This document shows, piece after piece, positions 1-55,713 of a stretch of DNA of 55,713 nucleotides; the first letter of the stretch is position 1; every line of letters begins with the position of its first letter. Both the position numbers and the translations under genes were made by a program. The notes beneath the pieces are model-generated. The model saw only the letters and a program-made list of their open reading frames with translations. It was not told the DNA's origin and ran no database searches. Origin of the DNA: Acidobacteriota bacterium (lineage in GTDB: Bacteria; Acidobacteriota; Terriglobia; Terriglobales; Acidobacteriaceae); assembly GCA_021828835.1 (NCBI GenBank), contig JAJZCY010000001.1, forward strand, positions 1 to 55,713. Direction: 5' to 3'.

Positions 1-1
1 C

Positions 2-187
2 GATCTCCTTACCGCCCTGTTCAGCAATGTAGACAGCACCCTCTCCACCCGCATCGTCGGCGACCGCATGGTGATTCCCGAGTGGGTGCTGCTGGTCCCG
101 CTGTTCTTTGCCCTCCTGGTCATCGCTCTGATCGCCTTCGCCATCCAGGCGCGCCGCCGCCCGCGGCTGGTGTATCCACCGCGTTGA
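2..187 (+). CDS. C-terminal fragment of a membrane protein (truncated by window start)
   Basis: Open frame from position 2 to TGA 185-187 (DLLTALF...WVLLVPLFFALLVIALIAFAIQARRRPR...): hydrophobic helix followed by basic residues, GC3-rich codons. Confidence 0.6.
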   Translation, partial: DLLTALFSNVDSTLSTRIVGDRMVIPEWVLLVPLFFALLVIALIAFAIQARRRPRLVYPPR

Positions 188-279
188 GGGCGTGCATACC
201 TACGGCGCGCTTGTGCGCTCCCATCCATCAGAAGCAATCTCTGGGCCGCCTGGCAGCGTGGGCGCGATAGGCTGAAAGC

Positions 280-1296
280 ATGGCATCGAATTTCCCACAC
301 GGGCGGCACAGGCTGCGCATTGTGCTGGCGGGCGGCAGCGGCAGCGTGGGCTCCATGCTGGCCTGGCACTTTCAGGAGCAGGGGCATCACGTCACCGTGC
401 TCACCCGCGCGCCCTACACTGCCTCCTGGCCCACCGTGCACTGGGACGGCGCGCATCCCGGCCCCTGGGTCGAGACGCTTGAAGGCGCCGATGTCTGCAT
501 CAATCTCAGCGGCCGCAGTATCGACTGCCGCTACACCGCCGAGCATCGCCGCCAGCTCTATGATTCGCGCATCGGCCCCACACAACTGCTGCACAACGTT
601 ATAGCCAATCTTGCCCAGCCGCCGCGCGTGTGGATGAACGCCTCGGCCGCAACCATCTACCGCCATGCTCTCGACCGCGATATGGACGAAGCCACCGGCG
701 AGATCGGCGGCAACGAACAGATCGGCGAAGGCATCTGGCGCCGGCGCGCACCGGAGAAGTGGGGCTTTATCGTGCACTTGGTGCGCGAGTGGGAGCGGGT
801 CTTCTTCGCCACAGCCACGCCGCGCACGCGCAAGATCGCGCTGCGCACCTCGCTGGTGATGAGCCCGCAGCCCGGCACCGTCTTCGCCGTGCTCTCGCGG
901 CTGGCGCGCGTGGGCCTGGGCGGCACGCAGGGCAGCGGCGAGCAATACGTCGCCTGGATGCACGAGCGCGATTACGCCCGCGCCATTCGTTTCCTCATCG
1001 ACCATGAAGAGATCGAAGGCCCGGTCAACATGGCCTCGCCCCATCCCCTGCCCAACCGCGAATTCATGGCCGCGCTGCGCCAGGCCTGGAACATGCCCAA
1101 CGGCCTGCCCGCGCCCGCGCCGCTGCTGGAGCTGAGCATGTTTCTTTTGCGCAAAGAGACGGAGCTGATCCTGAAGAGCCGCCGTGTGGTTCCCGGCAAG
1201 CTGCTCGAGGCCGGCTTCCCCTTTGAATTCCCTGCCTGGGCCCACGCCGCCGAAGACCTGGCCCGCCAGTGGCGCGCGGCAGACCGCGGATTTTAG
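280..1296 (+). CDS. TIGR01777/YfcH-family NAD-dependent epimerase-like oxidoreductase
   Basis: N-terminal Rossmann motif (LAGGSGSVG), INLSG, SRI..T, LGGTQGSGEQY..W.H..D, SRRVVP.KL..AGF.F.FP. Confidence 0.85.
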   Translation: MASNFPHGRHRLRIVLAGGSGSVGSMLAWHFQEQGHHVTVLTRAPYTASWPTVHWDGAHPGPWVETLEGADVCINLSGRSIDCRYTAEHRRQLYDSRIGPTQLLHNVIANLAQPPRVWMNASAATIYRHALDRDMDEATGEIGGNEQIGEGIWRRRAPEKWGFIVHLVREWERVFFATATPRTRKIALRTSLVMSPQPGTVFAVLSRLARVGLGGTQGSGEQYVAWMHERDYARAIRFLIDHEEIEGPVNMASPHPLPNREFMAALRQAWNMPNGLPAPAPLLELSMFLLRKETELILKSRRVVPGKLLEAGFPFEFPAWAHAAEDLARQWRAADRGF

Positions 1297-1408
1297 GCCG
1301 CGCTTCCTGTAACGAAAATTCTTCTCCGGGTATCTATTCCCATGAAAACGCGCGGACGCAAGCGCGCGAGTTTTTGGATTCCACGACCGCAGGAGGTCAC
1401 TTCCGACG

Positions 1409-2005
1409 ATGGCTCACGAGAGACGCTTCAATGCAGCAATGGCAGGCAAGCTGGAAAACCCCGATCGGCTGCAGTGGTTGCCCCCGGCCGAGGTCGTTGC
1501 GGCGCTGAACGTAAAGCCCGGCGAGGTGATTGCGGACATCGGCGCCGGCACCGGCTATTTTGCGTTGCCGATCGCCAGGGCCGCGCGCCCTGGAGGAAAG
1601 GTCTACGCAGTCGACGCGCAGGCCGAGATGCTGTCGCTGCTCGGAGCCAAGCTGGCCGATGGAGCTGCCGACAGAATCGAGCTGATTCGCGCTGAAGCCG
1701 ATGCCACCGGTCTCCCCGCAGGCAGTTGCGACCTGGTCTTCATGGCCAACGTATGGCATGAGTTCGACGATCGGGTGGCAGTCGTGAAAGAGGCGCAGCG
1801 CATTCTTCGCGCCGGCGGCCGTGTCGCGATTCTCGACTGGCGGCCCGACGTGGAACCGGAGTACGGCCCTCCCCTAGAACACCGCCTCGCACCCGGGGAC
1901 GCCGTGGAAGTTCTGCGCGCGGCCGGCGCGGCGCAGCTTGCGTCCACGAATATTGGAAAATATTCGTGGCTTGTGACCGGCGTGTTTCCAGACGCCTTCG
2001 CGTGA
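1409..2005 (+). CDS. Class I SAM-dependent methyltransferase
   Basis: Motif I (VIADIGAGTGY), VYAVD, DLVF..NVWHE, L..GGRVAILDW; AGGAGG SD upstream. Confidence 0.85.
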   Translation: MAHERRFNAAMAGKLENPDRLQWLPPAEVVAALNVKPGEVIADIGAGTGYFALPIARAARPGGKVYAVDAQAEMLSLLGAKLADGAADRIELIRAEADATGLPAGSCDLVFMANVWHEFDDRVAVVKEAQRILRAGGRVAILDWRPDVEPEYGPPLEHRLAPGDAVEVLRAAGAAQLASTNIGKYSWLVTGVFPDAFA

Positions 2006-2015
2006 TCGGCGGTTA

Positions 2016-2052
2016 GTGTTTCCCAGGTCCCCTAAAACGGGGACCTGGGGCC
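2016..2052 (-). repeat. Hairpin module of the CCCCAGGTC...GACCTGGGA REP-like family
   Basis: CCCAGGTCCCC-TAAAAC-GGGGACCTGGG stem between two convergent genes; same family as 38547, 47841, 48458. Confidence 0.8.
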
Positions 2053-2068
2053 TTCGTGATCCGACAGG

Positions 2069-4342
<2,274 letters not shown>

Positions 4343-4465
4343 TCAGTATAGGAGCGTCGCAAGCGCCCGGATCAGTGATCTTTTCAATTGCGTCGATAAG
4401 TTCCGCCGATGGACCCTCTTCCGGGGTGGGCGGGGACTCGAGCCCGGCGAACGGAAAAAGGACCG

Positions 4466-4508
4466 AGTGACCAAAGTCGCTGTCACGGATTTTCGCTCCC
4501 GGTAAGGT
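4466..4508 (+). promoter_or_regulatory. Putative CRP-type site plus -10 element (class II promoter) for ric
   Basis: AGTGA-CCAAAG-TCGCT at 4466-4481 and TAAGGT at 4503-4508; site centre about -41.5 from the implied start. Confidence 0.5.
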
Positions 4509-4528
4509 CGTGAGTGAAGGAGGTCGAA

Positions 4529-5248
4529 ATGACCGCGACAACCCAGACCGTTCGTGACATCGCCCTTGAAAATCCCGCCAGTGTGCGCGTCTTTGAAAAG
4601 TACGGAATCGACTACTGCTGCGGCGGCCGTATGCCGCTGGCCCAGGCCTGCGCCAACCGCAACCTGAACCTCGACGAAGTGCTGGCTTCGCTGGACGGCG
4701 CCGCCGGACTTCTGGTGCCCGAAGGCCCGGACTGGTCGCTCGAGTCCCTTGCCAGCCTGGCCACCCACATCACCGAGACCCACCACGCCTACATCCGCCG
4801 CGAGCTGCCGCGTCTCTACGAGCTCGCCGCCAAGGTGGTGCGCCGCCACGGCGATACGCGGCAGGAGCTGCCTGCCATCCAGGTGAAGCTGTCGGAATTG
4901 GGCGAAGAACTGATCTCCCACCTGGGCAAGGAGGAGGTCGTGCTCTTTCCCTACATCAGCAAGCTCGAGCAATACATGACCGGAAACGGCCCCCAGCCGC
5001 GCAATTGCTTCGGCTCGGTCTCCCACCCCATCGCCATGATGACCCAGGAGCACGATCTGGCCGGCGATCTCATGGGCCAGATTCGCAAGCTCAGCGGCAA
5101 CTACGAGCCGCCCGAGGGCGCCTGCCCCACCTACCGCGCCTTCTATGCCGGGCTGCTGGAGTTCGAGCAGGATCTGCATCAGCACATCCATCTCGAAAAC
5201 AACATCCTCTTTCCCCGCGCGATTGCGCTTGAAGCGTCCGCCGCTTAA
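4529..5248 (+). CDS. ric: Iron-sulfur cluster repair di-iron protein (RIC/YtfE/ScdA)
   Basis: IDYCCGG motif, hemerythrin-like HH.Y, H..KEE..LFP, EHD, HIHLENNILFP; AAGGAGG SD before ATG 4529. Confidence 0.95.
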   Translation: MTATTQTVRDIALENPASVRVFEKYGIDYCCGGRMPLAQACANRNLNLDEVLASLDGAAGLLVPEGPDWSLESLASLATHITETHHAYIRRELPRLYELAAKVVRRHGDTRQELPAIQVKLSELGEELISHLGKEEVVLFPYISKLEQYMTGNGPQPRNCFGSVSHPIAMMTQEHDLAGDLMGQIRKLSGNYEPPEGACPTYRAFYAGLLEFEQDLHQHIHLENNILFPRAIALEASAA

Positions 5249-5271
5249 AGCGCGATCCGGTGGAGGTCGCA

Positions 5272-5979
5272 ATGCAACCGCATCTTGAACAGAAAGACGA
5301 ATGCAGAAGCCCGTTTCTGAAGCCCGTGCGGCTCCTGGAGAGACTCTCTCCCGCCGCCCGGGCCGACCTCGAGGCGCTGCTGCACGTTTCTTCCTATCCA
5401 CCGGGAATGGCGATCTTCACTGAAGGAGAGGCCGCCCGCGGCATCTACATCGTGTTGAGCGGCGATGTGCGCGTGTCGATCGGTTCGGCGGACGGCAAGC
5501 GCCTCAACCTGCGAATCGTACGTCAGGGAGAGCTGCTCGGGCTCTCCTCCGTGCTCTCCGAGTCGCGCTACAACGCAACCGCGGAAGCGCTGTATCCTGC
5601 CCGCCTGGCTTACCTCGGCCGCGAGCCTCTGCTCGCGTTCCTGGCGCGGCATCCTGACGCTTACCTGCCCCTGGTCGAGGAACTGAGCCGCAAGCTGTCG
5701 GTCGCCTGCGGGCAACTGCGCACCGTGGCTCTTTCCCATTCCGCGCCGGAAAAGCTTGCCCGCCTCCTGCTGGAATGGAGCGAGAACGGCCCTGCGAGCG
5801 CCGGCGGCGGCATTCGATTCACCTTGACTCACGAGGAGATCGGGGAGTTCATCGGCGCCTCGCGGGAGACCGTCACGCGCACCCTGGCAAACTTCAAGCG
5901 CCGCCACCTGGTCCGCTTCGAAGGCTCGACGCTGACGATCACGGATCGCGCCGCCCTGGCCAGCCAGATCACCGAGTAG
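5272..5979 (+). CDS. Crp/Fnr-family transcriptional regulator
   Basis: cNMP-binding fold (IF.EGE..RGIYIVLSG, GELLG) and HTH (LTHEEIGEFIGASRETVTR); GGAGG SD before ATG 5272. Confidence 0.9.
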   Translation: MQPHLEQKDECRSPFLKPVRLLERLSPAARADLEALLHVSSYPPGMAIFTEGEAARGIYIVLSGDVRVSIGSADGKRLNLRIVRQGELLGLSSVLSESRYNATAEALYPARLAYLGREPLLAFLARHPDAYLPLVEELSRKLSVACGQLRTVALSHSAPEKLARLLLEWSENGPASAGGGIRFTLTHEEIGEFIGASRETVTRTLANFKRRHLVRFEGSTLTITDRAALASQITE

Positions 5980-6001
5980 AGCCCATACCGGCGGAAAAGA
6001 T

Positions 6002-6928
6002 TCAGCGGGGAAGCTGTTCGAAGACCGCGTCCAGCGCCTGCTCCCACCCGGCAAGCCGCACCCCGAACCGCTCGGCGAGCTTTGCGTTCGATAGCACCGA
6101 GTTGCGCGGCCGCCTGGCCGGAGTGGGATAACCCGCGGTGGCAATCGGGACCAGCTCGGGAACGTTTGTGCCGAGCCGCGCCGCGGCGCGCGCAAAGATG
6201 GCGCGCGCAAAGCCGCACCACGAGGTCTGCCCCGCGCAGGTCATGTGATAAACGCCTTCCCAATCTTCGGCCGCGCCAAAACAGCCGGCGGCAATGCCTT
6301 CCACGATGCGCCGCGTGGCATCCGCCAGTTCGATGGATGTGGTGGGCGCGCCGATCTGGTCGTCCACGATCGAGAGCTTTTCCCGCTCCGCGCCCAGGCG
6401 CAGCATCGTAAATAGAAAGTTTTTGCCGTGCGGCCCGTAGACCCAGCTGGTGCGGAAGATCAGGTGCCTGCCTCCCGCCGCCTGCACCGCCTGCTCGCCC
6501 GCCAGCTTGGAAGCCCCGTACACGTTGAGCGGCCCGGTGGGGTCCTCCTCCGTCCACGGACCGGCCTTGCTGCCATCAAACACGTAGTCGGTGGAGTAGT
6601 GCACCAGCAGCGCATCGCAGCGGCACGCCTCTTCGGCCATCACCCCCGGGGCGGTGCAATTGATGGCGTAGGCCAGCTCGCGCTCGGTCTCGGCGCGATC
6701 CACGGCCGTGTAGGCCGCGGCATTCAGAATCACCGTAGGATGGGCGTCGCGGATCAGCGTTCGAATGGAGTCGGGAGTGGCAAGATCGCAGGCCGCGCGA
6801 TCGGCGGCCAGGACGGCGCCCACTCCGGCGAAGCTGCGCTGCAGTTCGCGCCCAAGCTGGCCGCCGCTGCCCACAATCAGGATGCGAGGGTTCTGAATCG
6901 CAAACCTTCCCTGCGCCGCTTCTGGCAA
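6002..6928 (-). CDS. rfbD: dTDP-4-dehydrorhamnose reductase (start uncertain)
   Basis: GSGGQLG, NAAAYTAVD.AE, STDYVFDG, YG.SKL.GE, DDQ.G.PT, PA.RP.NS.L. Confidence 0.93.
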   Translation of the reverse strand: MPEAAQGRFAIQNPRILIVGSGGQLGRELQRSFAGVGAVLAADRAACDLATPDSIRTLIRDAHPTVILNAAAYTAVDRAETERELAYAINCTAPGVMAEEACRCDALLVHYSTDYVFDGSKAGPWTEEDPTGPLNVYGASKLAGEQAVQAAGGRHLIFRTSWVYGPHGKNFLFTMLRLGAEREKLSIVDDQIGAPTTSIELADATRRIVEGIAAGCFGAAEDWEGVYHMTCAGQTSWCGFARAIFARAAARLGTNVPELVPIATAGYPTPARRPRNSVLSNAKLAERFGVRLAGWEQALDAVFEQLPR

Positions 6929-7020
6929 ACCAGCGGCGCTGTTGGCATCGCCCCGGGTCTCGCAGTCGAGACCCGGGGCACCCAGGCATCATGCTAACCG
7001 ATGGAGCGCAAACCACCGCT

Positions 7021-7635
7021 CTACATCTTGGAGCCGGCGCCGTGATGCATCTGCATCTGGCGCGCGGTGGAAGGCGGAATGATGCCGTTCATGCGGCCGT
7101 ACTCCACCAGTTGGCCGTAGTGATCGCCGTAGTCGTTGAACATCATCAGCAGCATCGAGATCATGCTCATGTTGTGCATGCCCGTGGGCGCGAAGGCCTT
7201 CTCCGGTGTAAGCGTGGCAAGCACCTTGTTCTGGTAGTCGAACGAGGCTTGCAGCGCCTTCACGATGTCATCCTTGGAGGTCATGGCGTTGAGCGCCTTG
7301 AAATCCACCTCGTGATCCGGCTTGACGCCGGAGGAAGCAAGCATGCGGTAAGGCATCCCGGCAACGTGCGTCAGTTGCTGCGCAACCGTGCGAACCGTCG
7401 CGAACTCTGCCGGGGAGCCGGCGCTGAAGGTGGCCTTGCTGGGCGCAAAATCGTACTTGTCGGCGGGAATGGCCTTGGCCAGGGCGATGAAGTTGTCTTC
7501 AATGTGCGTGGCCATCTGGACGATCGGCTGGGCGGTCGCGGAAGCGGCCTGTGCCTTGGCCTGGGGGACGGCGATGCAGCCGTAAAGGGCCAGGGCGGCG
7601 GCAACGCTCAGAATAGAACGAAACGAGATACTCAT
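7021..7635 (-). CDS. Secreted DinB-family protein
   Basis: Signal peptide; AIPADKYDFAP, R.VA.QL.HVA, DHYGQLV.Y.R.NGIIPP. Confidence 0.75.
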   Translation of the reverse strand: MSISFRSILSVAAALALYGCIAVPQAKAQAASATAQPIVQMATHIEDNFIALAKAIPADKYDFAPSKATFSAGSPAEFATVRTVAQQLTHVAGMPYRMLASSGVKPDHEVDFKALNAMTSKDDIVKALQASFDYQNKVLATLTPEKAFAPTGMHNMSMISMLLMMFNDYGDHYGQLVEYGRMNGIIPPSTARQMQMHHGAGSKM

Positions 7636-7854
7636 ACGGGAACCTCCATGGAATCTGTGGGATGACCGAGAGAAGATGTCTGAGCCGAGGGCGCTCGGTC
7701 CGGCGTCAACAGCCTAGCAGAACACACAGACAGGGGAGAATCGAAAAGCGCAGGCGCGGCGCACGGCCTTACCCTTTCTGAAGCACCTGAAGTATAGGAC
7801 GAATCGGGGCCAAATTCGGACTCAGCATAGAATAAAGAAGGAGGACCCTCCCGC

Positions 7855-8994
7855 ATGCGCCGTGTATACATGGACGCCAATGCCACCACGCCTCTGTTGC
7901 CCGAGGTGCTGGAGGCCATGCGCCCCTACTGGATCGAGCACTTCGGGAACGCCTCGTCGATCCACTTCCAGGGCCAGCAGGCGCGCACCGCCGTCAATCG
8001 CGCCCGCGAGATCCTCGCCGAGTTCTTCAACTGCCGCGAGGCCGAGGTGGTGTTCAACTCCGGCGGCACCGAGGGCGACAACACCGCCATCTTCGGCGTG
8101 CTGCGTCCCGGCGACCACTTCATCACCACCGCCATTGAGCACTCCGCGGTGCTGCGCGCCGCCGAGCGCGTGGCCAAGCGGGGCATCGAGGTCACTTACA
8201 TTGCGCCGCAGCCCGACAGCCTCATCGATCCGGAGGCGATCCGCGCCGCGCTCAAGCCGAATACGCGCCTCATCAGCGTCATGCTGGCCAACAATGAGAC
8301 CGGCGTGCTCCAACCGGTGGAACAGATCGGCAGCATCGCCGCCGAAGCCGGCGCGTTCTTCCACATCGACGCAGTCCAGGGCGCGGGCAAAGTTCCGTTT
8401 GACGTCGACCGCTTCGGTTGTCATCTGCTCTCCATCAGCGCCCACAAGCTCTACGGGCCCAAGGGCGTGGGAGCCCTCTACATCCGCCGCGGCACCCCCA
8501 TCGATCCCATGATGGTGGGCGGTGTTCACGAGCGCCGCCGTCGCGCCGGCACCGAGAACGTGCCCGGCATCGTGGGCCTGGGCAAGGCAACCGAAGTGGC
8601 AATGCAAAGCATGAACGACGGAGACGTGGAACGGGTTGCTGCGCTGCGCGACCGCCTGGAAGCAGGAGTTCTCCGCATCCCCGGCACCGGCGTGAACGGC
8701 GCCGGCGCGCCGCGCACCGCCAATACCACCAACATCCGCTTTGACCAGGTGGAGGGCGAGGCACTGATCATCGCGCTCGACCTCAAGGGCGTTGCGGTAA
8801 GCGGCGGCTCGGCCTGTCACTCCGGCTCCACTGAGCCCAGCAAGGTGCTCATGGCCATGGGACTGGACAAGCACGCCGCCCTAGCCAGCCTGCGCTTCAG
8901 CCTGCTGCGCACCGCCAGCGAAGAAGACGTGGACTACGTCCTGGGCGTGGTTCCGGAAGCGGTAGAAAGACTGCGAACGCTGGCCCCGGCATAA
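7855..8994 (+). CDS. Cysteine desulfurase (IscS/NifS family)
   Basis: YMDANATTP, SGGTE, ANNETG, SAHK (PLP Lys), SGGSAC (catalytic Cys); directly upstream of mnmA. Confidence 0.93.
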   Translation: MRRVYMDANATTPLLPEVLEAMRPYWIEHFGNASSIHFQGQQARTAVNRAREILAEFFNCREAEVVFNSGGTEGDNTAIFGVLRPGDHFITTAIEHSAVLRAAERVAKRGIEVTYIAPQPDSLIDPEAIRAALKPNTRLISVMLANNETGVLQPVEQIGSIAAEAGAFFHIDAVQGAGKVPFDVDRFGCHLLSISAHKLYGPKGVGALYIRRGTPIDPMMVGGVHERRRRAGTENVPGIVGLGKATEVAMQSMNDGDVERVAALRDRLEAGVLRIPGTGVNGAGAPRTANTTNIRFDQVEGEALIIALDLKGVAVSGGSACHSGSTEPSKVLMAMGLDKHAALASLRFSLLRTASEEDVDYVLGVVPEAVERLRTLAPA

Positions 8995-9067
8995 ACAGAG
9001 AGCCATCCTCTTCTATTCCGTTCCGGCCGGAACGGAAAGCGGGCGGATGAGAGCTGAAACCGATTGC

Positions 9068-10183
9068 ATGAATGAGAACACCACCATCGCCGTCGCCATG
9101 TCCGGAGGGGTTGACTCCTCGACCGTAGCGGCGATCCTCGCCCGGGCGGGCCACCCCGTCGTCGGGCTCACGCTCCAGCTCTGGGATCAGACGCGCCTGG
9201 CCGGCAAGCATGGCATTCCCGAGGCGCCCAAGGCCGGCCGCTGCTGCTCGCTCGATGACGTGTACGACGCGCGCCGCGTGGCCGAGCTGCTCGGCATTCC
9301 CTACTACGTGGTCAACCAGGAGGAGCGCTTCGAGCGCGACGTGGTGCGGCCGTTCGTGGACGAGTACCTGGCCGGGCGCACGCCGATTCCCTGCTCGCTC
9401 TGCAACAACCACCTCAAGTTCGATCAGCTTCTCAAGACGGCGCGCTCCATCGGCGCCGAGCGCATCGCCACCGGGCACTATGCGGTCAACAAGTACGACG
9501 CCAACCGCGGCCGCTGGATTCTGAAGCGTCCCGCCGATCTCGCCAAGGACCAGACCTACTTCCTGTTCGGGCTGACCCAGGAGCAGCTTGCGCACACGCT
9601 GTTTCCGCTCGGTCACCTGACCAAGCCCGATGTGCGTTCGGCCGCGCGCGAGCACGGTTTGCGGCTCGCCGAAAAGCCTGACTCGCAGGAGATCTGCTTC
9701 ATCCCGGGCGGCGATTACAAGCGCTTCCTCACCGCCTATCTCGAGGAGCAGGGCGAAGCAGTGCCGGAGACGGCCGGCGAACTGGTGGCCTCCAATGGCT
9801 CCTTGATGGGGCGTCACGAGGGCATCTTCAACTTCACCGTGGGGCAGCGCAAGGGCCTGGGCGTGGCTTCGCCTTCGCCGCTCTATGTGCTCAACATCGA
9901 TCCGGCGACCCGGCGCGTGACCGTGGGCGCGGACGAGGAACTGGCTACGCAAACGCTGCGCGCACATCGCTTGAACTGGATCAGCATCCCGGCGCTCTCC
10001 GCGCCCATGCGCGTGAAGGCCAAAATCCGCCACCGCCACGAGCCAGCGTGGGCCACGCTGGAGCCCGAGGGCCCGGATGCCGTCACCGCCACCTTCGACG
10101 AGCCGCAGCGCGCCGTCACACCAGGACAATCGGCTGTTTTCTACGACGGCGACGAGGTTGTCGGCGGCGGCTGGATCTTCTAA
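9068..10183 (+). CDS. mnmA: tRNA 2-thiouridine(34) synthase
   Basis: AMSGGVDSS, GRTP.PC..CN, ATGHY, KDQTYFL, DSQEICF, TPGQSAVFY. Confidence 0.97.
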   Translation: MNENTTIAVAMSGGVDSSTVAAILARAGHPVVGLTLQLWDQTRLAGKHGIPEAPKAGRCCSLDDVYDARRVAELLGIPYYVVNQEERFERDVVRPFVDEYLAGRTPIPCSLCNNHLKFDQLLKTARSIGAERIATGHYAVNKYDANRGRWILKRPADLAKDQTYFLFGLTQEQLAHTLFPLGHLTKPDVRSAAREHGLRLAEKPDSQEICFIPGGDYKRFLTAYLEEQGEAVPETAGELVASNGSLMGRHEGIFNFTVGQRKGLGVASPSPLYVLNIDPATRRVTVGADEELATQTLRAHRLNWISIPALSAPMRVKAKIRHRHEPAWATLEPEGPDAVTATFDEPQRAVTPGQSAVFYDGDEVVGGGWIF

Positions 10184-10249
10184 ATTCCCTCGGAAGACAC
10201 GAACGGCGAGGGCTCACCCTCGCCGCTCTAGCTCTGGCCGAACCCGGCC

Positions 10250-10795
10250 TCAGCGCAGATCGTCGCCGGCTGGATACCGCGGCGCCGGATGCGGGCGGTG
10301 GGGCACATCGGGCGAGCGCAGGGTATCGACCACCGCCTTCACCGACGCCATCACGCCGGAGAGCTGGCGCATCGGCTTCTGCACCGTCTCCGCCACAAAC
10401 GTCCCGGCGCGCTCCACGCCGTCAAACACCGTGGTCAGCATGCCGTCCACGCGGCTGGCCTGGCGCTGGGTGCGGGCGATGATATCGTCGGCGGCCTTCT
10501 GAATATCGGCGGTTTGGATGCGCAGCGAGCGGGTGATCTCCACCAGCTCGTCCGCTGCGTCCTCAATCTTCGGGGCCAGGCGGTCCGCCAGGTCGCGCGT
10601 CCTGGTCGCGACCGATTCAATGGACGAGATCACCGGCACAATCGACGAGCGGTATTCCCCCAGTTCGTCGCGCAGCGAGCGCATCCCTTTGCGCAGCGCG
10701 CCGGCCAGGACGATCAGAAAGATGGTTTGCAGCACGAGCGCAAGCGCCCCCACCGCAACCAAGGCGAGAATCGTGAGTTGTACATTCGTATCCAT
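10250..10795 (-). CDS. DUF948/YoxC-like membrane-anchored helical protein
   Basis: N-terminal TM helix then amphipathic helices; downstream of a YtxH gene, the usual pairing. Confidence 0.6.
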   Translation of the reverse strand: MDTNVQLTILALVAVGALALVLQTIFLIVLAGALRKGMRSLRDELGEYRSSIVPVISSIESVATRTRDLADRLAPKIEDAADELVEITRSLRIQTADIQKAADDIIARTQRQASRVDGMLTTVFDGVERAGTFVAETVQKPMRQLSGVMASVKAVVDTLRSPDVPHRPHPAPRYPAGDDLR

Positions 10796-11042
10796 GGTTC
10801 TCCCTCGCGCGGGGCCTCGCACGCTTTCCGGTGATCTTTGCCGGAGGAGGCTGACTGCCCGACTGGGCACACCGGCGCCCGAGCCAACTAGGATCCTTCG
10901 GCTCAGTCGCCGCCGCGCTCCGGATAGGATACGCGGCGGACAGGGATTTACGAAACGGCGACGGGGAACGGCTCAGACTGCGTGCACAACCCCGGGTGAC
11001 GCCGAGGCTAAAGCCGGGCCGAGATGCAAGTGGCGGGGCTGG

Positions 11043-11483
11043 TTAGTATTCCGTAGTTTCGGTCGCGGGACCCGTGGTGCCGGTCGAAGCCTTGTAGGCC
11101 TGACGCCCGGCCTCAACCGCGGCGCTGGCCCGATTGCCCTGCTCCGAAACCAGATTCTTGCCGCGTTCCACGAACTCTTCCCACTGGGCGCGTCCCCGAT
11201 CGATGACCTCGCGGCCACGATCCACGTAATCGCCCACCTGTTCCTTGCTCTTGTCGACAAACTGTCCCACCTGCTCCTTGCTCTTGTCGACAAACTGGCT
11301 CACAGTATCCGCCGCCTGGCGGGACTTGTTGCGGATATACTCCGAGCTCTCGCGGGCGCCTGTCACCAGGTCCTCCCTGGTTTCGCGGCCGCTCTTCGGC
11401 GCATACAGAATGCCCACCAGGGCGCCCACACCTAAACCAGCCAGAAACCACGCCAAACCATTGGACTTGCTCTCATCTGCCAT
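11043..11483 (-). CDS. YtxH domain-containing protein
   Basis: FLAGLGVGALVGILYAPKSGRETR signature; internal 11-aa repeat QFVDKSKEQVG x2. Confidence 0.85.
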   Translation of the reverse strand: MADESKSNGLAWFLAGLGVGALVGILYAPKSGRETREDLVTGARESSEYIRNKSRQAADTVSQFVDKSKEQVGQFVDKSKEQVGDYVDRGREVIDRGRAQWEEFVERGKNLVSEQGNRASAAVEAGRQAYKASTGTTGPATETTEY

Positions 11484-11718
11484 GATCGAACCTCTCCTTT
11501 CGCGGAGCTGAAGTCTGCCATGCGCTTCTCAAACGCAATCAGTTTACCGCAAATCCCTTAAGAATGCTGGCCTTACCGGAGGCCGCCGCGGACACACGGG
11601 GGAGTGGGTTGTGCGGCAGCCTCCCCTCGCTTGGACGCACCCCGCCGCAGTCGAGTTGCAACCGGCCTGTGGATGCCGCCACCCGTTCCGCACCTCCTGC
11701 GCGCCGGCACCCCTTTCT

Positions 11719-14664
11719 TTACTGCTTGCTGCCACGCGCCAGCGCCTCGGCAAAGTGCACCGCTTCGCGCCCGCCCAGTTGCGCAATCTGCTCCCGGCAA
11801 CTGAAGCCGTCGGCCACGATCACCGTTTCAGACGCTGCCGCCTCTACCGCCGGCAGCAGACCATCGCGGGCGATGCGCTTCGACACTTCGTACTTGCTGG
11901 CCTCAAAGCCGAACGGCCCCGCCATGCCGCAGCAGCCGGCCTGGATCGCCTCCACGTTTGCGCCCGCCTTGCGCAGCAGCGCGATCTCACTGACCGGCCC
12001 GCCAAACACCGCCTTGTGATGGCAGTGGCCGTGCACCAGCACATTCTGCCCTTTTAGGCGGCCGGCCGTGAACTCCGGCGCCTTCTCGGCCAGCCAGTCG
12101 GCCAGCAGCCAAACCAGCCCGCGCAGCCGCTTGGCCCTCGGATCGTTGGGGAACATCTCCGGCAGTTCGTCTTTGAAGACGCTGGCGCAGCTCGGCTCCA
12201 GAAAGAGGAATGGCAGCCCGGCATCGATCTGCGGCGCCATGCGCTCCAGCACGTTTGCCAGATAGGTTCTCGCTTCCGCGAGGAAACCGAAATCGTAGAG
12301 CGGCCGTCCGCAGCAGATGTGCCCCTGCGGCACCTGAACAGCGAAACCGGCTTCGGTCAAGACGGACTCCGCCGCGGACAGCGTCTGCGGGTGGTAGTAG
12401 TTGTTCCAGGTGTCGGCCCACAGCACCACCTGGGTGGCGTCGGACTTCACCGCCGGCGTCTTTCTCCTGCCGCGCAGCGCCTGAAAGCTCTTGCCTGCCA
12501 GGCGCGGCATCTGCCGCTCCCCGGCGATTCCTGCAATGCGCTTGATCAGCGGGCTGGTCAGCGGCCCGGAGAGGATGGCGTTGGTCAGCACCGGCGTGAT
12601 CGCGCCCATCCGCGCCATCTTGTCGGCAAAGCCGAAGATGTAGTGCTGGATGGGGTGGCGGCGTCCCTTGTAGTGCTGCGCCAGGAACTCCGCCTTGTAC
12701 TGCGCCATGTCCACCTGCACCGGGCACTCGCTCTTGCAGGCCTTGCAGCTCAGGCACAGGTCCAGCGCCTCGTGCACGGCCTCGCTCTGGAAGCCTTCCT
12801 CGCGCAGCGCCCCGGCCATCATCTCCCACAGCAGGCGCGCCCGGCCGCGCGTGGAGTGCTGCTCTTCTCCGGTGCCGCGGTAGCTGGGGCACATCACGCC
12901 GCCCTTGGTGCTGCGGCAGGCGCCCACGCCCACGCAGCGCTCGGCGGCGCGCTCAAATGACCCTCCATCCGCCGCAAACACAAAGTGCTTCTCCGGCTCG
13001 TGCGCGATCGCGGCCGCCTCATCGCCGTAGCGCAGGTTCTCCGCCGGATCGTAGACGCGCACCGCATCCGACAGCTTACCGGGATTCATGCGGTTGTCGG
13101 GATCCCACAGCATCTTGAACTCGCGGAAGGCCTCCACCAGTTCCGGCCCGTACATCTTGGGCAGCAGCGCGGCGCGCGCCTGCCCATCGCCGTGCTCGCC
13201 GCTGAACGAGCCGCCGAACTCCACCACCACATCGGCCGCCCGCTCCAGAAACTCGCGGAATTTACGAATGCCCTCGGCGGTGCGGAAATCAAAGTTGATG
13301 CGGGTATGCACGCAGCCCTGGCCGTAGTGGCCGTAGAGCGGACTGCTGTAGCCGTACTCCTTCATGAGTGCGGTGATGCGGCGCAGATAGTTGCCCAGTT
13401 GGGCCGGCGGCACCGCCGCGTCCTCCCAGCCCTCGAAGCGGTCCGCCTCGCCGGGCACGAAGACCACCGCGCCCAGCGCCGACTCCCGAACATGCCACAC
13501 CGCCGCGGCCTCTTCCGGCGTGCACACATGCGCGTTGGGCGGCACGGGCCATGACTGCGACGCGCGAGCCACGGCCTCGGCCTTCTCGCGCACTTCCTCG
13601 TCCGAGTTCGCGCCCATCTCCACCAGCAGGAAGCCGCGCCCCTGCGGCAACTGCTCCAGGTGCCGCAGCGCCAGCCCCTTGCGGCGCATGAAGTCCACCA
13701 GCAGTTGATCGAAGCCCTCCAGCCCGATGGGCTTGTGCTCCAGCGCCAGCGGCACCGCGTCGGCGGCGGCAAACGGGTCGTCGAAACCCAGCACCACCAG
13801 CACGCGGCACTGCGGGCTATTGGTCAGGTTCAGCGTCGCGCCCACGATGTTGACGCAAGTGCCCTCCGAGCCCACCAGCGCGCGCGCCACGTTGAAGCTG
13901 CTCTCCGGCAGCAGCTCGTCCAGGTTGTAGCCGGAGACGCGCCGCGGAATGCGCGGAAACTTCTGCCGCACCAGCTCGCTGTAGCTGTCGCGCAGCCGCT
14001 TCAGTCCCGCATAGATCTCGCCTTTGCGGCCGCCGCCGCGAATCGCGGCTTCCAGTTCTTCGGGCGAGGTCGGCCCCACCGTCAGGCGCGTGCCGTCGTA
14101 GAGCACCACGTCGAGCGACTCGACGTTGTCCACGGCCTTGCCCCCCAGCAGGCCGTGCACCCCGCAACTGTTATTGCCGAGGATGCCGCCCAGCGTGCAG
14201 CGCGAGTGGGTCGCCGGATCGGGCGCATAGGTCAGGTGGTGCACCTCGGCGGCTTCGCGCAGGCGGTCGAGCACAATGCCCGGCTGCACGTGCGCCAGCT
14301 TGCGCTCCGGCTCCAATCCCACCAGCGCATTCATGTAGCGGGAATAATCGAAGACCACCGCCACGTTCACGCATTGCCCGGCCAGGCTGGTGCCCGCGCC
14401 GCGCGGCAGCACCGCCGCTCCTGTGGCGCGGCAGGCGGCGATGGCCGCTTCCACGTCCGCGGCATCGCGCGGAAACACCACGCCGATGGGAAGCTGGCGG
14501 TAGTTGGAGGCATCGGCGGCGTAGAGAGCGCGCGAACCCAGATCAAACTTGACGTCGCCGCGCAGGTCGCGCCGGAGGCGCGCCTCCAACTCGCGATGAG
14601 CTGCAAAGCGCTCGTGCTCCAGCGGCACAGCGTTCGAGACGATGGGAAGCTGCGATGTACTCAC
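11719..14664 (-). CDS. FAD-binding, Fe-S-containing oxidoreductase (GlcD/GlcF fusion, YdiJ-like)
   Basis: RGAGTSLAGQ, APDPA, GEHGDG, CVGVGAC, CLSCKAC..ECP, CCG motifs; GTG 14664 chosen because TACCAT lies 6 nt upstream. Confidence 0.88.
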   Translation of the reverse strand: MSTSQLPIVSNAVPLEHERFAAHRELEARLRRDLRGDVKFDLGSRALYAADASNYRQLPIGVVFPRDAADVEAAIAACRATGAAVLPRGAGTSLAGQCVNVAVVFDYSRYMNALVGLEPERKLAHVQPGIVLDRLREAAEVHHLTYAPDPATHSRCTLGGILGNNSCGVHGLLGGKAVDNVESLDVVLYDGTRLTVGPTSPEELEAAIRGGGRKGEIYAGLKRLRDSYSELVRQKFPRIPRRVSGYNLDELLPESSFNVARALVGSEGTCVNIVGATLNLTNSPQCRVLVVLGFDDPFAAADAVPLALEHKPIGLEGFDQLLVDFMRRKGLALRHLEQLPQGRGFLLVEMGANSDEEVREKAEAVARASQSWPVPPNAHVCTPEEAAAVWHVRESALGAVVFVPGEADRFEGWEDAAVPPAQLGNYLRRITALMKEYGYSSPLYGHYGQGCVHTRINFDFRTAEGIRKFREFLERAADVVVEFGGSFSGEHGDGQARAALLPKMYGPELVEAFREFKMLWDPDNRMNPGKLSDAVRVYDPAENLRYGDEAAAIAHEPEKHFVFAADGGSFERAAERCVGVGACRSTKGGVMCPSYRGTGEEQHSTRGRARLLWEMMAGALREEGFQSEAVHEALDLCLSCKACKSECPVQVDMAQYKAEFLAQHYKGRRHPIQHYIFGFADKMARMGAITPVLTNAILSGPLTSPLIKRIAGIAGERQMPRLAGKSFQALRGRRKTPAVKSDATQVVLWADTWNNYYHPQTLSAAESVLTEAGFAVQVPQGHICCGRPLYDFGFLAEARTYLANVLERMAPQIDAGLPFLFLEPSCASVFKDELPEMFPNDPRAKRLRGLVWLLADWLAEKAPEFTAGRLKGQNVLVHGHCHHKAVFGGPVSEIALLRKAGANVEAIQAGCCGMAGPFGFEASKYEVSKRIARDGLLPAVEAAASETVIVADGFSCREQIAQLGGREAVHFAEALARGSKQ

Positions 14665-14766
14665 CAAGGAATGGTAGCGTACCGCCTGCACATCGGGCGC
14701 GGCCGGGGGAATGAATCGAGCTGAGGTGACCTGGAACTCCGCCCCGCAGTTTTCAACTTCCGGAGG

Positions 14767-15339
14767 CTACTCGCCCGGCCACTCTTCAACCACTACGCCC
14801 AGATCGTTGAGCTGCCGCATCACCGCCTCCACGTTCTGGCGCACCAGCCGCCGGTCCTTTGCCGGCGCGTCCTGCGACTCCTGCACCGCGACGACCCGTC
14901 CGTAGGGCCATGCCCCAGCGGGAATCGCGGAGACCGCCCGGGCCAGGTCGGAGACGCGCACCTGCATCTCCTGCCGCCGCGCCGACTGCGGCCGCAGTAG
15001 CGTGCCCTTGGCTACCGAACTGGTGTTCACATCGGCGAACAGGATCCGCAGCGTCACGTAGTCGGGCCCAACCACGATGAACGGATTGGTCCATTGCGAG
15101 GGACTGTGCACGTTGGCGTACATGCCTTTGGTCGGCAAGGGAATCTGGGCAAGCTGAGCGCGGTCCTGGTCGAGCTGGCTGGCGTTGGCCTGCGCCTTGT
15201 GCTCGGCGTTGACCGCGTTATGGGCCACGCCTTCGACAGCCTGCTCGCCCTTGTGGCAAGCGGTCAGGGCCAGTGGAAGCGCCAGAGCGAACGCGAGAAT
15301 CTGTTTGGAGGAGGGGCCGGAAATCACGATTTCAAGCAT
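14767..15339 (-). CDS. Hypothetical lipoprotein
   Basis: Lipobox-like LALTAC after a hydrophobic stretch; coding-like composition. Confidence 0.65.
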   Translation of the reverse strand: MLEIVISGPSSKQILAFALALPLALTACHKGEQAVEGVAHNAVNAEHKAQANASQLDQDRAQLAQIPLPTKGMYANVHSPSQWTNPFIVVGPDYVTLRILFADVNTSSVAKGTLLRPQSARRQEMQVRVSDLARAVSAIPAGAWPYGRVVAVQESQDAPAKDRRLVRQNVEAVMRQLNDLGVVVEEWPGE

Positions 15340-15436
15340 AGCAGGAGGCGCGCTCCACCGAGGCCGTAGTCTCCGTCACAGCGGGCCCTCCGCACTTGTT
15401 GCTACGCTGCTGCCGCAGCCGGAAGGGCAGGTCCGT

Positions 15437-16033
15437 ATGGGCAGAAAAATCGTCGCGATCCTGGGCAGCTACCGTCAGGACGGCAATCTTGAAACGGCCG
15501 CCGCCCTCATGCTGGAGGCCGCCCGTGCCCGCGGGGCCGAGACCCAAGTCTTCCACCTCCGCGAACAGCACATCGAGTTCTGCACCAATTGCCGCACCTG
15601 CATGCAGGCTCCAGGCGAGGCGCGCGGCCACTGCGTGCAGCAGGACGATCTGGAGACGATCCTGACTGCCGCTGAGGACGCCGATGCTCTCATCCTGGGG
15701 TCGCCGGTGAACTGCTTTAATACCACTGCGCTGTTCAGGCGATTCATGGAGCGGCTGGTGGGCTTCGGCTACTGGCCGTGGGGGCAGAATGCGCCGAAAA
15801 CCCGCAGCAAGCGCCGCCCCCGCCGCGCGGTGCTGATTGCCACGGCGGCCATGCCGGCATTCTTCATCCCCTTGGCGACCGGCGCGCCTCGTGCCCTGCG
15901 CCTGACGGCCGGGCTGCTGGGGGCGAAGATCGCGGGCAAGCTGTGGATCGGGCTGGCCGCGCAGCAGCCGGAAGCTCGCCTCTCCGCCGCCGTGCGCCAA
16001 CGAGCTGAGCGGATAGGAGCCATGCTGGCCTAG
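15437..16033 (+). CDS. Flavodoxin-family / NAD(P)H-dependent FMN reductase (Fe-S flavoprotein type)
   Basis: ILGSYR..GN, CTNCRTC...C..QDD, D.LILGSPV. Confidence 0.8.
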   Translation: MGRKIVAILGSYRQDGNLETAAALMLEAARARGAETQVFHLREQHIEFCTNCRTCMQAPGEARGHCVQQDDLETILTAAEDADALILGSPVNCFNTTALFRRFMERLVGFGYWPWGQNAPKTRSKRRPRRAVLIATAAMPAFFIPLATGAPRALRLTAGLLGAKIAGKLWIGLAAQQPEARLSAAVRQRAERIGAMLA

Positions 16034-16104
16034 GACTCACACGATTGTATGGGAGAGATTTTTTCCAACCGTCAGAATTGCCGCTCCACCGGGAGCAACG
16101 CCAG

Positions 16105-16138
16105 TTGACTTTCGAAAGTGGTCATCCTATTCTGGTCA
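16105..16138 (+). promoter_or_regulatory. Sigma70-type promoter of the TA operon with a TGGTCA direct repeat
   Basis: TTGACT (16105-10), 17 nt, TATTCT (16128-33); TGGTCA at 16119 and 16133 flanks the -10. Confidence 0.6.
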
Positions 16139-16157
16139 CCGAAGAGGAAAACCTGTC

Positions 16158-16385
16158 ATGCGGAAAATGGCAGCCGCGCAATTCAAAGCCCAATGTCTCG
16201 CCGTGATGGATCACGTGTCGCAGAGTGGTCATCCGGTTGTGATTACGAAACATGGCAAACCTGTCGTCAAGGTCGTCCCTGCGACGGAATCGGAAGATGA
16301 GATCTTCGGAGCTCTGTCTGGCATTGCCAGAATCACAGGCGATGTTGAGATCACGGTTCCGGCCAGCGATTGGGAAGTGGCATGA
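16158..16385 (+). CDS. Phd/YefM-family antitoxin
   Basis: AAQFKAQCL..MD.V...PVVITKHGKPV; ATGA overlap with a PIN gene. Confidence 0.9.
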   Translation: MRKMAAAQFKAQCLAVMDHVSQSGHPVVITKHGKPVVKVVPATESEDEIFGALSGIARITGDVEITVPASDWEVA

Positions 16386-16771
16386 TCCTGCTCGACACCC
16401 ATATCCTGATCTGGCTTCTGATCGATCCAGAAAGACTCTCGTCGAAGGCCAGGAAGGCGATCCGCGCGGCCCGCAAATCCGGTCCGCTTGCCCTTTCAGC
16501 CATCAGCTTGTGGGAAATCGCGTGGCTGGCGGAGAACAAGAGAATCGCCATCGATGTAAGCGTCGAATCCTTTGTGAAAAAATGCGCTTCCTACGTGGAA
16601 GTTCTCCCCATCACAGCGGAGATCGCAGCTCGTTCGGTTCAGTTCCCGGATTCTTACCCAAAGGACCCGCAGGATAAGCTCATCGGTGCCACCGCCCTGG
16701 TCGAAGGCCTACGCCTGCTGACCCACGACGCGCAGATCACCGCGTCCGGCCTGGTGCCGCTGGCAATTTAG
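16382..16771 (+). CDS. vapC: VapC-family PIN-domain toxin
   Basis: ILLDTHILIW, SAISLWEI, KDP.D.LI.ATA, LLT.D. Confidence 0.9.
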   Translation: MILLDTHILIWLLIDPERLSSKARKAIRAARKSGPLALSAISLWEIAWLAENKRIAIDVSVESFVKKCASYVEVLPITAEIAARSVQFPDSYPKDPQDKLIGATALVEGLRLLTHDAQITASGLVPLAI

Positions 16772-16778
16772 GTTGAGG

Positions 16779-16868
16779 GCAGGTGGCCCGCTCTTCCCCC
16801 CTATTTCCCAGCCGAACATGCGAGTGCCCCATCCATCGAGCGTATTTTGCTCGATGGGTGGGAACCAC
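16779..16868 (+). mobile_element. Complete head-spacer-hairpin REP-like element
   Basis: GCAGGTGGCCC, 32 nt, GAGTGCCCC, hairpin ATCCATCGAGC...GCTCGATGGGT, GGGAACCAC. Confidence 0.7.
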
Positions 16869-16968
16869 GACCCTCAAAGCGCCGCTAACAGGGAGCAACT
16901 AAGGCCCGTCCCCTGGTGTCGTCGCCAATGCGGAAGTCTCGACCGGGTTGAATCCTCAAAGGCAATCA

Positions 16969-17013
16969 CAGATCCTTCGCTCCGCCTGAGATGCGGCTTC
17001 GCTCAGGAGGACA
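16969..17013 (-). repeat. TGTCATCCTGAGCG...GAAGGATC-type palindromic repeat (degenerate)
   Basis: Minus strand reads TGTCCTCCTGAGCGAAGCCGC...GCGGAGCGAAGGATCTG; family assignment is from recall. Confidence 0.55.
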
Positions 17014-17071
17014 ACTTGCGATCGGCGAGGGGCGGCAAACCTCGCGTGATCTGGCCGCACGCTCTTCGCCC

Positions 17072-17110
17072 AAACGAAAACGGCCCGCGCGCAGAGCATG
17101 CGCGCGGGCC
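17072..17110 (-). terminator. Intrinsic terminator of topA
   Basis: GGCCCGCGCGCA-5 nt-TGCGCGCGGGCC stem followed on the minus strand by GTTTTCGTTT. Confidence 0.8.
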
Positions 17111-17121
17111 CTCCATCCGGC

Positions 17122-19791
17122 TTACGCCGGTTGCAGTTCCTTCTTCTCAGCGACCGGCCCGTGCGTCTCCGCGGTGGGCGGAGGCGGCGCGTCGCCGATG
17201 CGCTTGGAGTAGCTGCACACCACCGCGGGCTGCTCCTCGGCCGCGGCTGCTGCCTTCTTGCCGCGCTTCTTCGGAGCTGTCTCTTCCTCGGCCGCCTTCT
17301 TCTTGTTCGGGCATTCGAGGTAGATGCCGCTCTTCAGCACCTTCTCCACCAGGTACGGGCTCTTGCACTCCGGGCAAGGCTTCGGCACCGGTTTCAGGTT
17401 CGACGTGAAGTCGCACTTGGGATAGTTGGTGCAGCCCCAGAAGACATTCCCGCGCCGCGCCTTGCGTTCGGCGATGTTACCCTCGCCGCACTTGGGGCAC
17501 TTCATGCCTTCGATCAGGTTCTGCTTGATGTACTTGCACTTCGGATAGCCCGAGCAGGAGACGAACTCGCCGTACGCTCCCTGCCGCAGCACCAGCGGCT
17601 TGCCGCACTCCGGGCAGGCTTCGCCGGTGGGCTCCGGCGGCTTCTGCTGCTGCTTCTGGCTGAGCTTCCGGAAGGTCTTGCAGGGAGGATCGGCGTTGTA
17701 GTCCGGGCAGGCCATGAACGGCCCGAACAGCCCGCGCCGCATCACCATCACCTTGCCGCAGTTCTCGCAGTACTCCTCCGTGTCGCCGGCCTCCTGCGCC
17801 TCGGGCGTGTTCAGGTCCGGCTTGGCGGCGATGTTCTCCTTGGTGAAGGTGCAGCTCGTCGGGTCCTTCTTGTTGTAGGCCGAGCAGGCGAAGAAGGTGC
17901 CGAACTTGCCCCACTTCAACACCAGCGGCGAGCCGCACAGCTCGCACTTCTCGTCGGTCACCTGCTCCAGGCGCTTGATGTTTTCCATCTTCTTCTCGGC
18001 AACCTTCAACTCGTCTTCAAAGTAGTTGTAGAAGCCGTTGAGAAGAGTCGTCCACTTCTCCTTGCCCTCTTCGATGTCGTCCAGCTCCTCTTCGAGCCGC
18101 GCCGTGTAGCGGGTGTCGAAGATGTACGGGAAGTTCTTCACCATGAGGTCGCAGACCACCACGCCGATCTCGGTGGGATAGAAGCGGCCGCGCGAACCGC
18201 CGTGCTTCACCACGTACTCGCGGTCCTGGATGGTGTTGATGATCGAAGCGTAGGTCGAAGGCCGACCGATGCCGCGCTCCTCCAGCTCCTTCACCAGCGA
18301 GGCCTCGTTATAGCGCGGAGGCGGCTGCGTGAAGTGCTCCTCCGGCGTGAGCTCGTCCATCGCCAGCGTCTTTACCCCGTCGAGATTGGGAAGCTTGTTG
18401 GCGCTCTCGTCCTCGTCGTCCTTCTTCTCTTCGGAGACTTCGTACACCTTCAGGAAGCCGTCGAAGCGCATCACCGAGCCGCTCACGCGGAAGTCATAGC
18501 TCTTGCCGTTCTTCTTTGATTTCGCCTCGATATTGGCGGTGGTCACGTCGAAGATAGCCGGGACCATTTGCGAAGCTACAAAGCGCTTCCAGATCAGCGT
18601 GTACAGCTTGAGCTGCTCATCGCTCAGGAACTTCGCCATCATCTCGGGCGTGCGCGCGGCGTCGGTGGGGCGGATCGCCTCGTGCGCATCCTGCGCGTCC
18701 TTCTTGCCCTTGTAGCTGTTGGGCTCCTTGGGCAGGTACTTCTCGCCCAGGTTCTTTGCGATCCACTCCCGCGCCGCCACTTTGGCTTCCGGCGCCACGC
18801 GCGGAGAATCGGTACGCATATAAGTGATGAGACCGGTGGTGCCTTCGGAGCCCAGATCGATGCCTTCATACAGCCGCTGCGCCACGCCCATGGTGCGCCG
18901 CACATTGAAGCCCAGCTTGTTGGCCGCATCGCGCTGCAATTGGCTGGTGATGAAGGGCGCCAGGGGACGCCGCTGCTGCTCGCGCGCCTGCACGCCCGTC
19001 AGCCGCCAGTCCGCGTCCTGAAGCGCCGCCACCACCTCGTCCATGGCCGCTTTGCCGGGCAGCGCGTTGGCAACGAACGTGTCTTTGCCGTCTTTGTCCT
19101 TGCCGGTGGGCACGCGGGCCGGCTCGCCGCCGATGCCGATGAACTTCGCCTTGAACTTCTTGTCGCCCTGCCGCTCCGGATGAAGCAGCGCTTCAAGGGT
19201 CCAGTACTCCACCGGCTGAAACGCGCGGATCTCGCGCTCGCGCTCCACAATCAGCCGCAGCGCCACCGTCTGCACGCGTCCCGCAGAAAGCCCCCGGCGC
19301 ACCTTGTCCCACAGCAGCGGCGAGATTTGGTAGCCCACCAGGCGATCGAGCACCCGCCGCGTCTGCTGCGCATCCACCAGGTTCTGATCGATGTCGCGGG
19401 CGTGCTGAAACGCGTCCTGAACCGCCTTCTTGGTGATCTCGTTGAAGGTCACACGGCGGATCTTTTTCTTTTCCTTGGCGTTGGTTCCGAGTTGCAGCGC
19501 CAGATGATAGGCGATGGCCTCGCCTTCGCGGTCCGGGTCAGGCGCCAGGTAGATCTCGTCGGACTTGGCGGCCAGCTTCTTGAGCTGCTCCACCACCTTT
19601 TCTTTGCCCGGAGAGACGATGAGCTGCGGTTCGAACGTGCGCTTCTTCAGCTCCACGCCGATATCGTTTTTGGGCAGATCCATGATGTGCCCGACCGAGG
19701 CGCGCACCTCAAACCCCTTGCCCAGATACTTCTCGATCGTCTTGGCTTTGGCGGGGGACTCGACGATCACCAATGATTTGCTCGTTGCCAT
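17122..19791 (-). CDS. topA: DNA topoisomerase I with C-terminal zinc ribbons
   Basis: LVIVESPAKAK, D.DREGE, SAGRVQ, GLITYMRTDS, GIGRPSTYA, four C4 zinc-ribbon repeats. Confidence 0.98.
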   Translation of the reverse strand: MATSKSLVIVESPAKAKTIEKYLGKGFEVRASVGHIMDLPKNDIGVELKKRTFEPQLIVSPGKEKVVEQLKKLAAKSDEIYLAPDPDREGEAIAYHLALQLGTNAKEKKKIRRVTFNEITKKAVQDAFQHARDIDQNLVDAQQTRRVLDRLVGYQISPLLWDKVRRGLSAGRVQTVALRLIVEREREIRAFQPVEYWTLEALLHPERQGDKKFKAKFIGIGGEPARVPTGKDKDGKDTFVANALPGKAAMDEVVAALQDADWRLTGVQAREQQRRPLAPFITSQLQRDAANKLGFNVRRTMGVAQRLYEGIDLGSEGTTGLITYMRTDSPRVAPEAKVAAREWIAKNLGEKYLPKEPNSYKGKKDAQDAHEAIRPTDAARTPEMMAKFLSDEQLKLYTLIWKRFVASQMVPAIFDVTTANIEAKSKKNGKSYDFRVSGSVMRFDGFLKVYEVSEEKKDDEDESANKLPNLDGVKTLAMDELTPEEHFTQPPPRYNEASLVKELEERGIGRPSTYASIINTIQDREYVVKHGGSRGRFYPTEIGVVVCDLMVKNFPYIFDTRYTARLEEELDDIEEGKEKWTTLLNGFYNYFEDELKVAEKKMENIKRLEQVTDEKCELCGSPLVLKWGKFGTFFACSAYNKKDPTSCTFTKENIAAKPDLNTPEAQEAGDTEEYCENCGKVMVMRRGLFGPFMACPDYNADPPCKTFRKLSQKQQQKPPEPTGEACPECGKPLVLRQGAYGEFVSCSGYPKCKYIKQNLIEGMKCPKCGEGNIAERKARRGNVFWGCTNYPKCDFTSNLKPVPKPCPECKSPYLVEKVLKSGIYLECPNKKKAAEEETAPKKRGKKAAAAAEEQPAVVCSYSKRIGDAPPPPTAETHGPVAEKKELQPA

Positions 19792-20157
19792 TGCTTTAAA
19801 AACCAGTTTCCTCTCTGATGCCGCCGCCTGGCTGCGGGGATTCATTTTCCATCCGCCAGGCTGGCAGTCCATTGGACACGCGTGCACGCTTTCGGTCGCA
19901 AATCCGGGCCCGATTTACCGCGATCTAGAATTTTTCCCGTAAAGGTTGCACCGTAACATGGAATACCACATCCTTTCCACTCGCGTCGGTGCCCTAGGTC
20001 TCTCGACTGCGGCGTTCCGCCCTCTCCTGCCCCGCCGCAAACCCCCTGCAAGATATTGATGATTCAGCGGAAGCAACGCTTCAACCACCCTTCGGCGCGA
20101 TTTCAGAGGATGAAAGTGAAAACGTCGGCCACAAAGCGGCTCCGCCCGCCCCCAGTC

Positions 20158-21339
20158 TCACATCGTGCGCACGTAGTGCTTTCCCGGCAAGGCACGTATC
20201 CGGCCCGCAATTTCCAGTTCAAAGAGCGCGGTGAAAACTTCCGATGAGGTGAGCTGCGTCTCCAGAAGCTCGAGCAGTTCATCGAGCTGCCGGCTGTCGT
20301 CGCTTCGCAAAGCCTCCAGTACCAAGGCCTCTTCCGGTCGCAGCACAGGATCAGGCAATAAGGATGCCTGGGCCTCCGATTTGGATGCAGACGGCGCTTC
20401 GGCCTCCAGCTCAAAACGCACCTGCGAGGGCAGCTCCTCCCACACGTCCTCCCACGTCGCCACCAGCTTGGCGCCCTGCTTGATCAGCGTGTTCGGCGTC
20501 CACGAGCCCTTGCTGGTGACATTCCCCGGCACCGCAAATAGATCGCGGTTCTGCTCGGCGGCGCAGCGCGCCGTCACTCGCGTGCCGGAGTTCTCCGCCG
20601 CCTCCACCACCAGCACCGCAATCGAGAGCCCGCTCAGGATACGGTTGCGCCGGGGAAAGTTCTGCGGTGCCGGAAACGTCCCCATCGGCACCTCGCTGAC
20701 GATCGCGCCTCCAGTCGCCAGGATCTCTCCGGCCAGCTTCTTGTTCTCCTTGGGATAGACCACGTCGATGCCCGTGCCCCACACCGCCACCGTGGGCATG
20801 CGCGCCGCCAGCGCGCCCTTGTGTGCGCACGTGTCAATGCCTCGCGCCATGCCGCTCACAATCAGCAACCGCCGCGCGGCAAGATCGCGCGCCAACAGTT
20901 CCGCGATGCCCGTGCCGTAGGGCGTGGGGTGGCGCGTTCCCACCACCGCGATCGCCGGTCGCGCCAGCAGCCCGGCGTTCCCCTGCACCCACAGTACCGG
21001 CGGCGGATCATAGATTTCTTTCAGCCGCTCCGGATATTCCGGGCACCTGAAGCTCACGATCGTGGCACCCTGCGCGGTAACGCGCTGCCACTCCGCTTCG
21101 GCCGCCTGCCGCGCTCGGCCTTCAAAGACGAACTGCCCGGCGCCGCTGGGAAAGTTCAGCGCTTCCAGCTCGGTCAGGGGCAGCGCCAGCAGCCGCGCGG
21201 CGGCTCCCACCTGCTGCACTGCATCCACAATGCGCTTCGGTCCCAATCCCGGTGTCAGCGCCAGCGCCAGCCATGCCAGACGCTCTTCGCCGATTTCCGG
21301 CGCGCGCGCCGCTTCCACCCTCGACGCCTCCACTACCAT
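20158..21339 (-). CDS. dprA: DNA-processing protein DprA
   Basis: YPERL.EIYDPPP, AVVGTR, VSGMARGID, FPRRNRILSGLS, VVEAAENSG; upstream of topA. Confidence 0.95.
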   Translation of the reverse strand: MVVEASRVEAARAPEIGEERLAWLALALTPGLGPKRIVDAVQQVGAAARLLALPLTELEALNFPSGAGQFVFEGRARQAAEAEWQRVTAQGATIVSFRCPEYPERLKEIYDPPPVLWVQGNAGLLARPAIAVVGTRHPTPYGTGIAELLARDLAARRLLIVSGMARGIDTCAHKGALAARMPTVAVWGTGIDVVYPKENKKLAGEILATGGAIVSEVPMGTFPAPQNFPRRNRILSGLSIAVLVVEAAENSGTRVTARCAAEQNRDLFAVPGNVTSKGSWTPNTLIKQGAKLVATWEDVWEELPSQVRFELEAEAPSASKSEAQASLLPDPVLRPEEALVLEALRSDDSRQLDELLELLETQLTSSEVFTALFELEIAGRIRALPGKHYVRTM

Positions 21340-21504
21340 CGCGCTCCACCCGCCGCGGGCCTGCGCGGACGCACACGCCCGCCCTGACCTGCAAGACTGT
21401 AGTTGCAAAGAAAGTTGCGCTCACGTTATTCCTCGGCGCGCGCACTGTCAAGCGCGCGGCTCGCTCGCCTTCACGATCCGGGCAGGCTTGATACGCTAGA
21501 GGCT

Positions 21505-22374
21505 GTGAACGACCCGCACGATCAGCGCCTGCGCCTTGCGGCGATCAACTTTCTTAATCCCGCGCCCCTTATGTGGGATTTCGAGCACCCGCCCCTCGAT
21601 CGCGAGCTCGCCCGCCGCTACCGCATCGACCGCATGCTGCCCTCCGAGTGCGCCGCGCGGCTGGCCTCGGGTCAGGCCGACCTCGGTCTCATCCCCATTG
21701 CCGCGCTCGCAGCCAACCCGCAACTGCGCATCGTGCCCGGCTGCACTATCGCCTCCAAAGACCGCGTACGCTCGCTGCTGCTGGTGCACCGGGCATCGCA
21801 GCCACTGACCGCCATCCGCTCCGTCGCCGCCGACACCGCCAGCCGCACCACCGTCACCTACGCCCGCCTGCTCTTCCGCCTGTGGGGCAATCCCGATGTC
21901 CCCTTCCTGCCGCTGGCCGCCGATCTCGACCAGATGCTGGCCCGCGCCGACGCCGCCATCGTCATCGGCGACCCGGCCCTGCTCGCTCTCGAAGAGCGCT
22001 CCAACCGCTTCGAACGCACCGGAGAAGAGCTGGTCTATCACGACATCGCCCACGAGTGGCACACACTCACCGGGCTGCCCTTCGTCTCCGCGGTCTGGGG
22101 TGCTGCGCACGGCAGCCCTTTGGATGAGAGCATTGCCAAAGATTTCATCCGCTCCCGCGACCACGGCCTCCAGAACATCGACACCCTCGCGCACGAGTGG
22201 GCCGGCCGCCTGCCCATTCCGGAGAGCACCATCCACGAATACCTTTCCAGCAATATTCACTACGTCCTGGACGAAGAATGTCTGGAAGGCATGCGCGGCT
22301 TCTATCGCATGGCAGCCGAGGCCGGCGTGCTGCCCGCCTACGACTTCTCCACCCGCCTGCTGCCCGTTTCCTAG
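21505..22374 (+). CDS. mqnA: Chorismate dehydratase (futalosine menaquinone pathway)
   Basis: INFLNPAPL, PSECA..L..G.AD.GLIP, V.S.LL, SRT, IGDPAL, W...TGLPFV.AVW. Confidence 0.82.
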   Translation: MNDPHDQRLRLAAINFLNPAPLMWDFEHPPLDRELARRYRIDRMLPSECAARLASGQADLGLIPIAALAANPQLRIVPGCTIASKDRVRSLLLVHRASQPLTAIRSVAADTASRTTVTYARLLFRLWGNPDVPFLPLAADLDQMLARADAAIVIGDPALLALEERSNRFERTGEELVYHDIAHEWHTLTGLPFVSAVWGAAHGSPLDESIAKDFIRSRDHGLQNIDTLAHEWAGRLPIPESTIHEYLSSNIHYVLDEECLEGMRGFYRMAAEAGVLPAYDFSTRLLPVS

Positions 22375-22486
22375 CAAGCTGCCGAGGTGTAACCTCTCTC
22401 CTTTCCACAAGACCGAAACGGCGCGCCCACTCTCGGCAACGGGCATCTTCCTCCCCGGCATCGCAAGAGACGAGGAGGTTTTCTCA

Positions 22487-22924
22487 ATGCATCGTTTCCC
22501 ACTCTTTGCCTTGGCTGCGGCCGCGCTGTTGTTCTTGGTGCTCACCGCCCCGGCAGCCCACGCCATCATCAACAGCACGGTTCAGGCACGTCTGACGCAT
22601 CCTTTCATCGTCGGCAACACCACTCTTCCACCCGGCGAGTATGACTTTCGCATGGTGCACGGAACGGACCATCGCGTCATGAGCATCAGCAACATGCAGA
22701 ACACCGTAAATGTGGAGTTTCTGGTGCGCGCCTGCACCGACAGCCAGACGCCCCGCCATTCCGAACTGGTCTTCAACCGCTATGGCAAAAACGAGGTCCT
22801 CACCAACGTCTATGACTCCGGCAACAAGTACGGCGAAGCGGTGATCGAGCCGTCGCACATCCTGGACCGGCTCAAAAAGGACGATCCCAAGCCCTACCAG
22901 CACACCGAGCAACAGAGCCAGTAA
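22487..22924 (+). CDS. Secreted hypothetical protein
   Basis: GAGGAGG SD, signal peptide ending AHA, PF.VG..TLP.GEY and LVF.RYG motifs. Confidence 0.7.
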   Translation: MHRFPLFALAAAALLFLVLTAPAAHAIINSTVQARLTHPFIVGNTTLPPGEYDFRMVHGTDHRVMSISNMQNTVNVEFLVRACTDSQTPRHSELVFNRYGKNEVLTNVYDSGNKYGEAVIEPSHILDRLKKDDPKPYQHTEQQSQ

Positions 22925-23187
22925 GCCCGCTCAGCGCAGGCCGCACCGCCGCTCCCGAATCCGCGGCGGTGACGGTCGGCGGCGGCGCTCCCGGTTCGCT
23001 TCCTCGGCGCCTTGCCTGCTCCTCCTAAATCCCTTCCTCTGAGCGCTTTTCGTCCCTGCTGCGTCTCCAGCACAGGTACAGCGCAATTTGCAGTTTGCGG
23101 AAAGCTCGCCGCCCCCTTCTTCTGTTTGCCGGATGCGATTCCGGTGCGCCGGGCGTCTAAACTGCAATCAGAGAACAAGGGGGCTGC

Positions 23188-24378
23188 ATGAGATTGGGTT
23201 GGCACGCGCGTTGGTTGCTGGCAGTGATTCCGTTCCTGGCTGGCTGCTCCGGCTTCTGGGATGCTCCCGGCACCTCCGGCTCCGGAACCGGCGGCTGCAC
23301 CACCAACTGCACCACCGCCTCCAGCGGCGCGTTCTACATCCTCAGCAGTGGAGCCGCGCCCCAGGTGGCGGGCGGCACCATCGTCTCCGGCAAGCTCAAT
23401 GGCATCTCCGGCAGCCCCTGGCTGCTGACCAATGCGCCGTACTCCATGGCCATTTCCCCCAATGGCGGTTTTCTCTACGTCAGCACCACTCTGGGCGTCT
23501 TCGCCTATCCCATCGTGAACAGCGTGCTCGGCGCGGCAACCCAGCTCACGCAGGATGACAATGCCCTGGGAATCCAGATCGACTCCACGGGCAACTGGCT
23601 GATCGAAGCCCAACAGGTCACCGGCGGCATCACCATGGCCGCCCTTCCGCTGAACGCGTACACCGGCGCCGCGGCCGGGATAGAGGTGACCACCAGCTAC
23701 GCCATGGCCAATACCACCGCGGCTGTCCAGAGCAGGCTGGCCATCTCCCCGGATAACAAGAACATCTTTGTCCCGCTGGGCGGCGGCGGAGTCATGGTGG
23801 TTCCGTTTTTCGCCACCGCAGGCGCCGGGGTAAGCCCGTTCGGAAACGCCACGCTGATCCCCGTAGCAAACGCCGGCGGTTCATCCCTCTCCGTCGCCGT
23901 CGATCCCAAGGGGCGGCTGTTCTACATTGGCCAAGTCGCCGGCGGCCCATCCGGCAGCGGCGGCGGTCTGCTCGCCTACTACTACAGTTCCCTGGGCGGC
24001 ACGCTCAAGCAGGCCAGCGGATCGCCCATCGCCAGCGGCGGCCTCGCCCCCAACGCCATCCTGCCCGATCCGGCCGGCGCTTTCGTTTATGTAGCCAACG
24101 GCCAGGGCGTCGGCACGGCAGGCAACATCACCTCTTTCTCCATCTCTGCCTCCGGCTCCACCTACACCGTCGCCGCCACCGGCAGCAGCGTAGCCACCGG
24201 CACCCAGCCGCTTTCACTGGCCGAAGACAACAGCAGCCAATTTGTCTTCGACGCCGGCGGAGTCAGCAATCCGCACTTCGACGTATTCACCTTCAGCACC
24301 ACCACCCCGGGCAAGCTGGATTCGCAGTTCGTCTCCCCCGCAGCCGCTTCGCCACTCGCCATCGTGGCCGCTCCGTAG
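23188..24378 (+). CDS. Lipoprotein, lactonase-like beta-propeller
   Basis: Lipobox FLAGC; repeated blades (ISPNGGFLYV, ISPDNKNIFV, VDPKGRLFY, DPAGAFVYVAN). Confidence 0.75.
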   Translation: MRLGWHARWLLAVIPFLAGCSGFWDAPGTSGSGTGGCTTNCTTASSGAFYILSSGAAPQVAGGTIVSGKLNGISGSPWLLTNAPYSMAISPNGGFLYVSTTLGVFAYPIVNSVLGAATQLTQDDNALGIQIDSTGNWLIEAQQVTGGITMAALPLNAYTGAAAGIEVTTSYAMANTTAAVQSRLAISPDNKNIFVPLGGGGVMVVPFFATAGAGVSPFGNATLIPVANAGGSSLSVAVDPKGRLFYIGQVAGGPSGSGGGLLAYYYSSLGGTLKQASGSPIASGGLAPNAILPDPAGAFVYVANGQGVGTAGNITSFSISASGSTYTVAATGSSVATGTQPLSLAEDNSSQFVFDAGGVSNPHFDVFTFSTTTPGKLDSQFVSPAAASPLAIVAAP

Positions 24379-24501
24379 CATCGCTCAGCGTGCGCGGGCA
24401 CTTCTGAAACCATGGGACCGGTGCTGCGTCCAACCGTCAGACCGGCAGTTCAAAAAAACAAAACGGAGACGTTCCGCTGAAGCAGGCGGGCGATCTCCGA
24501 A

Positions 24502-25737
24502 GTGAATCCTGAATCCCCAGGTGCTATTCTCAAGGTGAAATTGCCTCCCGTGTTCAGTTGCCTTCCAGCCTCCTCTCGCGCGGTGTCGCGGTCCCGCAGT
24601 ACCCTGCTCCCCGTCTCTCTGCTGCTTGCCCTCAGCGTGCTCGCCTTCTTCGCGACGGGATGCAGGCGCCTTGCCGCGCCTCCGGAGAAGGTGTACGTCT
24701 GCGTGCGCCGCACCTATCTGCGCGATCGCGTCGCGGCGGTCTCCAACCGCACCGCCGAGGTGCTCAACGGGCAGACCCTGACGGTTCTCGAACATGGCCG
24801 CCGCTTTCTGCGCGTCCGCACGCCCGACGGCAAAACCGGCTGGATTGAGGATCACCTGGTCATCGACCAGAAAACCTACGATGCCTTCCAGAAGCTTGCA
24901 ACGGACAACAGGAACGACCCGGTCACTGCCACCGCGGTGCTGGACGACCAGCTCTACATGCACGTGTCCCCGGGGCGCGATACCGACCACTTCTACCTGC
25001 TGCCCGCCAACAGCAAAGTCACGCTGCTGATCCGCGCGTCCGTCCCCAAGTCCGGGCAGGCCCCCGCCTCGCTCGCGCGGCTGGCCGAGGCTGCGCCCCA
25101 GGGCGCTTCCGCAAAGGGCCAGGCATCAGGCCCGCAGCAGCCTCCGCCGCCCCCCATGGAAGACTGGTGGCTGGCGCGCGATGCCAAAGGCAACACCGGC
25201 TGGATGCTCGCCAGCCGCCTCTACATCGACGTGCCCGATGCCATCGCCGAGTACGGCGAGGGCCAGGACTTTGTGGGCGCCTGGAAGATCGCTACCATCA
25301 ACGACCCCCAGTCCGACGCGCCCAACCACGAAGTGCCGGAATACCTGACCGTCATGGCGCCGCCCCAGTCCGGTCTGCCCTTCGACTTCAACCAGGTGCG
25401 TATCTTCACCTGGAGCCGCAATCACCATCGCTACGAGACCGGCTTCCGCCTGCACCCCATCCAGGGCTTCCTCCCGGTAAAGATCTTCACCGCGCCCGGT
25501 CCCAAAGGCAGTGAGGTGCCGGCCTTCAGCTTCCTGCTGGGCTACAATGACAATGTGAAAGTCGATCCGGAGACCGGCGTGGCGCGCCCCGTCAACCCGC
25601 GGACGATCGAGTACGAACTGATCGACACGCAGGTCAAGCGCATCGGCCCGGACATGGCGCCCATTGAGATACGGCATGAAGGGGAGAAGCGGGCAGCGAA
25701 GAAGCTACACCACCCCGCGCGGCACAAGCGCCGTTAA
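24502..25737 (+). CDS. SH3 domain-containing exported protein (start uncertain)
   Basis: FATGC lipobox; SH3b-like segments (G..L.VLE..RRFLRVRT.DGKTGWI; WWLARD.KGNTGW). Confidence 0.7.
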   Translation: MNPESPGAILKVKLPPVFSCLPASSRAVSRSRSTLLPVSLLLALSVLAFFATGCRRLAAPPEKVYVCVRRTYLRDRVAAVSNRTAEVLNGQTLTVLEHGRRFLRVRTPDGKTGWIEDHLVIDQKTYDAFQKLATDNRNDPVTATAVLDDQLYMHVSPGRDTDHFYLLPANSKVTLLIRASVPKSGQAPASLARLAEAAPQGASAKGQASGPQQPPPPPMEDWWLARDAKGNTGWMLASRLYIDVPDAIAEYGEGQDFVGAWKIATINDPQSDAPNHEVPEYLTVMAPPQSGLPFDFNQVRIFTWSRNHHRYETGFRLHPIQGFLPVKIFTAPGPKGSEVPAFSFLLGYNDNVKVDPETGVARPVNPRTIEYELIDTQVKRIGPDMAPIEIRHEGEKRAAKKLHHPARHKRR

Positions 25738-25811
25738 AAAACAGCAGCTCGAAGATCCGCGGCGCTCGGCGCGTTCCCGCAACCAGCCTGCTCGTCCTGA
25801 GCGAGGCAGAA

Positions 25812-26312
25812 CTACTTGCCGATGACGTCCACGGCCACCGGCACCGTCTTGGGCGGCATGCACTGGGTGTTGTCGCAGGCCTGGTAGCGCAGCTTGGCGC
25901 GCACCAGGTGATTGCCCCGGCTGGCCAGCAGCCGCGCCCGGATCACGAAGTCTCCCGTGTAGACATTGAGCGGCGTTTTTGGATCCGAGGGCAGCCGCAC
26001 GTCGGCGCCCAGCGGATACGTAGCCGCCACCAGCTTCACGCCCGCGCCGGCGGGAATCGAGAAGACCGTAGGAATATAAAACTCGCTGCCCGGCTTATGC
26101 GACTGAATGTGCAACCCCGGCGCCACGCGGAAGTGCAAATCCACCGTGGACGTTTTGCCCGCTGCGAGCGTCACCTGCTCGGGGAACAGGTACTGAACCG
26201 CCTCCGTCTGCGCCGCCGCAGGACCCTGGCCGGTCTTCGCGATGAACTGCCCCCGCGCACCAAGGGCCGCGAAAGCCAATGCCACTACGACGATTCCCGT
26301 GAGCTTCTTCAT
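25812..26312 (-). CDS. DsbD N-terminal domain-like protein
   Basis: Signal peptide; V..G.HI.S, LRYQACD...C.PP. Confidence 0.8.
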   Translation of the reverse strand: MKKLTGIVVVALAFAALGARGQFIAKTGQGPAAAQTEAVQYLFPEQVTLAAGKTSTVDLHFRVAPGLHIQSHKPGSEFYIPTVFSIPAGAGVKLVAATYPLGADVRLPSDPKTPLNVYTGDFVIRARLLASRGNHLVRAKLRYQACDNTQCMPPKTVPVAVDVIGK

Positions 26313-26384
26313 CTCTGAACTTCCTTGATCGAGTCTTCAGTGCCTGGGCCTCGTATCCTGCCCCAGCAAAACTACAGCTACCCG

Positions 26385-27032
26385 CTACTCCGCCATCGCC
26401 TTCTTGACGTTGGCTTCCATGGCGCTCTCGGAGTCGATGCCCACCTGCGCCGCCACCACCACGCCTTTGCGATTTACGTAAAAGGATGTGGGCAGATCGT
26501 CCACTCCCCCGTACGGCTTTGAGAGGGTATCGCCACCCAGCAGCACCGGATACGGAATCTTCATCTGCGCGGCAAACTTTCTTACCTGGGCTTCATCCTG
26601 CTTCCACGTGTCGCTGCCCGGCTTGGCGCCGTCGCCTTCGCTGTCGATGCCCAGCACCTGAAATCCCTGCGCGGCATACTTCTTTTGCAAATCGACGAGC
26701 CAGGGCGTCTCCATCTTGCAGGGTCCGCACCACGTCGCCCAGAAGTTGATCAGAACCGCCTTGCCGCGGTAATCAGCCAGCGAAACCTTCTTGCCATTCA
26801 GATCGGTCAGCGTAAATGCAGGAGCCGGCTTGTTCTGGAGCGGCGACGCGTAACCGAGTGCTCCGCCGCCATCCGGCACCAGCATGCCCTGCAGGGCCTG
26901 GGCCGCGGCTCGCCGCTCCGCCTGCTGCCTGCGGTACTCCCAGTTGGCCCACCCGGCCCACAGGAAGGCAGCCAGAATCAAAAACACAAAACCGAGAACC
27001 ATCGTATTGCGGCGAACGGGGAAGGTACTCAT
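26385..27032 (-). CDS. TlpA-family thiol-disulfide reductase
   Basis: Membrane anchor; APAFTL.DL.GK.VSL, NFWATWCGPC, LPTSFY. Confidence 0.9.
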   Translation of the reverse strand: MSTFPVRRNTMVLGFVFLILAAFLWAGWANWEYRRQQAERRAAAQALQGMLVPDGGGALGYASPLQNKPAPAFTLTDLNGKKVSLADYRGKAVLINFWATWCGPCKMETPWLVDLQKKYAAQGFQVLGIDSEGDGAKPGSDTWKQDEAQVRKFAAQMKIPYPVLLGGDTLSKPYGGVDDLPTSFYVNRKGVVVAAQVGIDSESAMEANVKKAMAE

Positions 27033-27102
27033 ACACATATTGTAGGGACCCCGGAAGCGGGGAACAAGGAACCGGCGCACCAAGAGTTGCGGAAGCCGCC
27101 CT

Positions 27103-27175
27103 GTTCCCTCGTTCCCTCGTTCCCTCGTTCTCTCATTCCCTTGTTCCCTAGTTCCCTCGTTTCCCTCATTCCCTG
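27103..27175. repeat. Degenerate tandem 8-mer (GTTCCCTC), about 9 units
   Basis: gttccctc x3, gttctctc, attccctt, gttcccta, gttccctc, gtttccctc, attccctg in the tlpA/kdsD divergent region. Confidence 0.9.
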
Positions 27176-27199
27176 TCTTTCCTTTACCATCAGAGACCG

Positions 27200-28213
27200 A
27201 TGAGCCAGCCCAACTGCAAAGATCCCGCAGCCCTCCCGGCCAGCCTCTGTCCGGCGGAACTGGTGCGCACCGAAGCCGCCGCCCTGGAGGCGCTTGCCGC
27301 GCGGCTCGAGTGCACGATGGCTGCCGATTTCGATCGCGCCGTGGACATGATCCTGCGCTGCGGCAGCTCCAACGGCCGCGTGGTGGTCACCGGCATGGGC
27401 AAAAGCGGCATCATCGCCCAGAAGATCGCCGCCACCCTCAGCTCCACCGGCTCGCCGGCGCTCTTCCTGCACCCGGCGGAGGCCGTCCATGGCGACTTGG
27501 GCGTGCTGATGCCCGGCGACGTGGTGGTGGCGCTCTCGGCCAGCGGCGAGACAGAGGAGATTCTGCGCCTGCTGGCCACGCTCAAGCGCAAAGGCGACGC
27601 GCTCATCAGCTTCTGCTGCAACAGCGGCTCCACGCTCGCTCAGGCCAGCGACGTGGCCCTCGACTGCTCGGTGAAACGCGAAGCGTGCGGCCTGAATCTG
27701 GCGCCCACCGCTTCGACAACCACCATGCTGGCCCTGGGGGACGCCCTCGCCATCGCCGTGAGCCTGCGCAAGGGCTTCCGCGCCGAGGATTTTGCCGAAC
27801 TGCATCCCGGCGGCAAGCTGGGCAAACAGCTCGCCCGTGTCCGTGACCTGATGCACGCGGGCGAAGACATTCCCGTGGTTACGCCCGCGACACCGATGAC
27901 GGACGTGATCTTCACGATGTCGTCGAAGAAGCTGGGCATGACCACCGTGCAGCAGGACGGCCACTTGCGCGGCGTAATCAGCGATGGCGACCTGCGGAGA
28001 TTACTGGAGCGCGAAGGCGGCGCGGCCCTGAGCAAGACCGCCGGCGAAGCCATGAACCCCAAGCCGCGCACCATCCCTGCGAGTGAGCTGGCCGCCAAAG
28101 CGTTGGCCATCCTCGAAGAGCGCAAGATCACGTCGCTGGTCGTCGTCGATGCCGAACAGCGCGTCGAAGGCGTAGTCCACCTGCACGACCTGTGGGGCGT
28201 GGAGCTGATCTGA
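27200..28213 (+). CDS. kdsD: KpsF/GutQ-family arabinose-5-phosphate isomerase
   Basis: TGMGKSG, STG.PA.FLHP.EA.HGDLG, REAC..NLAPTAST, HPGG.LG, CBS pair. Confidence 0.9.
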   Translation: MSQPNCKDPAALPASLCPAELVRTEAAALEALAARLECTMAADFDRAVDMILRCGSSNGRVVVTGMGKSGIIAQKIAATLSSTGSPALFLHPAEAVHGDLGVLMPGDVVVALSASGETEEILRLLATLKRKGDALISFCCNSGSTLAQASDVALDCSVKREACGLNLAPTASTTTMLALGDALAIAVSLRKGFRAEDFAELHPGGKLGKQLARVRDLMHAGEDIPVVTPATPMTDVIFTMSSKKLGMTTVQQDGHLRGVISDGDLRRLLEREGGAALSKTAGEAMNPKPRTIPASELAAKALAILEERKITSLVVVDAEQRVEGVVHLHDLWGVELI

Positions 28214-28223
28214 GACCAATTCA

Positions 28224-29165
28224 ATGCCTCCGCAAAATGGGCCCGAGTACGATGCATGCCGAAACATCTCCTTTTTCCCCGAGGGAGATGTGCTGCTGGG
28301 ATGCGCCTGGATGCTGGTTCTGGTTGCCGATGCGGCAACGGCGCGGATGGCCAGCGTTTTCGCGCTGCGGTTCGTAGACGTAGCCTTTGGGGCCACACTG
28401 CTGCTGGCGGGCTTCGAGAGATCCAGTGTTCTGCTTTCGGCCGGCGCGGCGCTGCCCGCCTTCGGGCTCGAAATCTGGCTGCACATTCCGTGGTCGATCG
28501 CCGGTCTCCTGGCTCTCGGGTGGGGCAGTGTCGTCGCGCTGGCCCGGGATTCGCTTGGTGGCGAGCAGACCGCTCAGCAAAACCTGCGCGTCGCTCTGTT
28601 GCTGCCGATAGTTGCGCTCCTGGCGGATACGGCGAATGGCCTGATTGCGCAGATCACGCCGTACACCTACGATGCGGAGCTACTCAGACTCGACCACGGC
28701 GTGAGCACGGCGCTGCACAGGTGGGCCATGACGCAGACCTGGCGGACGATTGCCGTCGAAGCGATCTATTATGCTTTGCCCCTGGCGGTGGCGCTGGGAA
28801 TTCGGCTCTCCGCAGGGGGGGAACGAAGACGTCTTCTGTGGGCGCTGTGCATCGCACCGGTTCTGGGGTCGCTGTGCTTCGTTCTGGTGCCGGCAGTGGG
28901 GCAGGCGCATGTAACCCAGCCTCACGCCTATCGCAATTGCTTTCCCTCGCTGCACCTGACCTGGGCAGCGCTCCTATGGTTGAATGCCCGGCAGCGAGGG
29001 TGGCGAGCGGTTTGTCTTGCGTTTTTGCTGCTTACGGCGTTTGTGGCGCTGGCCACGGGAGAACACTATTGGCCCGATCTGGCGGCGGCGGTGCCGTTCA
29101 CGTTGCTCGTGCAGTGGCTCGCGGGGCCGCGGTGGAATAGGGACACAGGTAAATTTTCGAGCTGA
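28224..29165 (+). CDS. PAP2-superfamily (PAP2_3/AUR1-like) integral membrane protein; start uncertain
   Basis: Multiple TM helices; PA.G, FPSLH and EHYW.D motifs. Confidence 0.65.
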   Translation: MPPQNGPEYDACRNISFFPEGDVLLGCAWMLVLVADAATARMASVFALRFVDVAFGATLLLAGFERSSVLLSAGAALPAFGLEIWLHIPWSIAGLLALGWGSVVALARDSLGGEQTAQQNLRVALLLPIVALLADTANGLIAQITPYTYDAELLRLDHGVSTALHRWAMTQTWRTIAVEAIYYALPLAVALGIRLSAGGERRRLLWALCIAPVLGSLCFVLVPAVGQAHVTQPHAYRNCFPSLHLTWAALLWLNARQRGWRAVCLAFLLLTAFVALATGEHYWPDLAAAVPFTLLVQWLAGPRWNRDTGKFSS

Positions 29166-29603
29166 GCCAAGAAACGTGGTTCGCGCATGATCGTCGGCTG
29201 GGGAATACCAAGTTGTGCGACCCCATCCGCGCGAATCCAGGATATGGAAATGGGCAGTTTCACTGAAGAGGGGATATCCGGGGCGGGATCGCTTTGGCGT
29301 CCCGAATTTGATGAGGGATTTGCGGCCGTGGATGACCTCCGTCAACCATCCAGCGCCGCAGCCGAGAGGCTCCGGCGCGATTCGCCCGAATATTCCACCC
29401 CTACATGCCGAAAAATGGCTGGTGCGCGATAAGGCTGCGGCCCTTCGCAGGATTCCCGCCAGTCGAATGCCTTTGCGGGTTTGCCGAGAAGTGGCCTGAG
29501 CCGCGCTTCGATTCCGCCCAACATTTAAAATAGAACCTGCCCCAATTTGCTCGTCATTCGCCGGGCACCAAAACGGCGAATGGGAAAGTTTGCGCACTCC
29601 TTT

Positions 29604-31448
29604 ATGCATCGTTGGTCCAAGCTCTTTGTGCCCACCCTCCGCGAGGCCCCGGCCGACGCCGAAGTCGCCAGCCACAAGTTCCTGCTCCGCGCCGGCTACA
29701 TCCGCCAGCTCGGCGCCGGCATCTACAACTACCTCTTCCTCGGCCAGCGCTCGCTCAACAAGATCATCGCCATCGTGCGCCAGGAGATGGACACCATCGG
29801 CCAGGAGTTCTACCTGCCCGGCATCCTGCCCAAAGAGCCGTGGGTGGAGTCCGGCCGCTGGACCGGCATGGGCGACAACATGTTCCGCCTCAAGGACCGC
29901 AAGGGCGCCGAGCTCTGCCTGGGCATGACCCACGAAGAGATCATGACCACCATCGCCCGCAACGAGCTGCGCAGCTACAAGCAGTTGCCGCAGATCTGGT
30001 ATCAGATCCAGACCAAGTTCCGCGACGAGCCTCGCCCCAAGTCGGGCCTGCTGCGCGTCCGCCAGTTCACCATGAAGGACAGCTACTCCTTCGACCTCGA
30101 CCAGGCCGGCCTTGACAAGAGCTTCGACCTGCACGACCAGGTCTACCGCACCATCTTTCGCCGCTGCGGCCTCAAGTTCGTCGCCGTCGAGGCCGACTCC
30201 GGCTCCATGGGCGGCTCCCAGTCGCAGGAGTTCATGGTCTACACCGACGCCGGCGAGGACCTCATCGCAAGCTGCCCCGCCTGCGGCTACGCGGCCAACG
30301 TTGAAAAGGCAACCTCGCGCCTCGAACCGGTCACGGAACGTGAACCAACCGCCAACGCGCGAAAGAAGATCGATACTCCTGGAAAGGCTGCCATTGTCGA
30401 TATCGCGGCCTACCTAAATATGAGCCCGGCCAATGATATCAAGTGCGTAGCGTATATGGTGCTACGAGGATTTGGCCCTGGCCCTATGCTTGCCAATGTT
30501 GGATTGGGCCGCACGGAACCGGATTGGAGACCGGTTGCGGCGTTCTTACGCGGCGATCACTCCGTCAACGAGACAAAGTTACTCAAAACCGTCTATGGCA
30601 GAGAACTGCGTCCGATGACCGAAGAAGAGCTGAAGAAATACCTGCATGGCCCAGCCGGTTATTTGGGGCCCGTTGACCTGAAACCCATGAAGGTTGTGAA
30701 TCCGGGTTCAGAGACCCCTGCCTTTACGGACGGAGAGATAATCGTCGTCATCGACAAATCGCTCGAAGGCCGCAAGAATATGGTTTGCGGAGCAAACGAA
30801 CTCGACAAGCACTACGAGAACGTTACGCCAGACGTCGACTTCAAATGGACACTCTCCGCCGATATCCGCACGGTGAATGAGGGCGAGTTGTGCCCCAAGC
30901 CGGGCTGCGCGGGCAAGCTGGTGGTCGGCAAAGCGGTCGAGATCGGCCACATCTTCAAGCTCGGCTACAAGTACTCGCAGTCCATGGGCGCGCGCGTGCT
31001 CGACCCCAACGGCAAGGAAGTCACGCCCATTATGGGCAGCTACGGCATCGGCATCGAGCGCATCCTGACCTCGGCCATCGAGAGCTCCAATGACGCCAAC
31101 GGTTTCTGGCTGCCGGCCTCCATTGCCCCCTTTCAGGTCGTGGTCACCATCACCAACGTGGCCGACGAAGCCCTGCGCGCCACCGGCGAGCAGATCGCCG
31201 CCGAGCTTGAATCGGCAGGGCTTGACGTGCTGCTGGATGACAGAGACGAGCGTGCCGGCGTCAAATTCAAAGACGCCGATCTTGTGGGCATTCCCTACCG
31301 CATCAACGTAGGCAAAAAGGCCGCCTCCGGTCAGGTGGAGCTGGTCACGCGCGCCACCGCGTCCAGCACCGACCTCGCCATCGCCAATGTAACGGCTGCA
31401 TTGAAACACCAGATTGCCGAAGAGCAGCTTCTAGCCACCAGCTCCTAG
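29604..31448 (+). CDS. proS: Proline--tRNA ligase (bacterial type, with INS editing domain)
   Basis: [70 protein letters not shown]. Confidence 0.98.
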
Positions 31449-31555
31449 CCGGGGAGTGCATCAGAAGCCCAAGCGAATGGATGAGAGAAGTCGAGAACGC
31501 GACGATCGGCAAGAACGCTAGCAGCTAGAGGCTGATAGCTGGGAGCTGTTTTTTC

Positions 31556-33991
31556 ATGGTAGTGAAGATCAAATTTGCACGGCCCACAGGGCATCATTCC
31601 GCACTGAAGGTAGCGCTGCTGGTCGCCGCCTCCGCCTTCGCTTTGTGCGTGCTGGCCGGCGTTTCGGTCTTCACCTACTACTACTTCGCCTATAAGAGCG
31701 TTGTGGACAAGCGGCTCAGCCAGCCCTTGTTCGCCGACACCGCCAAGATCTACGCCGCGCCCCGCGAGGTGCGCCCCGGCCAGAAGCTGCCCATCAAGCT
31801 GATCGCCAGCGAGCTAAGCCAGGCCGGCTACACCACCACCGGAGCGGTGCAGCCCTCGCCGCTTGGCACCTACACCCTTCACGGCCAGTCCATCACCGTC
31901 AGCCCGGGCCCGCAGTCCTACCACGCGCCCGATGCCGCCACCATTCATGAAAGCGGCGGCGTGGTCGATTCCATCATCGATGCGAAAGGCCAGCAGCTCT
32001 CCAGCTATGAGCTGGAGCCGCTTCTTATCACCGGCCTCAGCGCCGGCACCCACCGCATCAAGCGCCGCCTCGTCACCTACGACGAGATCCCGCACAACCT
32101 CGTCAACGCCGTCGTCGCCATCGAAGACCGCCGCTTCTTTGAGCACAACGGTGTGGACCTGCACCGGATGTTCGGCGCCGCCATCAACGACCTCGAGCCC
32201 GGACATCGCTGGATCGAGGGCGGTTCCACCCTCACCATGCAGTTGGCGCGCGGTTTCTTTCTCACCCCCGCCCGCCGCATCAAGCGCAAGATCATCGAGA
32301 TCGCCATCACCTTCCAGCTGGAGCACCGCTTCACCAAGCAGCAGATCTTCCAGATGTACGCCAACGAGATCAACCTGGGACAGCGGGGCAGCTTCTCGAT
32401 CGACGGCTTTGGCGAGGCCGCGCAGGCCTACTTCGGCAAGGACGTGCGCCAGCTCAGCCTGCCGGAGTGCGCTCTGCTGGCGGGCATGATCCAGAGCCCC
32501 AACCGCCTCAACCCCTTCCGCCATCCCCAGCGCGCCATCGACCGCCGCAACCTGGTGCTCGACTCCATGGTGGAGACCGGCGCCATCACCAAAGAGCAGG
32601 CGGAAGCCGCCAAGCTGGAACCGCTGCACCTGGCCCCCGGCAGCGTCGACGCCAGCGAGGCCCCCTACTTCGTGGACCTGGTCCATGACCAGTTGATCCA
32701 GAAGCTGGGCGACCGCGACTTCAACCGCGAAGGCCTGCGCATCTACACCTCGCTCGATCCAGACCTGCAGCGCGTGGCCACCGAGGCGGTTGCCGCCAGC
32801 ATGCATTCCATCGATCAGGAAGTGGACAGATTGCATGCGCGCGACCGCAAGCTGGGCCGCCCCTACGTCTATCCCCAGGTGGCGCTGGTGGCGCTGAACC
32901 CCCACACCGGCCAGGTGCTGGCCCTGGTTGGCGGCCGCAACTACGGAGCGTCGCAACTGGACCATGCCGTGGCGCAGCGGCCCACCGGATCCACCTACAA
33001 GCCATTCGTCTACGCCGCCGCATTCCAGACCGCGATTGAAGGCACCCTGCTGCCCGGCCAGACCAAGCTCTTCTCGCCCCTCACCATGCTCAACGATACG
33101 CAGACCTCGTACGATGTGGGCGATAACCAGGTCTACACGCCGCGCAATTACAAGAACGAATACTACGGCGACATCAGCGCCCGCCTGGCCCTGATGCGCT
33201 CCGATAACAATGCCACCATCAGCCTCGGCGCCATGGTCGGCTTCGATCGGGTGGCGGCGCTGGGCCGCGCGGCCGGAATCGTGAACGCGCGGGGAACGCC
33301 CTCGGTGGCCATCGGCTCCTACGACGCCACGCCCTTGCAGGTGGCGGGCGCCTATACAGTCTTCTCCAATGGCGGGGTGCATCTCGAGCCGTGGATGCTG
33401 GCCAGCGTCCGTACCCCGACCGGCGACATCGTGGCCGACTACGCGCCCCAATCCAAAACCGTGCTGGATCCCCGCGTAGCCTTCCTGACCACCAGCATGA
33501 TGGAAGATGTGCTGCGCGGCAACGGGGGCGACCCCTGCGAGATGGGCGGAAGGGATTACTGCGGCACCGGCGCGGTGGTGCGCAACATGGGTTTCAGCGC
33601 TCCTGCGGCCGGCAAGACCGGCACCGATCACGACGCCTGGTTCGCGGGCTTTACCTCCAACCTCATCTGCGTGGTCTGGGTGGGCAACGACGACTACACC
33701 GATATCAAGATCGAAGGCGCTCATGCCGCGGCGCCCATCTGGGCCAGCTTCATGAAGGCCGCCACCGCGCTGCCGGCCTACTCCGACACCAAGGACTTCA
33801 CCGCTCCCGATGGCGTCCAGATCGACAGCATCGACAAGGTGACCAACCTGCTCAGCGACAACGCCTGCCCCGATGCCTACGAAGCCGCGTTCCTCGACGG
33901 CACCGCTCCCACCGACTACTGCGACCACCAGAACAAGCGCCCCAACCTCTTCGAGCGCATGTTCGGGCTGGGCAGCAAGAGCGGAAACTAA
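31556..33991 (+). CDS. Class A penicillin-binding protein (PBP1B-like)
   Basis: TM anchor; transglycosylase motifs (EDRRFF.H.G, GGSTLTMQL, Y.N.I.LG); transpeptidase STYK, SDN, KTG. Confidence 0.93.
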   Translation: MVVKIKFARPTGHHSALKVALLVAASAFALCVLAGVSVFTYYYFAYKSVVDKRLSQPLFADTAKIYAAPREVRPGQKLPIKLIASELSQAGYTTTGAVQPSPLGTYTLHGQSITVSPGPQSYHAPDAATIHESGGVVDSIIDAKGQQLSSYELEPLLITGLSAGTHRIKRRLVTYDEIPHNLVNAVVAIEDRRFFEHNGVDLHRMFGAAINDLEPGHRWIEGGSTLTMQLARGFFLTPARRIKRKIIEIAITFQLEHRFTKQQIFQMYANEINLGQRGSFSIDGFGEAAQAYFGKDVRQLSLPECALLAGMIQSPNRLNPFRHPQRAIDRRNLVLDSMVETGAITKEQAEAAKLEPLHLAPGSVDASEAPYFVDLVHDQLIQKLGDRDFNREGLRIYTSLDPDLQRVATEAVAASMHSIDQEVDRLHARDRKLGRPYVYPQVALVALNPHTGQVLALVGGRNYGASQLDHAVAQRPTGSTYKPFVYAAAFQTAIEGTLLPGQTKLFSPLTMLNDTQTSYDVGDNQVYTPRNYKNEYYGDISARLALMRSDNNATISLGAMVGFDRVAALGRAAGIVNARGTPSVAIGSYDATPLQVAGAYTVFSNGGVHLEPWMLASVRTPTGDIVADYAPQSKTVLDPRVAFLTTSMMEDVLRGNGGDPCEMGGRDYCGTGAVVRNMGFSAPAAGKTGTDHDAWFAGFTSNLICVVWVGNDDYTDIKIEGAHAAAPIWASFMKAATALPAYSDTKDFTAPDGVQIDSIDKVTNLLSDNACPDAYEAAFLDGTAPTDYCDHQNKRPNLFERMFGLGSKSGN

Positions 33992-33992
33992 G

Positions 33993-34041
33993 GTAGCGCC
34001 GGTCTCCTGACCGGCAGGAGTGAGGGTCTCCAGACCCTCAC
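33993..34041 (+). repeat. GTAG/GGAG-footed REP pair
   Basis: GTAG-CGCCGGTC-TCCT-GACCGGC then GGAG-TGAGGGTC-TCCA-GACCCTCAC; first unit nearly identical to 46498. Confidence 0.8.
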
Positions 34042-34045
34042 CGTC

Positions 34046-34078
34046 TCACCCATCCACATCACGCCCATCGGGCATCGG
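34046..34078 (-). pseudogene. Stranded duplicate of the nei 3' end (PMPDGRDVDG*)
   Basis: 27/33 nt identical to 34389-34421 (RMPDGSDVDG*), including the stop codon. Confidence 0.8.
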
Positions 34079-34164
34079 GCAGGTGGCCCGGTCAAATTCA
34101 TCGTTTCATGGTCGCATGACTTAGAGTGCCCAAGCCGCGCCGTTTGCGGCTTGGGTGGGAAAGC
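34079..34164 (+). mobile_element. Head-spacer-hairpin REP-like element
   Basis: GCAGGTGGCCC, 34 nt, GAGTG-CCCAAGCCGC...GCGGCTTGGG-TGGGAAAGC. Confidence 0.7.
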
Positions 34165-34338
34165 AGCGCCCTTCGCCCTTCTTCAATCCCACTCCCTCCG
34201 GCAGTTGGTTTTCCCGCCGCCGGGCAGAGCGGCCGATTCCGAGCGCGTGGACTTGTGAAAGCTGATTTGCGCGAAGCATACGCGACGATCGAATGGGGTC
34301 AAAGTTGCTTTTTTCTGAAATGTGAGCCGCATCACGCC

Positions 34339-34377
34339 GGATGCCCCAGGTCTCGATTCTGAGACCTGGGAGAGCAC
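34339..34377 (+). repeat. Hairpin module of the REP-like family
   Basis: GGATGCCCCAGGTCTCGATTCTGAGACCTGGGAGAGCAC; core identical to 47718. Confidence 0.85.
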
Positions 34378-34388
34378 CATCCGTCTCC

Positions 34389-35246
34389 TCACCCATCCAC
34401 ATCCGACCCGTCCGGCATCCGCTGGCAACCTGGGCACCAGAAAGTCACCCGCGCAGCCTCGCCCTGCATGCGCCGCCGGATTGCCTCGCCGCAGCGGCGG
34501 CAGGGCTGGCCGGCACGTCCATAGACCCACACGCTTTCTGCCGGATCGGAGCTGTGTGTCGTCCGCCGCCCGCGGCCCATGTAGGTGACCCTGCGGTCGC
34601 CGGAGTCCCACAGCACATTGGCCCCCACCAGTTTGCGCGCCGCGGCGATCACCGCCTGCACCTGCTCTGCGCTCAGCGATGCCACCGGACAGAAGGGATG
34701 AATGCCGGTGACGAAGCAGATCTCCGATTTGAACTCGTTGCCCACGCCCGCCAGCACCCGCTGATCCAGCAGCACATCCGCGATCGCCTCGCCTGCGCGC
34801 GCCACCAACCGGCGCGTCACCTCCTGCGCATCGAACTCCCCGCGCAGCACATCCGTCTCCTTCGCCGGAATGCGCGCATGCCGTGCCAGCGACTCCGCCG
34901 TATGCATCTCCGCCACCGGCACCTTGAAGCCCACCGCCACATACTCGCTGTTTTCAATCAGGATGCGCATGTCCAGGCGCGACTTGAACCAGCGCTCGCC
35001 GTGCCGGTAGAGGTGCCAGCTTCCGTTCATCAGCATGTGCGTGGCCAGCGTGGCGCCGCCGGAGAAGTGGATGAGCAGCCACTTGCCACGCGCCTCCACG
35101 CTCTCCACCACGCGCCCCGTGATCGCCGCATCGTCATGGAAGCGCGTCAGGTTTGGATACGTGGAGCGGAACACCGTGACCGGCTTACCACCCAGAGCGC
35201 GGTCCAGCGTCCTGGCGGTTCGAAAGATGGTATCGCCTTCAGGCAT
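34389..35246 (-). CDS. nei: Fpg/Nei-family DNA glycosylase (endonuclease VIII-like)
   Basis: N-terminal MPEGD, RGK.LL, H2TH (LLDQR.LAGVGN..KSE), zinc finger CRRC...CPGCQ. Confidence 0.92.
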   Translation of the reverse strand: MPEGDTIFRTARTLDRALGGKPVTVFRSTYPNLTRFHDDAAITGRVVESVEARGKWLLIHFSGGATLATHMLMNGSWHLYRHGERWFKSRLDMRILIENSEYVAVGFKVPVAEMHTAESLARHARIPAKETDVLRGEFDAQEVTRRLVARAGEAIADVLLDQRVLAGVGNEFKSEICFVTGIHPFCPVASLSAEQVQAVIAAARKLVGANVLWDSGDRRVTYMGRGRRTTHSSDPAESVWVYGRAGQPCRRCGEAIRRRMQGEAARVTFWCPGCQRMPDGSDVDG

Positions 35247-35279
35247 TTTTTCCTTGGTCTTGGATGAGAGTCAGGTCCA

Positions 35280-38200
35280 TCACTGCACATCTCCCGCGTG
35301 CGCATCGCGCGAGTGCCCCATCGGCAGCGGAATCCGCCGCAACTGCATGCCCAGCGGCCCAGGATGAAATCCCGCATCCATCAGAAAGCGCGCCATGCAA
35401 TTCGCCGCCACCGGCTGGCCGTTCACCGTCGTGATCAGCACGCCCTCATGCGGATGCGCGCGCATGCGCTCCTGCCCGCGGCTGCACAGGAAGTGCGCCA
35501 GTCCCGCGGCCACCTGCGACCGCTCCGGCTCCTCGGCCGGCAAAAATACCAGCACATGCGGATTGCCGCGCCTGAGCCACGCCACTAACTGCCCGTTGCG
35601 CAGAACCACCTCCGCGTAGGCGGCGCGCGTCAGCACCCGCGGCGCGGACTCCACATCCTCCTCGGCCACCGGCAGATCGGGCCAGCGCAACACCGACCCA
35701 TACGGATTCGCGGGATCGCTCGCCGCCAGCGATACAAACTCCGGCTTCTCCGCCGAGGGTGCGGTGCGCAACTGCCGCAGCAGATCCACCGCCGCAGGCA
35801 GCGCAAACTGCGTGGCGCCCAGGCCCGCCACAAAGTACCCGCGCCGAATCCGCCCGCTCTCTTCCAGCGCCTTCAGCACATCGTACACGGCACTGAAGCC
35901 GCCAGGCACATTCTCCGCCGCCACCATCTCGCGCAGCAGCACGCCGTACCGGCTCAGAAGCTGCATCGCCAGCGCATGACTGGCCTCGGTTGTCGATCGA
36001 GAGTCCGCTGCATGCAATGCCGACCAACGGCCCTGCGCATTGGGCGGGGTCGTTCGCCGCGAGCGAAACACCATCCCCGTCTGCGCACGTCGAGGCGTGC
36101 GCGCGCTCTCCGGCCGCGCAATGTAGGCGCGCAGCGCGTGCAGCGAATCGTTGCTGACCAGCCCGCGCCACACCAAGCTCCACAACGCCTCAATCGTCTC
36201 GCCCGGGTAGCCGCCGCCCACCGCCTGATGCAGCGGGTCGAAGAAGTTCGCCCCATTCGATCTCAGCACATCCAGAATCTTCTCTTCGCGCTCGCTCAGC
36301 GGCTCTGTCTGCGGCCGCCTCTGCGCCAGCAGCGGCAGCTTGTCGGCGAGAAACAGCGCAATACGCCCATCGCGTTCGCCAATCGGCTCCACGCCCGCCC
36401 ACGCCACCTCGCCCGCGGCAATCAGCGTGTCCAGTCCCGCAGGCGCGTAGTCCGCAATCCGCGCCGGCAAAATCGCGCTCTCCAGCAACGACGCGGGCAG
36501 CGGCGCTCCCTGCAAATTGTCAATCGCATCCAGCAGCGCATCCAGATGCGCCGGCCCCCCGCGCCGCGGCGTCAGGATTCCCTGCCAGTGCGTGAGAAAG
36601 CGCGCCAGCGTGTGCTGCTCCACCGGCTCGACTTCGCGCCGCAGCCGCGCCAGCGACTTGCGCCGGATCTGGCGCAGAATCTCCGCATCGCACCACTCGC
36701 GGTGGATGCCACCGGGCAGAAATCCGCCTTCCAGCACCCGCCCCTCGCGCGCCAGCAGTTGCAGCACGTTCTCAACGGCCTCGCTATCCAGCCCGAAGCG
36801 CTCCGCGGCCTCGCGCACGGTAAACGGCCCGTGCGTCCGCGCATAGCGCCGCACCAGTTCCAGCACCGGGTGCGCCACCGGCTCTAGCAGCGCCACCGCC
36901 AGGCCCGGCGGCAACGGAATCCCCAGCGCATCGCGATACCGCGCCGCATCCTCGGCCGCAACGTAGCGCTTTTCCCCGGCAACCCGCAGCTCCAGCACGC
37001 GGCGCGCGCGGATCAACCGCGGCAGCGACTCCAGCACCGCCGCATCCACCACCCGGCGCGCCAGCTCGGCCTGGGACAGATCGCCCAGCTTCAGCAGCAG
37101 ATCGTGCACACCATCCGCCGAGCGCGCACGCAGATTGTCCGCCAGGGACTGCGCCGCCTCTTCCACCTCGGCAATCGCGTTCGGGTCGAGCAGTTCGCGC
37201 AGGTCCGCCTCGCCCAGCAGCTCGCGCAACTGCTCCTGGTCGATGGTCAGCGCCTGCGCGCGCCGTTCGGCCAGCGGCGCGTCGCCGTCATACACAAAAT
37301 TCGCCACGTAGCTGAACAGCAGCGATGAAGCGAACGGCGAGGGTTTGCGCGTATCCACCACGTGCACCCGGAGCTTCCGCTCTTCTATCTCCTTAAGGAT
37401 CTCAATCAGGGAAGACATGTCGAAGACGTCGCGCAAACACTCGCGGTACGCCTCCAGCAGCAGCGGAAACGACGGATACCGCGAGGCCACGCTGAGCAGG
37501 TCGTAGGATTTTTTGCGCAGCTGCCACAGCGGCGAGCGCTGATCGGCGCGGCGGCGCGGCAGCAGCAGCGCCCGTCCGGCCGCCTCGCGAAAGCGGCCAG
37601 CGAACAGCGCCGTCGAGCCAAGCTGGCGCAGCACCAGTTGCATCGCTTCCGCCGACTCGACGAGGATCCAGTCGGAGTCCGGCGGTTCGTCCGTATCCGG
37701 AAAGCGCAGCACAAAACCGTCGTCGCCCCACAGCGCCTCCACCTCCGGACCGCCCGCGGCGCGGATGCGCGCGCTCACCGCCATCGCCCAGGGAATGTGA
37801 ATGCGGCTGCCAAAGGGCGTCAGCACGCAGACGCGCCAGTCGCCGAGCTCGTCGCGCGTTCTTTCAATCACGATGGTGCGATCGTCGGGAATCTGCCCGG
37901 TGGCTTCGGCCTGGTCGGCCAGAAAACGCAGCAGATTCTCCGCCGCGCCGGGATCGAGATCGTGCTCCGCCACCAGGCGCGTGAGCGCCGCCGGCGCGGG
38001 CAACGCGCGCAGCTCGCGCACCATCGCGCCGATGCGACGGCCGAACTCGAGCGGCCGGCCCGGCCCGTCGCCCTTCCAGAACGGCATCTTGCCGGGCTCG
38101 CCCGGCGCCGGCGTCACCGTCACGCGATCGTGCGTGATCTCCACGATCCGCCACGTGGAAGCGCCGAGAATAAACGTCTCGCCCGGGTGCGACTCGAAGA

Positions 38201-40274
38201 CCATCTCCTCGTCGAGCTCGCCCACCCGCACCGTCTTGCCCTCGGTGTAGGCGAGAAAAACGCCATAGAGGCCGCGGTCGGGAATCGTGCCCGCATTCAG
38301 GATCGCCAGCCGCGCCGCGCCCTCGCGCGCCGTGACCACGTTGCGAATGCGGTCCCAGGTCAGCCGCGGCCGCAGCTCCCCAAACTCATCCGAGGGATAT
38401 CGGCCGCTCAACAGATCGAGCACGCCTTCGAAGGCCGAACGCATCAACCCGCCAAACGGCGCCGCCCCGCGCACCAGATCGAACAGGTAATCGACTGAGA
38501 CTTCAGCAGGAGCGAACTCAGCGCTGTTAGCGGAGTTATAGAAGCCGGGTGCCCCAGGTCCCCCGCGTTTGGGGACCTGGGAAACCACAGCCGTGGATGC
38601 GCGATCTCTCGTCTCTGGTCTATTGTCCTTAGGCGCTGTCTTCTTGTTCCCCCGTTCCCACGTTGCCTTGCCCCCTGCCGCGGCGACAATCGCCACCAGC
38701 TGCTGCGCCAACACGTCCAGCGGATTGCGCGGGTAACGCGTCGACTCGATGTGGCCCTCGTGCATGGCGCGCGTCACCGCCGCGCAGGCCACCAGATCGG
38801 CGCGGTACTTCGGAAACAAAATCCCCTCGCTCACCGCGTCTACACTGTGCCCCGCGCGGCCGATGCGCTGCATGCCGCTGGCCACAGAAGGCGGCGACTC
38901 GATCTGAATCACCAGGTCCACCGCGCCCATATCGATGCCCAGCTCCAGCGTGGAAGTGGCGCACAGCGCGCGAATCTGCCCGGCCTTCAACTGCTCCTCG
39001 ATGACCGCCCGCTGCGCCGCCGCCAGCGAGCCGTGGTGTGCCCGCGCAATCGGCTCACCGGCCAGTTCGTTGAGAGCGCCCGCCAACCGCTCCGCGATCT
39101 GCCGCGAATTCACGAAGAGAATCGTCGAGTTGCGCGCGCGAATGATCTCCAGCAGCCGCGGATGAATCGCATTCCAGATGGAGACGCGCTTGGGCGCTTG
39201 CGAGGCCGGTCCCGACGGAATCTCCTCCAGTTCGCCCAGCCGCGCCATGTCCTCCACCGGCACCTCGATGTGCAGCTTGAGCTGCTTGCGCGCCGAGGCA
39301 TTGACGATGGTCACGGGCCGGTAACGCAGCGCCTCCGCCGATTGAACTGGAACCGAAGAATCAGGAACCGGGGAAGCAATGGAATGAGCGGCCATTGAAG
39401 CATCCGGCCCATCGCTCAGTTTCTCGTCGAGCAACGCCACCAGATCGGGCGCATCCGATCCCTGATCCCTGACCCCTGATCCCTGTTCTCTCGTTCCCTC
39501 GTTCTCTCGTTCCCTTGTTCCCTGTACTTCCACCCCGCCCAGGAACCGCGCCACCTCTTCGAGCGGCCGCTGCGTGGCCGAGAGCCCGATGCGTTGCAGC
39601 GGCTTCCCCGTGAGTGCCTGGAGCCGCTCCAGCGTCAGAGAAAGATGCGCACCGCGCTTGGTAGGCACCAGCGCATGGATTTCGTCGATGATGACGGTAT
39701 CCACGGTGCGCAGCGCCTCCGCCGCCTGCGAAGTCAGGATCAGGTAGAGCGACTCCGGCGTGGTGATCAGAATCTCCGCCGGCTGCCGGGCAAAGCGCGC
39801 CCGCTCACGCTGCGGCGTGTCCCCGGTGCGCACCGCGATCTCCGGCTCGTGAAACGGCACCCCCATGCGCCGCGCCATGTTGGCGATCCCCGCCAGCGGC
39901 GAGCGCAGGTTCCGCTCCACGTCCACCGCCAGCGCCTTCAGCGGCGAGACGTAGACGATGCGGCAGCCCTTGCTCTCTTTGTCCCTGTGTCCCTTTGTCC
40001 CTTTGTCCCTGGCTTCTTGTTCCCTCGTTCTCTTGTTCCCTTGTTCGCTGTTGTGCAGCATCAGCCGGTTCAGGCACCACAGAAACGCGGTCAGCGTCTT
40101 GCCCGTCCCGGTCGGCGCCAGGATCAGCGCATTCTCCCCGCGCGCGATCACCGGCCAGCCCATGCGCTGCGGAGCGGTGGGGGCGTCAAAGACGGCGCGA
40201 AACCACGCCGCCGTCACCGGGTGAAACGCGGCAAAGGGATCCAAGGGTTCCGAAGGGTGGGAAGGCCGGCTCAT
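35280..40274 (-). CDS. lhr: Large Lhr helicase with C-terminal glycosylase-like/HTH domains
   Basis: APTGTGKT, SPLKALA.D, TTPESL, DEIH, SAT, HHGS, TSTLELGID, QRIGRAGH, GTIPDRG; 1664 aa with several low-complexity inserts. Confidence 0.95.
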   Translation of the reverse strand: MSRPSHPSEPLDPFAAFHPVTAAWFRAVFDAPTAPQRMGWPVIARGENALILAPTGTGKTLTAFLWCLNRLMLHNSEQGNKRTREQEARDKGTKGHRDKESKGCRIVYVSPLKALAVDVERNLRSPLAGIANMARRMGVPFHEPEIAVRTGDTPQRERARFARQPAEILITTPESLYLILTSQAAEALRTVDTVIIDEIHALVPTKRGAHLSLTLERLQALTGKPLQRIGLSATQRPLEEVARFLGGVEVQGTRERENEGTREQGSGVRDQGSDAPDLVALLDEKLSDGPDASMAAHSIASPVPDSSVPVQSAEALRYRPVTIVNASARKQLKLHIEVPVEDMARLGELEEIPSGPASQAPKRVSIWNAIHPRLLEIIRARNSTILFVNSRQIAERLAGALNELAGEPIARAHHGSLAAAQRAVIEEQLKAGQIRALCATSTLELGIDMGAVDLVIQIESPPSVASGMQRIGRAGHSVDAVSEGILFPKYRADLVACAAVTRAMHEGHIESTRYPRNPLDVLAQQLVAIVAAAGGKATWERGNKKTAPKDNRPETRDRASTAVVSQVPKRGGPGAPGFYNSANSAEFAPAEVSVDYLFDLVRGAAPFGGLMRSAFEGVLDLLSGRYPSDEFGELRPRLTWDRIRNVVTAREGAARLAILNAGTIPDRGLYGVFLAYTEGKTVRVGELDEEMVFESHPGETFILGASTWRIVEITHDRVTVTPAPGEPGKMPFWKGDGPGRPLEFGRRIGAMVRELRALPAPAALTRLVAEHDLDPGAAENLLRFLADQAEATGQIPDDRTIVIERTRDELGDWRVCVLTPFGSRIHIPWAMAVSARIRAAGGPEVEALWGDDGFVLRFPDTDEPPDSDWILVESAEAMQLVLRQLGSTALFAGRFREAAGRALLLPRRRADQRSPLWQLRKKSYDLLSVASRYPSFPLLLEAYRECLRDVFDMSSLIEILKEIEERKLRVHVVDTRKPSPFASSLLFSYVANFVYDGDAPLAERRAQALTIDQEQLRELLGEADLRELLDPNAIAEVEEAAQSLADNLRARSADGVHDLLLKLGDLSQAELARRVVDAAVLESLPRLIRARRVLELRVAGEKRYVAAEDAARYRDALGIPLPPGLAVALLEPVAHPVLELVRRYARTHGPFTVREAAERFGLDSEAVENVLQLLAREGRVLEGGFLPGGIHREWCDAEILRQIRRKSLARLRREVEPVEQHTLARFLTHWQGILTPRRGGPAHLDALLDAIDNLQGAPLPASLLESAILPARIADYAPAGLDTLIAAGEVAWAGVEPIGERDGRIALFLADKLPLLAQRRPQTEPLSEREEKILDVLRSNGANFFDPLHQAVGGGYPGETIEALWSLVWRGLVSNDSLHALRAYIARPESARTPRRAQTGMVFRSRRTTPPNAQGRWSALHAADSRSTTEASHALAMQLLSRYGVLLREMVAAENVPGGFSAVYDVLKALEESGRIRRGYFVAGLGATQFALPAAVDLLRQLRTAPSAEKPEFVSLAASDPANPYGSVLRWPDLPVAEEDVESAPRVLTRAAYAEVVLRNGQLVAWLRRGNPHVLVFLPAEEPERSQVAAGLAHFLCSRGQERMRAHPHEGVLITTVNGQPVAANCMARFLMDAGFHPGPLGMQLRRIPLPMGHSRDAHAGDVQ
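38547..38588 (+). repeat. REP-like hairpin inside the lhr coding sequence
   Basis: GGGTGCCCCAGGTCCCCCGCGTTTGGGGACCTGGGAAACCAC versus intergenic 47841 GGGTGCCCCAGGTCCCCCGCTTCTGGGGACCTGGGAGACCAC. Confidence 0.9.
39457..39524. repeat. (GATCCCT)x4 plus (GTTCYCTC)x5 degenerate tandem repeats inside lhr
   Basis: Read directly; encodes part of QGTRERENEGTREQGSGVRDQGS. Confidence 0.85.
39979..40048. repeat. (TTGTCCCT)x4 plus (TTGTTCCC)x4 degenerate tandem repeats inside lhr
   Basis: Read directly; encodes part of SEQGNKRTREQEARDKGTKGHRDK. Confidence 0.85.
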
Positions 40275-40305
40275 ACTGCTCTTCTGAGCTTACCGCGCCG
40301 GGCGA

Positions 40306-40325
40306 GGCGAAGAGCAAGCGAAGAG
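40306..40325 (-). promoter_or_regulatory. Possible LexA-type direct repeat over the lhr -35 region
   Basis: Minus strand CTTC-GCTTGCT-CTTC (period 11); TAAGCT -10 at 40292-40287. Confidence 0.4.
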
Positions 40326-40588
40326 TCGCAACCCCGAATCCACCGCGCCGAGCGATCGCCCTTACGGCAGACCTGCGCTGACCACCGCCGGTTCGATACT
40401 GCGGCATCGCACTCAGGAGATCTGCTCGTGAATTGCGAGGGACCGGGGGCACCCACGACTGGAGCACCTCTCCCGGAAACCGGGCTAACTGGCTGCTCGC
40501 CGCAGGCGATCGCGCCAAGAGGGCCAGCGTTCGACTCCCCACCCTCCTCCCGTCTCTTCGGCGATACTCGTGATGGAGAGGCCAAGAG

Positions 40589-41026
40589 ATGCAAACCGTC
40601 GAGACATTCTTAACGCCAGCACCTGCGGAGACCATCTGGCACGTTCTTGCTGATGTTTCTCGATGGAAGGAATGGACATCCACGATCCTGGACATCACGC
40701 CGCTCACCGGAAACGGCCTCCGCGTGGGCGCCCGCTATCGCGTGTCGCAGCCGGGGCTGAAGCCAGCAGAATACGAAGTCACTGCTTGCGTTCCGTATGA
40801 GAGCTTTACGTGGGTTCAGAAGATGGCAGGTGGCGGCCTGTTTGCCACCCATGCTCTACGCCCGAAAGGCGCGTTGAGAGAGGTCGAACTCTCGTTCTTC
40901 TCCAAAGGGCTGCTCCCCGCCGCCGCTTCATTCGTGTTTGCGGGCAAGATACGAGAATTCGTTGCCACAGAAGCACGCTGCCTGAAGGAGAAGGTCGAAC
41001 GATTAGCAGCGGATCGACTGGCGTAA
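40589..41026 (+). CDS. SRPBCC (polyketide cyclase/START-like) family protein
   Basis: APAE.IW.VLADV..W.EW, VGARYRV.QP.L, FTW. Confidence 0.75.
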   Translation: MQTVETFLTPAPAETIWHVLADVSRWKEWTSTILDITPLTGNGLRVGARYRVSQPGLKPAEYEVTACVPYESFTWVQKMAGGGLFATHALRPKGALREVELSFFSKGLLPAAASFVFAGKIREFVATEARCLKEKVERLAADRLA

Positions 41027-41140
41027 TGCAAAATCGACCGGTGCTCGGCGGGCCGGCTCCCAACTGCCGACTTCAGGCCAAGTCCCTCCCTGGCCTTGAC
41101 ACCCAAGGATCGGTTACTGGGCTTTCTGCCGGGGTGCAGG
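41027..41140 (-). other. Structured non-coding segment; possible IS110-type non-coding end remnant (unverified)
   Basis: Nested stems (41032-39 with 41108-15; 41075-80 with 41091-96; small hairpin 41120-30) between convergent genes. Confidence 0.3.
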
Positions 41141-41224
41141 AACGTGATTGCACGATGATCCTGCGGTCGTATCGTCGCCTGCTTGCTCGTTCTCGGTTTT
41201 CCGCCCCGGTCCCCGTTGCCGATC

Positions 41225-41839
41225 TTACGTAATGTCCTCGGTATCGTAGACGGGGGTGATTTTGCGCCGCGGCACGCCGTGCACCGAGGCCAGCAGGTCG
41301 TCCACCACGTCCTCGAGCTGGCGCTGGCTCTCGATCACCGCCTCCATGCTCTTCAGCTCTTCCTCTTCGCGGATGCGCGTCACCAGCGCCACCGCGTGGC
41401 ACTGCGCCACATGATCCAGGTTGAGCCCCTCGGGAGTCTTGGCCTTGATGCTCACCTGGCCAATCTCCACCTGGAGCAGATCGGCAAGGTGCGCGCGCAT
41501 CTCCGGCGCAATCGGCGCGATCTTGGGCTTGGCCAGGATCAGCGTCACATCCACATTGGCGATGCCATAGCCGGCGTGCTGAAGCTCCTCGAGAGCGGTA
41601 TTCAGAAAGATGGCCGAATCGGCGTCCTTCCAGCGCGGGTCGCCCGGCGGGAAAAAGCTGCCGATGTCGCCTGCCGCCACCGCGCCCAGCAGCGCGTCCG
41701 TCACCGCATGCAGCAGCACATCGCCGTCCGAGTGCCCCGCCAGCCCCTCGGGATGCTCCAGCGCCATGCCGCCAATGCGCAGCGGCACTCCGGGCTTGAA
41801 CGCGTGCGAGTCGTAGCCAAAGCCGATCCGTGTATCCAT
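41225..41839 (-). CDS. ispF: 2-C-methyl-D-erythritol 2,4-cyclodiphosphate synthase with C-terminal extension
   Basis: RIG.GYD.H, GHSDGDV.LHA.TDALLGA, DIG.FFP, NVDVT, SIKAKT.EG. Confidence 0.95.
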   Translation of the reverse strand: MDTRIGFGYDSHAFKPGVPLRIGGMALEHPEGLAGHSDGDVLLHAVTDALLGAVAAGDIGSFFPPGDPRWKDADSAIFLNTALEELQHAGYGIANVDVTLILAKPKIAPIAPEMRAHLADLLQVEIGQVSIKAKTPEGLNLDHVAQCHAVALVTRIREEEELKSMEAVIESQRQLEDVVDDLLASVHGVPRRKITPVYDTEDIT

Positions 41840-41896
41840 GCTCTCCGTGCCAATGTGCGGATAGGAGATCGACAGTTCAGCCGTCTGCTGCCCGAT

Positions 41897-41926
41897 CTCT
41901 GTTCCCTGTTCTCTGTTCTCTCTGTT
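41897..41926. repeat. (CYCTGTT) heptamer repeats between ispD and ispF
   Basis: ctctgtt ccctgtt ctctgtt ct ctctgtt. Confidence 0.7.
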
Positions 41927-41927
41927 C

Positions 41928-42629
41928 TTACTTCGCCCGCTGCTTCAGAAAGAACTCCGCCAGCTCCAGATCCCCGGGCTGCGTAATCTTCAGATTAACC
42001 GGAGATCCGGGCACCACGTGCACCGGCTGCCCGGCCCGCTCCACCAGCGACGCCTCGTCGGTGCCGATAAACCCATCCGCCTCCGCATCGGCGAAGGCGC
42101 TGCGCAGCAAACCCACCCGAAAGCCCTGCGGCGTCTGCGCCTGCACAATGAACTCGCGGGGAATCGTCGCCGTGATGATGGCGCCGTGGGCCGTGCGCTC
42201 CACCTGCTTGATGGTGTCCACCGCGGGCAGCCCCACAATCGCCGCCCCGTGTTCAGCCACCGCATCAATGGTGCGCTCGATGGTGGCCGTGTCGATCAGC
42301 GGCCGCACCGCGTCGTGCACCAGCACAAGATCGTCGGGGTCGGCCGGCAGCTTGGCAAGCGCATGAGCCACCGACTCCTGCCGCTTCTCGCCGCCTTCCA
42401 CCACATGCACGCGGCTGCCAAAACCGTGCTCGGCCACCTGCGCTTCCACGCGGGCGATCTCCGGCTTGCGCACCGCTACGTAGATCTCGCTGACGCGGGG
42501 CGCCCCGGCAAAGGCGCGCAGGGAGTGGATCAGGATCGGGGCTCCGTCCAACTCCAAAAACTGCTTGGGCTGGGGTCCGGCCATCCGCGTGCCCAGGCCC
42601 GCGGCCGGAAGAATCGCAAAAACTCGCAT
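41928..42629 (-). CDS. ispD: 2-C-methyl-D-erythritol 4-phosphate cytidylyltransferase
   Basis: PAAG.G.RM...PKQFL, GG..RQESV, VHDA.RP, AQTPQ.F, TDEAS, NLKIT.P.DL. Confidence 0.96.
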   Translation of the reverse strand: MRVFAILPAAGLGTRMAGPQPKQFLELDGAPILIHSLRAFAGAPRVSEIYVAVRKPEIARVEAQVAEHGFGSRVHVVEGGEKRQESVAHALAKLPADPDDLVLVHDAVRPLIDTATIERTIDAVAEHGAAIVGLPAVDTIKQVERTAHGAIITATIPREFIVQAQTPQGFRVGLLRSAFADAEADGFIGTDEASLVERAGQPVHVVPGSPVNLKITQPGDLELAEFFLKQRAK

Positions 42630-42656
42630 AACTCGGCGAGTATAGCACTGCGGCGA

Positions 42657-42762
42657 CAGCTTCCAGCTCCCAGCTTCGAGCCGCTGGCGTTTGCGGAGAC
42701 AGATGGGCCATGCGGCCAGCTCGCGAATGGGCGGAACAACCTCATCTAGGAGCTGGAAGCTG
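42657..42762. repeat. Inverted heptamer clusters (CAGCTYC)x3 ... (GRAGCTG)x2 in the ispD/tilS divergent region
   Basis: cagcttc cagctcc cagcttc at 42657-77; ggagctg gaagctg at 42749-62. Confidence 0.6.
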
Positions 42763-42781
42763 AACCTTCTATCATCCTCTC

Positions 42782-44185
42782 GTGCCTCCACGTTCCAAGC
42801 CCGCTGCCGCACTGCCGCTGGACCTCACGCTGCTCAAGCCCGGCATGCGCCTCACCGTAGGTCTCTCCGGCGGAGCCGACTCCGTCGCCCTGCTGCGCGC
42901 CCTCCACGAGCGCCGGGCGGAACTCGGCCTCGTGCTTTGCGCCGCTCATCTGCACCACGGCCTGCGCGGCGAAGAAGCCGACGCCGACCTCGCCTTCTGC
43001 CGCGACCTGGCTGCGCGCCTCGATCTTCCGTTTCACGAACACCGCATCGATATCCCCGCCGAAGCCCAGGCCAATCCAGCAGCCGGCAAGGCCGCCGAGA
43101 CCCTGGAAGAGGCCGCGCGCCGCGTGCGCTATTCCTGGTTTCGCACGCTCTTGTCCAAAGCTCCGCCCCCCGCAGTGGTGGCCACGGCGCATACCCTCGA
43201 CGATCAGGCCGAGACCGTTCTCGCCAAGTTCCTGCGCGGCGCCTGGACCGAGGGCCTCTCCGGCATCTCACCCCAACTCGAATTTTCCGAAGGCATGGTC
43301 GTACGTCCTTTGCTTGGCGCCACCCGCGCCCAGGTCGAGGCCTACCTGCACTCCCTCCACCAGCCCTGGTGCGAGGACTCCACCAACCGCCACCTCACCT
43401 TCACCCGCAACCGCATCCGCCACGAACTGCTGCCCCAGCTCGAGCAGTGGAACCCGCGCCTGCGGGAGCACCTGGTCCAGATGGCCGCGCTGGCCCGCGA
43501 CGAGGAGGCCTGGTGGCAGGCCGAGCAGGCCCGCGTCGCCCCGCAGTTGATCCTGAGCGGAAGACCGGTGCGCGGCGGCGGCCGCGCCTCCGCCTCCGGC
43601 CTGGCTCTCGATGTATCCCGCTTTGCCGCCCTCGCCCCCGCGTTGCAGCGCCGCCTGTTGCGCCATGCCGCCGGCCTGCTCGGCGCCGCTCCCGATTTTC
43701 CCGCCACCGAGAGCCTGCGCGCCCTGGCGCTCAGCGGCCGCTCCGGCCAGCGTTGCGAACTCGCCGGCCTGCACGCCGAGCGGACCCCCCGCGAGCTGCG
43801 CCTCGAACCGGCTGCTCCGGCGCCCGTCTTCGAAGTTCCGGAGTACCGCATCCCCGTCCCCGGCCAGATCGACGCTCCCGCCTTCAGCCTGCGCCTCCGC
43901 CTCGCTACCTCCGGCCTCCTAGCCGAGTCCAATCTTCAGACGAACCACGCAGCTCGTACCGCGGTGCTCCGCACCTGGACTCCTGGCGACAGGGTCCGGC
44001 TTCGCCACTCCAGCGCTCCCCGCAAGGTCAAGGAGATCCTGGAGCGGCTGCGGGTCACCGGGTCGGCGCGCGCGGTTTGGCCGGTTCTCGAACTCGACGG
44101 CCGCATTGTCTGGATGAAAGGTGTGGAGCTGGAACCCGAAGCAGGGCTCACCGTGCAGGTCGAGTTGTTGGAGGACCTCGCTTAA
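42782..44185 (+). CDS. tilS: tRNA(Ile)-lysidine synthetase
   Basis: SGGADS.ALL, H..HGLRG, EE.AR..RY, TAH..DDQAET, RPLL, EDSTN, RNRIR, C-terminal PGDR...RK.K. Confidence 0.95.
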   Translation: MPPRSKPAAALPLDLTLLKPGMRLTVGLSGGADSVALLRALHERRAELGLVLCAAHLHHGLRGEEADADLAFCRDLAARLDLPFHEHRIDIPAEAQANPAAGKAAETLEEAARRVRYSWFRTLLSKAPPPAVVATAHTLDDQAETVLAKFLRGAWTEGLSGISPQLEFSEGMVVRPLLGATRAQVEAYLHSLHQPWCEDSTNRHLTFTRNRIRHELLPQLEQWNPRLREHLVQMAALARDEEAWWQAEQARVAPQLILSGRPVRGGGRASASGLALDVSRFAALAPALQRRLLRHAAGLLGAAPDFPATESLRALALSGRSGQRCELAGLHAERTPRELRLEPAAPAPVFEVPEYRIPVPGQIDAPAFSLRLRLATSGLLAESNLQTNHAARTAVLRTWTPGDRVRLRHSSAPRKVKEILERLRVTGSARAVWPVLELDGRIVWMKGVELEPEAGLTVQVELLEDLA

Positions 44186-44443
44186 CCTGTTCCCCATCCG
44201 GCACTTCCCGGCGAGTTTTGTGCGCGGCGGCCGGGCCGGTCCCGCGCCGCGTCTACCGCGGTTCAGGCCGGCTTGGGAGTACAATTTGAGATACTGCTCG
44301 TCCGGGCGGCACGCCATTCGTGTAGCCGCTTTGACGCCCCTGCACGATTCTGTAACTTGTCGCAGCAGCCCGGCGTCTAATGGATGGAAGCATGCGGTGG
44401 TGGAGGTCTTGAGTTTCTCCCTCCCCGGGAAAGAGGAGTCCTG

Positions 44444-46363
<1,920 letters not shown>

Positions 46364-46415
46364 ACCCCTGCGGTGGGGCAGACGCGGCTTCGCCGCAACA
46401 GCAAGAACACAACGG

Positions 46416-46445
46416 AAAGGGCTGCTCCAGCGAGCAGCCCTTTTT
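46416..46445 (+). terminator. Intrinsic terminator after ftsH
   Basis: AAAGGGCTGCTC-CAGC-GAGCAGCCC-TTTTT. Confidence 0.85.
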
Positions 46446-46497
46446 GCGTGCCTCTCGCTTTTCGTGCTGCCCCTCGCCAGCGCCCTCAACTGAATCC

Positions 46498-46545
46498 GTA
46501 GCGCCGGTCTCCAGACCGGCTGTAGGGGCGGCGTCCTCGCCGCCC
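46498..46545 (+). repeat. GTAG-footed REP pair
   Basis: GTAG-CGCCGGTC-TCCA-GACCGGC then GTAG-GGGCGGCG-TCCT-CGCCGCCC. Confidence 0.8.
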
Positions 46546-46630
46546 GCCCGCCACTGCCCCACAGCAGAATTTGCGCACACCATCTGCCTGCGCGAATTAG
46601 AATCCTCGGAATGCAAGTGGAGCGTTCCGG

Positions 46631-47551
46631 ATGAGTCCAACCAGAAGAGGCTTTGTAAAGATGAGTCTGGCAACACTGCCCGTTGCCGGGCTTTTGAGTG
46701 GCAGCGATTCCCCTGCCCTGGCCAGCGGCCAGGGAGCACCCGAGACTCGATCGAGCGAGATCCTTCTCCAAGAGATCCAGGACCACCGCCAGGGCACCGC
46801 CGTCTGGTGGATGGGCAATTCCGGCTGGCTGATCAAGTCGGGCGACCTGCTGTTCGCCTCCGACCTCGACCTCGAGGCCGACAGCCGCGAGTATCCCAAG
46901 ATCCATCCTCCGCCGTTATCCCCGCAGCAGTTGGCCGGCATTCTGGACGTCGAGTTTGTCACCCACCAGCACGGCGATCATTGCAATGTGCCCACCATCC
47001 AGGGACTCGCCCAGGGAACCCGCACCACCTTCGTCCTGCCGCAAACCTGCGTTCGAGAGGTGGCCTCGCTGAACATCCCCAAGGAGCGGATCGTCGTTCC
47101 CGAGCCTTTGCAGCCCTTCGACATCAAGGGCATTCACGTGGAGCCCATCCATGCCATTCACGGCAATCAGGAGTTCACGGTGCTGACGCGCGAACCTGAC
47201 TTTGTCGACAGCATCGCGCACAACTGCGGTTACGTCTTCACGATCGGAGGCAAGCGCTTCCTCGAGCCTGGCGACTCGGTGCTCACCGAAGAGCACCTGA
47301 ACCTCAAGAACATCGATGTGCTGTTCGTCTCGCCCACCATCCACAACATGTACACCGACCGCTCCATGATTCTCATCAACCAGTTGCAGCCGTCTTACAT
47401 CTTTCCCCAGCACTTCGGCACCTACCAGGTGCGGGACGATATCGCGTTCTGGACGCGCGGCTACCCGGAAGAGCTGAAGATGAACCTCTCCCAGAACCTG
47501 CAAAGGCGCTACCACCAGCTCAAGATCGGCGACAAGTTCGAGATCGTGTGA
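46631..47551 (+). CDS. Tat-exported MBL-fold metallo-hydrolase (UlaG-like)
   Basis: TRRGFVK twin-arginine signal; WWMGNSG, THQHGDH, GYV, GDS, PQHF. Confidence 0.82.
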   Translation: MSPTRRGFVKMSLATLPVAGLLSGSDSPALASGQGAPETRSSEILLQEIQDHRQGTAVWWMGNSGWLIKSGDLLFASDLDLEADSREYPKIHPPPLSPQQLAGILDVEFVTHQHGDHCNVPTIQGLAQGTRTTFVLPQTCVREVASLNIPKERIVVPEPLQPFDIKGIHVEPIHAIHGNQEFTVLTREPDFVDSIAHNCGYVFTIGGKRFLEPGDSVLTEEHLNLKNIDVLFVSPTIHNMYTDRSMILINQLQPSYIFPQHFGTYQVRDDIAFWTRGYPEELKMNLSQNLQRRYHQLKIGDKFEIV

Positions 47552-47587
47552 GCGGGGAACAGAGAGCAGGCGTCAGGGATCGATGTT

Positions 47588-48529
47588 GAGACCTGGGAGA
47601 CCAACGCTCTACTGGCGCGCAAGCGCCCCAGAGCCTGTCGAAAGCGCACGCACAAAAAGTTCTGTGTCAGGGCACGGCTTCAGCCGTGCCGCAACCGCCC
47701 GCCCAACCACCACCTCTGGGTGCCCCAGGTCTCGATTCTGAGACCTGGGAAAGCTCCAACCTCTCGGGGCAGGTGGCCCGCTCATCGGTCCCAAAGGCGG
47801 GTGGCCCGGGTCTGAGGATGCGCCCCCAACCACCACCTCTGGGTGCCCCAGGTCCCCCGCTTCTGGGGACCTGGGAGACCACGACTCTCTCCCCGGCACA
47901 GCCGTAATCCAGGCAGGTGGCCCGGCCATGAATTAGCCGAAAACGCCGAGTGCCCCATCCATTCACAGTTTCATCGTGAATGGGTGGGAGACCACGAACC
48001 TCTGTCAGGTGGGCGGATGGCGCACCTAGCTTTTGGGCGGGTGGCGCACCCTAAGTGTTTGCAATCTCGATAGGCCCACAACTGGGGGGGGCAGGTGGCC
48101 CAGTCATCGGTCCCAAAGCCGGCACCCATCCGCTCAGGGCTGTGTCCCGTTCCTCGCGTTTTTGCGATGAGCGGGCGATGGAGCCTCGTGCCTCCCACTC
48201 AAAACGCAAAGAACGCGTTTTGAATGGGCCACGGACGATCATGCCAGTATGAAGTATGAAGGACTTGAGCAGGCCACCTGCCACTCAGGGCTGTGTCCCG
48301 TTCCTCGCGTTTTTGCGATGAGCGGGCGATGGAGTCTCGTGCCTCCCACTCAAAACGCAAAGAACGCGTTTTGAATGGGCCACGGACGATCATGCCAGTA
48401 TGAAGCGTGAAGGACTTGAGCAGGCCACCTGCCCCTTTTTCTTTCCTCCAGGCCCGCGGGTGCCCCAGGTCCCCCGCTTCTGGGGACCTGGGAGACCACG
48501 ACTCTCTCCCCGGCACAGCCGTAATCCAG
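47588..48529. mobile_element. Nested array of REP-like head/hairpin elements, including a 151-bp tandem duplication and an identical 72-bp repeat
   Basis: Heads at 47769, 47797, 47913, 48091, variants at 48013 and 48037, reversed heads ending 48281 and 48432; hairpins at 47718, 47841, 47948, 48140, 48458; 47841-47912 equals 48458-48529; 48131-48281 nearly equals 48282-48432. Confidence 0.85.
47666..47691 (+). repeat. GTCAG-GGCACGGC-TTCA-GCCGTGCC palindromic repeat (separate family)
   Basis: Perfect 8-bp stem with a TTCA loop. Confidence 0.65.
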
Positions 48530-48639
48530 CAAGGCCAACAAAACTGAGGCTCGACAAGTGACTCGGCCTGTTGGCAACATCTCTTGCTTGATTGGATATG
48601 GACTGCGGAGATTACTTCATTGGTCTACACTGACAGTCA

Positions 48640-49773
48640 ATGATTGGAATCGATTCAACTATTTGCATCTACTGCAAGAATCATGGCTTTTCGAAAGAGC
48701 ATGTCGCCCCGTTTTCACTAGGCGGGAACTGCACGATCAAGTGCGTCTGCAAGGATTGCAACGGAAAACTGTCATCGGTCGATCAATCGCTTGCAGAGAA
48801 CTCGCCCGTCGCGCTTTCGAAGGTCGGCATGACACCTACGGCTGCGTTTGGAACCCAGTTGGGAACGATTGCCACCATGCGAGATCAAAGAGGGTTCGAT
48901 TTGGGTGTCCGGATCGGCAACCAGATGACTGTGGAGGTCCGGCCGCAAATCTTCCTTCGCGGGAACCAGTTGAGCATCAGTTGCCCCGACCGACAAGGTA
49001 TCCAAAAACTAGTTCGATATATAGACGATCAAATCAGAAAAGGAAGTTTGGCGGACGTTCATCAAAGGATCACACCTGATACTATTGCTCCCCGCTTCAT
49101 GATGCACAGGAGCGATGCCGCCGTTGTCGACGCGGCCTCTTCGGAAGAGGCCAGCAAACTTCTTGCGGTTATCGAAAAGAACTGGCCGGATGTGAAAACG
49201 ACGCTCGAAAAGCCAGACGCCGGAGAAGTGGTCAAGCAGGCTACCCCAAGTGTTCTCATCAAAATGGTGATGAAGCCAAATGAAGAGTACCGGGGTGTGG
49301 CGAAGATCGCTCTTGAGACAACGGCACTCCTGCTGGGCCCAGAATTCGTCCTGCGCGACACGTTAGATCCCATTCGTGAATATATCTTGGGTGACGTCCG
49401 TCTGCCAGTGATCGATGGTGATACCCCTGACCAGTTGGCTATTGACGCTCGGTTCGTAGAAAGAGTTCCAACCGAGAACTCATTTGACTTTACTGACCAG
49501 CACGGAGTGATCCTGTTCCATGAACCTCAGCATGGGCTTGCAGCGCTCGTGGTGCTTTATGGAATGCATCATTATAAGGTTAGGCTGGCGCCGCCGATGG
49601 ATCGAAGCTCTTGGGTGCGGCATTATGAATTTAGTTACACCAAGGATGGTCATAGAGAGCTGAGTGAACTAGACTTCGCGCGGCGGGCTTTGGAACGATT
49701 TCCTCACCTTCTCAAGATCGATCCAGGCATAGCCACAAAGATGTTGGAGGCTCTCAAAGGGGAAACTCGGTGA
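48640..49773 (+). CDS. HNH-type endonuclease (HNH_5-like N-terminus, uncharacterised C-terminus)
   Basis: CIYC...EHVAPFSLGG...VCKDCNGKLS zinc/HNH motif; clearly lower GC than the flanks (26/60 at 48661-48720). Confidence 0.75.
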   Translation: MIGIDSTICIYCKNHGFSKEHVAPFSLGGNCTIKCVCKDCNGKLSSVDQSLAENSPVALSKVGMTPTAAFGTQLGTIATMRDQRGFDLGVRIGNQMTVEVRPQIFLRGNQLSISCPDRQGIQKLVRYIDDQIRKGSLADVHQRITPDTIAPRFMMHRSDAAVVDAASSEEASKLLAVIEKNWPDVKTTLEKPDAGEVVKQATPSVLIKMVMKPNEEYRGVAKIALETTALLLGPEFVLRDTLDPIREYILGDVRLPVIDGDTPDQLAIDARFVERVPTENSFDFTDQHGVILFHEPQHGLAALVVLYGMHHYKVRLAPPMDRSSWVRHYEFSYTKDGHRELSELDFARRALERFPHLLKIDPGIATKMLEALKGETR

Positions 49774-50206
49774 GCGCATCATCGCTGAGGCACTCATCGA
49801 CTCGCGATCCGGCCCCCTAAGCCCCCTCACCACCCCATCCCCGCCCAAACTGCCCCCACCCCGTCCGTCAACCCCTCCCTCCACACATCCCCACTATCCT
49901 CCGCAAATTCAGCGCCTTCCCCGCGCCTCCCCGTTGCAGGCAATTTCCCCCAGTCGCTCTATCCTGATCGCGCAATCCAGTCTCCGGCAGAGCTGCGCAT
50001 TGCATCCGCCCGGCCCTGGCTGCCCCGTCGCAGGACCGTCCGATCTTAAAGTCTTCCGAACAATAGACTTGGCGCGGAAGTCCACCGCCCATCTCACGGA
50101 AAACAAGGGACTTTCGGACTTTGGGCAGCCCCCGTGGGGGGGGCCGGGGGGGGGCTGCCTCTGCCGCTACTGCCTCTGCTGAAAGGAAGAAATCCGATGT
50201 CCGCCA

Positions 50207-50268
50207 GCAGGTGGCCCGCTCATCGGTCCCAAAGCCGGCACCCATCCACTCAGGGCTGTGCCCCGTCC
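50207..50268 (+). mobile_element. Head-spacer-foot element with truncated hairpin
   Basis: Near-identical to 48091-48152; first 28 nt identical to 47769-47796. Confidence 0.8.
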
Positions 50269-50416
50269 TTATAACCCGTTTGTTTCTCACACCTACGCGA
50301 AAAAGAACGCAAATCGCATCTCGAAAAATGTGATCTGGCTCACGCTGCAGCCCCCGGCCCCGGGCGTCCTCTCCCCAGCTCCGGCAGCTCCCAGCCGCCC
50401 GATTACAATAAGCGCA

Positions 50417-51007
50417 ATGATCGCTCACCTGCGCGGCAAGCTCATCTTCAAGCAGCCCGGCCAGGCCATCGTCGAGTGCGGCGGCGTCGGCTACGACGTG
50501 GCCATCTCCGTGCCCACCTTTACGGCCCTGCCCGCCGTGGGCATCGAGACCGCGCTGCACATCCATACCCAGGTGAGCGACGACCAGATCGCCCTCTACG
50601 GCTTCCTCCAGAGCGACGAGAAGCGCCTCTTCGAGCGGCTCATCACCGTCAGCGCCGTCGGCCCCAGGCTGGCCATCAAGATCCTCAGCGGTCTCGATCC
50701 GGAGCGCGCGGTGCAGGCCATCCGCGGGCAGGATCATGCGCAGCTCACGCGCATCCCCGGCGTCGGCAAAAAGCTCGCCGAGCGCCTGGTGGTCGAGCTC
50801 AAAGACAAGCTCGACGACTTCGCGGTAGCGCCCGTGCACGCCGGGCCCAAAGGCGCGGCCGTCGACGACGTGCTCTCCGCGCTCGTCAATCTCGGCTACC
50901 AGCGTCCCGCGGCCGAGAAGGCCATCGAACAGGCACTGGCCAAAGAGGAAGCCCTGGCGGCCGACTTCGACGGCCTCTTCCGCGGCGCGCTCAAGGTGAT
51001 TCGCTGA
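50417..51007 (+). CDS. ruvA: Holliday junction branch migration protein RuvA
   Basis: MIAHLRG, GVGY, LYGF....EK.LF..LI.VS.VGP.LA, IPGVGKK.AER..VELKDK, AL.NLGY. Confidence 0.97.
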   Translation: MIAHLRGKLIFKQPGQAIVECGGVGYDVAISVPTFTALPAVGIETALHIHTQVSDDQIALYGFLQSDEKRLFERLITVSAVGPRLAIKILSGLDPERAVQAIRGQDHAQLTRIPGVGKKLAERLVVELKDKLDDFAVAPVHAGPKGAAVDDVLSALVNLGYQRPAAEKAIEQALAKEEALAADFDGLFRGALKVIR

Positions 51008-51125
51008 ACAGCGGCTTTCCGTGATTTCCTCCGCCTCTGTGGCTGCTTGTCGCAACGCTTCGCGTCTCGCGATTGCTCTCCTGTTACCCTTTTCGAGAGA
51101 CCTTTTCTGAGGAGCAGCAGCCCCC

Positions 51126-51662
51126 GTGCAGCGCATCTGTGTGGATATGGATGAGGTGATGGCCGATACCCTGGCCGAGCACCTGCGCCGCTACAACCAG
51201 GCCTTCGACGAGGCCATCACCCCCGAGGACCTGGCCGGCAAGGGCCTGTGGCAGTACACCCCGGTGGAGCGCCAGCAGCAGCTCCGCGCCTTTATCGATG
51301 CCGAGGATTTCTTCGAAGACCTGCCGCTGATCGCCGGAGCCCAGGACGTGCTCCGCAGCCTCTCCGCGCGCTTCGAGATCTTCATCGCCTCGCAGGCCAT
51401 GGTGGTGCCCAACTCGCTGGGGCCCAAGTACCGCTGGCTGCAACGGCACTTTTCCTTCATCCCGCCCTCGCACTATGTCTTCTGCGGCGACAAATCCATC
51501 CTGCTGGCCGACTACCTCATCGACGATCAGCCCCGTAATCTGCGCCAGTTCAAGGGCCAGGGCCTGCTCTTCACCGCTCCCCACAACCTCCCAGAAACGG
51601 AGTTTGTGCGCGTCAATAGCTGGCCCGAGGTCGCCGCCTACTTCGCCGCCGTGGCGTCCTAG
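51126..51662 (+). CDS. 5'(3')-deoxyribonucleotidase (NT5C, HAD family)
   Basis: DMDEV, FF.DL, K..WL..HF, FCGDK, DYLIDD, F.APHN. Confidence 0.88.
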   Translation: MQRICVDMDEVMADTLAEHLRRYNQAFDEAITPEDLAGKGLWQYTPVERQQQLRAFIDAEDFFEDLPLIAGAQDVLRSLSARFEIFIASQAMVVPNSLGPKYRWLQRHFSFIPPSHYVFCGDKSILLADYLIDDQPRNLRQFKGQGLLFTAPHNLPETEFVRVNSWPEVAAYFAAVAS

Positions 51663-51875
51663 CATTCCCCGATGCAACAAGGTTTCGCGCCGGGCGCATC
51701 GGATATGGGTAGCAAGGGTCAAGCTGATGAGCTGTCCAATGACCCCGCTACAGACGGGAGCGCTGTACGTGTGCAACGGCTCCCCTGGCTCATCAATCCA
51801 GTTCCCGCAAGACCCCGGCGTTGACGCTGCGGGTGTGCCCGGGCCCACGAAGGAGGCACCGCCATCGCCGACCTG

Positions 51876-52784
51876 ATGGTTTCTTCCCCGCCATCGAGAC
51901 GATCCACTTTAACCCGCCGCCAGTTTTTCAAGGCCAGCGTTACTTCTGTCTACGGGCTGGCGCTCTACGGTTGCGTCATCGATCGTCACTGGCTGCAGAT
52001 CGTCCACAGCGATGTCTACCTTCCCGGCCTGCCGCCGGAGTTCGAGGGCTATCGCGTCGCCCAGCTCAGCGACATTCACATCGACGAGTTCACCGAGCCC
52101 TTCTTCGTTCGCGAAGCGGTCGACCGCATCAATGCCCTCAATCCCGATGCCGTCTTCCTCACCGGCGATTTTGTCAGCCATCAACTGGAGACTCTGAAGT
52201 TTGCCGAGGGCTCCGCCTGGCAGTGCGCCAACATCCTCACCGGGCTCAAGTGCCGCCGCCGCTATGCCATCTTCGGCAACCATGACGCCATGGTCGGCCT
52301 GCCCCTGGTGGGCGAGGCGCTTCGAGACAACGGCATCACCGTCCTGCAAAACAGCTATTTACCCATCCAGCGCGGCGGCGCCCGCGTGTGGCTCGCCGGC
52401 CTGGACGACGCCGTGATGGGATCGCCCGACCCCGACAAGGCGATTCCCCCCTCGATTCGCAATCGGCCCAACGAGCCGCTGATCCTGCTCTGCCACGAGC
52501 CCGATTACTCGGATACGGTTCTGCGCCATCCCGCCGGTCAGGCTGTCGATCTCATCCTCAGCGGCCATACCCACGGCGGCCAGATCCGGATTCCGTTCAT
52601 GAAGCCGTTCCATCTGCCCCCGCTCGGCCGCAAGTACGTCCACGGCTGGTTCAAGCTCGGCAAAGCGCAGCTTTACGTCAATCGCGGACTGGGCACGGTC
52701 GGCGTTCCGGTGCGCTTCGACTGCCCGCCGGAGATCACGCTGTTTACGCTCCGCCGCCAGCAGCCGGGGACGGAGAAGATCTAA
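51876..52784 (+). CDS. Calcineurin-like metallophosphoesterase (YkuE/YaeI type)
   Basis: DIH, GDFV, GNHD, HEPD, GHTHGGQ, VNRGLG; TRRQFFK N-terminus. Confidence 0.9.
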   Translation: MVSSPPSRRSTLTRRQFFKASVTSVYGLALYGCVIDRHWLQIVHSDVYLPGLPPEFEGYRVAQLSDIHIDEFTEPFFVREAVDRINALNPDAVFLTGDFVSHQLETLKFAEGSAWQCANILTGLKCRRRYAIFGNHDAMVGLPLVGEALRDNGITVLQNSYLPIQRGGARVWLAGLDDAVMGSPDPDKAIPPSIRNRPNEPLILLCHEPDYSDTVLRHPAGQAVDLILSGHTHGGQIRIPFMKPFHLPPLGRKYVHGWFKLGKAQLYVNRGLGTVGVPVRFDCPPEITLFTLRRQQPGTEKI

Positions 52785-52848
52785 ATTCCGTCGGGCTATG
52801 CCCGTTCCGCCTCTGCTTCTCGCATCCAACCCCTCGGGTAAGGCCCGG

Positions 52849-54252
52849 ATGTCTTTTCGTAGAATTCGTACTCTCTCTCTGGTGCTCCTGTTTCTGATCG
52901 GCAGCCGCTGGGCTTGCGCCTACGCGGTGCTCACCCACGAAGAGCTCATCGATCTCACCTGGCGGGACTCCATCGTTCCCCTGCTGCTCGCACGCTATCC
53001 GCACCTCACGGCGGCCCAGTTGCGCGAGGCGCGCGCCTACGCCTACGGCGGCTGCGTAATTCAAGACATCGGCTATTACCCCAGGGGCGACCGCTTCTTC
53101 TCCAACCTGACCCACTACGTGCGCTCCGGCGATTTCGTCGTCAATCTGTTTCGCGATGCCAAGACCCCCGATGAGCTGGCCTTCGCCGTGGGCGCGCTCT
53201 CCCATTACATCGGCGACTCCATCGGACATCCCGAGGCCACCAACATCGCCGTTCCGCTCGCGTTTCCTATGCTGAAGGAGCGGTATGGCCCGGTGGTCAA
53301 CTACGCGGAAGGCGAGCACCAGCACGTGCAGGTTGAGTTCGCCTTCGACATCGACCAGCTCGCGCATCAGCGCCTGGCGCCGCTGCGCTTCGAGCGCCGC
53401 GCGGGCTTCAAGGTGCCGGTGCATCAGCTTGCGCTGGCGTTCTATCAGACCTATGGCATCAGCGACTTCGTCGGCATTCACGAGCACTTCATCAAGGTGC
53501 GCGCCTATCGCTATGCCGTGCGCACGTTCATTCCCCATATTGCGTTCGCGGTGACCCTGCTGCATCGCCACGATGAGCCGCCCGATCCCGACACGCCCGA
53601 TACCCGCATCATTGAGAAGGAAGTCGCGCGGGTGGCCGCGCAAGACCACTGGAGCGCCTACCGCCACAAGCCCGGCTTTGAAACCCACGTGCTGGCCGTC
53701 TTGATCTTCATCCTGCCCAAAGTCGGTCCGCTGGCGCTGGTCAACATCAAGGGCCCCACCGAGCAGACCGAGGCCGATTACATGCACAGCCTGGTGCTCT
53801 CGCTGCACGCGCTGCGTGTGAGCCTGCATCGCTTTACGCCGCCGCGCCCCGGCGCGGATCCGCCGAATCGGAAGGTTGCCCCCGCTGCGCCGCTCCCCGT
53901 GGACACCCGCCGCGAGCGGCTACAGGGCAAAATCGATCCCCGGCATCCGCTGCCCAACCGCGATCTGGACACCGGCCACGTGGTGCAGCCCGGCGGCTAT
54001 CCGCTCACCGACAAGACCTACGCCGAACTGCTGCGCCATCTCGCCCGGCATCCACATCACCCCGTCCCACCGGGCATCGTGCGCAACATCGAGGCCTACT
54101 ACAGCGATCCCAACGCGCCGATTCACACCAAACTCAATCCCAAGCGCTGGGCCCAGGTGCAGAAGGATCTGAAGACCCTGGCGGCGATGCCCACCAGCGC
54201 CGAGCCGCAGCCCTATCCGACCTTTCCGGACAACGCCGCCGACGACGAGTAG
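52849..54252 (+). CDS. Zinc-dependent phospholipase C family protein
   Basis: Signal peptide then YAVLTHE, AYGG..IQD.GYYP, NLTHY.RSG, GALSHY..D..GH, H..VEF.FD. Confidence 0.78.
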   Translation: MSFRRIRTLSLVLLFLIGSRWACAYAVLTHEELIDLTWRDSIVPLLLARYPHLTAAQLREARAYAYGGCVIQDIGYYPRGDRFFSNLTHYVRSGDFVVNLFRDAKTPDELAFAVGALSHYIGDSIGHPEATNIAVPLAFPMLKERYGPVVNYAEGEHQHVQVEFAFDIDQLAHQRLAPLRFERRAGFKVPVHQLALAFYQTYGISDFVGIHEHFIKVRAYRYAVRTFIPHIAFAVTLLHRHDEPPDPDTPDTRIIEKEVARVAAQDHWSAYRHKPGFETHVLAVLIFILPKVGPLALVNIKGPTEQTEADYMHSLVLSLHALRVSLHRFTPPRPGADPPNRKVAPAAPLPVDTRRERLQGKIDPRHPLPNRDLDTGHVVQPGGYPLTDKTYAELLRHLARHPHHPVPPGIVRNIEAYYSDPNAPIHTKLNPKRWAQVQKDLKTLAAMPTSAEPQPYPTFPDNAADDE

Positions 54253-54293
54253 CTGGCCGGCTTCCGAGATTTCAGTGGAAAGGGGAGGATCTG

Positions 54294-54334
54294 TGGCGTC
54301 CCAGGTCCCCGCATCCGGAGACCTGGAAAACCAC
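54294..54334 (+). repeat. Degenerate hairpin module of the REP-like family
   Basis: GGCGTCCCAGGTCCCCGCATCCGGAGACCTGGAAAACCAC between convergent genes. Confidence 0.7.
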
Positions 54335-54352
54335 GTCTTGCGGGGATTACGA

Positions 54353-55090
54353 CTAGAACGAGTTGCTCTGCCGCCCTTCCCCATCGCCGGGGCGGGGAAC
54401 TACGGCCAGCGAGCGCTGCCCGGTGGCGCGCAGCGGCTGCGGCTGGGCCGTGAGCGTCTGGTGCATGGTGACGATGATCGCTCCCGCGGGCTTGCGCCCT
54501 ACGCACTGGTAGGAGTGCGGCGTGCCGGCATCGAAGTAGGCCGAGTCGCCCGCTTCCAGAATGCTTTCCTGCTCGGCGTGACGCAGCGAAAGCTCGCCGT
54601 GCAGCACGTACAGGAACTCGAAGCCGGGATGGATATGCGCCTTCGGTTCCGTGCTGTTCTCGAGCGGCACGAACTCCGCGTAGTACGGGTCCATGTGCCG
54701 GTCGGGAACCATGTAGCCCAGGCTTTCGAAGTAGTAGGTCGGCGGGTCCACGCCGGTCTGCGGCATGCGCACCCGTTCGGCGCGCCGGTGCACCCGGAAG
54801 ATCGGGGCCGGCTCGGAATCGAAGAAATAAGAAAGGTCTTTCGAAAAGACCATGGCGATGCGCGCCAGGTTACGCAGCGTGGGAACCACGCGGCCGGTTT
54901 CCAGTTGGGACAGAAAACTTGCGGACAGCCCCGTGTGCTTGCCCAGTTCCACGAGCCCCATCGACTTCTTGAGCCGGAGCCGGCGGATGCGCTCGCCAAT
55001 CCGCTTTTCCTCGATAACCCGCTCAGCCGTCTCGGGATCCGCCTGGGTTTTCTGCACTTCCTCGCTCTTGATCTCCAGCGGTTCGCCCAT
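54353..55090 (-). CDS. XRE-family HTH plus cupin transcriptional regulator
   Basis: IG.RIR.LR......L..L...TGLS.SFLSQLE.G...P; cupin H.HPGFEFLYVL.G, GDS.YFDA..PH. Confidence 0.9.
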   Translation of the reverse strand: MGEPLEIKSEEVQKTQADPETAERVIEEKRIGERIRRLRLKKSMGLVELGKHTGLSASFLSQLETGRVVPTLRNLARIAMVFSKDLSYFFDSEPAPIFRVHRRAERVRMPQTGVDPPTYYFESLGYMVPDRHMDPYYAEFVPLENSTEPKAHIHPGFEFLYVLHGELSLRHAEQESILEAGDSAYFDAGTPHSYQCVGRKPAGAIIVTMHQTLTAQPQPLRATGQRSLAVVPRPGDGEGRQSNSF

Positions 55091-55300
55091 CGTTCCTCCC
55101 GTTCTAAAACATAGGATGCGCCGAGCCGGTAGGTTTGTCCAGATGAACAAAAGTTGTTGTCAGGTAAAAACCTGATGCGAGGGCTCCGCAGAACCTGATG
55201 CCGCTGTCGGTGCTGCCGATCGCTCCAGGGAGAAGGCGGCTCAAAGTCCAGTGGCTGGGGCACACGGCCGGCCCACCCAAGCTGTCCAGCCACAGACGAG

Positions 55301-55347
55301 GGGTGCCCCATCCAAGCCGCGCTCTTTGCGGCTTGGGTGGGAACCAC
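55301..55347 (+). repeat. Hairpin module of the REP-like family
   Basis: GGGTGCCCCATCCAAGCCGC-GCTCTTT-GCGGCTTGGGTGGGAACCAC; stem shared with 34124. Confidence 0.85.
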
Positions 55348-55449
55348 TGAACTGAACCCGCCCAGAACAATGCGTCATCCAGGCCTTGCTCGCCGTTTAC
55401 GCATCATCGCCGAGTTACTCGCCGACACGGACAGCTCCTCAAAGATCGG

Positions 55450-55534
55450 GCCGGTGGCCCGGTTCTCCGAGGATTCTGACTGAGCCGCCGCCTTTGGGTG
55501 CCCCGGATCTCGATTTTGAGACCCGGGAGACCAC
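55450..55534 (+). mobile_element. Complete head-spacer-hairpin REP-like element
   Basis: GCCGGTGGCCC, 35 nt, GGGTGCCCCGGATCTCGATTTTGAGACCCGGGAGACCAC. Confidence 0.75.
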
Positions 55535-55653
55535 CGCACTCAATGGCAGGCTGTGTCGCTCTGCCGGCGGATGCGGACCACGGGCGACGAGTGCACGAGT
55601 GGCCTGTCGCAGTGAGTCCGTTACCACCCTCGCGCCGTAGGCGCATAGCTCGT

Positions 55654-55713
55654 TAGCCCCGCGCTTCAGCGTGGGGAAAGCATCAACAATCCGGAGAAGT
55701 CCCGTAGGGACGG
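55654..55713 (+). repeat. Two-hairpin palindromic repeat (CCCCGCGC-TTCA-GCGTGGGG ... GTCCC-GTA-GGGAC), probably continuing past the window
   Basis: Both stems are read directly; resemblance to Y1-transposase-associated repeats is from recall. Confidence 0.5.

What the first reader, a model, noticed from the sequence alone, without database searches (positions are those of the whole stretch)
16779..55534. Candidate undescribed one-ended mobile system: fixed head motif, variable spacer, footed hairpin
Seen: the same architecture recurs with mostly unrelated spacers and different stem sequences. Head GC(A/G/C)GGTGGCC(C), spacer, foot G(G/A)GTGCCCC (or variant), hairpin, GGGA(G/A)ACCAC-like tail. 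Copies with spacer length: 16779 (32 nt), 34079 (34), 47797 (33), 47913 (24), 48091 (38), 50207 (38, hairpin lost), 55450 (35), plus reversed copies ending 48281 and 48432. Head and foot cores differ by one base (GGTGGCCC vs GGTGCCCC). Where an uninterrupted counterpart exists, the break is at the head's outer edge, nearly always 3' of a G; I see no defined second end or target duplication. Established: IS200/IS605 TnpA and REP-associated tyrosine transposases (HUH Y1) bind a hairpin and use bases at its foot to select a cleavage site some distance away; IS91/ISCR elements can transpose one-ended and carry adjacent DNA. Inference: the head is the cut/join point of a trans-acting HUH enzyme and the other end is open, so flanking DNA travels with it. 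I cannot tell from the sequence whether this family is already described.
Basis: partly seen in the sequence, partly recalled or inferred. Interest (0 to 1): 0.85.

Follow-up and report, generated by a model that had tools for sequence, protein, structure and literature searches.

The report
Gene-shuffling hairpin transposon of Acidobacteria
The repeats are the ends of a small transposon of Acidobacteriaceae whose single-strand enzyme, from a family thought to be tamed and immobile, likely cuts at a fixed 11-base head and joins it to G-C steps in other DNA, which would explain the duplications, deletions and foreign-looking genes that start exactly at these heads.

Summary
Real: all nine units and seven spacer lengths check out (10 pattern matches vs 0.02 shuffled). 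They are ends of an element encoding a REP-associated tyrosine transposase (RAYT); this genome's RAYT starts with a 96% copy of unit 47913. In relatives the gene has a head-spacer-hairpin at BOTH ends, heads outward (30 of 70 close homologues; 62 have at least one), so 'no second end' is wrong. Each head does act alone: the DNA it joins was cut at G^C (42 of 61 junctions, control 6 of 86), as the published guide rule predicts for a GTGC foot; products are tandem duplications and deletions starting at the head, and near-identical copies sit in unrelated flanks. DNA between back-to-back heads is low-GC (33 of 36) and swapped between strains; the window's HNH gene is one case. Hairpins and enzyme clade are in print (Quentin 2018 Table S1; Di Nocera 2013 TIRYT); I found no text on the head, G^C rule, mobility or cargo, but could not see Di Nocera's Figure 9. 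This scan noted a similar system on another genome (e1-9944593). No biochemistry; capture is inferred.

The parts
16779..16862 (+). Head (16779-16789) - 32-nt spacer - GTGC foot (16824) - 13-bp hairpin; sits 7 nt after the stop of a Phd/PIN toxin-antitoxin pair
16158..16771 (+). Phd/YefM antitoxin and PIN toxin genes, 56% GC; not beside topA in 28 of 28 relatives' topA loci; an 81% homologue lies elsewhere, without a head, in G161. Candidate cargo
34079..34159 (+). Head - 34-nt spacer - foot - hairpin: the right (3') end type of the autonomous element
34124..34228 (-). Remnant of the last ~35 codons of a RAYT gene (66% to P0001 residues 158-192), still attached to its end
47769..47796 (+). Head and start of spacer, cut off at a G^C step by the head at 47797 (uninterrupted copies at 48091 and 50207)
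47797..47875 (+). Head - 33-nt spacer - foot - hairpin
47913..47988 (+). Head - 24-nt spacer - foot - hairpin; 96% identical over 105 nt to the left end of this genome's RAYT element (G000:C332); joined at a G^C step whose uninterrupted form is at 48529
48037..48052 (+). Variant head (GCGGGTGGCGCACCC type) whose own hairpin is gone
48091..48281 (.). Two-headed non-autonomous unit: head 48091(+), hairpin 48142-48175, hairpin 48194-48232(-), head 48281(-); heads face outward
48282..48432 (-). 151-nt tandem duplicate that starts at the reversed head 48432 and ends at the reversed head 48281
48458..48529 (+). 72-nt exact duplicate of 47841-47912 (headless hairpin and tail), continuing with G^C
48640..49773 (+). 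HNH endonuclease gene (Pfam HNH_5), 52% GC against 64% for the window, between back-to-back heads 48432(-) and 50207(+); homologue found in 1 of 400 family genomes, there in a headless island. Candidate cargo
49845..50205 (+). Upstream region and first three codons of a small gene whose intact paralogue (91%) is on G000:C317; broken exactly at the head 50207, where the paralogue reads G^C
50207..50264 (+). Head - 38-nt spacer - foot, hairpin truncated; 210 nt upstream of ruvA
55450..55527 (+). Head - 35-nt spacer - foot - hairpin
55303..55341 (+). Footed hairpin with a decayed head; other headless hairpins of the family lie at 6951-6981(-), 34341-34370, 38549-38581 and 47720-47749

Best explanation
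The units are the ends of a mobile element of Acidobacteriaceae that encodes a REP-associated tyrosine (HUH Y1) transposase between two inverted head-spacer-hairpin ends, and the enzyme likely nicks single-stranded DNA just 5' of the head's GC and joins the head to a 3'-G released at a G^C step elsewhere. Shown: the architecture, the enzyme, the G^C preference at junctions, breakpoints at the head, identical elements in unrelated flanks, tandem duplications and one deletion that start at a head. Inferred: (1) the enzyme binds the hairpin and reads its GTGC foot as guide, which gives G^C by the rule measured for other RAYTs; (2) the ~18-nt head, a GTGG-footed copy of the stem base, makes one cut site fixed, unlike E. 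coli TnpA_REP, which cuts any CT; (3) the tyrosine stays linked to the head's 5' end, and a second cut at any G^C downstream closes a circle or adds a tandem copy (rolling-circle type), while a cut upstream deletes the DNA in between; (4) because both ends work this way, on opposite strands and independently, the gene moves, carries DNA from beyond its far end, and trims that DNA from both sides, leaving short foreign segments between back-to-back heads. The window holds only non-autonomous ends and remnants, served in trans by the RAYT on contig C332.
For: Enzyme: P0001 passes the NCBIfam RAYT cut-off (108.7 vs 80 bits) and fails IS200 (45.6 vs 55); best solved match is E. coli TnpA_REP 4ER8; HUH and catalytic Tyr invariant in 6 of 6 aligned; its left end matches window unit 47913. 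Ends: among loci chosen by the protein alone, 30 of 70 close homologues have a head on both sides and 62 of 70 on at least one; 33 two-headed elements are 685-830 nt with unrelated flanks. Junctions: uninterrupted counterpart continues with GC in 42 of 61, GG 6, CC 5; controls 6 of 86 GC; in two C^C cases the base before the head is C, so that base comes from the target. GTAG gives C^T and mutated guides retarget predictably (PMC8266576, PMC3479197, passages). Mobility: same 683-nt element, 99.85%, at two loci of G068; 99.1% copies in different flanks (L260, L281). Independent ends: L299 versus L305 (100% element) differ by a deletion from a G^C to the head and by wholly different DNA before the outer head; L314 versus L317 share the left locus and 99% element but differ right after the right head. 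Products: of 78 mapped junctions 42 are tandem duplications, 33 have no continuation within 4 kb, 3 unclear, 0 clean two-ended insertions. Cargo: segments between back-to-back heads are 8.5 points lower in GC than outer flanks (33 of 36 lower); segments facing hairpin tails are not.
Against: No cleavage was measured. The donor's own cut is G^G, which the simple two-base rule for GTGC does not give (a TGCC or GGCC register would give both G^C and G^G; not resolved). No empty site was found for any two-headed element. Junction mapping favours local duplications because their counterpart lies in the same locus. 74 of 95 footed hairpins in this genome, and a whole RAYT sub-clade including this genome's P0002, have no head, so the head is not needed by every enzyme of the family. 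A paired test over all headed units found no GC difference between the two sides (60 of 119 lower upstream, p 0.38). The fit of cargo to whole genes beats random G^C fragments (19 of 36 vs 2.3) and loose hairpin pairs (16 of 30 vs 17 of 92) but not strictly defined headless pairs (25 of 42 vs 15 of 37, p 0.12). No relative of P0001 on 72,556 plasmids and one distant hit in viral contigs. P0001's own 3' end is broken by an IS110-type insertion, so its activity is unknown. Many loci are kin, so p-values overstate.
Confidence: 0.75

Rival explanations
1. Ordinary domesticated REP/REPIN family: heads are decayed tandem copies of the hairpin's 5' arm, and the repeats merely pile up in the gaps of variable, low-GC islands that arrived by other means.
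For: The head resembles the foot plus stem base; most hairpins in this genome are headless; REPs are extragenic, and whole-gene fit is not significantly better than for headless pairs; full hairpins with a GTGG foot exist; earlier notes e1-5047053 and e1-9503385 reached this reading for other genomes.
Against: The head's 5' GC(A/G)G part has no counterpart in the foot and is 95-99% conserved while the bases before it are random; similarity to the stem stops sharply after 7 nt; breakpoints fall on the head's first base; junctions are G^C; low GC follows the head-facing orientation, not mere nearness; the gene itself is found as recent identical copies.
Confidence: 0.1
2. A host-kept, integron-like capture platform: the RAYT adds single-gene cassettes at resident heads, and the arrays are its purpose rather than a by-product of transposition.
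For: G1004 has five ~295-nt two-headed units alternating with four single low-GC genes (L422); cargo includes immunity, Rhs-associated, Abi, SIR2, HNH and many unknown proteins; strain pairs differ in cargo at one site; gene stops lie within 12 nt of a head in 39 of 414 units against 14-22 at shifted places.
Against: The gene is multi-copy, often broken and in ever-different flanks; heads insert into their own transposase genes and into host genes; no fixed attI-like site; no outward sigma-70 promoter in 480 units; the same cassette was not seen at two loci.
Confidence: 0.1
3. A terminal-inverted-repeat MITE/IS moved as a two-ended unit by cut-and-paste, by this enzyme or by a DDE transposase reading the 12-nt heads.
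For: The heads form 12-nt inverted termini; identical head-to-head copies occur at two loci; L158 could be a two-headed insertion with a ~21-nt target duplication.
Against: No fixed target duplication in 33 elements; 0 of 78 junctions are clean two-ended insertions; left and right flanks change separately; the only gene inside is the Y1 enzyme.
Confidence: 0.05

Closest known systems
REPtron: TnpA_REP (RAYT) with REP/BIME, E. coli (PDB 4ER8; PMC3333891, PMC3479197, PMC8266576: passages read)
   Same: Y1 HUH enzyme above the RAYT cut-off; gene between inverted footed hairpins; two-base cut site matching the last two guide bases; tandem amplification and sequestering of flanking genes are proposed there too (PMC3333891 model section).
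   Different: [quoted passage not shown]
Acidobacterial TIRYT/TIRtron group (PMC3733652, section 16 read) and the acidobacterial 'subclass 2.2/2.1' rows of Table S1 in PMC6006769
   Same: Same phylum; Table S1 lists GTGCCCC-footed hairpins of the same stem types for Acidobacterium, Granulicella, Terriglobus and Koribacter strain codes (strain names read from the codes, my recall). Very probably the same enzyme clade.
   Different: Neither text nor table gives a head, a cut site, mobility or cargo. Figure 9 and Additional files 4-5 of PMC3733652, which print the TIR sequences, were not available and may show the head. Protein identity to the named TIRYTs was not tested.
IS200/IS605 family (IS608, ISDra2)
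   Same: Fixed left cut site some distance 5' of a footed hairpin; base 5' of the cut comes from the target; no target duplication.
   Different: Below the IS200 cut-off; ends are inverted copies on opposite strands, not a left and a right end on one strand; 1-2 base target, not 4-5; no defined right cut.
IS91/ISCR and Helitron one-ended rolling-circle transposition (recalled; also named in PMC3333891)
   Same: One fixed end, open far end, adjacent DNA carried, tandem copies.
   Different: Enzyme is a 170-200 aa Y1 RAYT, not a Y2 or ISCR transposase; two equivalent fixed ends.
Integron gene-cassette arrays (recalled)
   Same: Rows of short, mostly unknown, low-GC genes separated by hairpin-forming repeats.
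   Different: No tyrosine recombinase, no attC RYYYAAC/GTTRRRY cores seen in the units, no fixed attI or promoter found; repeats are transposon ends.

Membership tests
RAYT / REPtron | Y1 HUH protein of the RAYT family | tested here: met
   NF047646 108.7 bits vs cut-off 80; 4ER8 best solved match; HUH, WQ and YxHxNP motifs invariant
RAYT / REPtron | Gene flanked by inverted footed hairpins that are also dispersed in the genome | tested here: met
   95 footed hairpins in G000
RAYT / REPtron | Canonical GT[AG]G foot | tested here: not met
   GTGC in 98% of 223 units; GTGG is in the head instead
RAYT / REPtron | Single-copy, immobile, vertically inherited gene | tested here: not met
   up to 11 matches a genome; 99.85% copies at two loci; unrelated flanks in 33 elements
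RAYT / REPtron | Dinucleotide cleavage set by guide bases 3-4 | tested here: inconclusive
   junctions G^C 42 of 61 fit GTGC; donor G^G does not fit simply; no biochemistry
TIRYT / TIRtron (acidobacterial group) | Y1 gene flanked by long terminal inverted repeats unrelated to GTAG REPs | tested here: met
   head-spacer-hairpin ends inverted on both sides
TIRYT / TIRtron (acidobacterial group) | Sequence membership with the named proteins and TIRs of the paper | not testable with these tools
   Figure 9 not held; alignment file is an unreadable .doc
IS200/IS605 | TnpA of IS200 type | tested here: not met
   NF033573 45.6 bits vs cut-off 55
IS200/IS605 | Distinct left and right ends on one strand, precise two-ended insertion 3' of a 4-5 nt target | tested here: not met
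   ends are inverted copies; bases 5' of the G are random; 0 of 78 clean two-ended insertions
IS91/ISCR | One-ended events with a fixed start and variable end | tested here: met
   42 tandem duplications from head to a downstream G; deletion L299/L305
IS91/ISCR | IS91/ISCR-type transposase | tested here: not met
   only RAYT and weak IS200 models match in NCBIfam
Integron | Integrase plus attI, attC sites and cassette promoter | tested here: not met
   only gene inside the element is the RAYT; no Rfam match in the window; no outward sigma-70 promoter
Integron | Same cassette excised and reinserted as a unit | tested here: inconclusive
   cargo differs between strains at one site, but no cassette was seen at two sites; HNH and vapBC homologues elsewhere are headless

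The most novel reading that the evidence does not exclude
A third route to gene-cassette arrays: an undomesticated RAYT transposon whose head-marked ends ligate foreign single-stranded DNA at G^C, trim it to gene size and stack immunity, defence and orphan genes in Acidobacteriaceae without any integrase; it would also be a living intermediate between IS200/IS605 and domesticated REPtrons, with a cut site that can be named to the base.
Probability: 0.35. Interest if true: 0.85.

Novelty: new variant of a known kind. Interest (0 to 1): 0.62.

Why it matters
How REPs spread is an open question because E. coli-type RAYTs cut any CT and have not been caught moving. Here the genome record gives a base-exact donor end, a predicted target (G^C) that obeys the guide rule, and recent identical copies, so RAYT transposition becomes directly testable with one 193-aa enzyme and an 80-nt oligonucleotide. 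If cargo capture holds, a common soil and peat family builds its accessory genome with an enzyme class thought to be tamed.

Tried and rejected
Rfam and ARAGORN: nothing in the window. Head 10-mer alone: not over-represented. Low GC 5' of every head: rejected by a paired test, p 0.38-0.95; only the back-to-back class holds. Longest-frame orientation after the right head: 21 sense, 24 antisense of 45, so no orientation rule from that test. Whole-gene fit as proof of cassettes: not significant against strict headless pairs. Outward promoter or hybrid -35/-10 suggested by e1-9944593: not found, 3 outward vs 2 inward in 480 units; none in the window island. Mini-hairpin inside the head: no compensatory changes seen, and the GCGC variant head still marks an exact breakpoint; dropped. 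Fixed target duplication: none in 33 elements. Empty sites: relatives are at most 86% alike in genes, so intergenic DNA does not align. Sequencing runs: only assembled contigs, which break at the hairpins; one contig of run X5 joins 48094 to 50211, which would be loss of the HNH segment, but the two heads are 93% alike over 60 nt, so it may equally be an allele of the 48091 copy; not counted. Plasmids: no match. Viral contigs: one distant, headless locus. Literature searches gave no paper on the head, a G^C rule or RAYT cargo arrays; one search was swamped by unrelated papers. No structure or complex prediction was run.

Full report
1. Observation. Every head and spacer length given is in the sequence. 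The pattern head-N20-45-foot is found 10 times against 0.017 in 300 shuffles. In the whole genome (3.9 Mb, 334 contigs, 88% complete) 21 of 95 footed hairpins have a head 18-75 nt upstream against a 2.0% chance rate; the head 10-mer alone is not enriched. In 120 genomes of the genus a looser pattern hits 119 (G000 20 matches against 4 for the backwards control); in 15 genomes picked for high counts a stricter pattern gave 290 matches against 8. Across the phylum it is confined to the window's family (14 of 24 genomes; elsewhere single hits at control level).

2. The enzyme. The genome has two full-length Y1 genes. Both pass the NCBIfam RAYT cut-off and fail IS200; the best solved match is E. 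coli TnpA_REP. P0001 (contig C332) begins 60 nt after a unit that is 96% identical over 105 nt to window unit 47913; window unit 34079 still carries the last codons of such a gene; contig C92 has an internally deleted copy between two outward-facing heads. P0002 is flanked by headless hairpins and falls in a headless sub-clade.

3. Two ends. In loci chosen by the protein alone, 30 of 70 homologues at 65% identity or more have a head on both sides, 32 on one (often at a contig end), 8 on none; among 35 more distant ones 3, 16 and 16. The 33 two-headed elements are 685-830 nt, with unrelated flanks and no fixed target duplication. Over 223 units the head is GGC[GA]GGTGGCCC at 95-99% a position (partly forced by the search pattern), bases before it are random, and head-to-foot distances cluster at 36-38 and 43-53 nt. 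The 7 nt after the head match the stem of the unit's own hairpin (identity 0.48-0.90 a position against 0.30-0.51 shuffled) and then fall to chance; stem type follows the enzyme tree (midpoint-rooted, every third close homologue kept, no support values read). So head = GTGG foot plus stem base; hairpin = GTGC foot plus full stem.

4. The junction. Where the DNA before a head has an uninterrupted counterpart, that counterpart goes on with GC in 42 of 61 cases, GG 6, CC 5, other 8; at shifted control places GC in 6 of 86 (an earlier local test gave 16 of 19 against 1 of 30). PMC3479197 and PMC8266576 (passages) state that guide base 4 sets the base 5' of the cut and base 3 the base 3' of it, that mutated guides retarget the Marinomonas enzyme, and that the attacking 3' base must match. 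GTGC therefore predicts G^C and an attacking G. The donor's G^G cut needs something more; the head is my candidate (inference). In the window the rule holds at 47797, 47913 and, with one later change, 50207.

5. What the ends do. Among 67 alignment ends between copies at 93% identity or more, 17 fall on a shared head (16 within 1 nt), 4 have a head just outside in one copy, 4 a head in one copy only, 42 are other ends, many in housekeeping alignments. G068 holds one 683-nt head-to-head element at two loci, 99.85% alike. L299 and L305 share a 100% element; L299 lacks 120 nt from a G^C to the inner head, and the DNA before the outer head is unrelated. L314 and L317 share the left locus and a 99% element, then differ from the right head on, each variable stretch ending at another head. 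Of 78 mapped junctions 42 are duplications running from a head to a downstream G (32-1,896 nt), 33 have no continuation within 4 kb, 3 are unclear, none is a clean two-ended insertion (the method favours duplications; a few 'duplications' are dispersed repeats, and L158 may be a two-headed insertion with a ~21-nt duplication). This is the rolling-circle amplification scheme proposed for BIMEs in PMC3333891 (passages), with one end fixed.

6. Cargo. Segments between back-to-back heads average 53% GC against 61% outside (27 of 28 lower). With more loci and strict hairpins: head-head -8.5 points (33 of 36 lower), head-foot -7.0 (18 of 20), foot-foot -4.9 (4 of 6), head-tail about -3 (23 of 30), tail-facing classes 0. 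Their genes mostly lack a Pfam family (23 of 40; 27 of 40; some ORFs may be shadows); named ones include Imm26, Imm32, Rap1a, barstar, Sel1, Abi_alpha with an AbiP2 reverse transcriptase, SIR2, FRG, HNH; 5 of 26 hit PADLOC. G1004 has five two-headed units alternating with four single genes. Against: no GC asymmetry over all units, and gene fit is not significantly better than for strict headless pairs (25 of 42 vs 15 of 37, p 0.12), though far better than random G^C fragments (19 of 36 vs 2.3). In the window the HNH gene lies between heads 48432(-) and 50207(+) and was found in 1 of 400 family genomes, headless; the Phd/PIN pair ends 7 nt before head 16779 and is absent beside topA in 28 of 28 relatives; none of 28 relatives has a head before ruvA, and in 14 a conserved gene ends 6-7 nt before it. 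Capture is thus the best reading but remains inferred; preferred insertion into newly arrived DNA is not excluded. Loci include kin, so the p-values overstate.

7. What is known. PMC6006769 (passages, section 12, rows of Table S1) lists GTGCCCC-footed hairpins for six acidobacterial strain codes; the strings CAGGTGG and CGGGTGG give no acidobacterial row. PMC3733652 (passages, section 16) names an acidobacterial TIRYT group flanked by TIRs; its Figure 9 and Additional files 4-5 could not be seen and may print the head. PMC5581495 (passages) and section 29 of PMC8266576 describe RAYTs as single-copy and housekeeping-like; PMC3333891 says REPtrons do not appear to move as a unit but that BIMEs may sequester neighbouring genes; PMC3337134 (one passage) leaves tandem REPINs unexplained. 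Searches found nothing on the head, G^C or RAYT cargo arrays; subscription journals and ISfinder were not searchable. IS91/ISCR and integron features are from recall.

8. Verdict. A real feature; a member of the RAYT enzyme family that works like a one-ended rolling-circle transposon at each of two ends. Known parts: enzyme class and hairpins. New as far as I could search: the fixed head, the G^C rule, recent movement of the gene, and foreign DNA between heads. New variant of a known kind; interest 0.62; best explanation 0.75.

Noticed in passing
G000:C332, C92, C212 (L001:1-127): One IS110-type element end abuts the foot of these hairpins at three loci, breaking P0001's right end; a like-starting ORF in L341 is an IS110 transposase by Pfam. 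An IS110 that targets this REP family.
   Followed up: partly
L326:2450-2470 (G053:C2:303414-303504): Two heads fused back to back with nothing between, next to a RAYT gene: a possible fully trimmed or empty cargo site.
   Followed up: no
L422:2500-8010 (G1004:C16): Regular array of five ~295-nt two-headed units with an HNH, a HEAT-repeat, an unknown and a DUF7003 gene between them; one gene's stop abuts a stacked, truncated head.
   Followed up: partly
L328, L330, L340, L350, L351, L305, L426: Rhs-like fragments and immunity-type genes recur beside heads; Pfam confirmed Rhs repeats only in L350.
   Followed up: partly
L078:326-2839: Abi_alpha gene and an AbiP2-type reverse transcriptase fill the whole stretch between back-to-back heads.
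   Followed up: no
window 49845-50205 and G000:C317: A repeated ~360-nt upstream region with G and C runs precedes a small Cys/His-rich gene in this genome; intact on C317, cut after three codons here.
   Followed up: partly
window 27088-27167, 39470-39525, 39988-40059, 41885-41928: Intergenic runs of 7-8 nt pyrimidine-rich tandem units.
   Followed up: no
window 33993-34042, 46498-46536, 47669-47691, 55629-55713: Other hairpin repeat families, one with a GTAG foot, share the same gaps; their enzymes were not sought.
   Followed up: no
L014:2121-3513: The right head of a RAYT element abuts the inside of an NRPS-like gene (carrier-domain motif recalled, not scanned).
   Followed up: no
G000:C25:5257-5282: A head has joined at G^C inside the end of a multi-copy IS-like repeat present on at least four other contigs.
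   Followed up: partly

What the first reader, a model, noticed from the sequence alone, without database searches (positions are those of the whole stretch)
34046..34421. nei 3' end appears replaced: old tail stranded exactly at an element head
Seen: 34046-34078 (minus) encodes PMPDGRDVDG*, while the intact nei ends RMPDGSDVDG* (34389-34421). They are 27/33 nt identical, and two of the differences are synonymous third-position changes (CCC/CCG, GAT/GAC). The relic stops at 34078 and the head GCAGGTGGCCC begins at 34079; 310 nt with two hairpins separate it from the current stop. Inference: this is not a simple target duplication but two alleles. Incoming DNA (head, hairpins, nei tail from a relative) was joined at the head on one side and resolved by homology inside nei on the other, leaving the gene intact. 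dprA in this window is compatible with ssDNA uptake but does not prove it.
Basis: partly seen in the sequence, partly recalled or inferred. Interest (0 to 1): 0.8.

Follow-up and report, generated by a model that had tools for sequence, protein, structure and literature searches.

The report
Transposase scar joining two gene alleles
A second, diverged copy of the last ten codons of a DNA-repair gene sits exactly at the end of a small repeat element in an Acidobacterium, and the same kind of junction recurs across its genus, likely because a repeat-associated transposase cut at a fixed G^C site and stitched two strains' versions of the locus together, which would be a rare genomic footprint of how these repeats spread.

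Summary
In detail: 34046-34078 matches the nei end at 27/33 (next best in the genome 22/33) and stops at the head at 34079. It is not unique. The head is the end of a REP/RAYT (Y1 HUH transposase) element, and the 302-nt insert holds a decayed RAYT 3' end. Of 375 such heads (own genome and genus), 40 have upstream DNA repeated downstream and ending at the head (27 exactly). The downstream copy reads G^C there in 33 of 40, the site the published guide rule predicts for these hairpins' GTGC foot. Nineteen are full head-to-G^C tandem duplications, as in Ton-Hoang's amplification model; nei is a relic-only case. Two alleles are favoured: contigs from two studies carry the empty allele with the relic's exact left junction and two relic-type bases, the differences sit at naturally variable positions (P=0.011), and two further gene-end relics have relic-free filled alleles in relatives. 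Not shown: which side was incoming, one step or two, the DNA route. A phylogenetic switch in nei is only hinted. New variant of a known system.

The parts
31556..33991 (+). PBP1A-family gene (mrcA-like), convergent with nei
   Evidence: Pfam Transgly + Transpeptidase; TIGR02074 just under cut-off
33993..34041 (+). GTAG-footed REP pair (two hairpins); also present in the empty allele
   Evidence: fold; about 30-35 similar hits in the genome; the 30 letters before 34381 in X5 and X6 contigs equal window 34011-34040
34041..34078 (-). Relic nei tail: 10 codons, stop and 5 nt behind it; ends on the G of a G^C site
   Evidence: relic-type G at the 34413 and 34420 equivalents in the empty allele (read from summed depths)
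34079..34089 (+). Type-A head, the 5' end of the RAYT/REP element and the junction
   Evidence: same head upstream of the intact RAYT on contig C332; junction statistics
34126..34156 (+). REP hairpin with GTGC foot, shorter than the best copies (decayed)
   Evidence: fold and alignments to RAYT flanks
34129..34247 (-). Remnant of a RAYT gene 3' end (82% to C332:128-216 over 34129-34217)
34248..34335 (.). Unique spacer of unknown origin
   Evidence: 34165-34338 has no match at E<=1e-8 in 400 of 400 genus genomes searched; single copy in own genome
34337..34377 (+). Second, high-copy REP hairpin (type C; foot changed to ATGC)
   Evidence: 44-61 genome hits per position; fold
34381..34422 (-). 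Working copy of the tail; G34421^C34422 is the junction site seen in the relic
34389..35246 (-). Intact Fpg/Nei-family glycosylase gene (285 aa)
   Evidence: Pfam PF01149, PF06831; best NCBIfam endonuc_Nei2, below cut-off
35280..40274 (-). lhr helicase gene upstream of nei
47841..48529 (+). Second case in the window: 72/72-nt direct repeat (47841-47912, 48458-48529) ending at the head at 47913, downstream copy G^C

Best explanation
The relic is the left half of a junction likely made by a REP-associated tyrosine transposase (RAYT), which is inferred to have joined a REP-free allele of the mrcA-nei spacer, cut at a G^C site 38 nt into the shared sequence, to the head of a REP-carrying allele of the same locus from another strain, while homologous recombination would have closed the other side. 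Shown: the two tails, the exact head junction, the G^C bias at 40 such junctions, an intact RAYT with this head, the empty allele in two studies. Inferred: RAYT binds the single-stranded REP hairpin by its GTGC foot, nicks 5' of the head and stays on the head's 5' end through its tyrosine; a 3'-OH ending in G at a G^C site attacks that bond. When the 3'-OH comes from a fresh copy of the same molecule the product is a head-to-G^C tandem duplication (19 of 40); when homology has paired two different alleles, the product is [empty-allele flank + 20-230 nt stub][head ... element][full allele], as here.
For: Anchoring: of 375 unique type-A heads (359 from relatives, 16 own), 82 have an upstream/downstream repeat scoring >=18; 40 end within -6..+4 nt of the head (27 at 0), 13 run through it, 29 end elsewhere between -16 and -117; control anchors at the REP foot give 3 of 42 (Fisher p=3e-8). 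Site rule: G^C in 33 of 40; given G, the next base is C in 33 of 34 against 0.44 expected; one case per genome gives 15-17 of 21 (p<=0.011). Passages of Messing 2012 (PMC3479197) and Corneloup 2021 (PMC8266576): foot base 4 sets the 5' base and foot base 3 the 3' base of the cut (GTAG gives C^T; GTGG gives CC; GTAC gives GT/GA), so GTGC predicts G^C. Enzyme: C332 encodes a 193-aa RAYT over the NF047646 cut-off (108.7 vs 80) with this head upstream. Two alleles at nei: contigs in X5 (soil) and X6 (wastewater) join the same REP pair to one tail; they keep the 3 nt that the relic lacks but have the relic's G at both readable positions; the six differences fall on positions that vary among 28 natural tails (exact P=0.011; none in 15 near-invariant positions, P=0.017). 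Other loci: at C334 a gene-end relic (41/44) lies at a type-C head and G318 has head, hairpin, spacer and tail without relic; at L222 a gene-start relic matches the working copy at 45/52 in the coding part but 35/68 in the leader, and G006 has the filled allele without relic.
Against: No relative with the filled nei allele lacking the relic was found. Four of six differing positions could not be read in the empty allele. No clear phylogenetic switch: 34389-34538 is as far from G318 as from G284 (22 vs 21 of 150), but in a sliding scan the overlapping window ranks 9 of 102 and unrelated stretches are more extreme; nei is about 2.6-2.8 times more diverged than mrcA against both X5 and G318, so the X5 contrast (12/126 vs 18/488) may be regional rate; X5 shares three derived bases with the window at 34428-34431, so a donor was not distant. 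The head-side bond reads G^G, not G^C, in type-A junctions (unexplained). Messing 2012 saw no in-trans cooperation for the E. coli enzyme. Three of the six nei differences are one codon, so the P values rest on about four events. The small tree for L222 does not place the relic with REP-free alleles. Relatives' heads were picked with a pattern requiring the G before the head and from head-rich genomes; kin and arrays are not independent. Both REP copies in the insert are decayed.
Confidence: 0.58

Rival explanations
1. Two steps, each known: RAYT first made an in-cis head-to-G^C tandem duplication of [element + tail] (Ton-Hoang model B); later the first copy's element was removed, by recombination with an empty allele crossing inside the 38-nt repeat or by deletion. 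The junction is still RAYT-made, but no trans reaction is needed.
For: 19 of 40 anchored cases are full duplications and 11 more have a first copy that starts at a head; fits the cis-only behaviour reported for E. coli TnpA_REP; recombination with an empty allele would also give the exact native left junction and relic-type bases.
Against: Needs a crossover within about 38 nt, to the right of 34420 or before that base changed; deletion alone would have to restore the exact empty junction, and the relic's left edge is not a G^C site at nei, C334, L140, L222 or L241; the L222 leader is too diverged (35/68 against 45/52 coding) for a recent copy.
Confidence: 0.22
2. A long target-site duplication: the element came from elsewhere in the same genome, its head was joined at G^C, repair copied about 38 nt, and the two identical copies then drifted.
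For: Short near-perfect repeats around simple inserts exist (23/23 at L140, 26/27 at L241, 31/31 at C157); the empty allele is the expected pre-insertion state.
Against: A neutral copy should take most changes and at random positions, but the relic keeps the empty-allele base at both readable sites and conserved codons are untouched; no source copy of the insert in the genome (best 75-82%; genome 88% complete); at C334 and L222 relatives hold the element at the same place without duplication.
Confidence: 0.13
3. Remnant of an integrative element that replaced the nei 3' end with its own copy (attL/attR-like), later mostly deleted.
For: A diverged in-frame gene end flanking an insert is the usual sign of such elements (own knowledge).
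Against: No integrase or island sequence between the copies, only REP/RAYT debris; the junction obeys the head/G^C rule seen at unrelated loci.
Confidence: 0.03
4. Assembly artefact of two strains, or chance resemblance to REP sequence.
For: No listed contig piece bridges 34160-34342; REP stems contain a similar CCCATCC motif.
Against: The truncated tail and the head lie on one difference-free contig; 27/33 against a background maximum of 22/33; 40 junctions with one rule in 21 genomes.
Confidence: 0.02

Closest known systems
E. coli REPtron: TnpA_REP (RAYT) with REP/BIME; amplification model B of Ton-Hoang et al. 2012 (PMC3333891, passages read)
   Same: Y1 HUH enzyme beside hairpin REPs; nick, 5'-phosphotyrosine, attack by a 3'-OH from a downstream dinucleotide site gives a tandem unit; capture of flanking gene fragments was proposed there. 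The 19 full duplications match this model.
   Different: Foot GTGC and site G^C instead of GTAG and C^T; a fixed head upstream of the hairpin marks the 5' end; relic-only junctions between two diverged alleles of a host gene were not in the passages read.
Group 3 TnpA_REP guide rule (Corneloup et al. 2021, PMC8266576; Messing et al. 2012, PMC3479197; passages read)
   Same: The cut dinucleotide is complementary to foot bases 4 and 3; applied to GTGC it gives the observed G^C.
   Different: Shown there in vitro with engineered feet; here it is a natural foot with genomic junctions, untested biochemically; the head-side bond (G^G) does not follow the rule.
Acidobacterial TIRYT/TIRtron group (Di Nocera et al. 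2013, PMC3733652, section 16 read)
   Same: Tyrosine transposases of Acidobacteria flanked by long inverted repeats that form repeat families, dimers and clusters; L181 shows head-REP-gene-REP-head.
   Different: No cleavage site, duplication or target analysis in the text searched ('duplicat', 'target site', 'GTGC' 0 hits); I did not compare the proteins with the named ORFs.
Homology-facilitated illegitimate recombination (de Vries and Wackernagel 2002; seen only as titles in a reference list; content recalled)
   Same: One side resolved by homology, the other by a non-homologous joint.
   Different: The joint here is sequence-programmed (head plus G^C, 1 nt shared) and leaves a stub of the second allele, not a microhomology deletion.
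IS200/IS605 peel-and-paste transposition (described in passages)
   Same: Single-strand chemistry and guide-directed site choice.
   Different: The protein is below the IS200 cut-off (45.6 vs 55); flanking repeats of 20 to over 500 nt instead of none.

Membership tests
RAYT/REP (REPtron) system | Y1 HUH transposase of the TnpA_REP family in the genome | tested here: met
   C332 and C256 proteins score 108.7 and 108.2 on NF047646 (cut-off 80); HVH and YIHxNP motifs
RAYT/REP (REPtron) system | Gene flanked by hairpin repeats that recur in intergenic DNA | tested here: met
   C332 flanks; head pattern in 242 of 401 genomes, reversed control almost absent; inverted arrangement in L181
RAYT/REP (REPtron) system | Conserved GTAG/GTGG tetranucleotide 5' of the hairpin | tested here: not met
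   The foot next to the stem is GTGC; GTGG occurs in the head. Hence a variant, not the canonical GTAG class
RAYT/REP (REPtron) system | Cleavage at a dinucleotide set by the foot, and strand transfer | not testable with these tools
   Genomic junctions agree (G^C 33 of 40); no biochemistry
Acidobacterial TIRYT/TIRtron | Tyrosine transposase between long inverted repeats in Acidobacteria | tested here: met
   L181 structure; record titles of the closest tail matches name Acidobacteriaceae/Terracidiphilus
Acidobacterial TIRYT/TIRtron | Clustering with the named ORFs and the GGGGWSAS motif | not tested
   Named proteins not fetched
IS200/IS605 | TnpA_IS200 transposase; insertion without duplication | tested here: not met
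   NF033573 below cut-off; long repeats at junctions
Homology-facilitated illegitimate recombination | Homologous anchor plus foreign tract; joint at short microhomology; DNA taken up by transformation | tested here: inconclusive
   Foreign tract in nei only hinted; joint is rule-bound; dprA and a ComEC-family fragment present, uptake untested
Integrative element replacing a gene 3' end | Integrase and cargo between attL and attR | tested here: not met
   302 nt of REP/RAYT debris only

The most novel reading that the evidence does not exclude
RAYT acts as an allele-splicing enzyme: during homologous DNA exchange between strains it cuts the REP-free strand at a guide-selected G^C and ligates it to the REP head, so REP elements, whole RAYT cassettes and cargo genes (inserts to about 1.4 kb) home into empty orthologous loci in one step without breaking the neighbouring gene, leaving frozen stubs of the other allele. 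This would be a horizontal, homing-like route for repeats held to be vertically inherited.
Probability: 0.35. Interest if true: 0.85.

Novelty: new variant of a known kind. Interest (0 to 1): 0.66.

Why it matters
How RAYTs spread REPs inside cells is stated as unresolved in the passages read. These Acidobacteria give dozens of natural junctions with one fixed end and one predictable dinucleotide: support from genomes for the 2012 amplification model, a natural test of the guide rule with a new foot (GTGC to G^C), and a relic class that points to joining between strains. Substrate, cut site and product are all specified, so an oligonucleotide assay can test it directly. The nei relic itself has no evident function; its value is as a record of mechanism.

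Tried and rejected
Phylogenetic switch against G318/G284: inconclusive. Unlinked contigs in X3 and X5 are about 99% alike on both flanks and 90-96% in 34450-34800; they may be different organisms, so a hint only. Search for the filled, relic-free nei allele or the insert's spacer: none in 400 genus genomes, 10 metagenome stretches or 3 genome stretches, each with one tail match. First genome-wide repeat filter (copy number <=3) dropped the nei case itself and was replaced; the scan missed C334, which one search found. G318's 16 head matches (many in coding DNA) gave no anchored repeat. Type-C heads rarely show repeats (1 anchored of 58) and type-B 3 of 67; GTAG heads none of 65 at score >=14. 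C334 follows the G^C rule only if the relic's last codon is read as an Ala allele (common in relatives); it is not in the 40. L215 (possible antitoxin-end relic) is weak and not counted. RAYT excision of a first copy rejected because relic left edges are not G^C. Depth hole at 34223-34293 in all four runs proves nothing. Literature searches for this junction type found no description; two returned off-topic papers; the library lacks most subscription journals, and supplements (for example Ton-Hoang Fig. S7) were not read and may bear on novelty. Earlier-findings look-ups were empty.

Full report
Observation. The stretch 34046-34078 on the minus strand encodes PMPDGRDVDG* and the end of the intact 285-aa Fpg/Nei gene (34389-35246) encodes RMPDGSDVDG*; 27 of 33 bases agree. 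Over both strands of the whole assembly nothing else exceeds 22 of 33. The match continues 5 nt past the stop, the relic lacking 3 nt, so the repeat is about 38 nt and 302 nt (34079-34380) lie between that belong to neither copy. One contig of run X1 spans the relic/head junction without a difference; the middle of the insert is not bridged by a listed piece. The closest tail matches in public genomes carry Acidobacteriaceae/Terracidiphilus titles.

What the insert is. The head, a GTGC-footed hairpin and 34129-34247 resemble the 3' end and flank of a REP-associated tyrosine transposase: 82% to contig C332 over 89 nt. C332 encodes an intact 193-aa RAYT (NF047646 108.7 bits, cut-off 80; IS200 model below cut-off) with the same head upstream. 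Then come about 90 nt without match in 400 genus genomes and a high-copy type-C hairpin. The nearest relative G318 (about 92% alike) has one tail and different REP/RAYT debris, 1040 nt, in this spacer, so the spacer collects such elements.

The junction is one of a class. In the own genome, DNA just upstream of a head recurs downstream at C241:47913 (72/72), C157 (31/31), C334 (41/44) and in tandem arrays. I gathered 359 further type-A heads from relatives (one search counted 939 matches in 242 of 401 genomes; I took head-rich genomes and listed places). Of 375 unique heads, 82 have an upstream/downstream repeat scoring at least 18: 40 end within -6..+4 nt of the head (27 at 0), 13 run through it, 29 end elsewhere. 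Anchors at the REP foot give 3 of 42. At the break the downstream copy reads G^C in 33 of 40. The G is partly ascertained, since the search pattern asked for a G before the head (unselected own heads: 15 of 16), but the C is not: 33 of 34 after G against 0.44 expected, and 15-17 of 21 with one case per genome. The nei site is G34421^C34422. Passages of Messing 2012 and Corneloup 2021 give the rule that foot bases 4 and 3 set the bases 5' and 3' of the cut; GTGC predicts G^C. The head-side bond reads G^G in type-A junctions, which the rule does not explain.

Two products. Nineteen of the 40 are full duplications from head to G^C, the product of model B in Ton-Hoang 2012 (passages). Eleven have a first copy that starts at a head and an extra insert; ten, nei among them, are stubs without head by the script's test (some of these stubs are REP sequence). 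Three stubs are clearly ends of host genes: nei, the C334 gene end (type-C head, not in the 40) and the L222 gene start.

Two alleles at nei. It keeps the 3 nt that the relic lacks, so it is not a deletion hybrid of today's copies, yet has the relic's G at 34413 and 34420 (read from summed depths; the other four positions are not listed). The six differences lie at positions that vary among 28 natural tails (exact P=0.011) and avoid 15 near-invariant ones (P=0.017), as expected of two working alleles and not of a decaying copy; three of them are one codon, so the test is thin. At C334, G318 has head, hairpin, spacer and tail without relic, and the upstream gene of the own genome ends at a length seen in relatives. 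At L222 the relic agrees with the working copy at 45/52 coding bases but 35/68 leader columns, and G006 has the filled allele without relic; the small tree there is unresolved.

What speaks against or stays open. No filled, relic-free nei allele was found. The last 150 nt of nei are as far from G318 as from the distant G284 (22 vs 21), but the overlapping window ranks 9 of 102 in a sliding scan, and nei is about equally accelerated against X5 and G318. X5 shares three derived bases with the window just right of the junction. Unlinked X3 and X5 contigs are near 99% on both flanks and 90-96% in the 3' half of nei, a hint for an imported nei end. At C334 and L222 the nearest relative is filled, so there the stub may be the incoming side. 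The E. coli enzyme did not cooperate in trans, which favours a two-step route: duplication in cis, then recombination with an empty allele. dprA and a ComEC-family fragment are present but do not show the route.

Mechanism and odds. RAYT-made junction about 0.85; two alleles about 0.75; best explanation as a whole 0.58; two-step rival 0.22; long target duplication 0.13; integrative remnant 0.03; artefact 0.02. It works like an E. coli REPtron and resembles the acidobacterial TIRtrons of Di Nocera 2013 (section read), but has a GTGC foot, a fixed head and allele-stub junctions. Eight searches and passages of ten papers showed no description of these junctions; supplements were not read. Verdict: real, a new variant of a known kind, and a direct handle on the open question of how RAYTs spread REPs; interest 0.66.

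Noticed in passing
G000 C334:1666-1820 (L088): Second gene-end relic in this genome: the last codons of a metallo-beta-lactamase-fold gene are repeated (41/44) at a type-C head 105 nt away; G318 has the element there without relic.
   Followed up: yes
G000 C157:16225-16399 (L089): Perfect 31-nt repeat ending at a type-A head, downstream copy G^C; the repeat itself starts with a head-like motif.
   Followed up: partly
window 47547-48640: Large mosaic REP array with several heads, a 151-nt tandem pair (48117-48418, 94%) and the 72-nt repeat, in front of an HNH_5 gene (48640-49773).
   Followed up: partly
L035 (G318 mrcA-nei spacer): 1040-nt spacer with its own RAYT 5' and 3' remnants in the other orientation: this spacer is a repeated target.
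   Followed up: partly
L181, L165 (G080), L480 (G232): A whole head-REP-RAYT-REP-head cassette (936 nt), an AT-rich cargo ORF (1149 nt) and a 1376-nt insert, each bounded by a repeat ending at head and G^C; suggests that RAYT cassettes and cargo move this way.
   Followed up: partly
L192-L210 (G267), L226 (G211), L274 and L278 (G311): Serial truncated duplications that run from the head into the RAYT gene itself and stop at successive G^C sites.
   Followed up: partly
L031:113-698: The RAYT reading frame runs through its downstream REP hairpin; the last residues are encoded by the repeat.
   Followed up: no
L032 (G000 C256): A second RAYT with different flanking hairpins in 141-nt tandem units on both sides.
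   Followed up: no
window 27088-27167, 39470-39525, 39988-40059: Pyrimidine-rich repeats of about 8-nt period; two of them lie inside the lhr frame.
   Followed up: no
L215 (G182): Possible diverged stub of an antitoxin-like gene's 3' part before a head, 619 nt upstream of the working copy; weak.
   Followed up: partly
run X3, piece on 34447-34601: 2 differences in the first 68 nt and 14 in the next 87: a mosaic nei in a sample of the same study.
   Followed up: no
type-A junctions generally: The product has G-G at the head where a G^C cut on both sides would give one G; the head-side cut seems fixed 4 nt before the GTG motif.
   Followed up: partly
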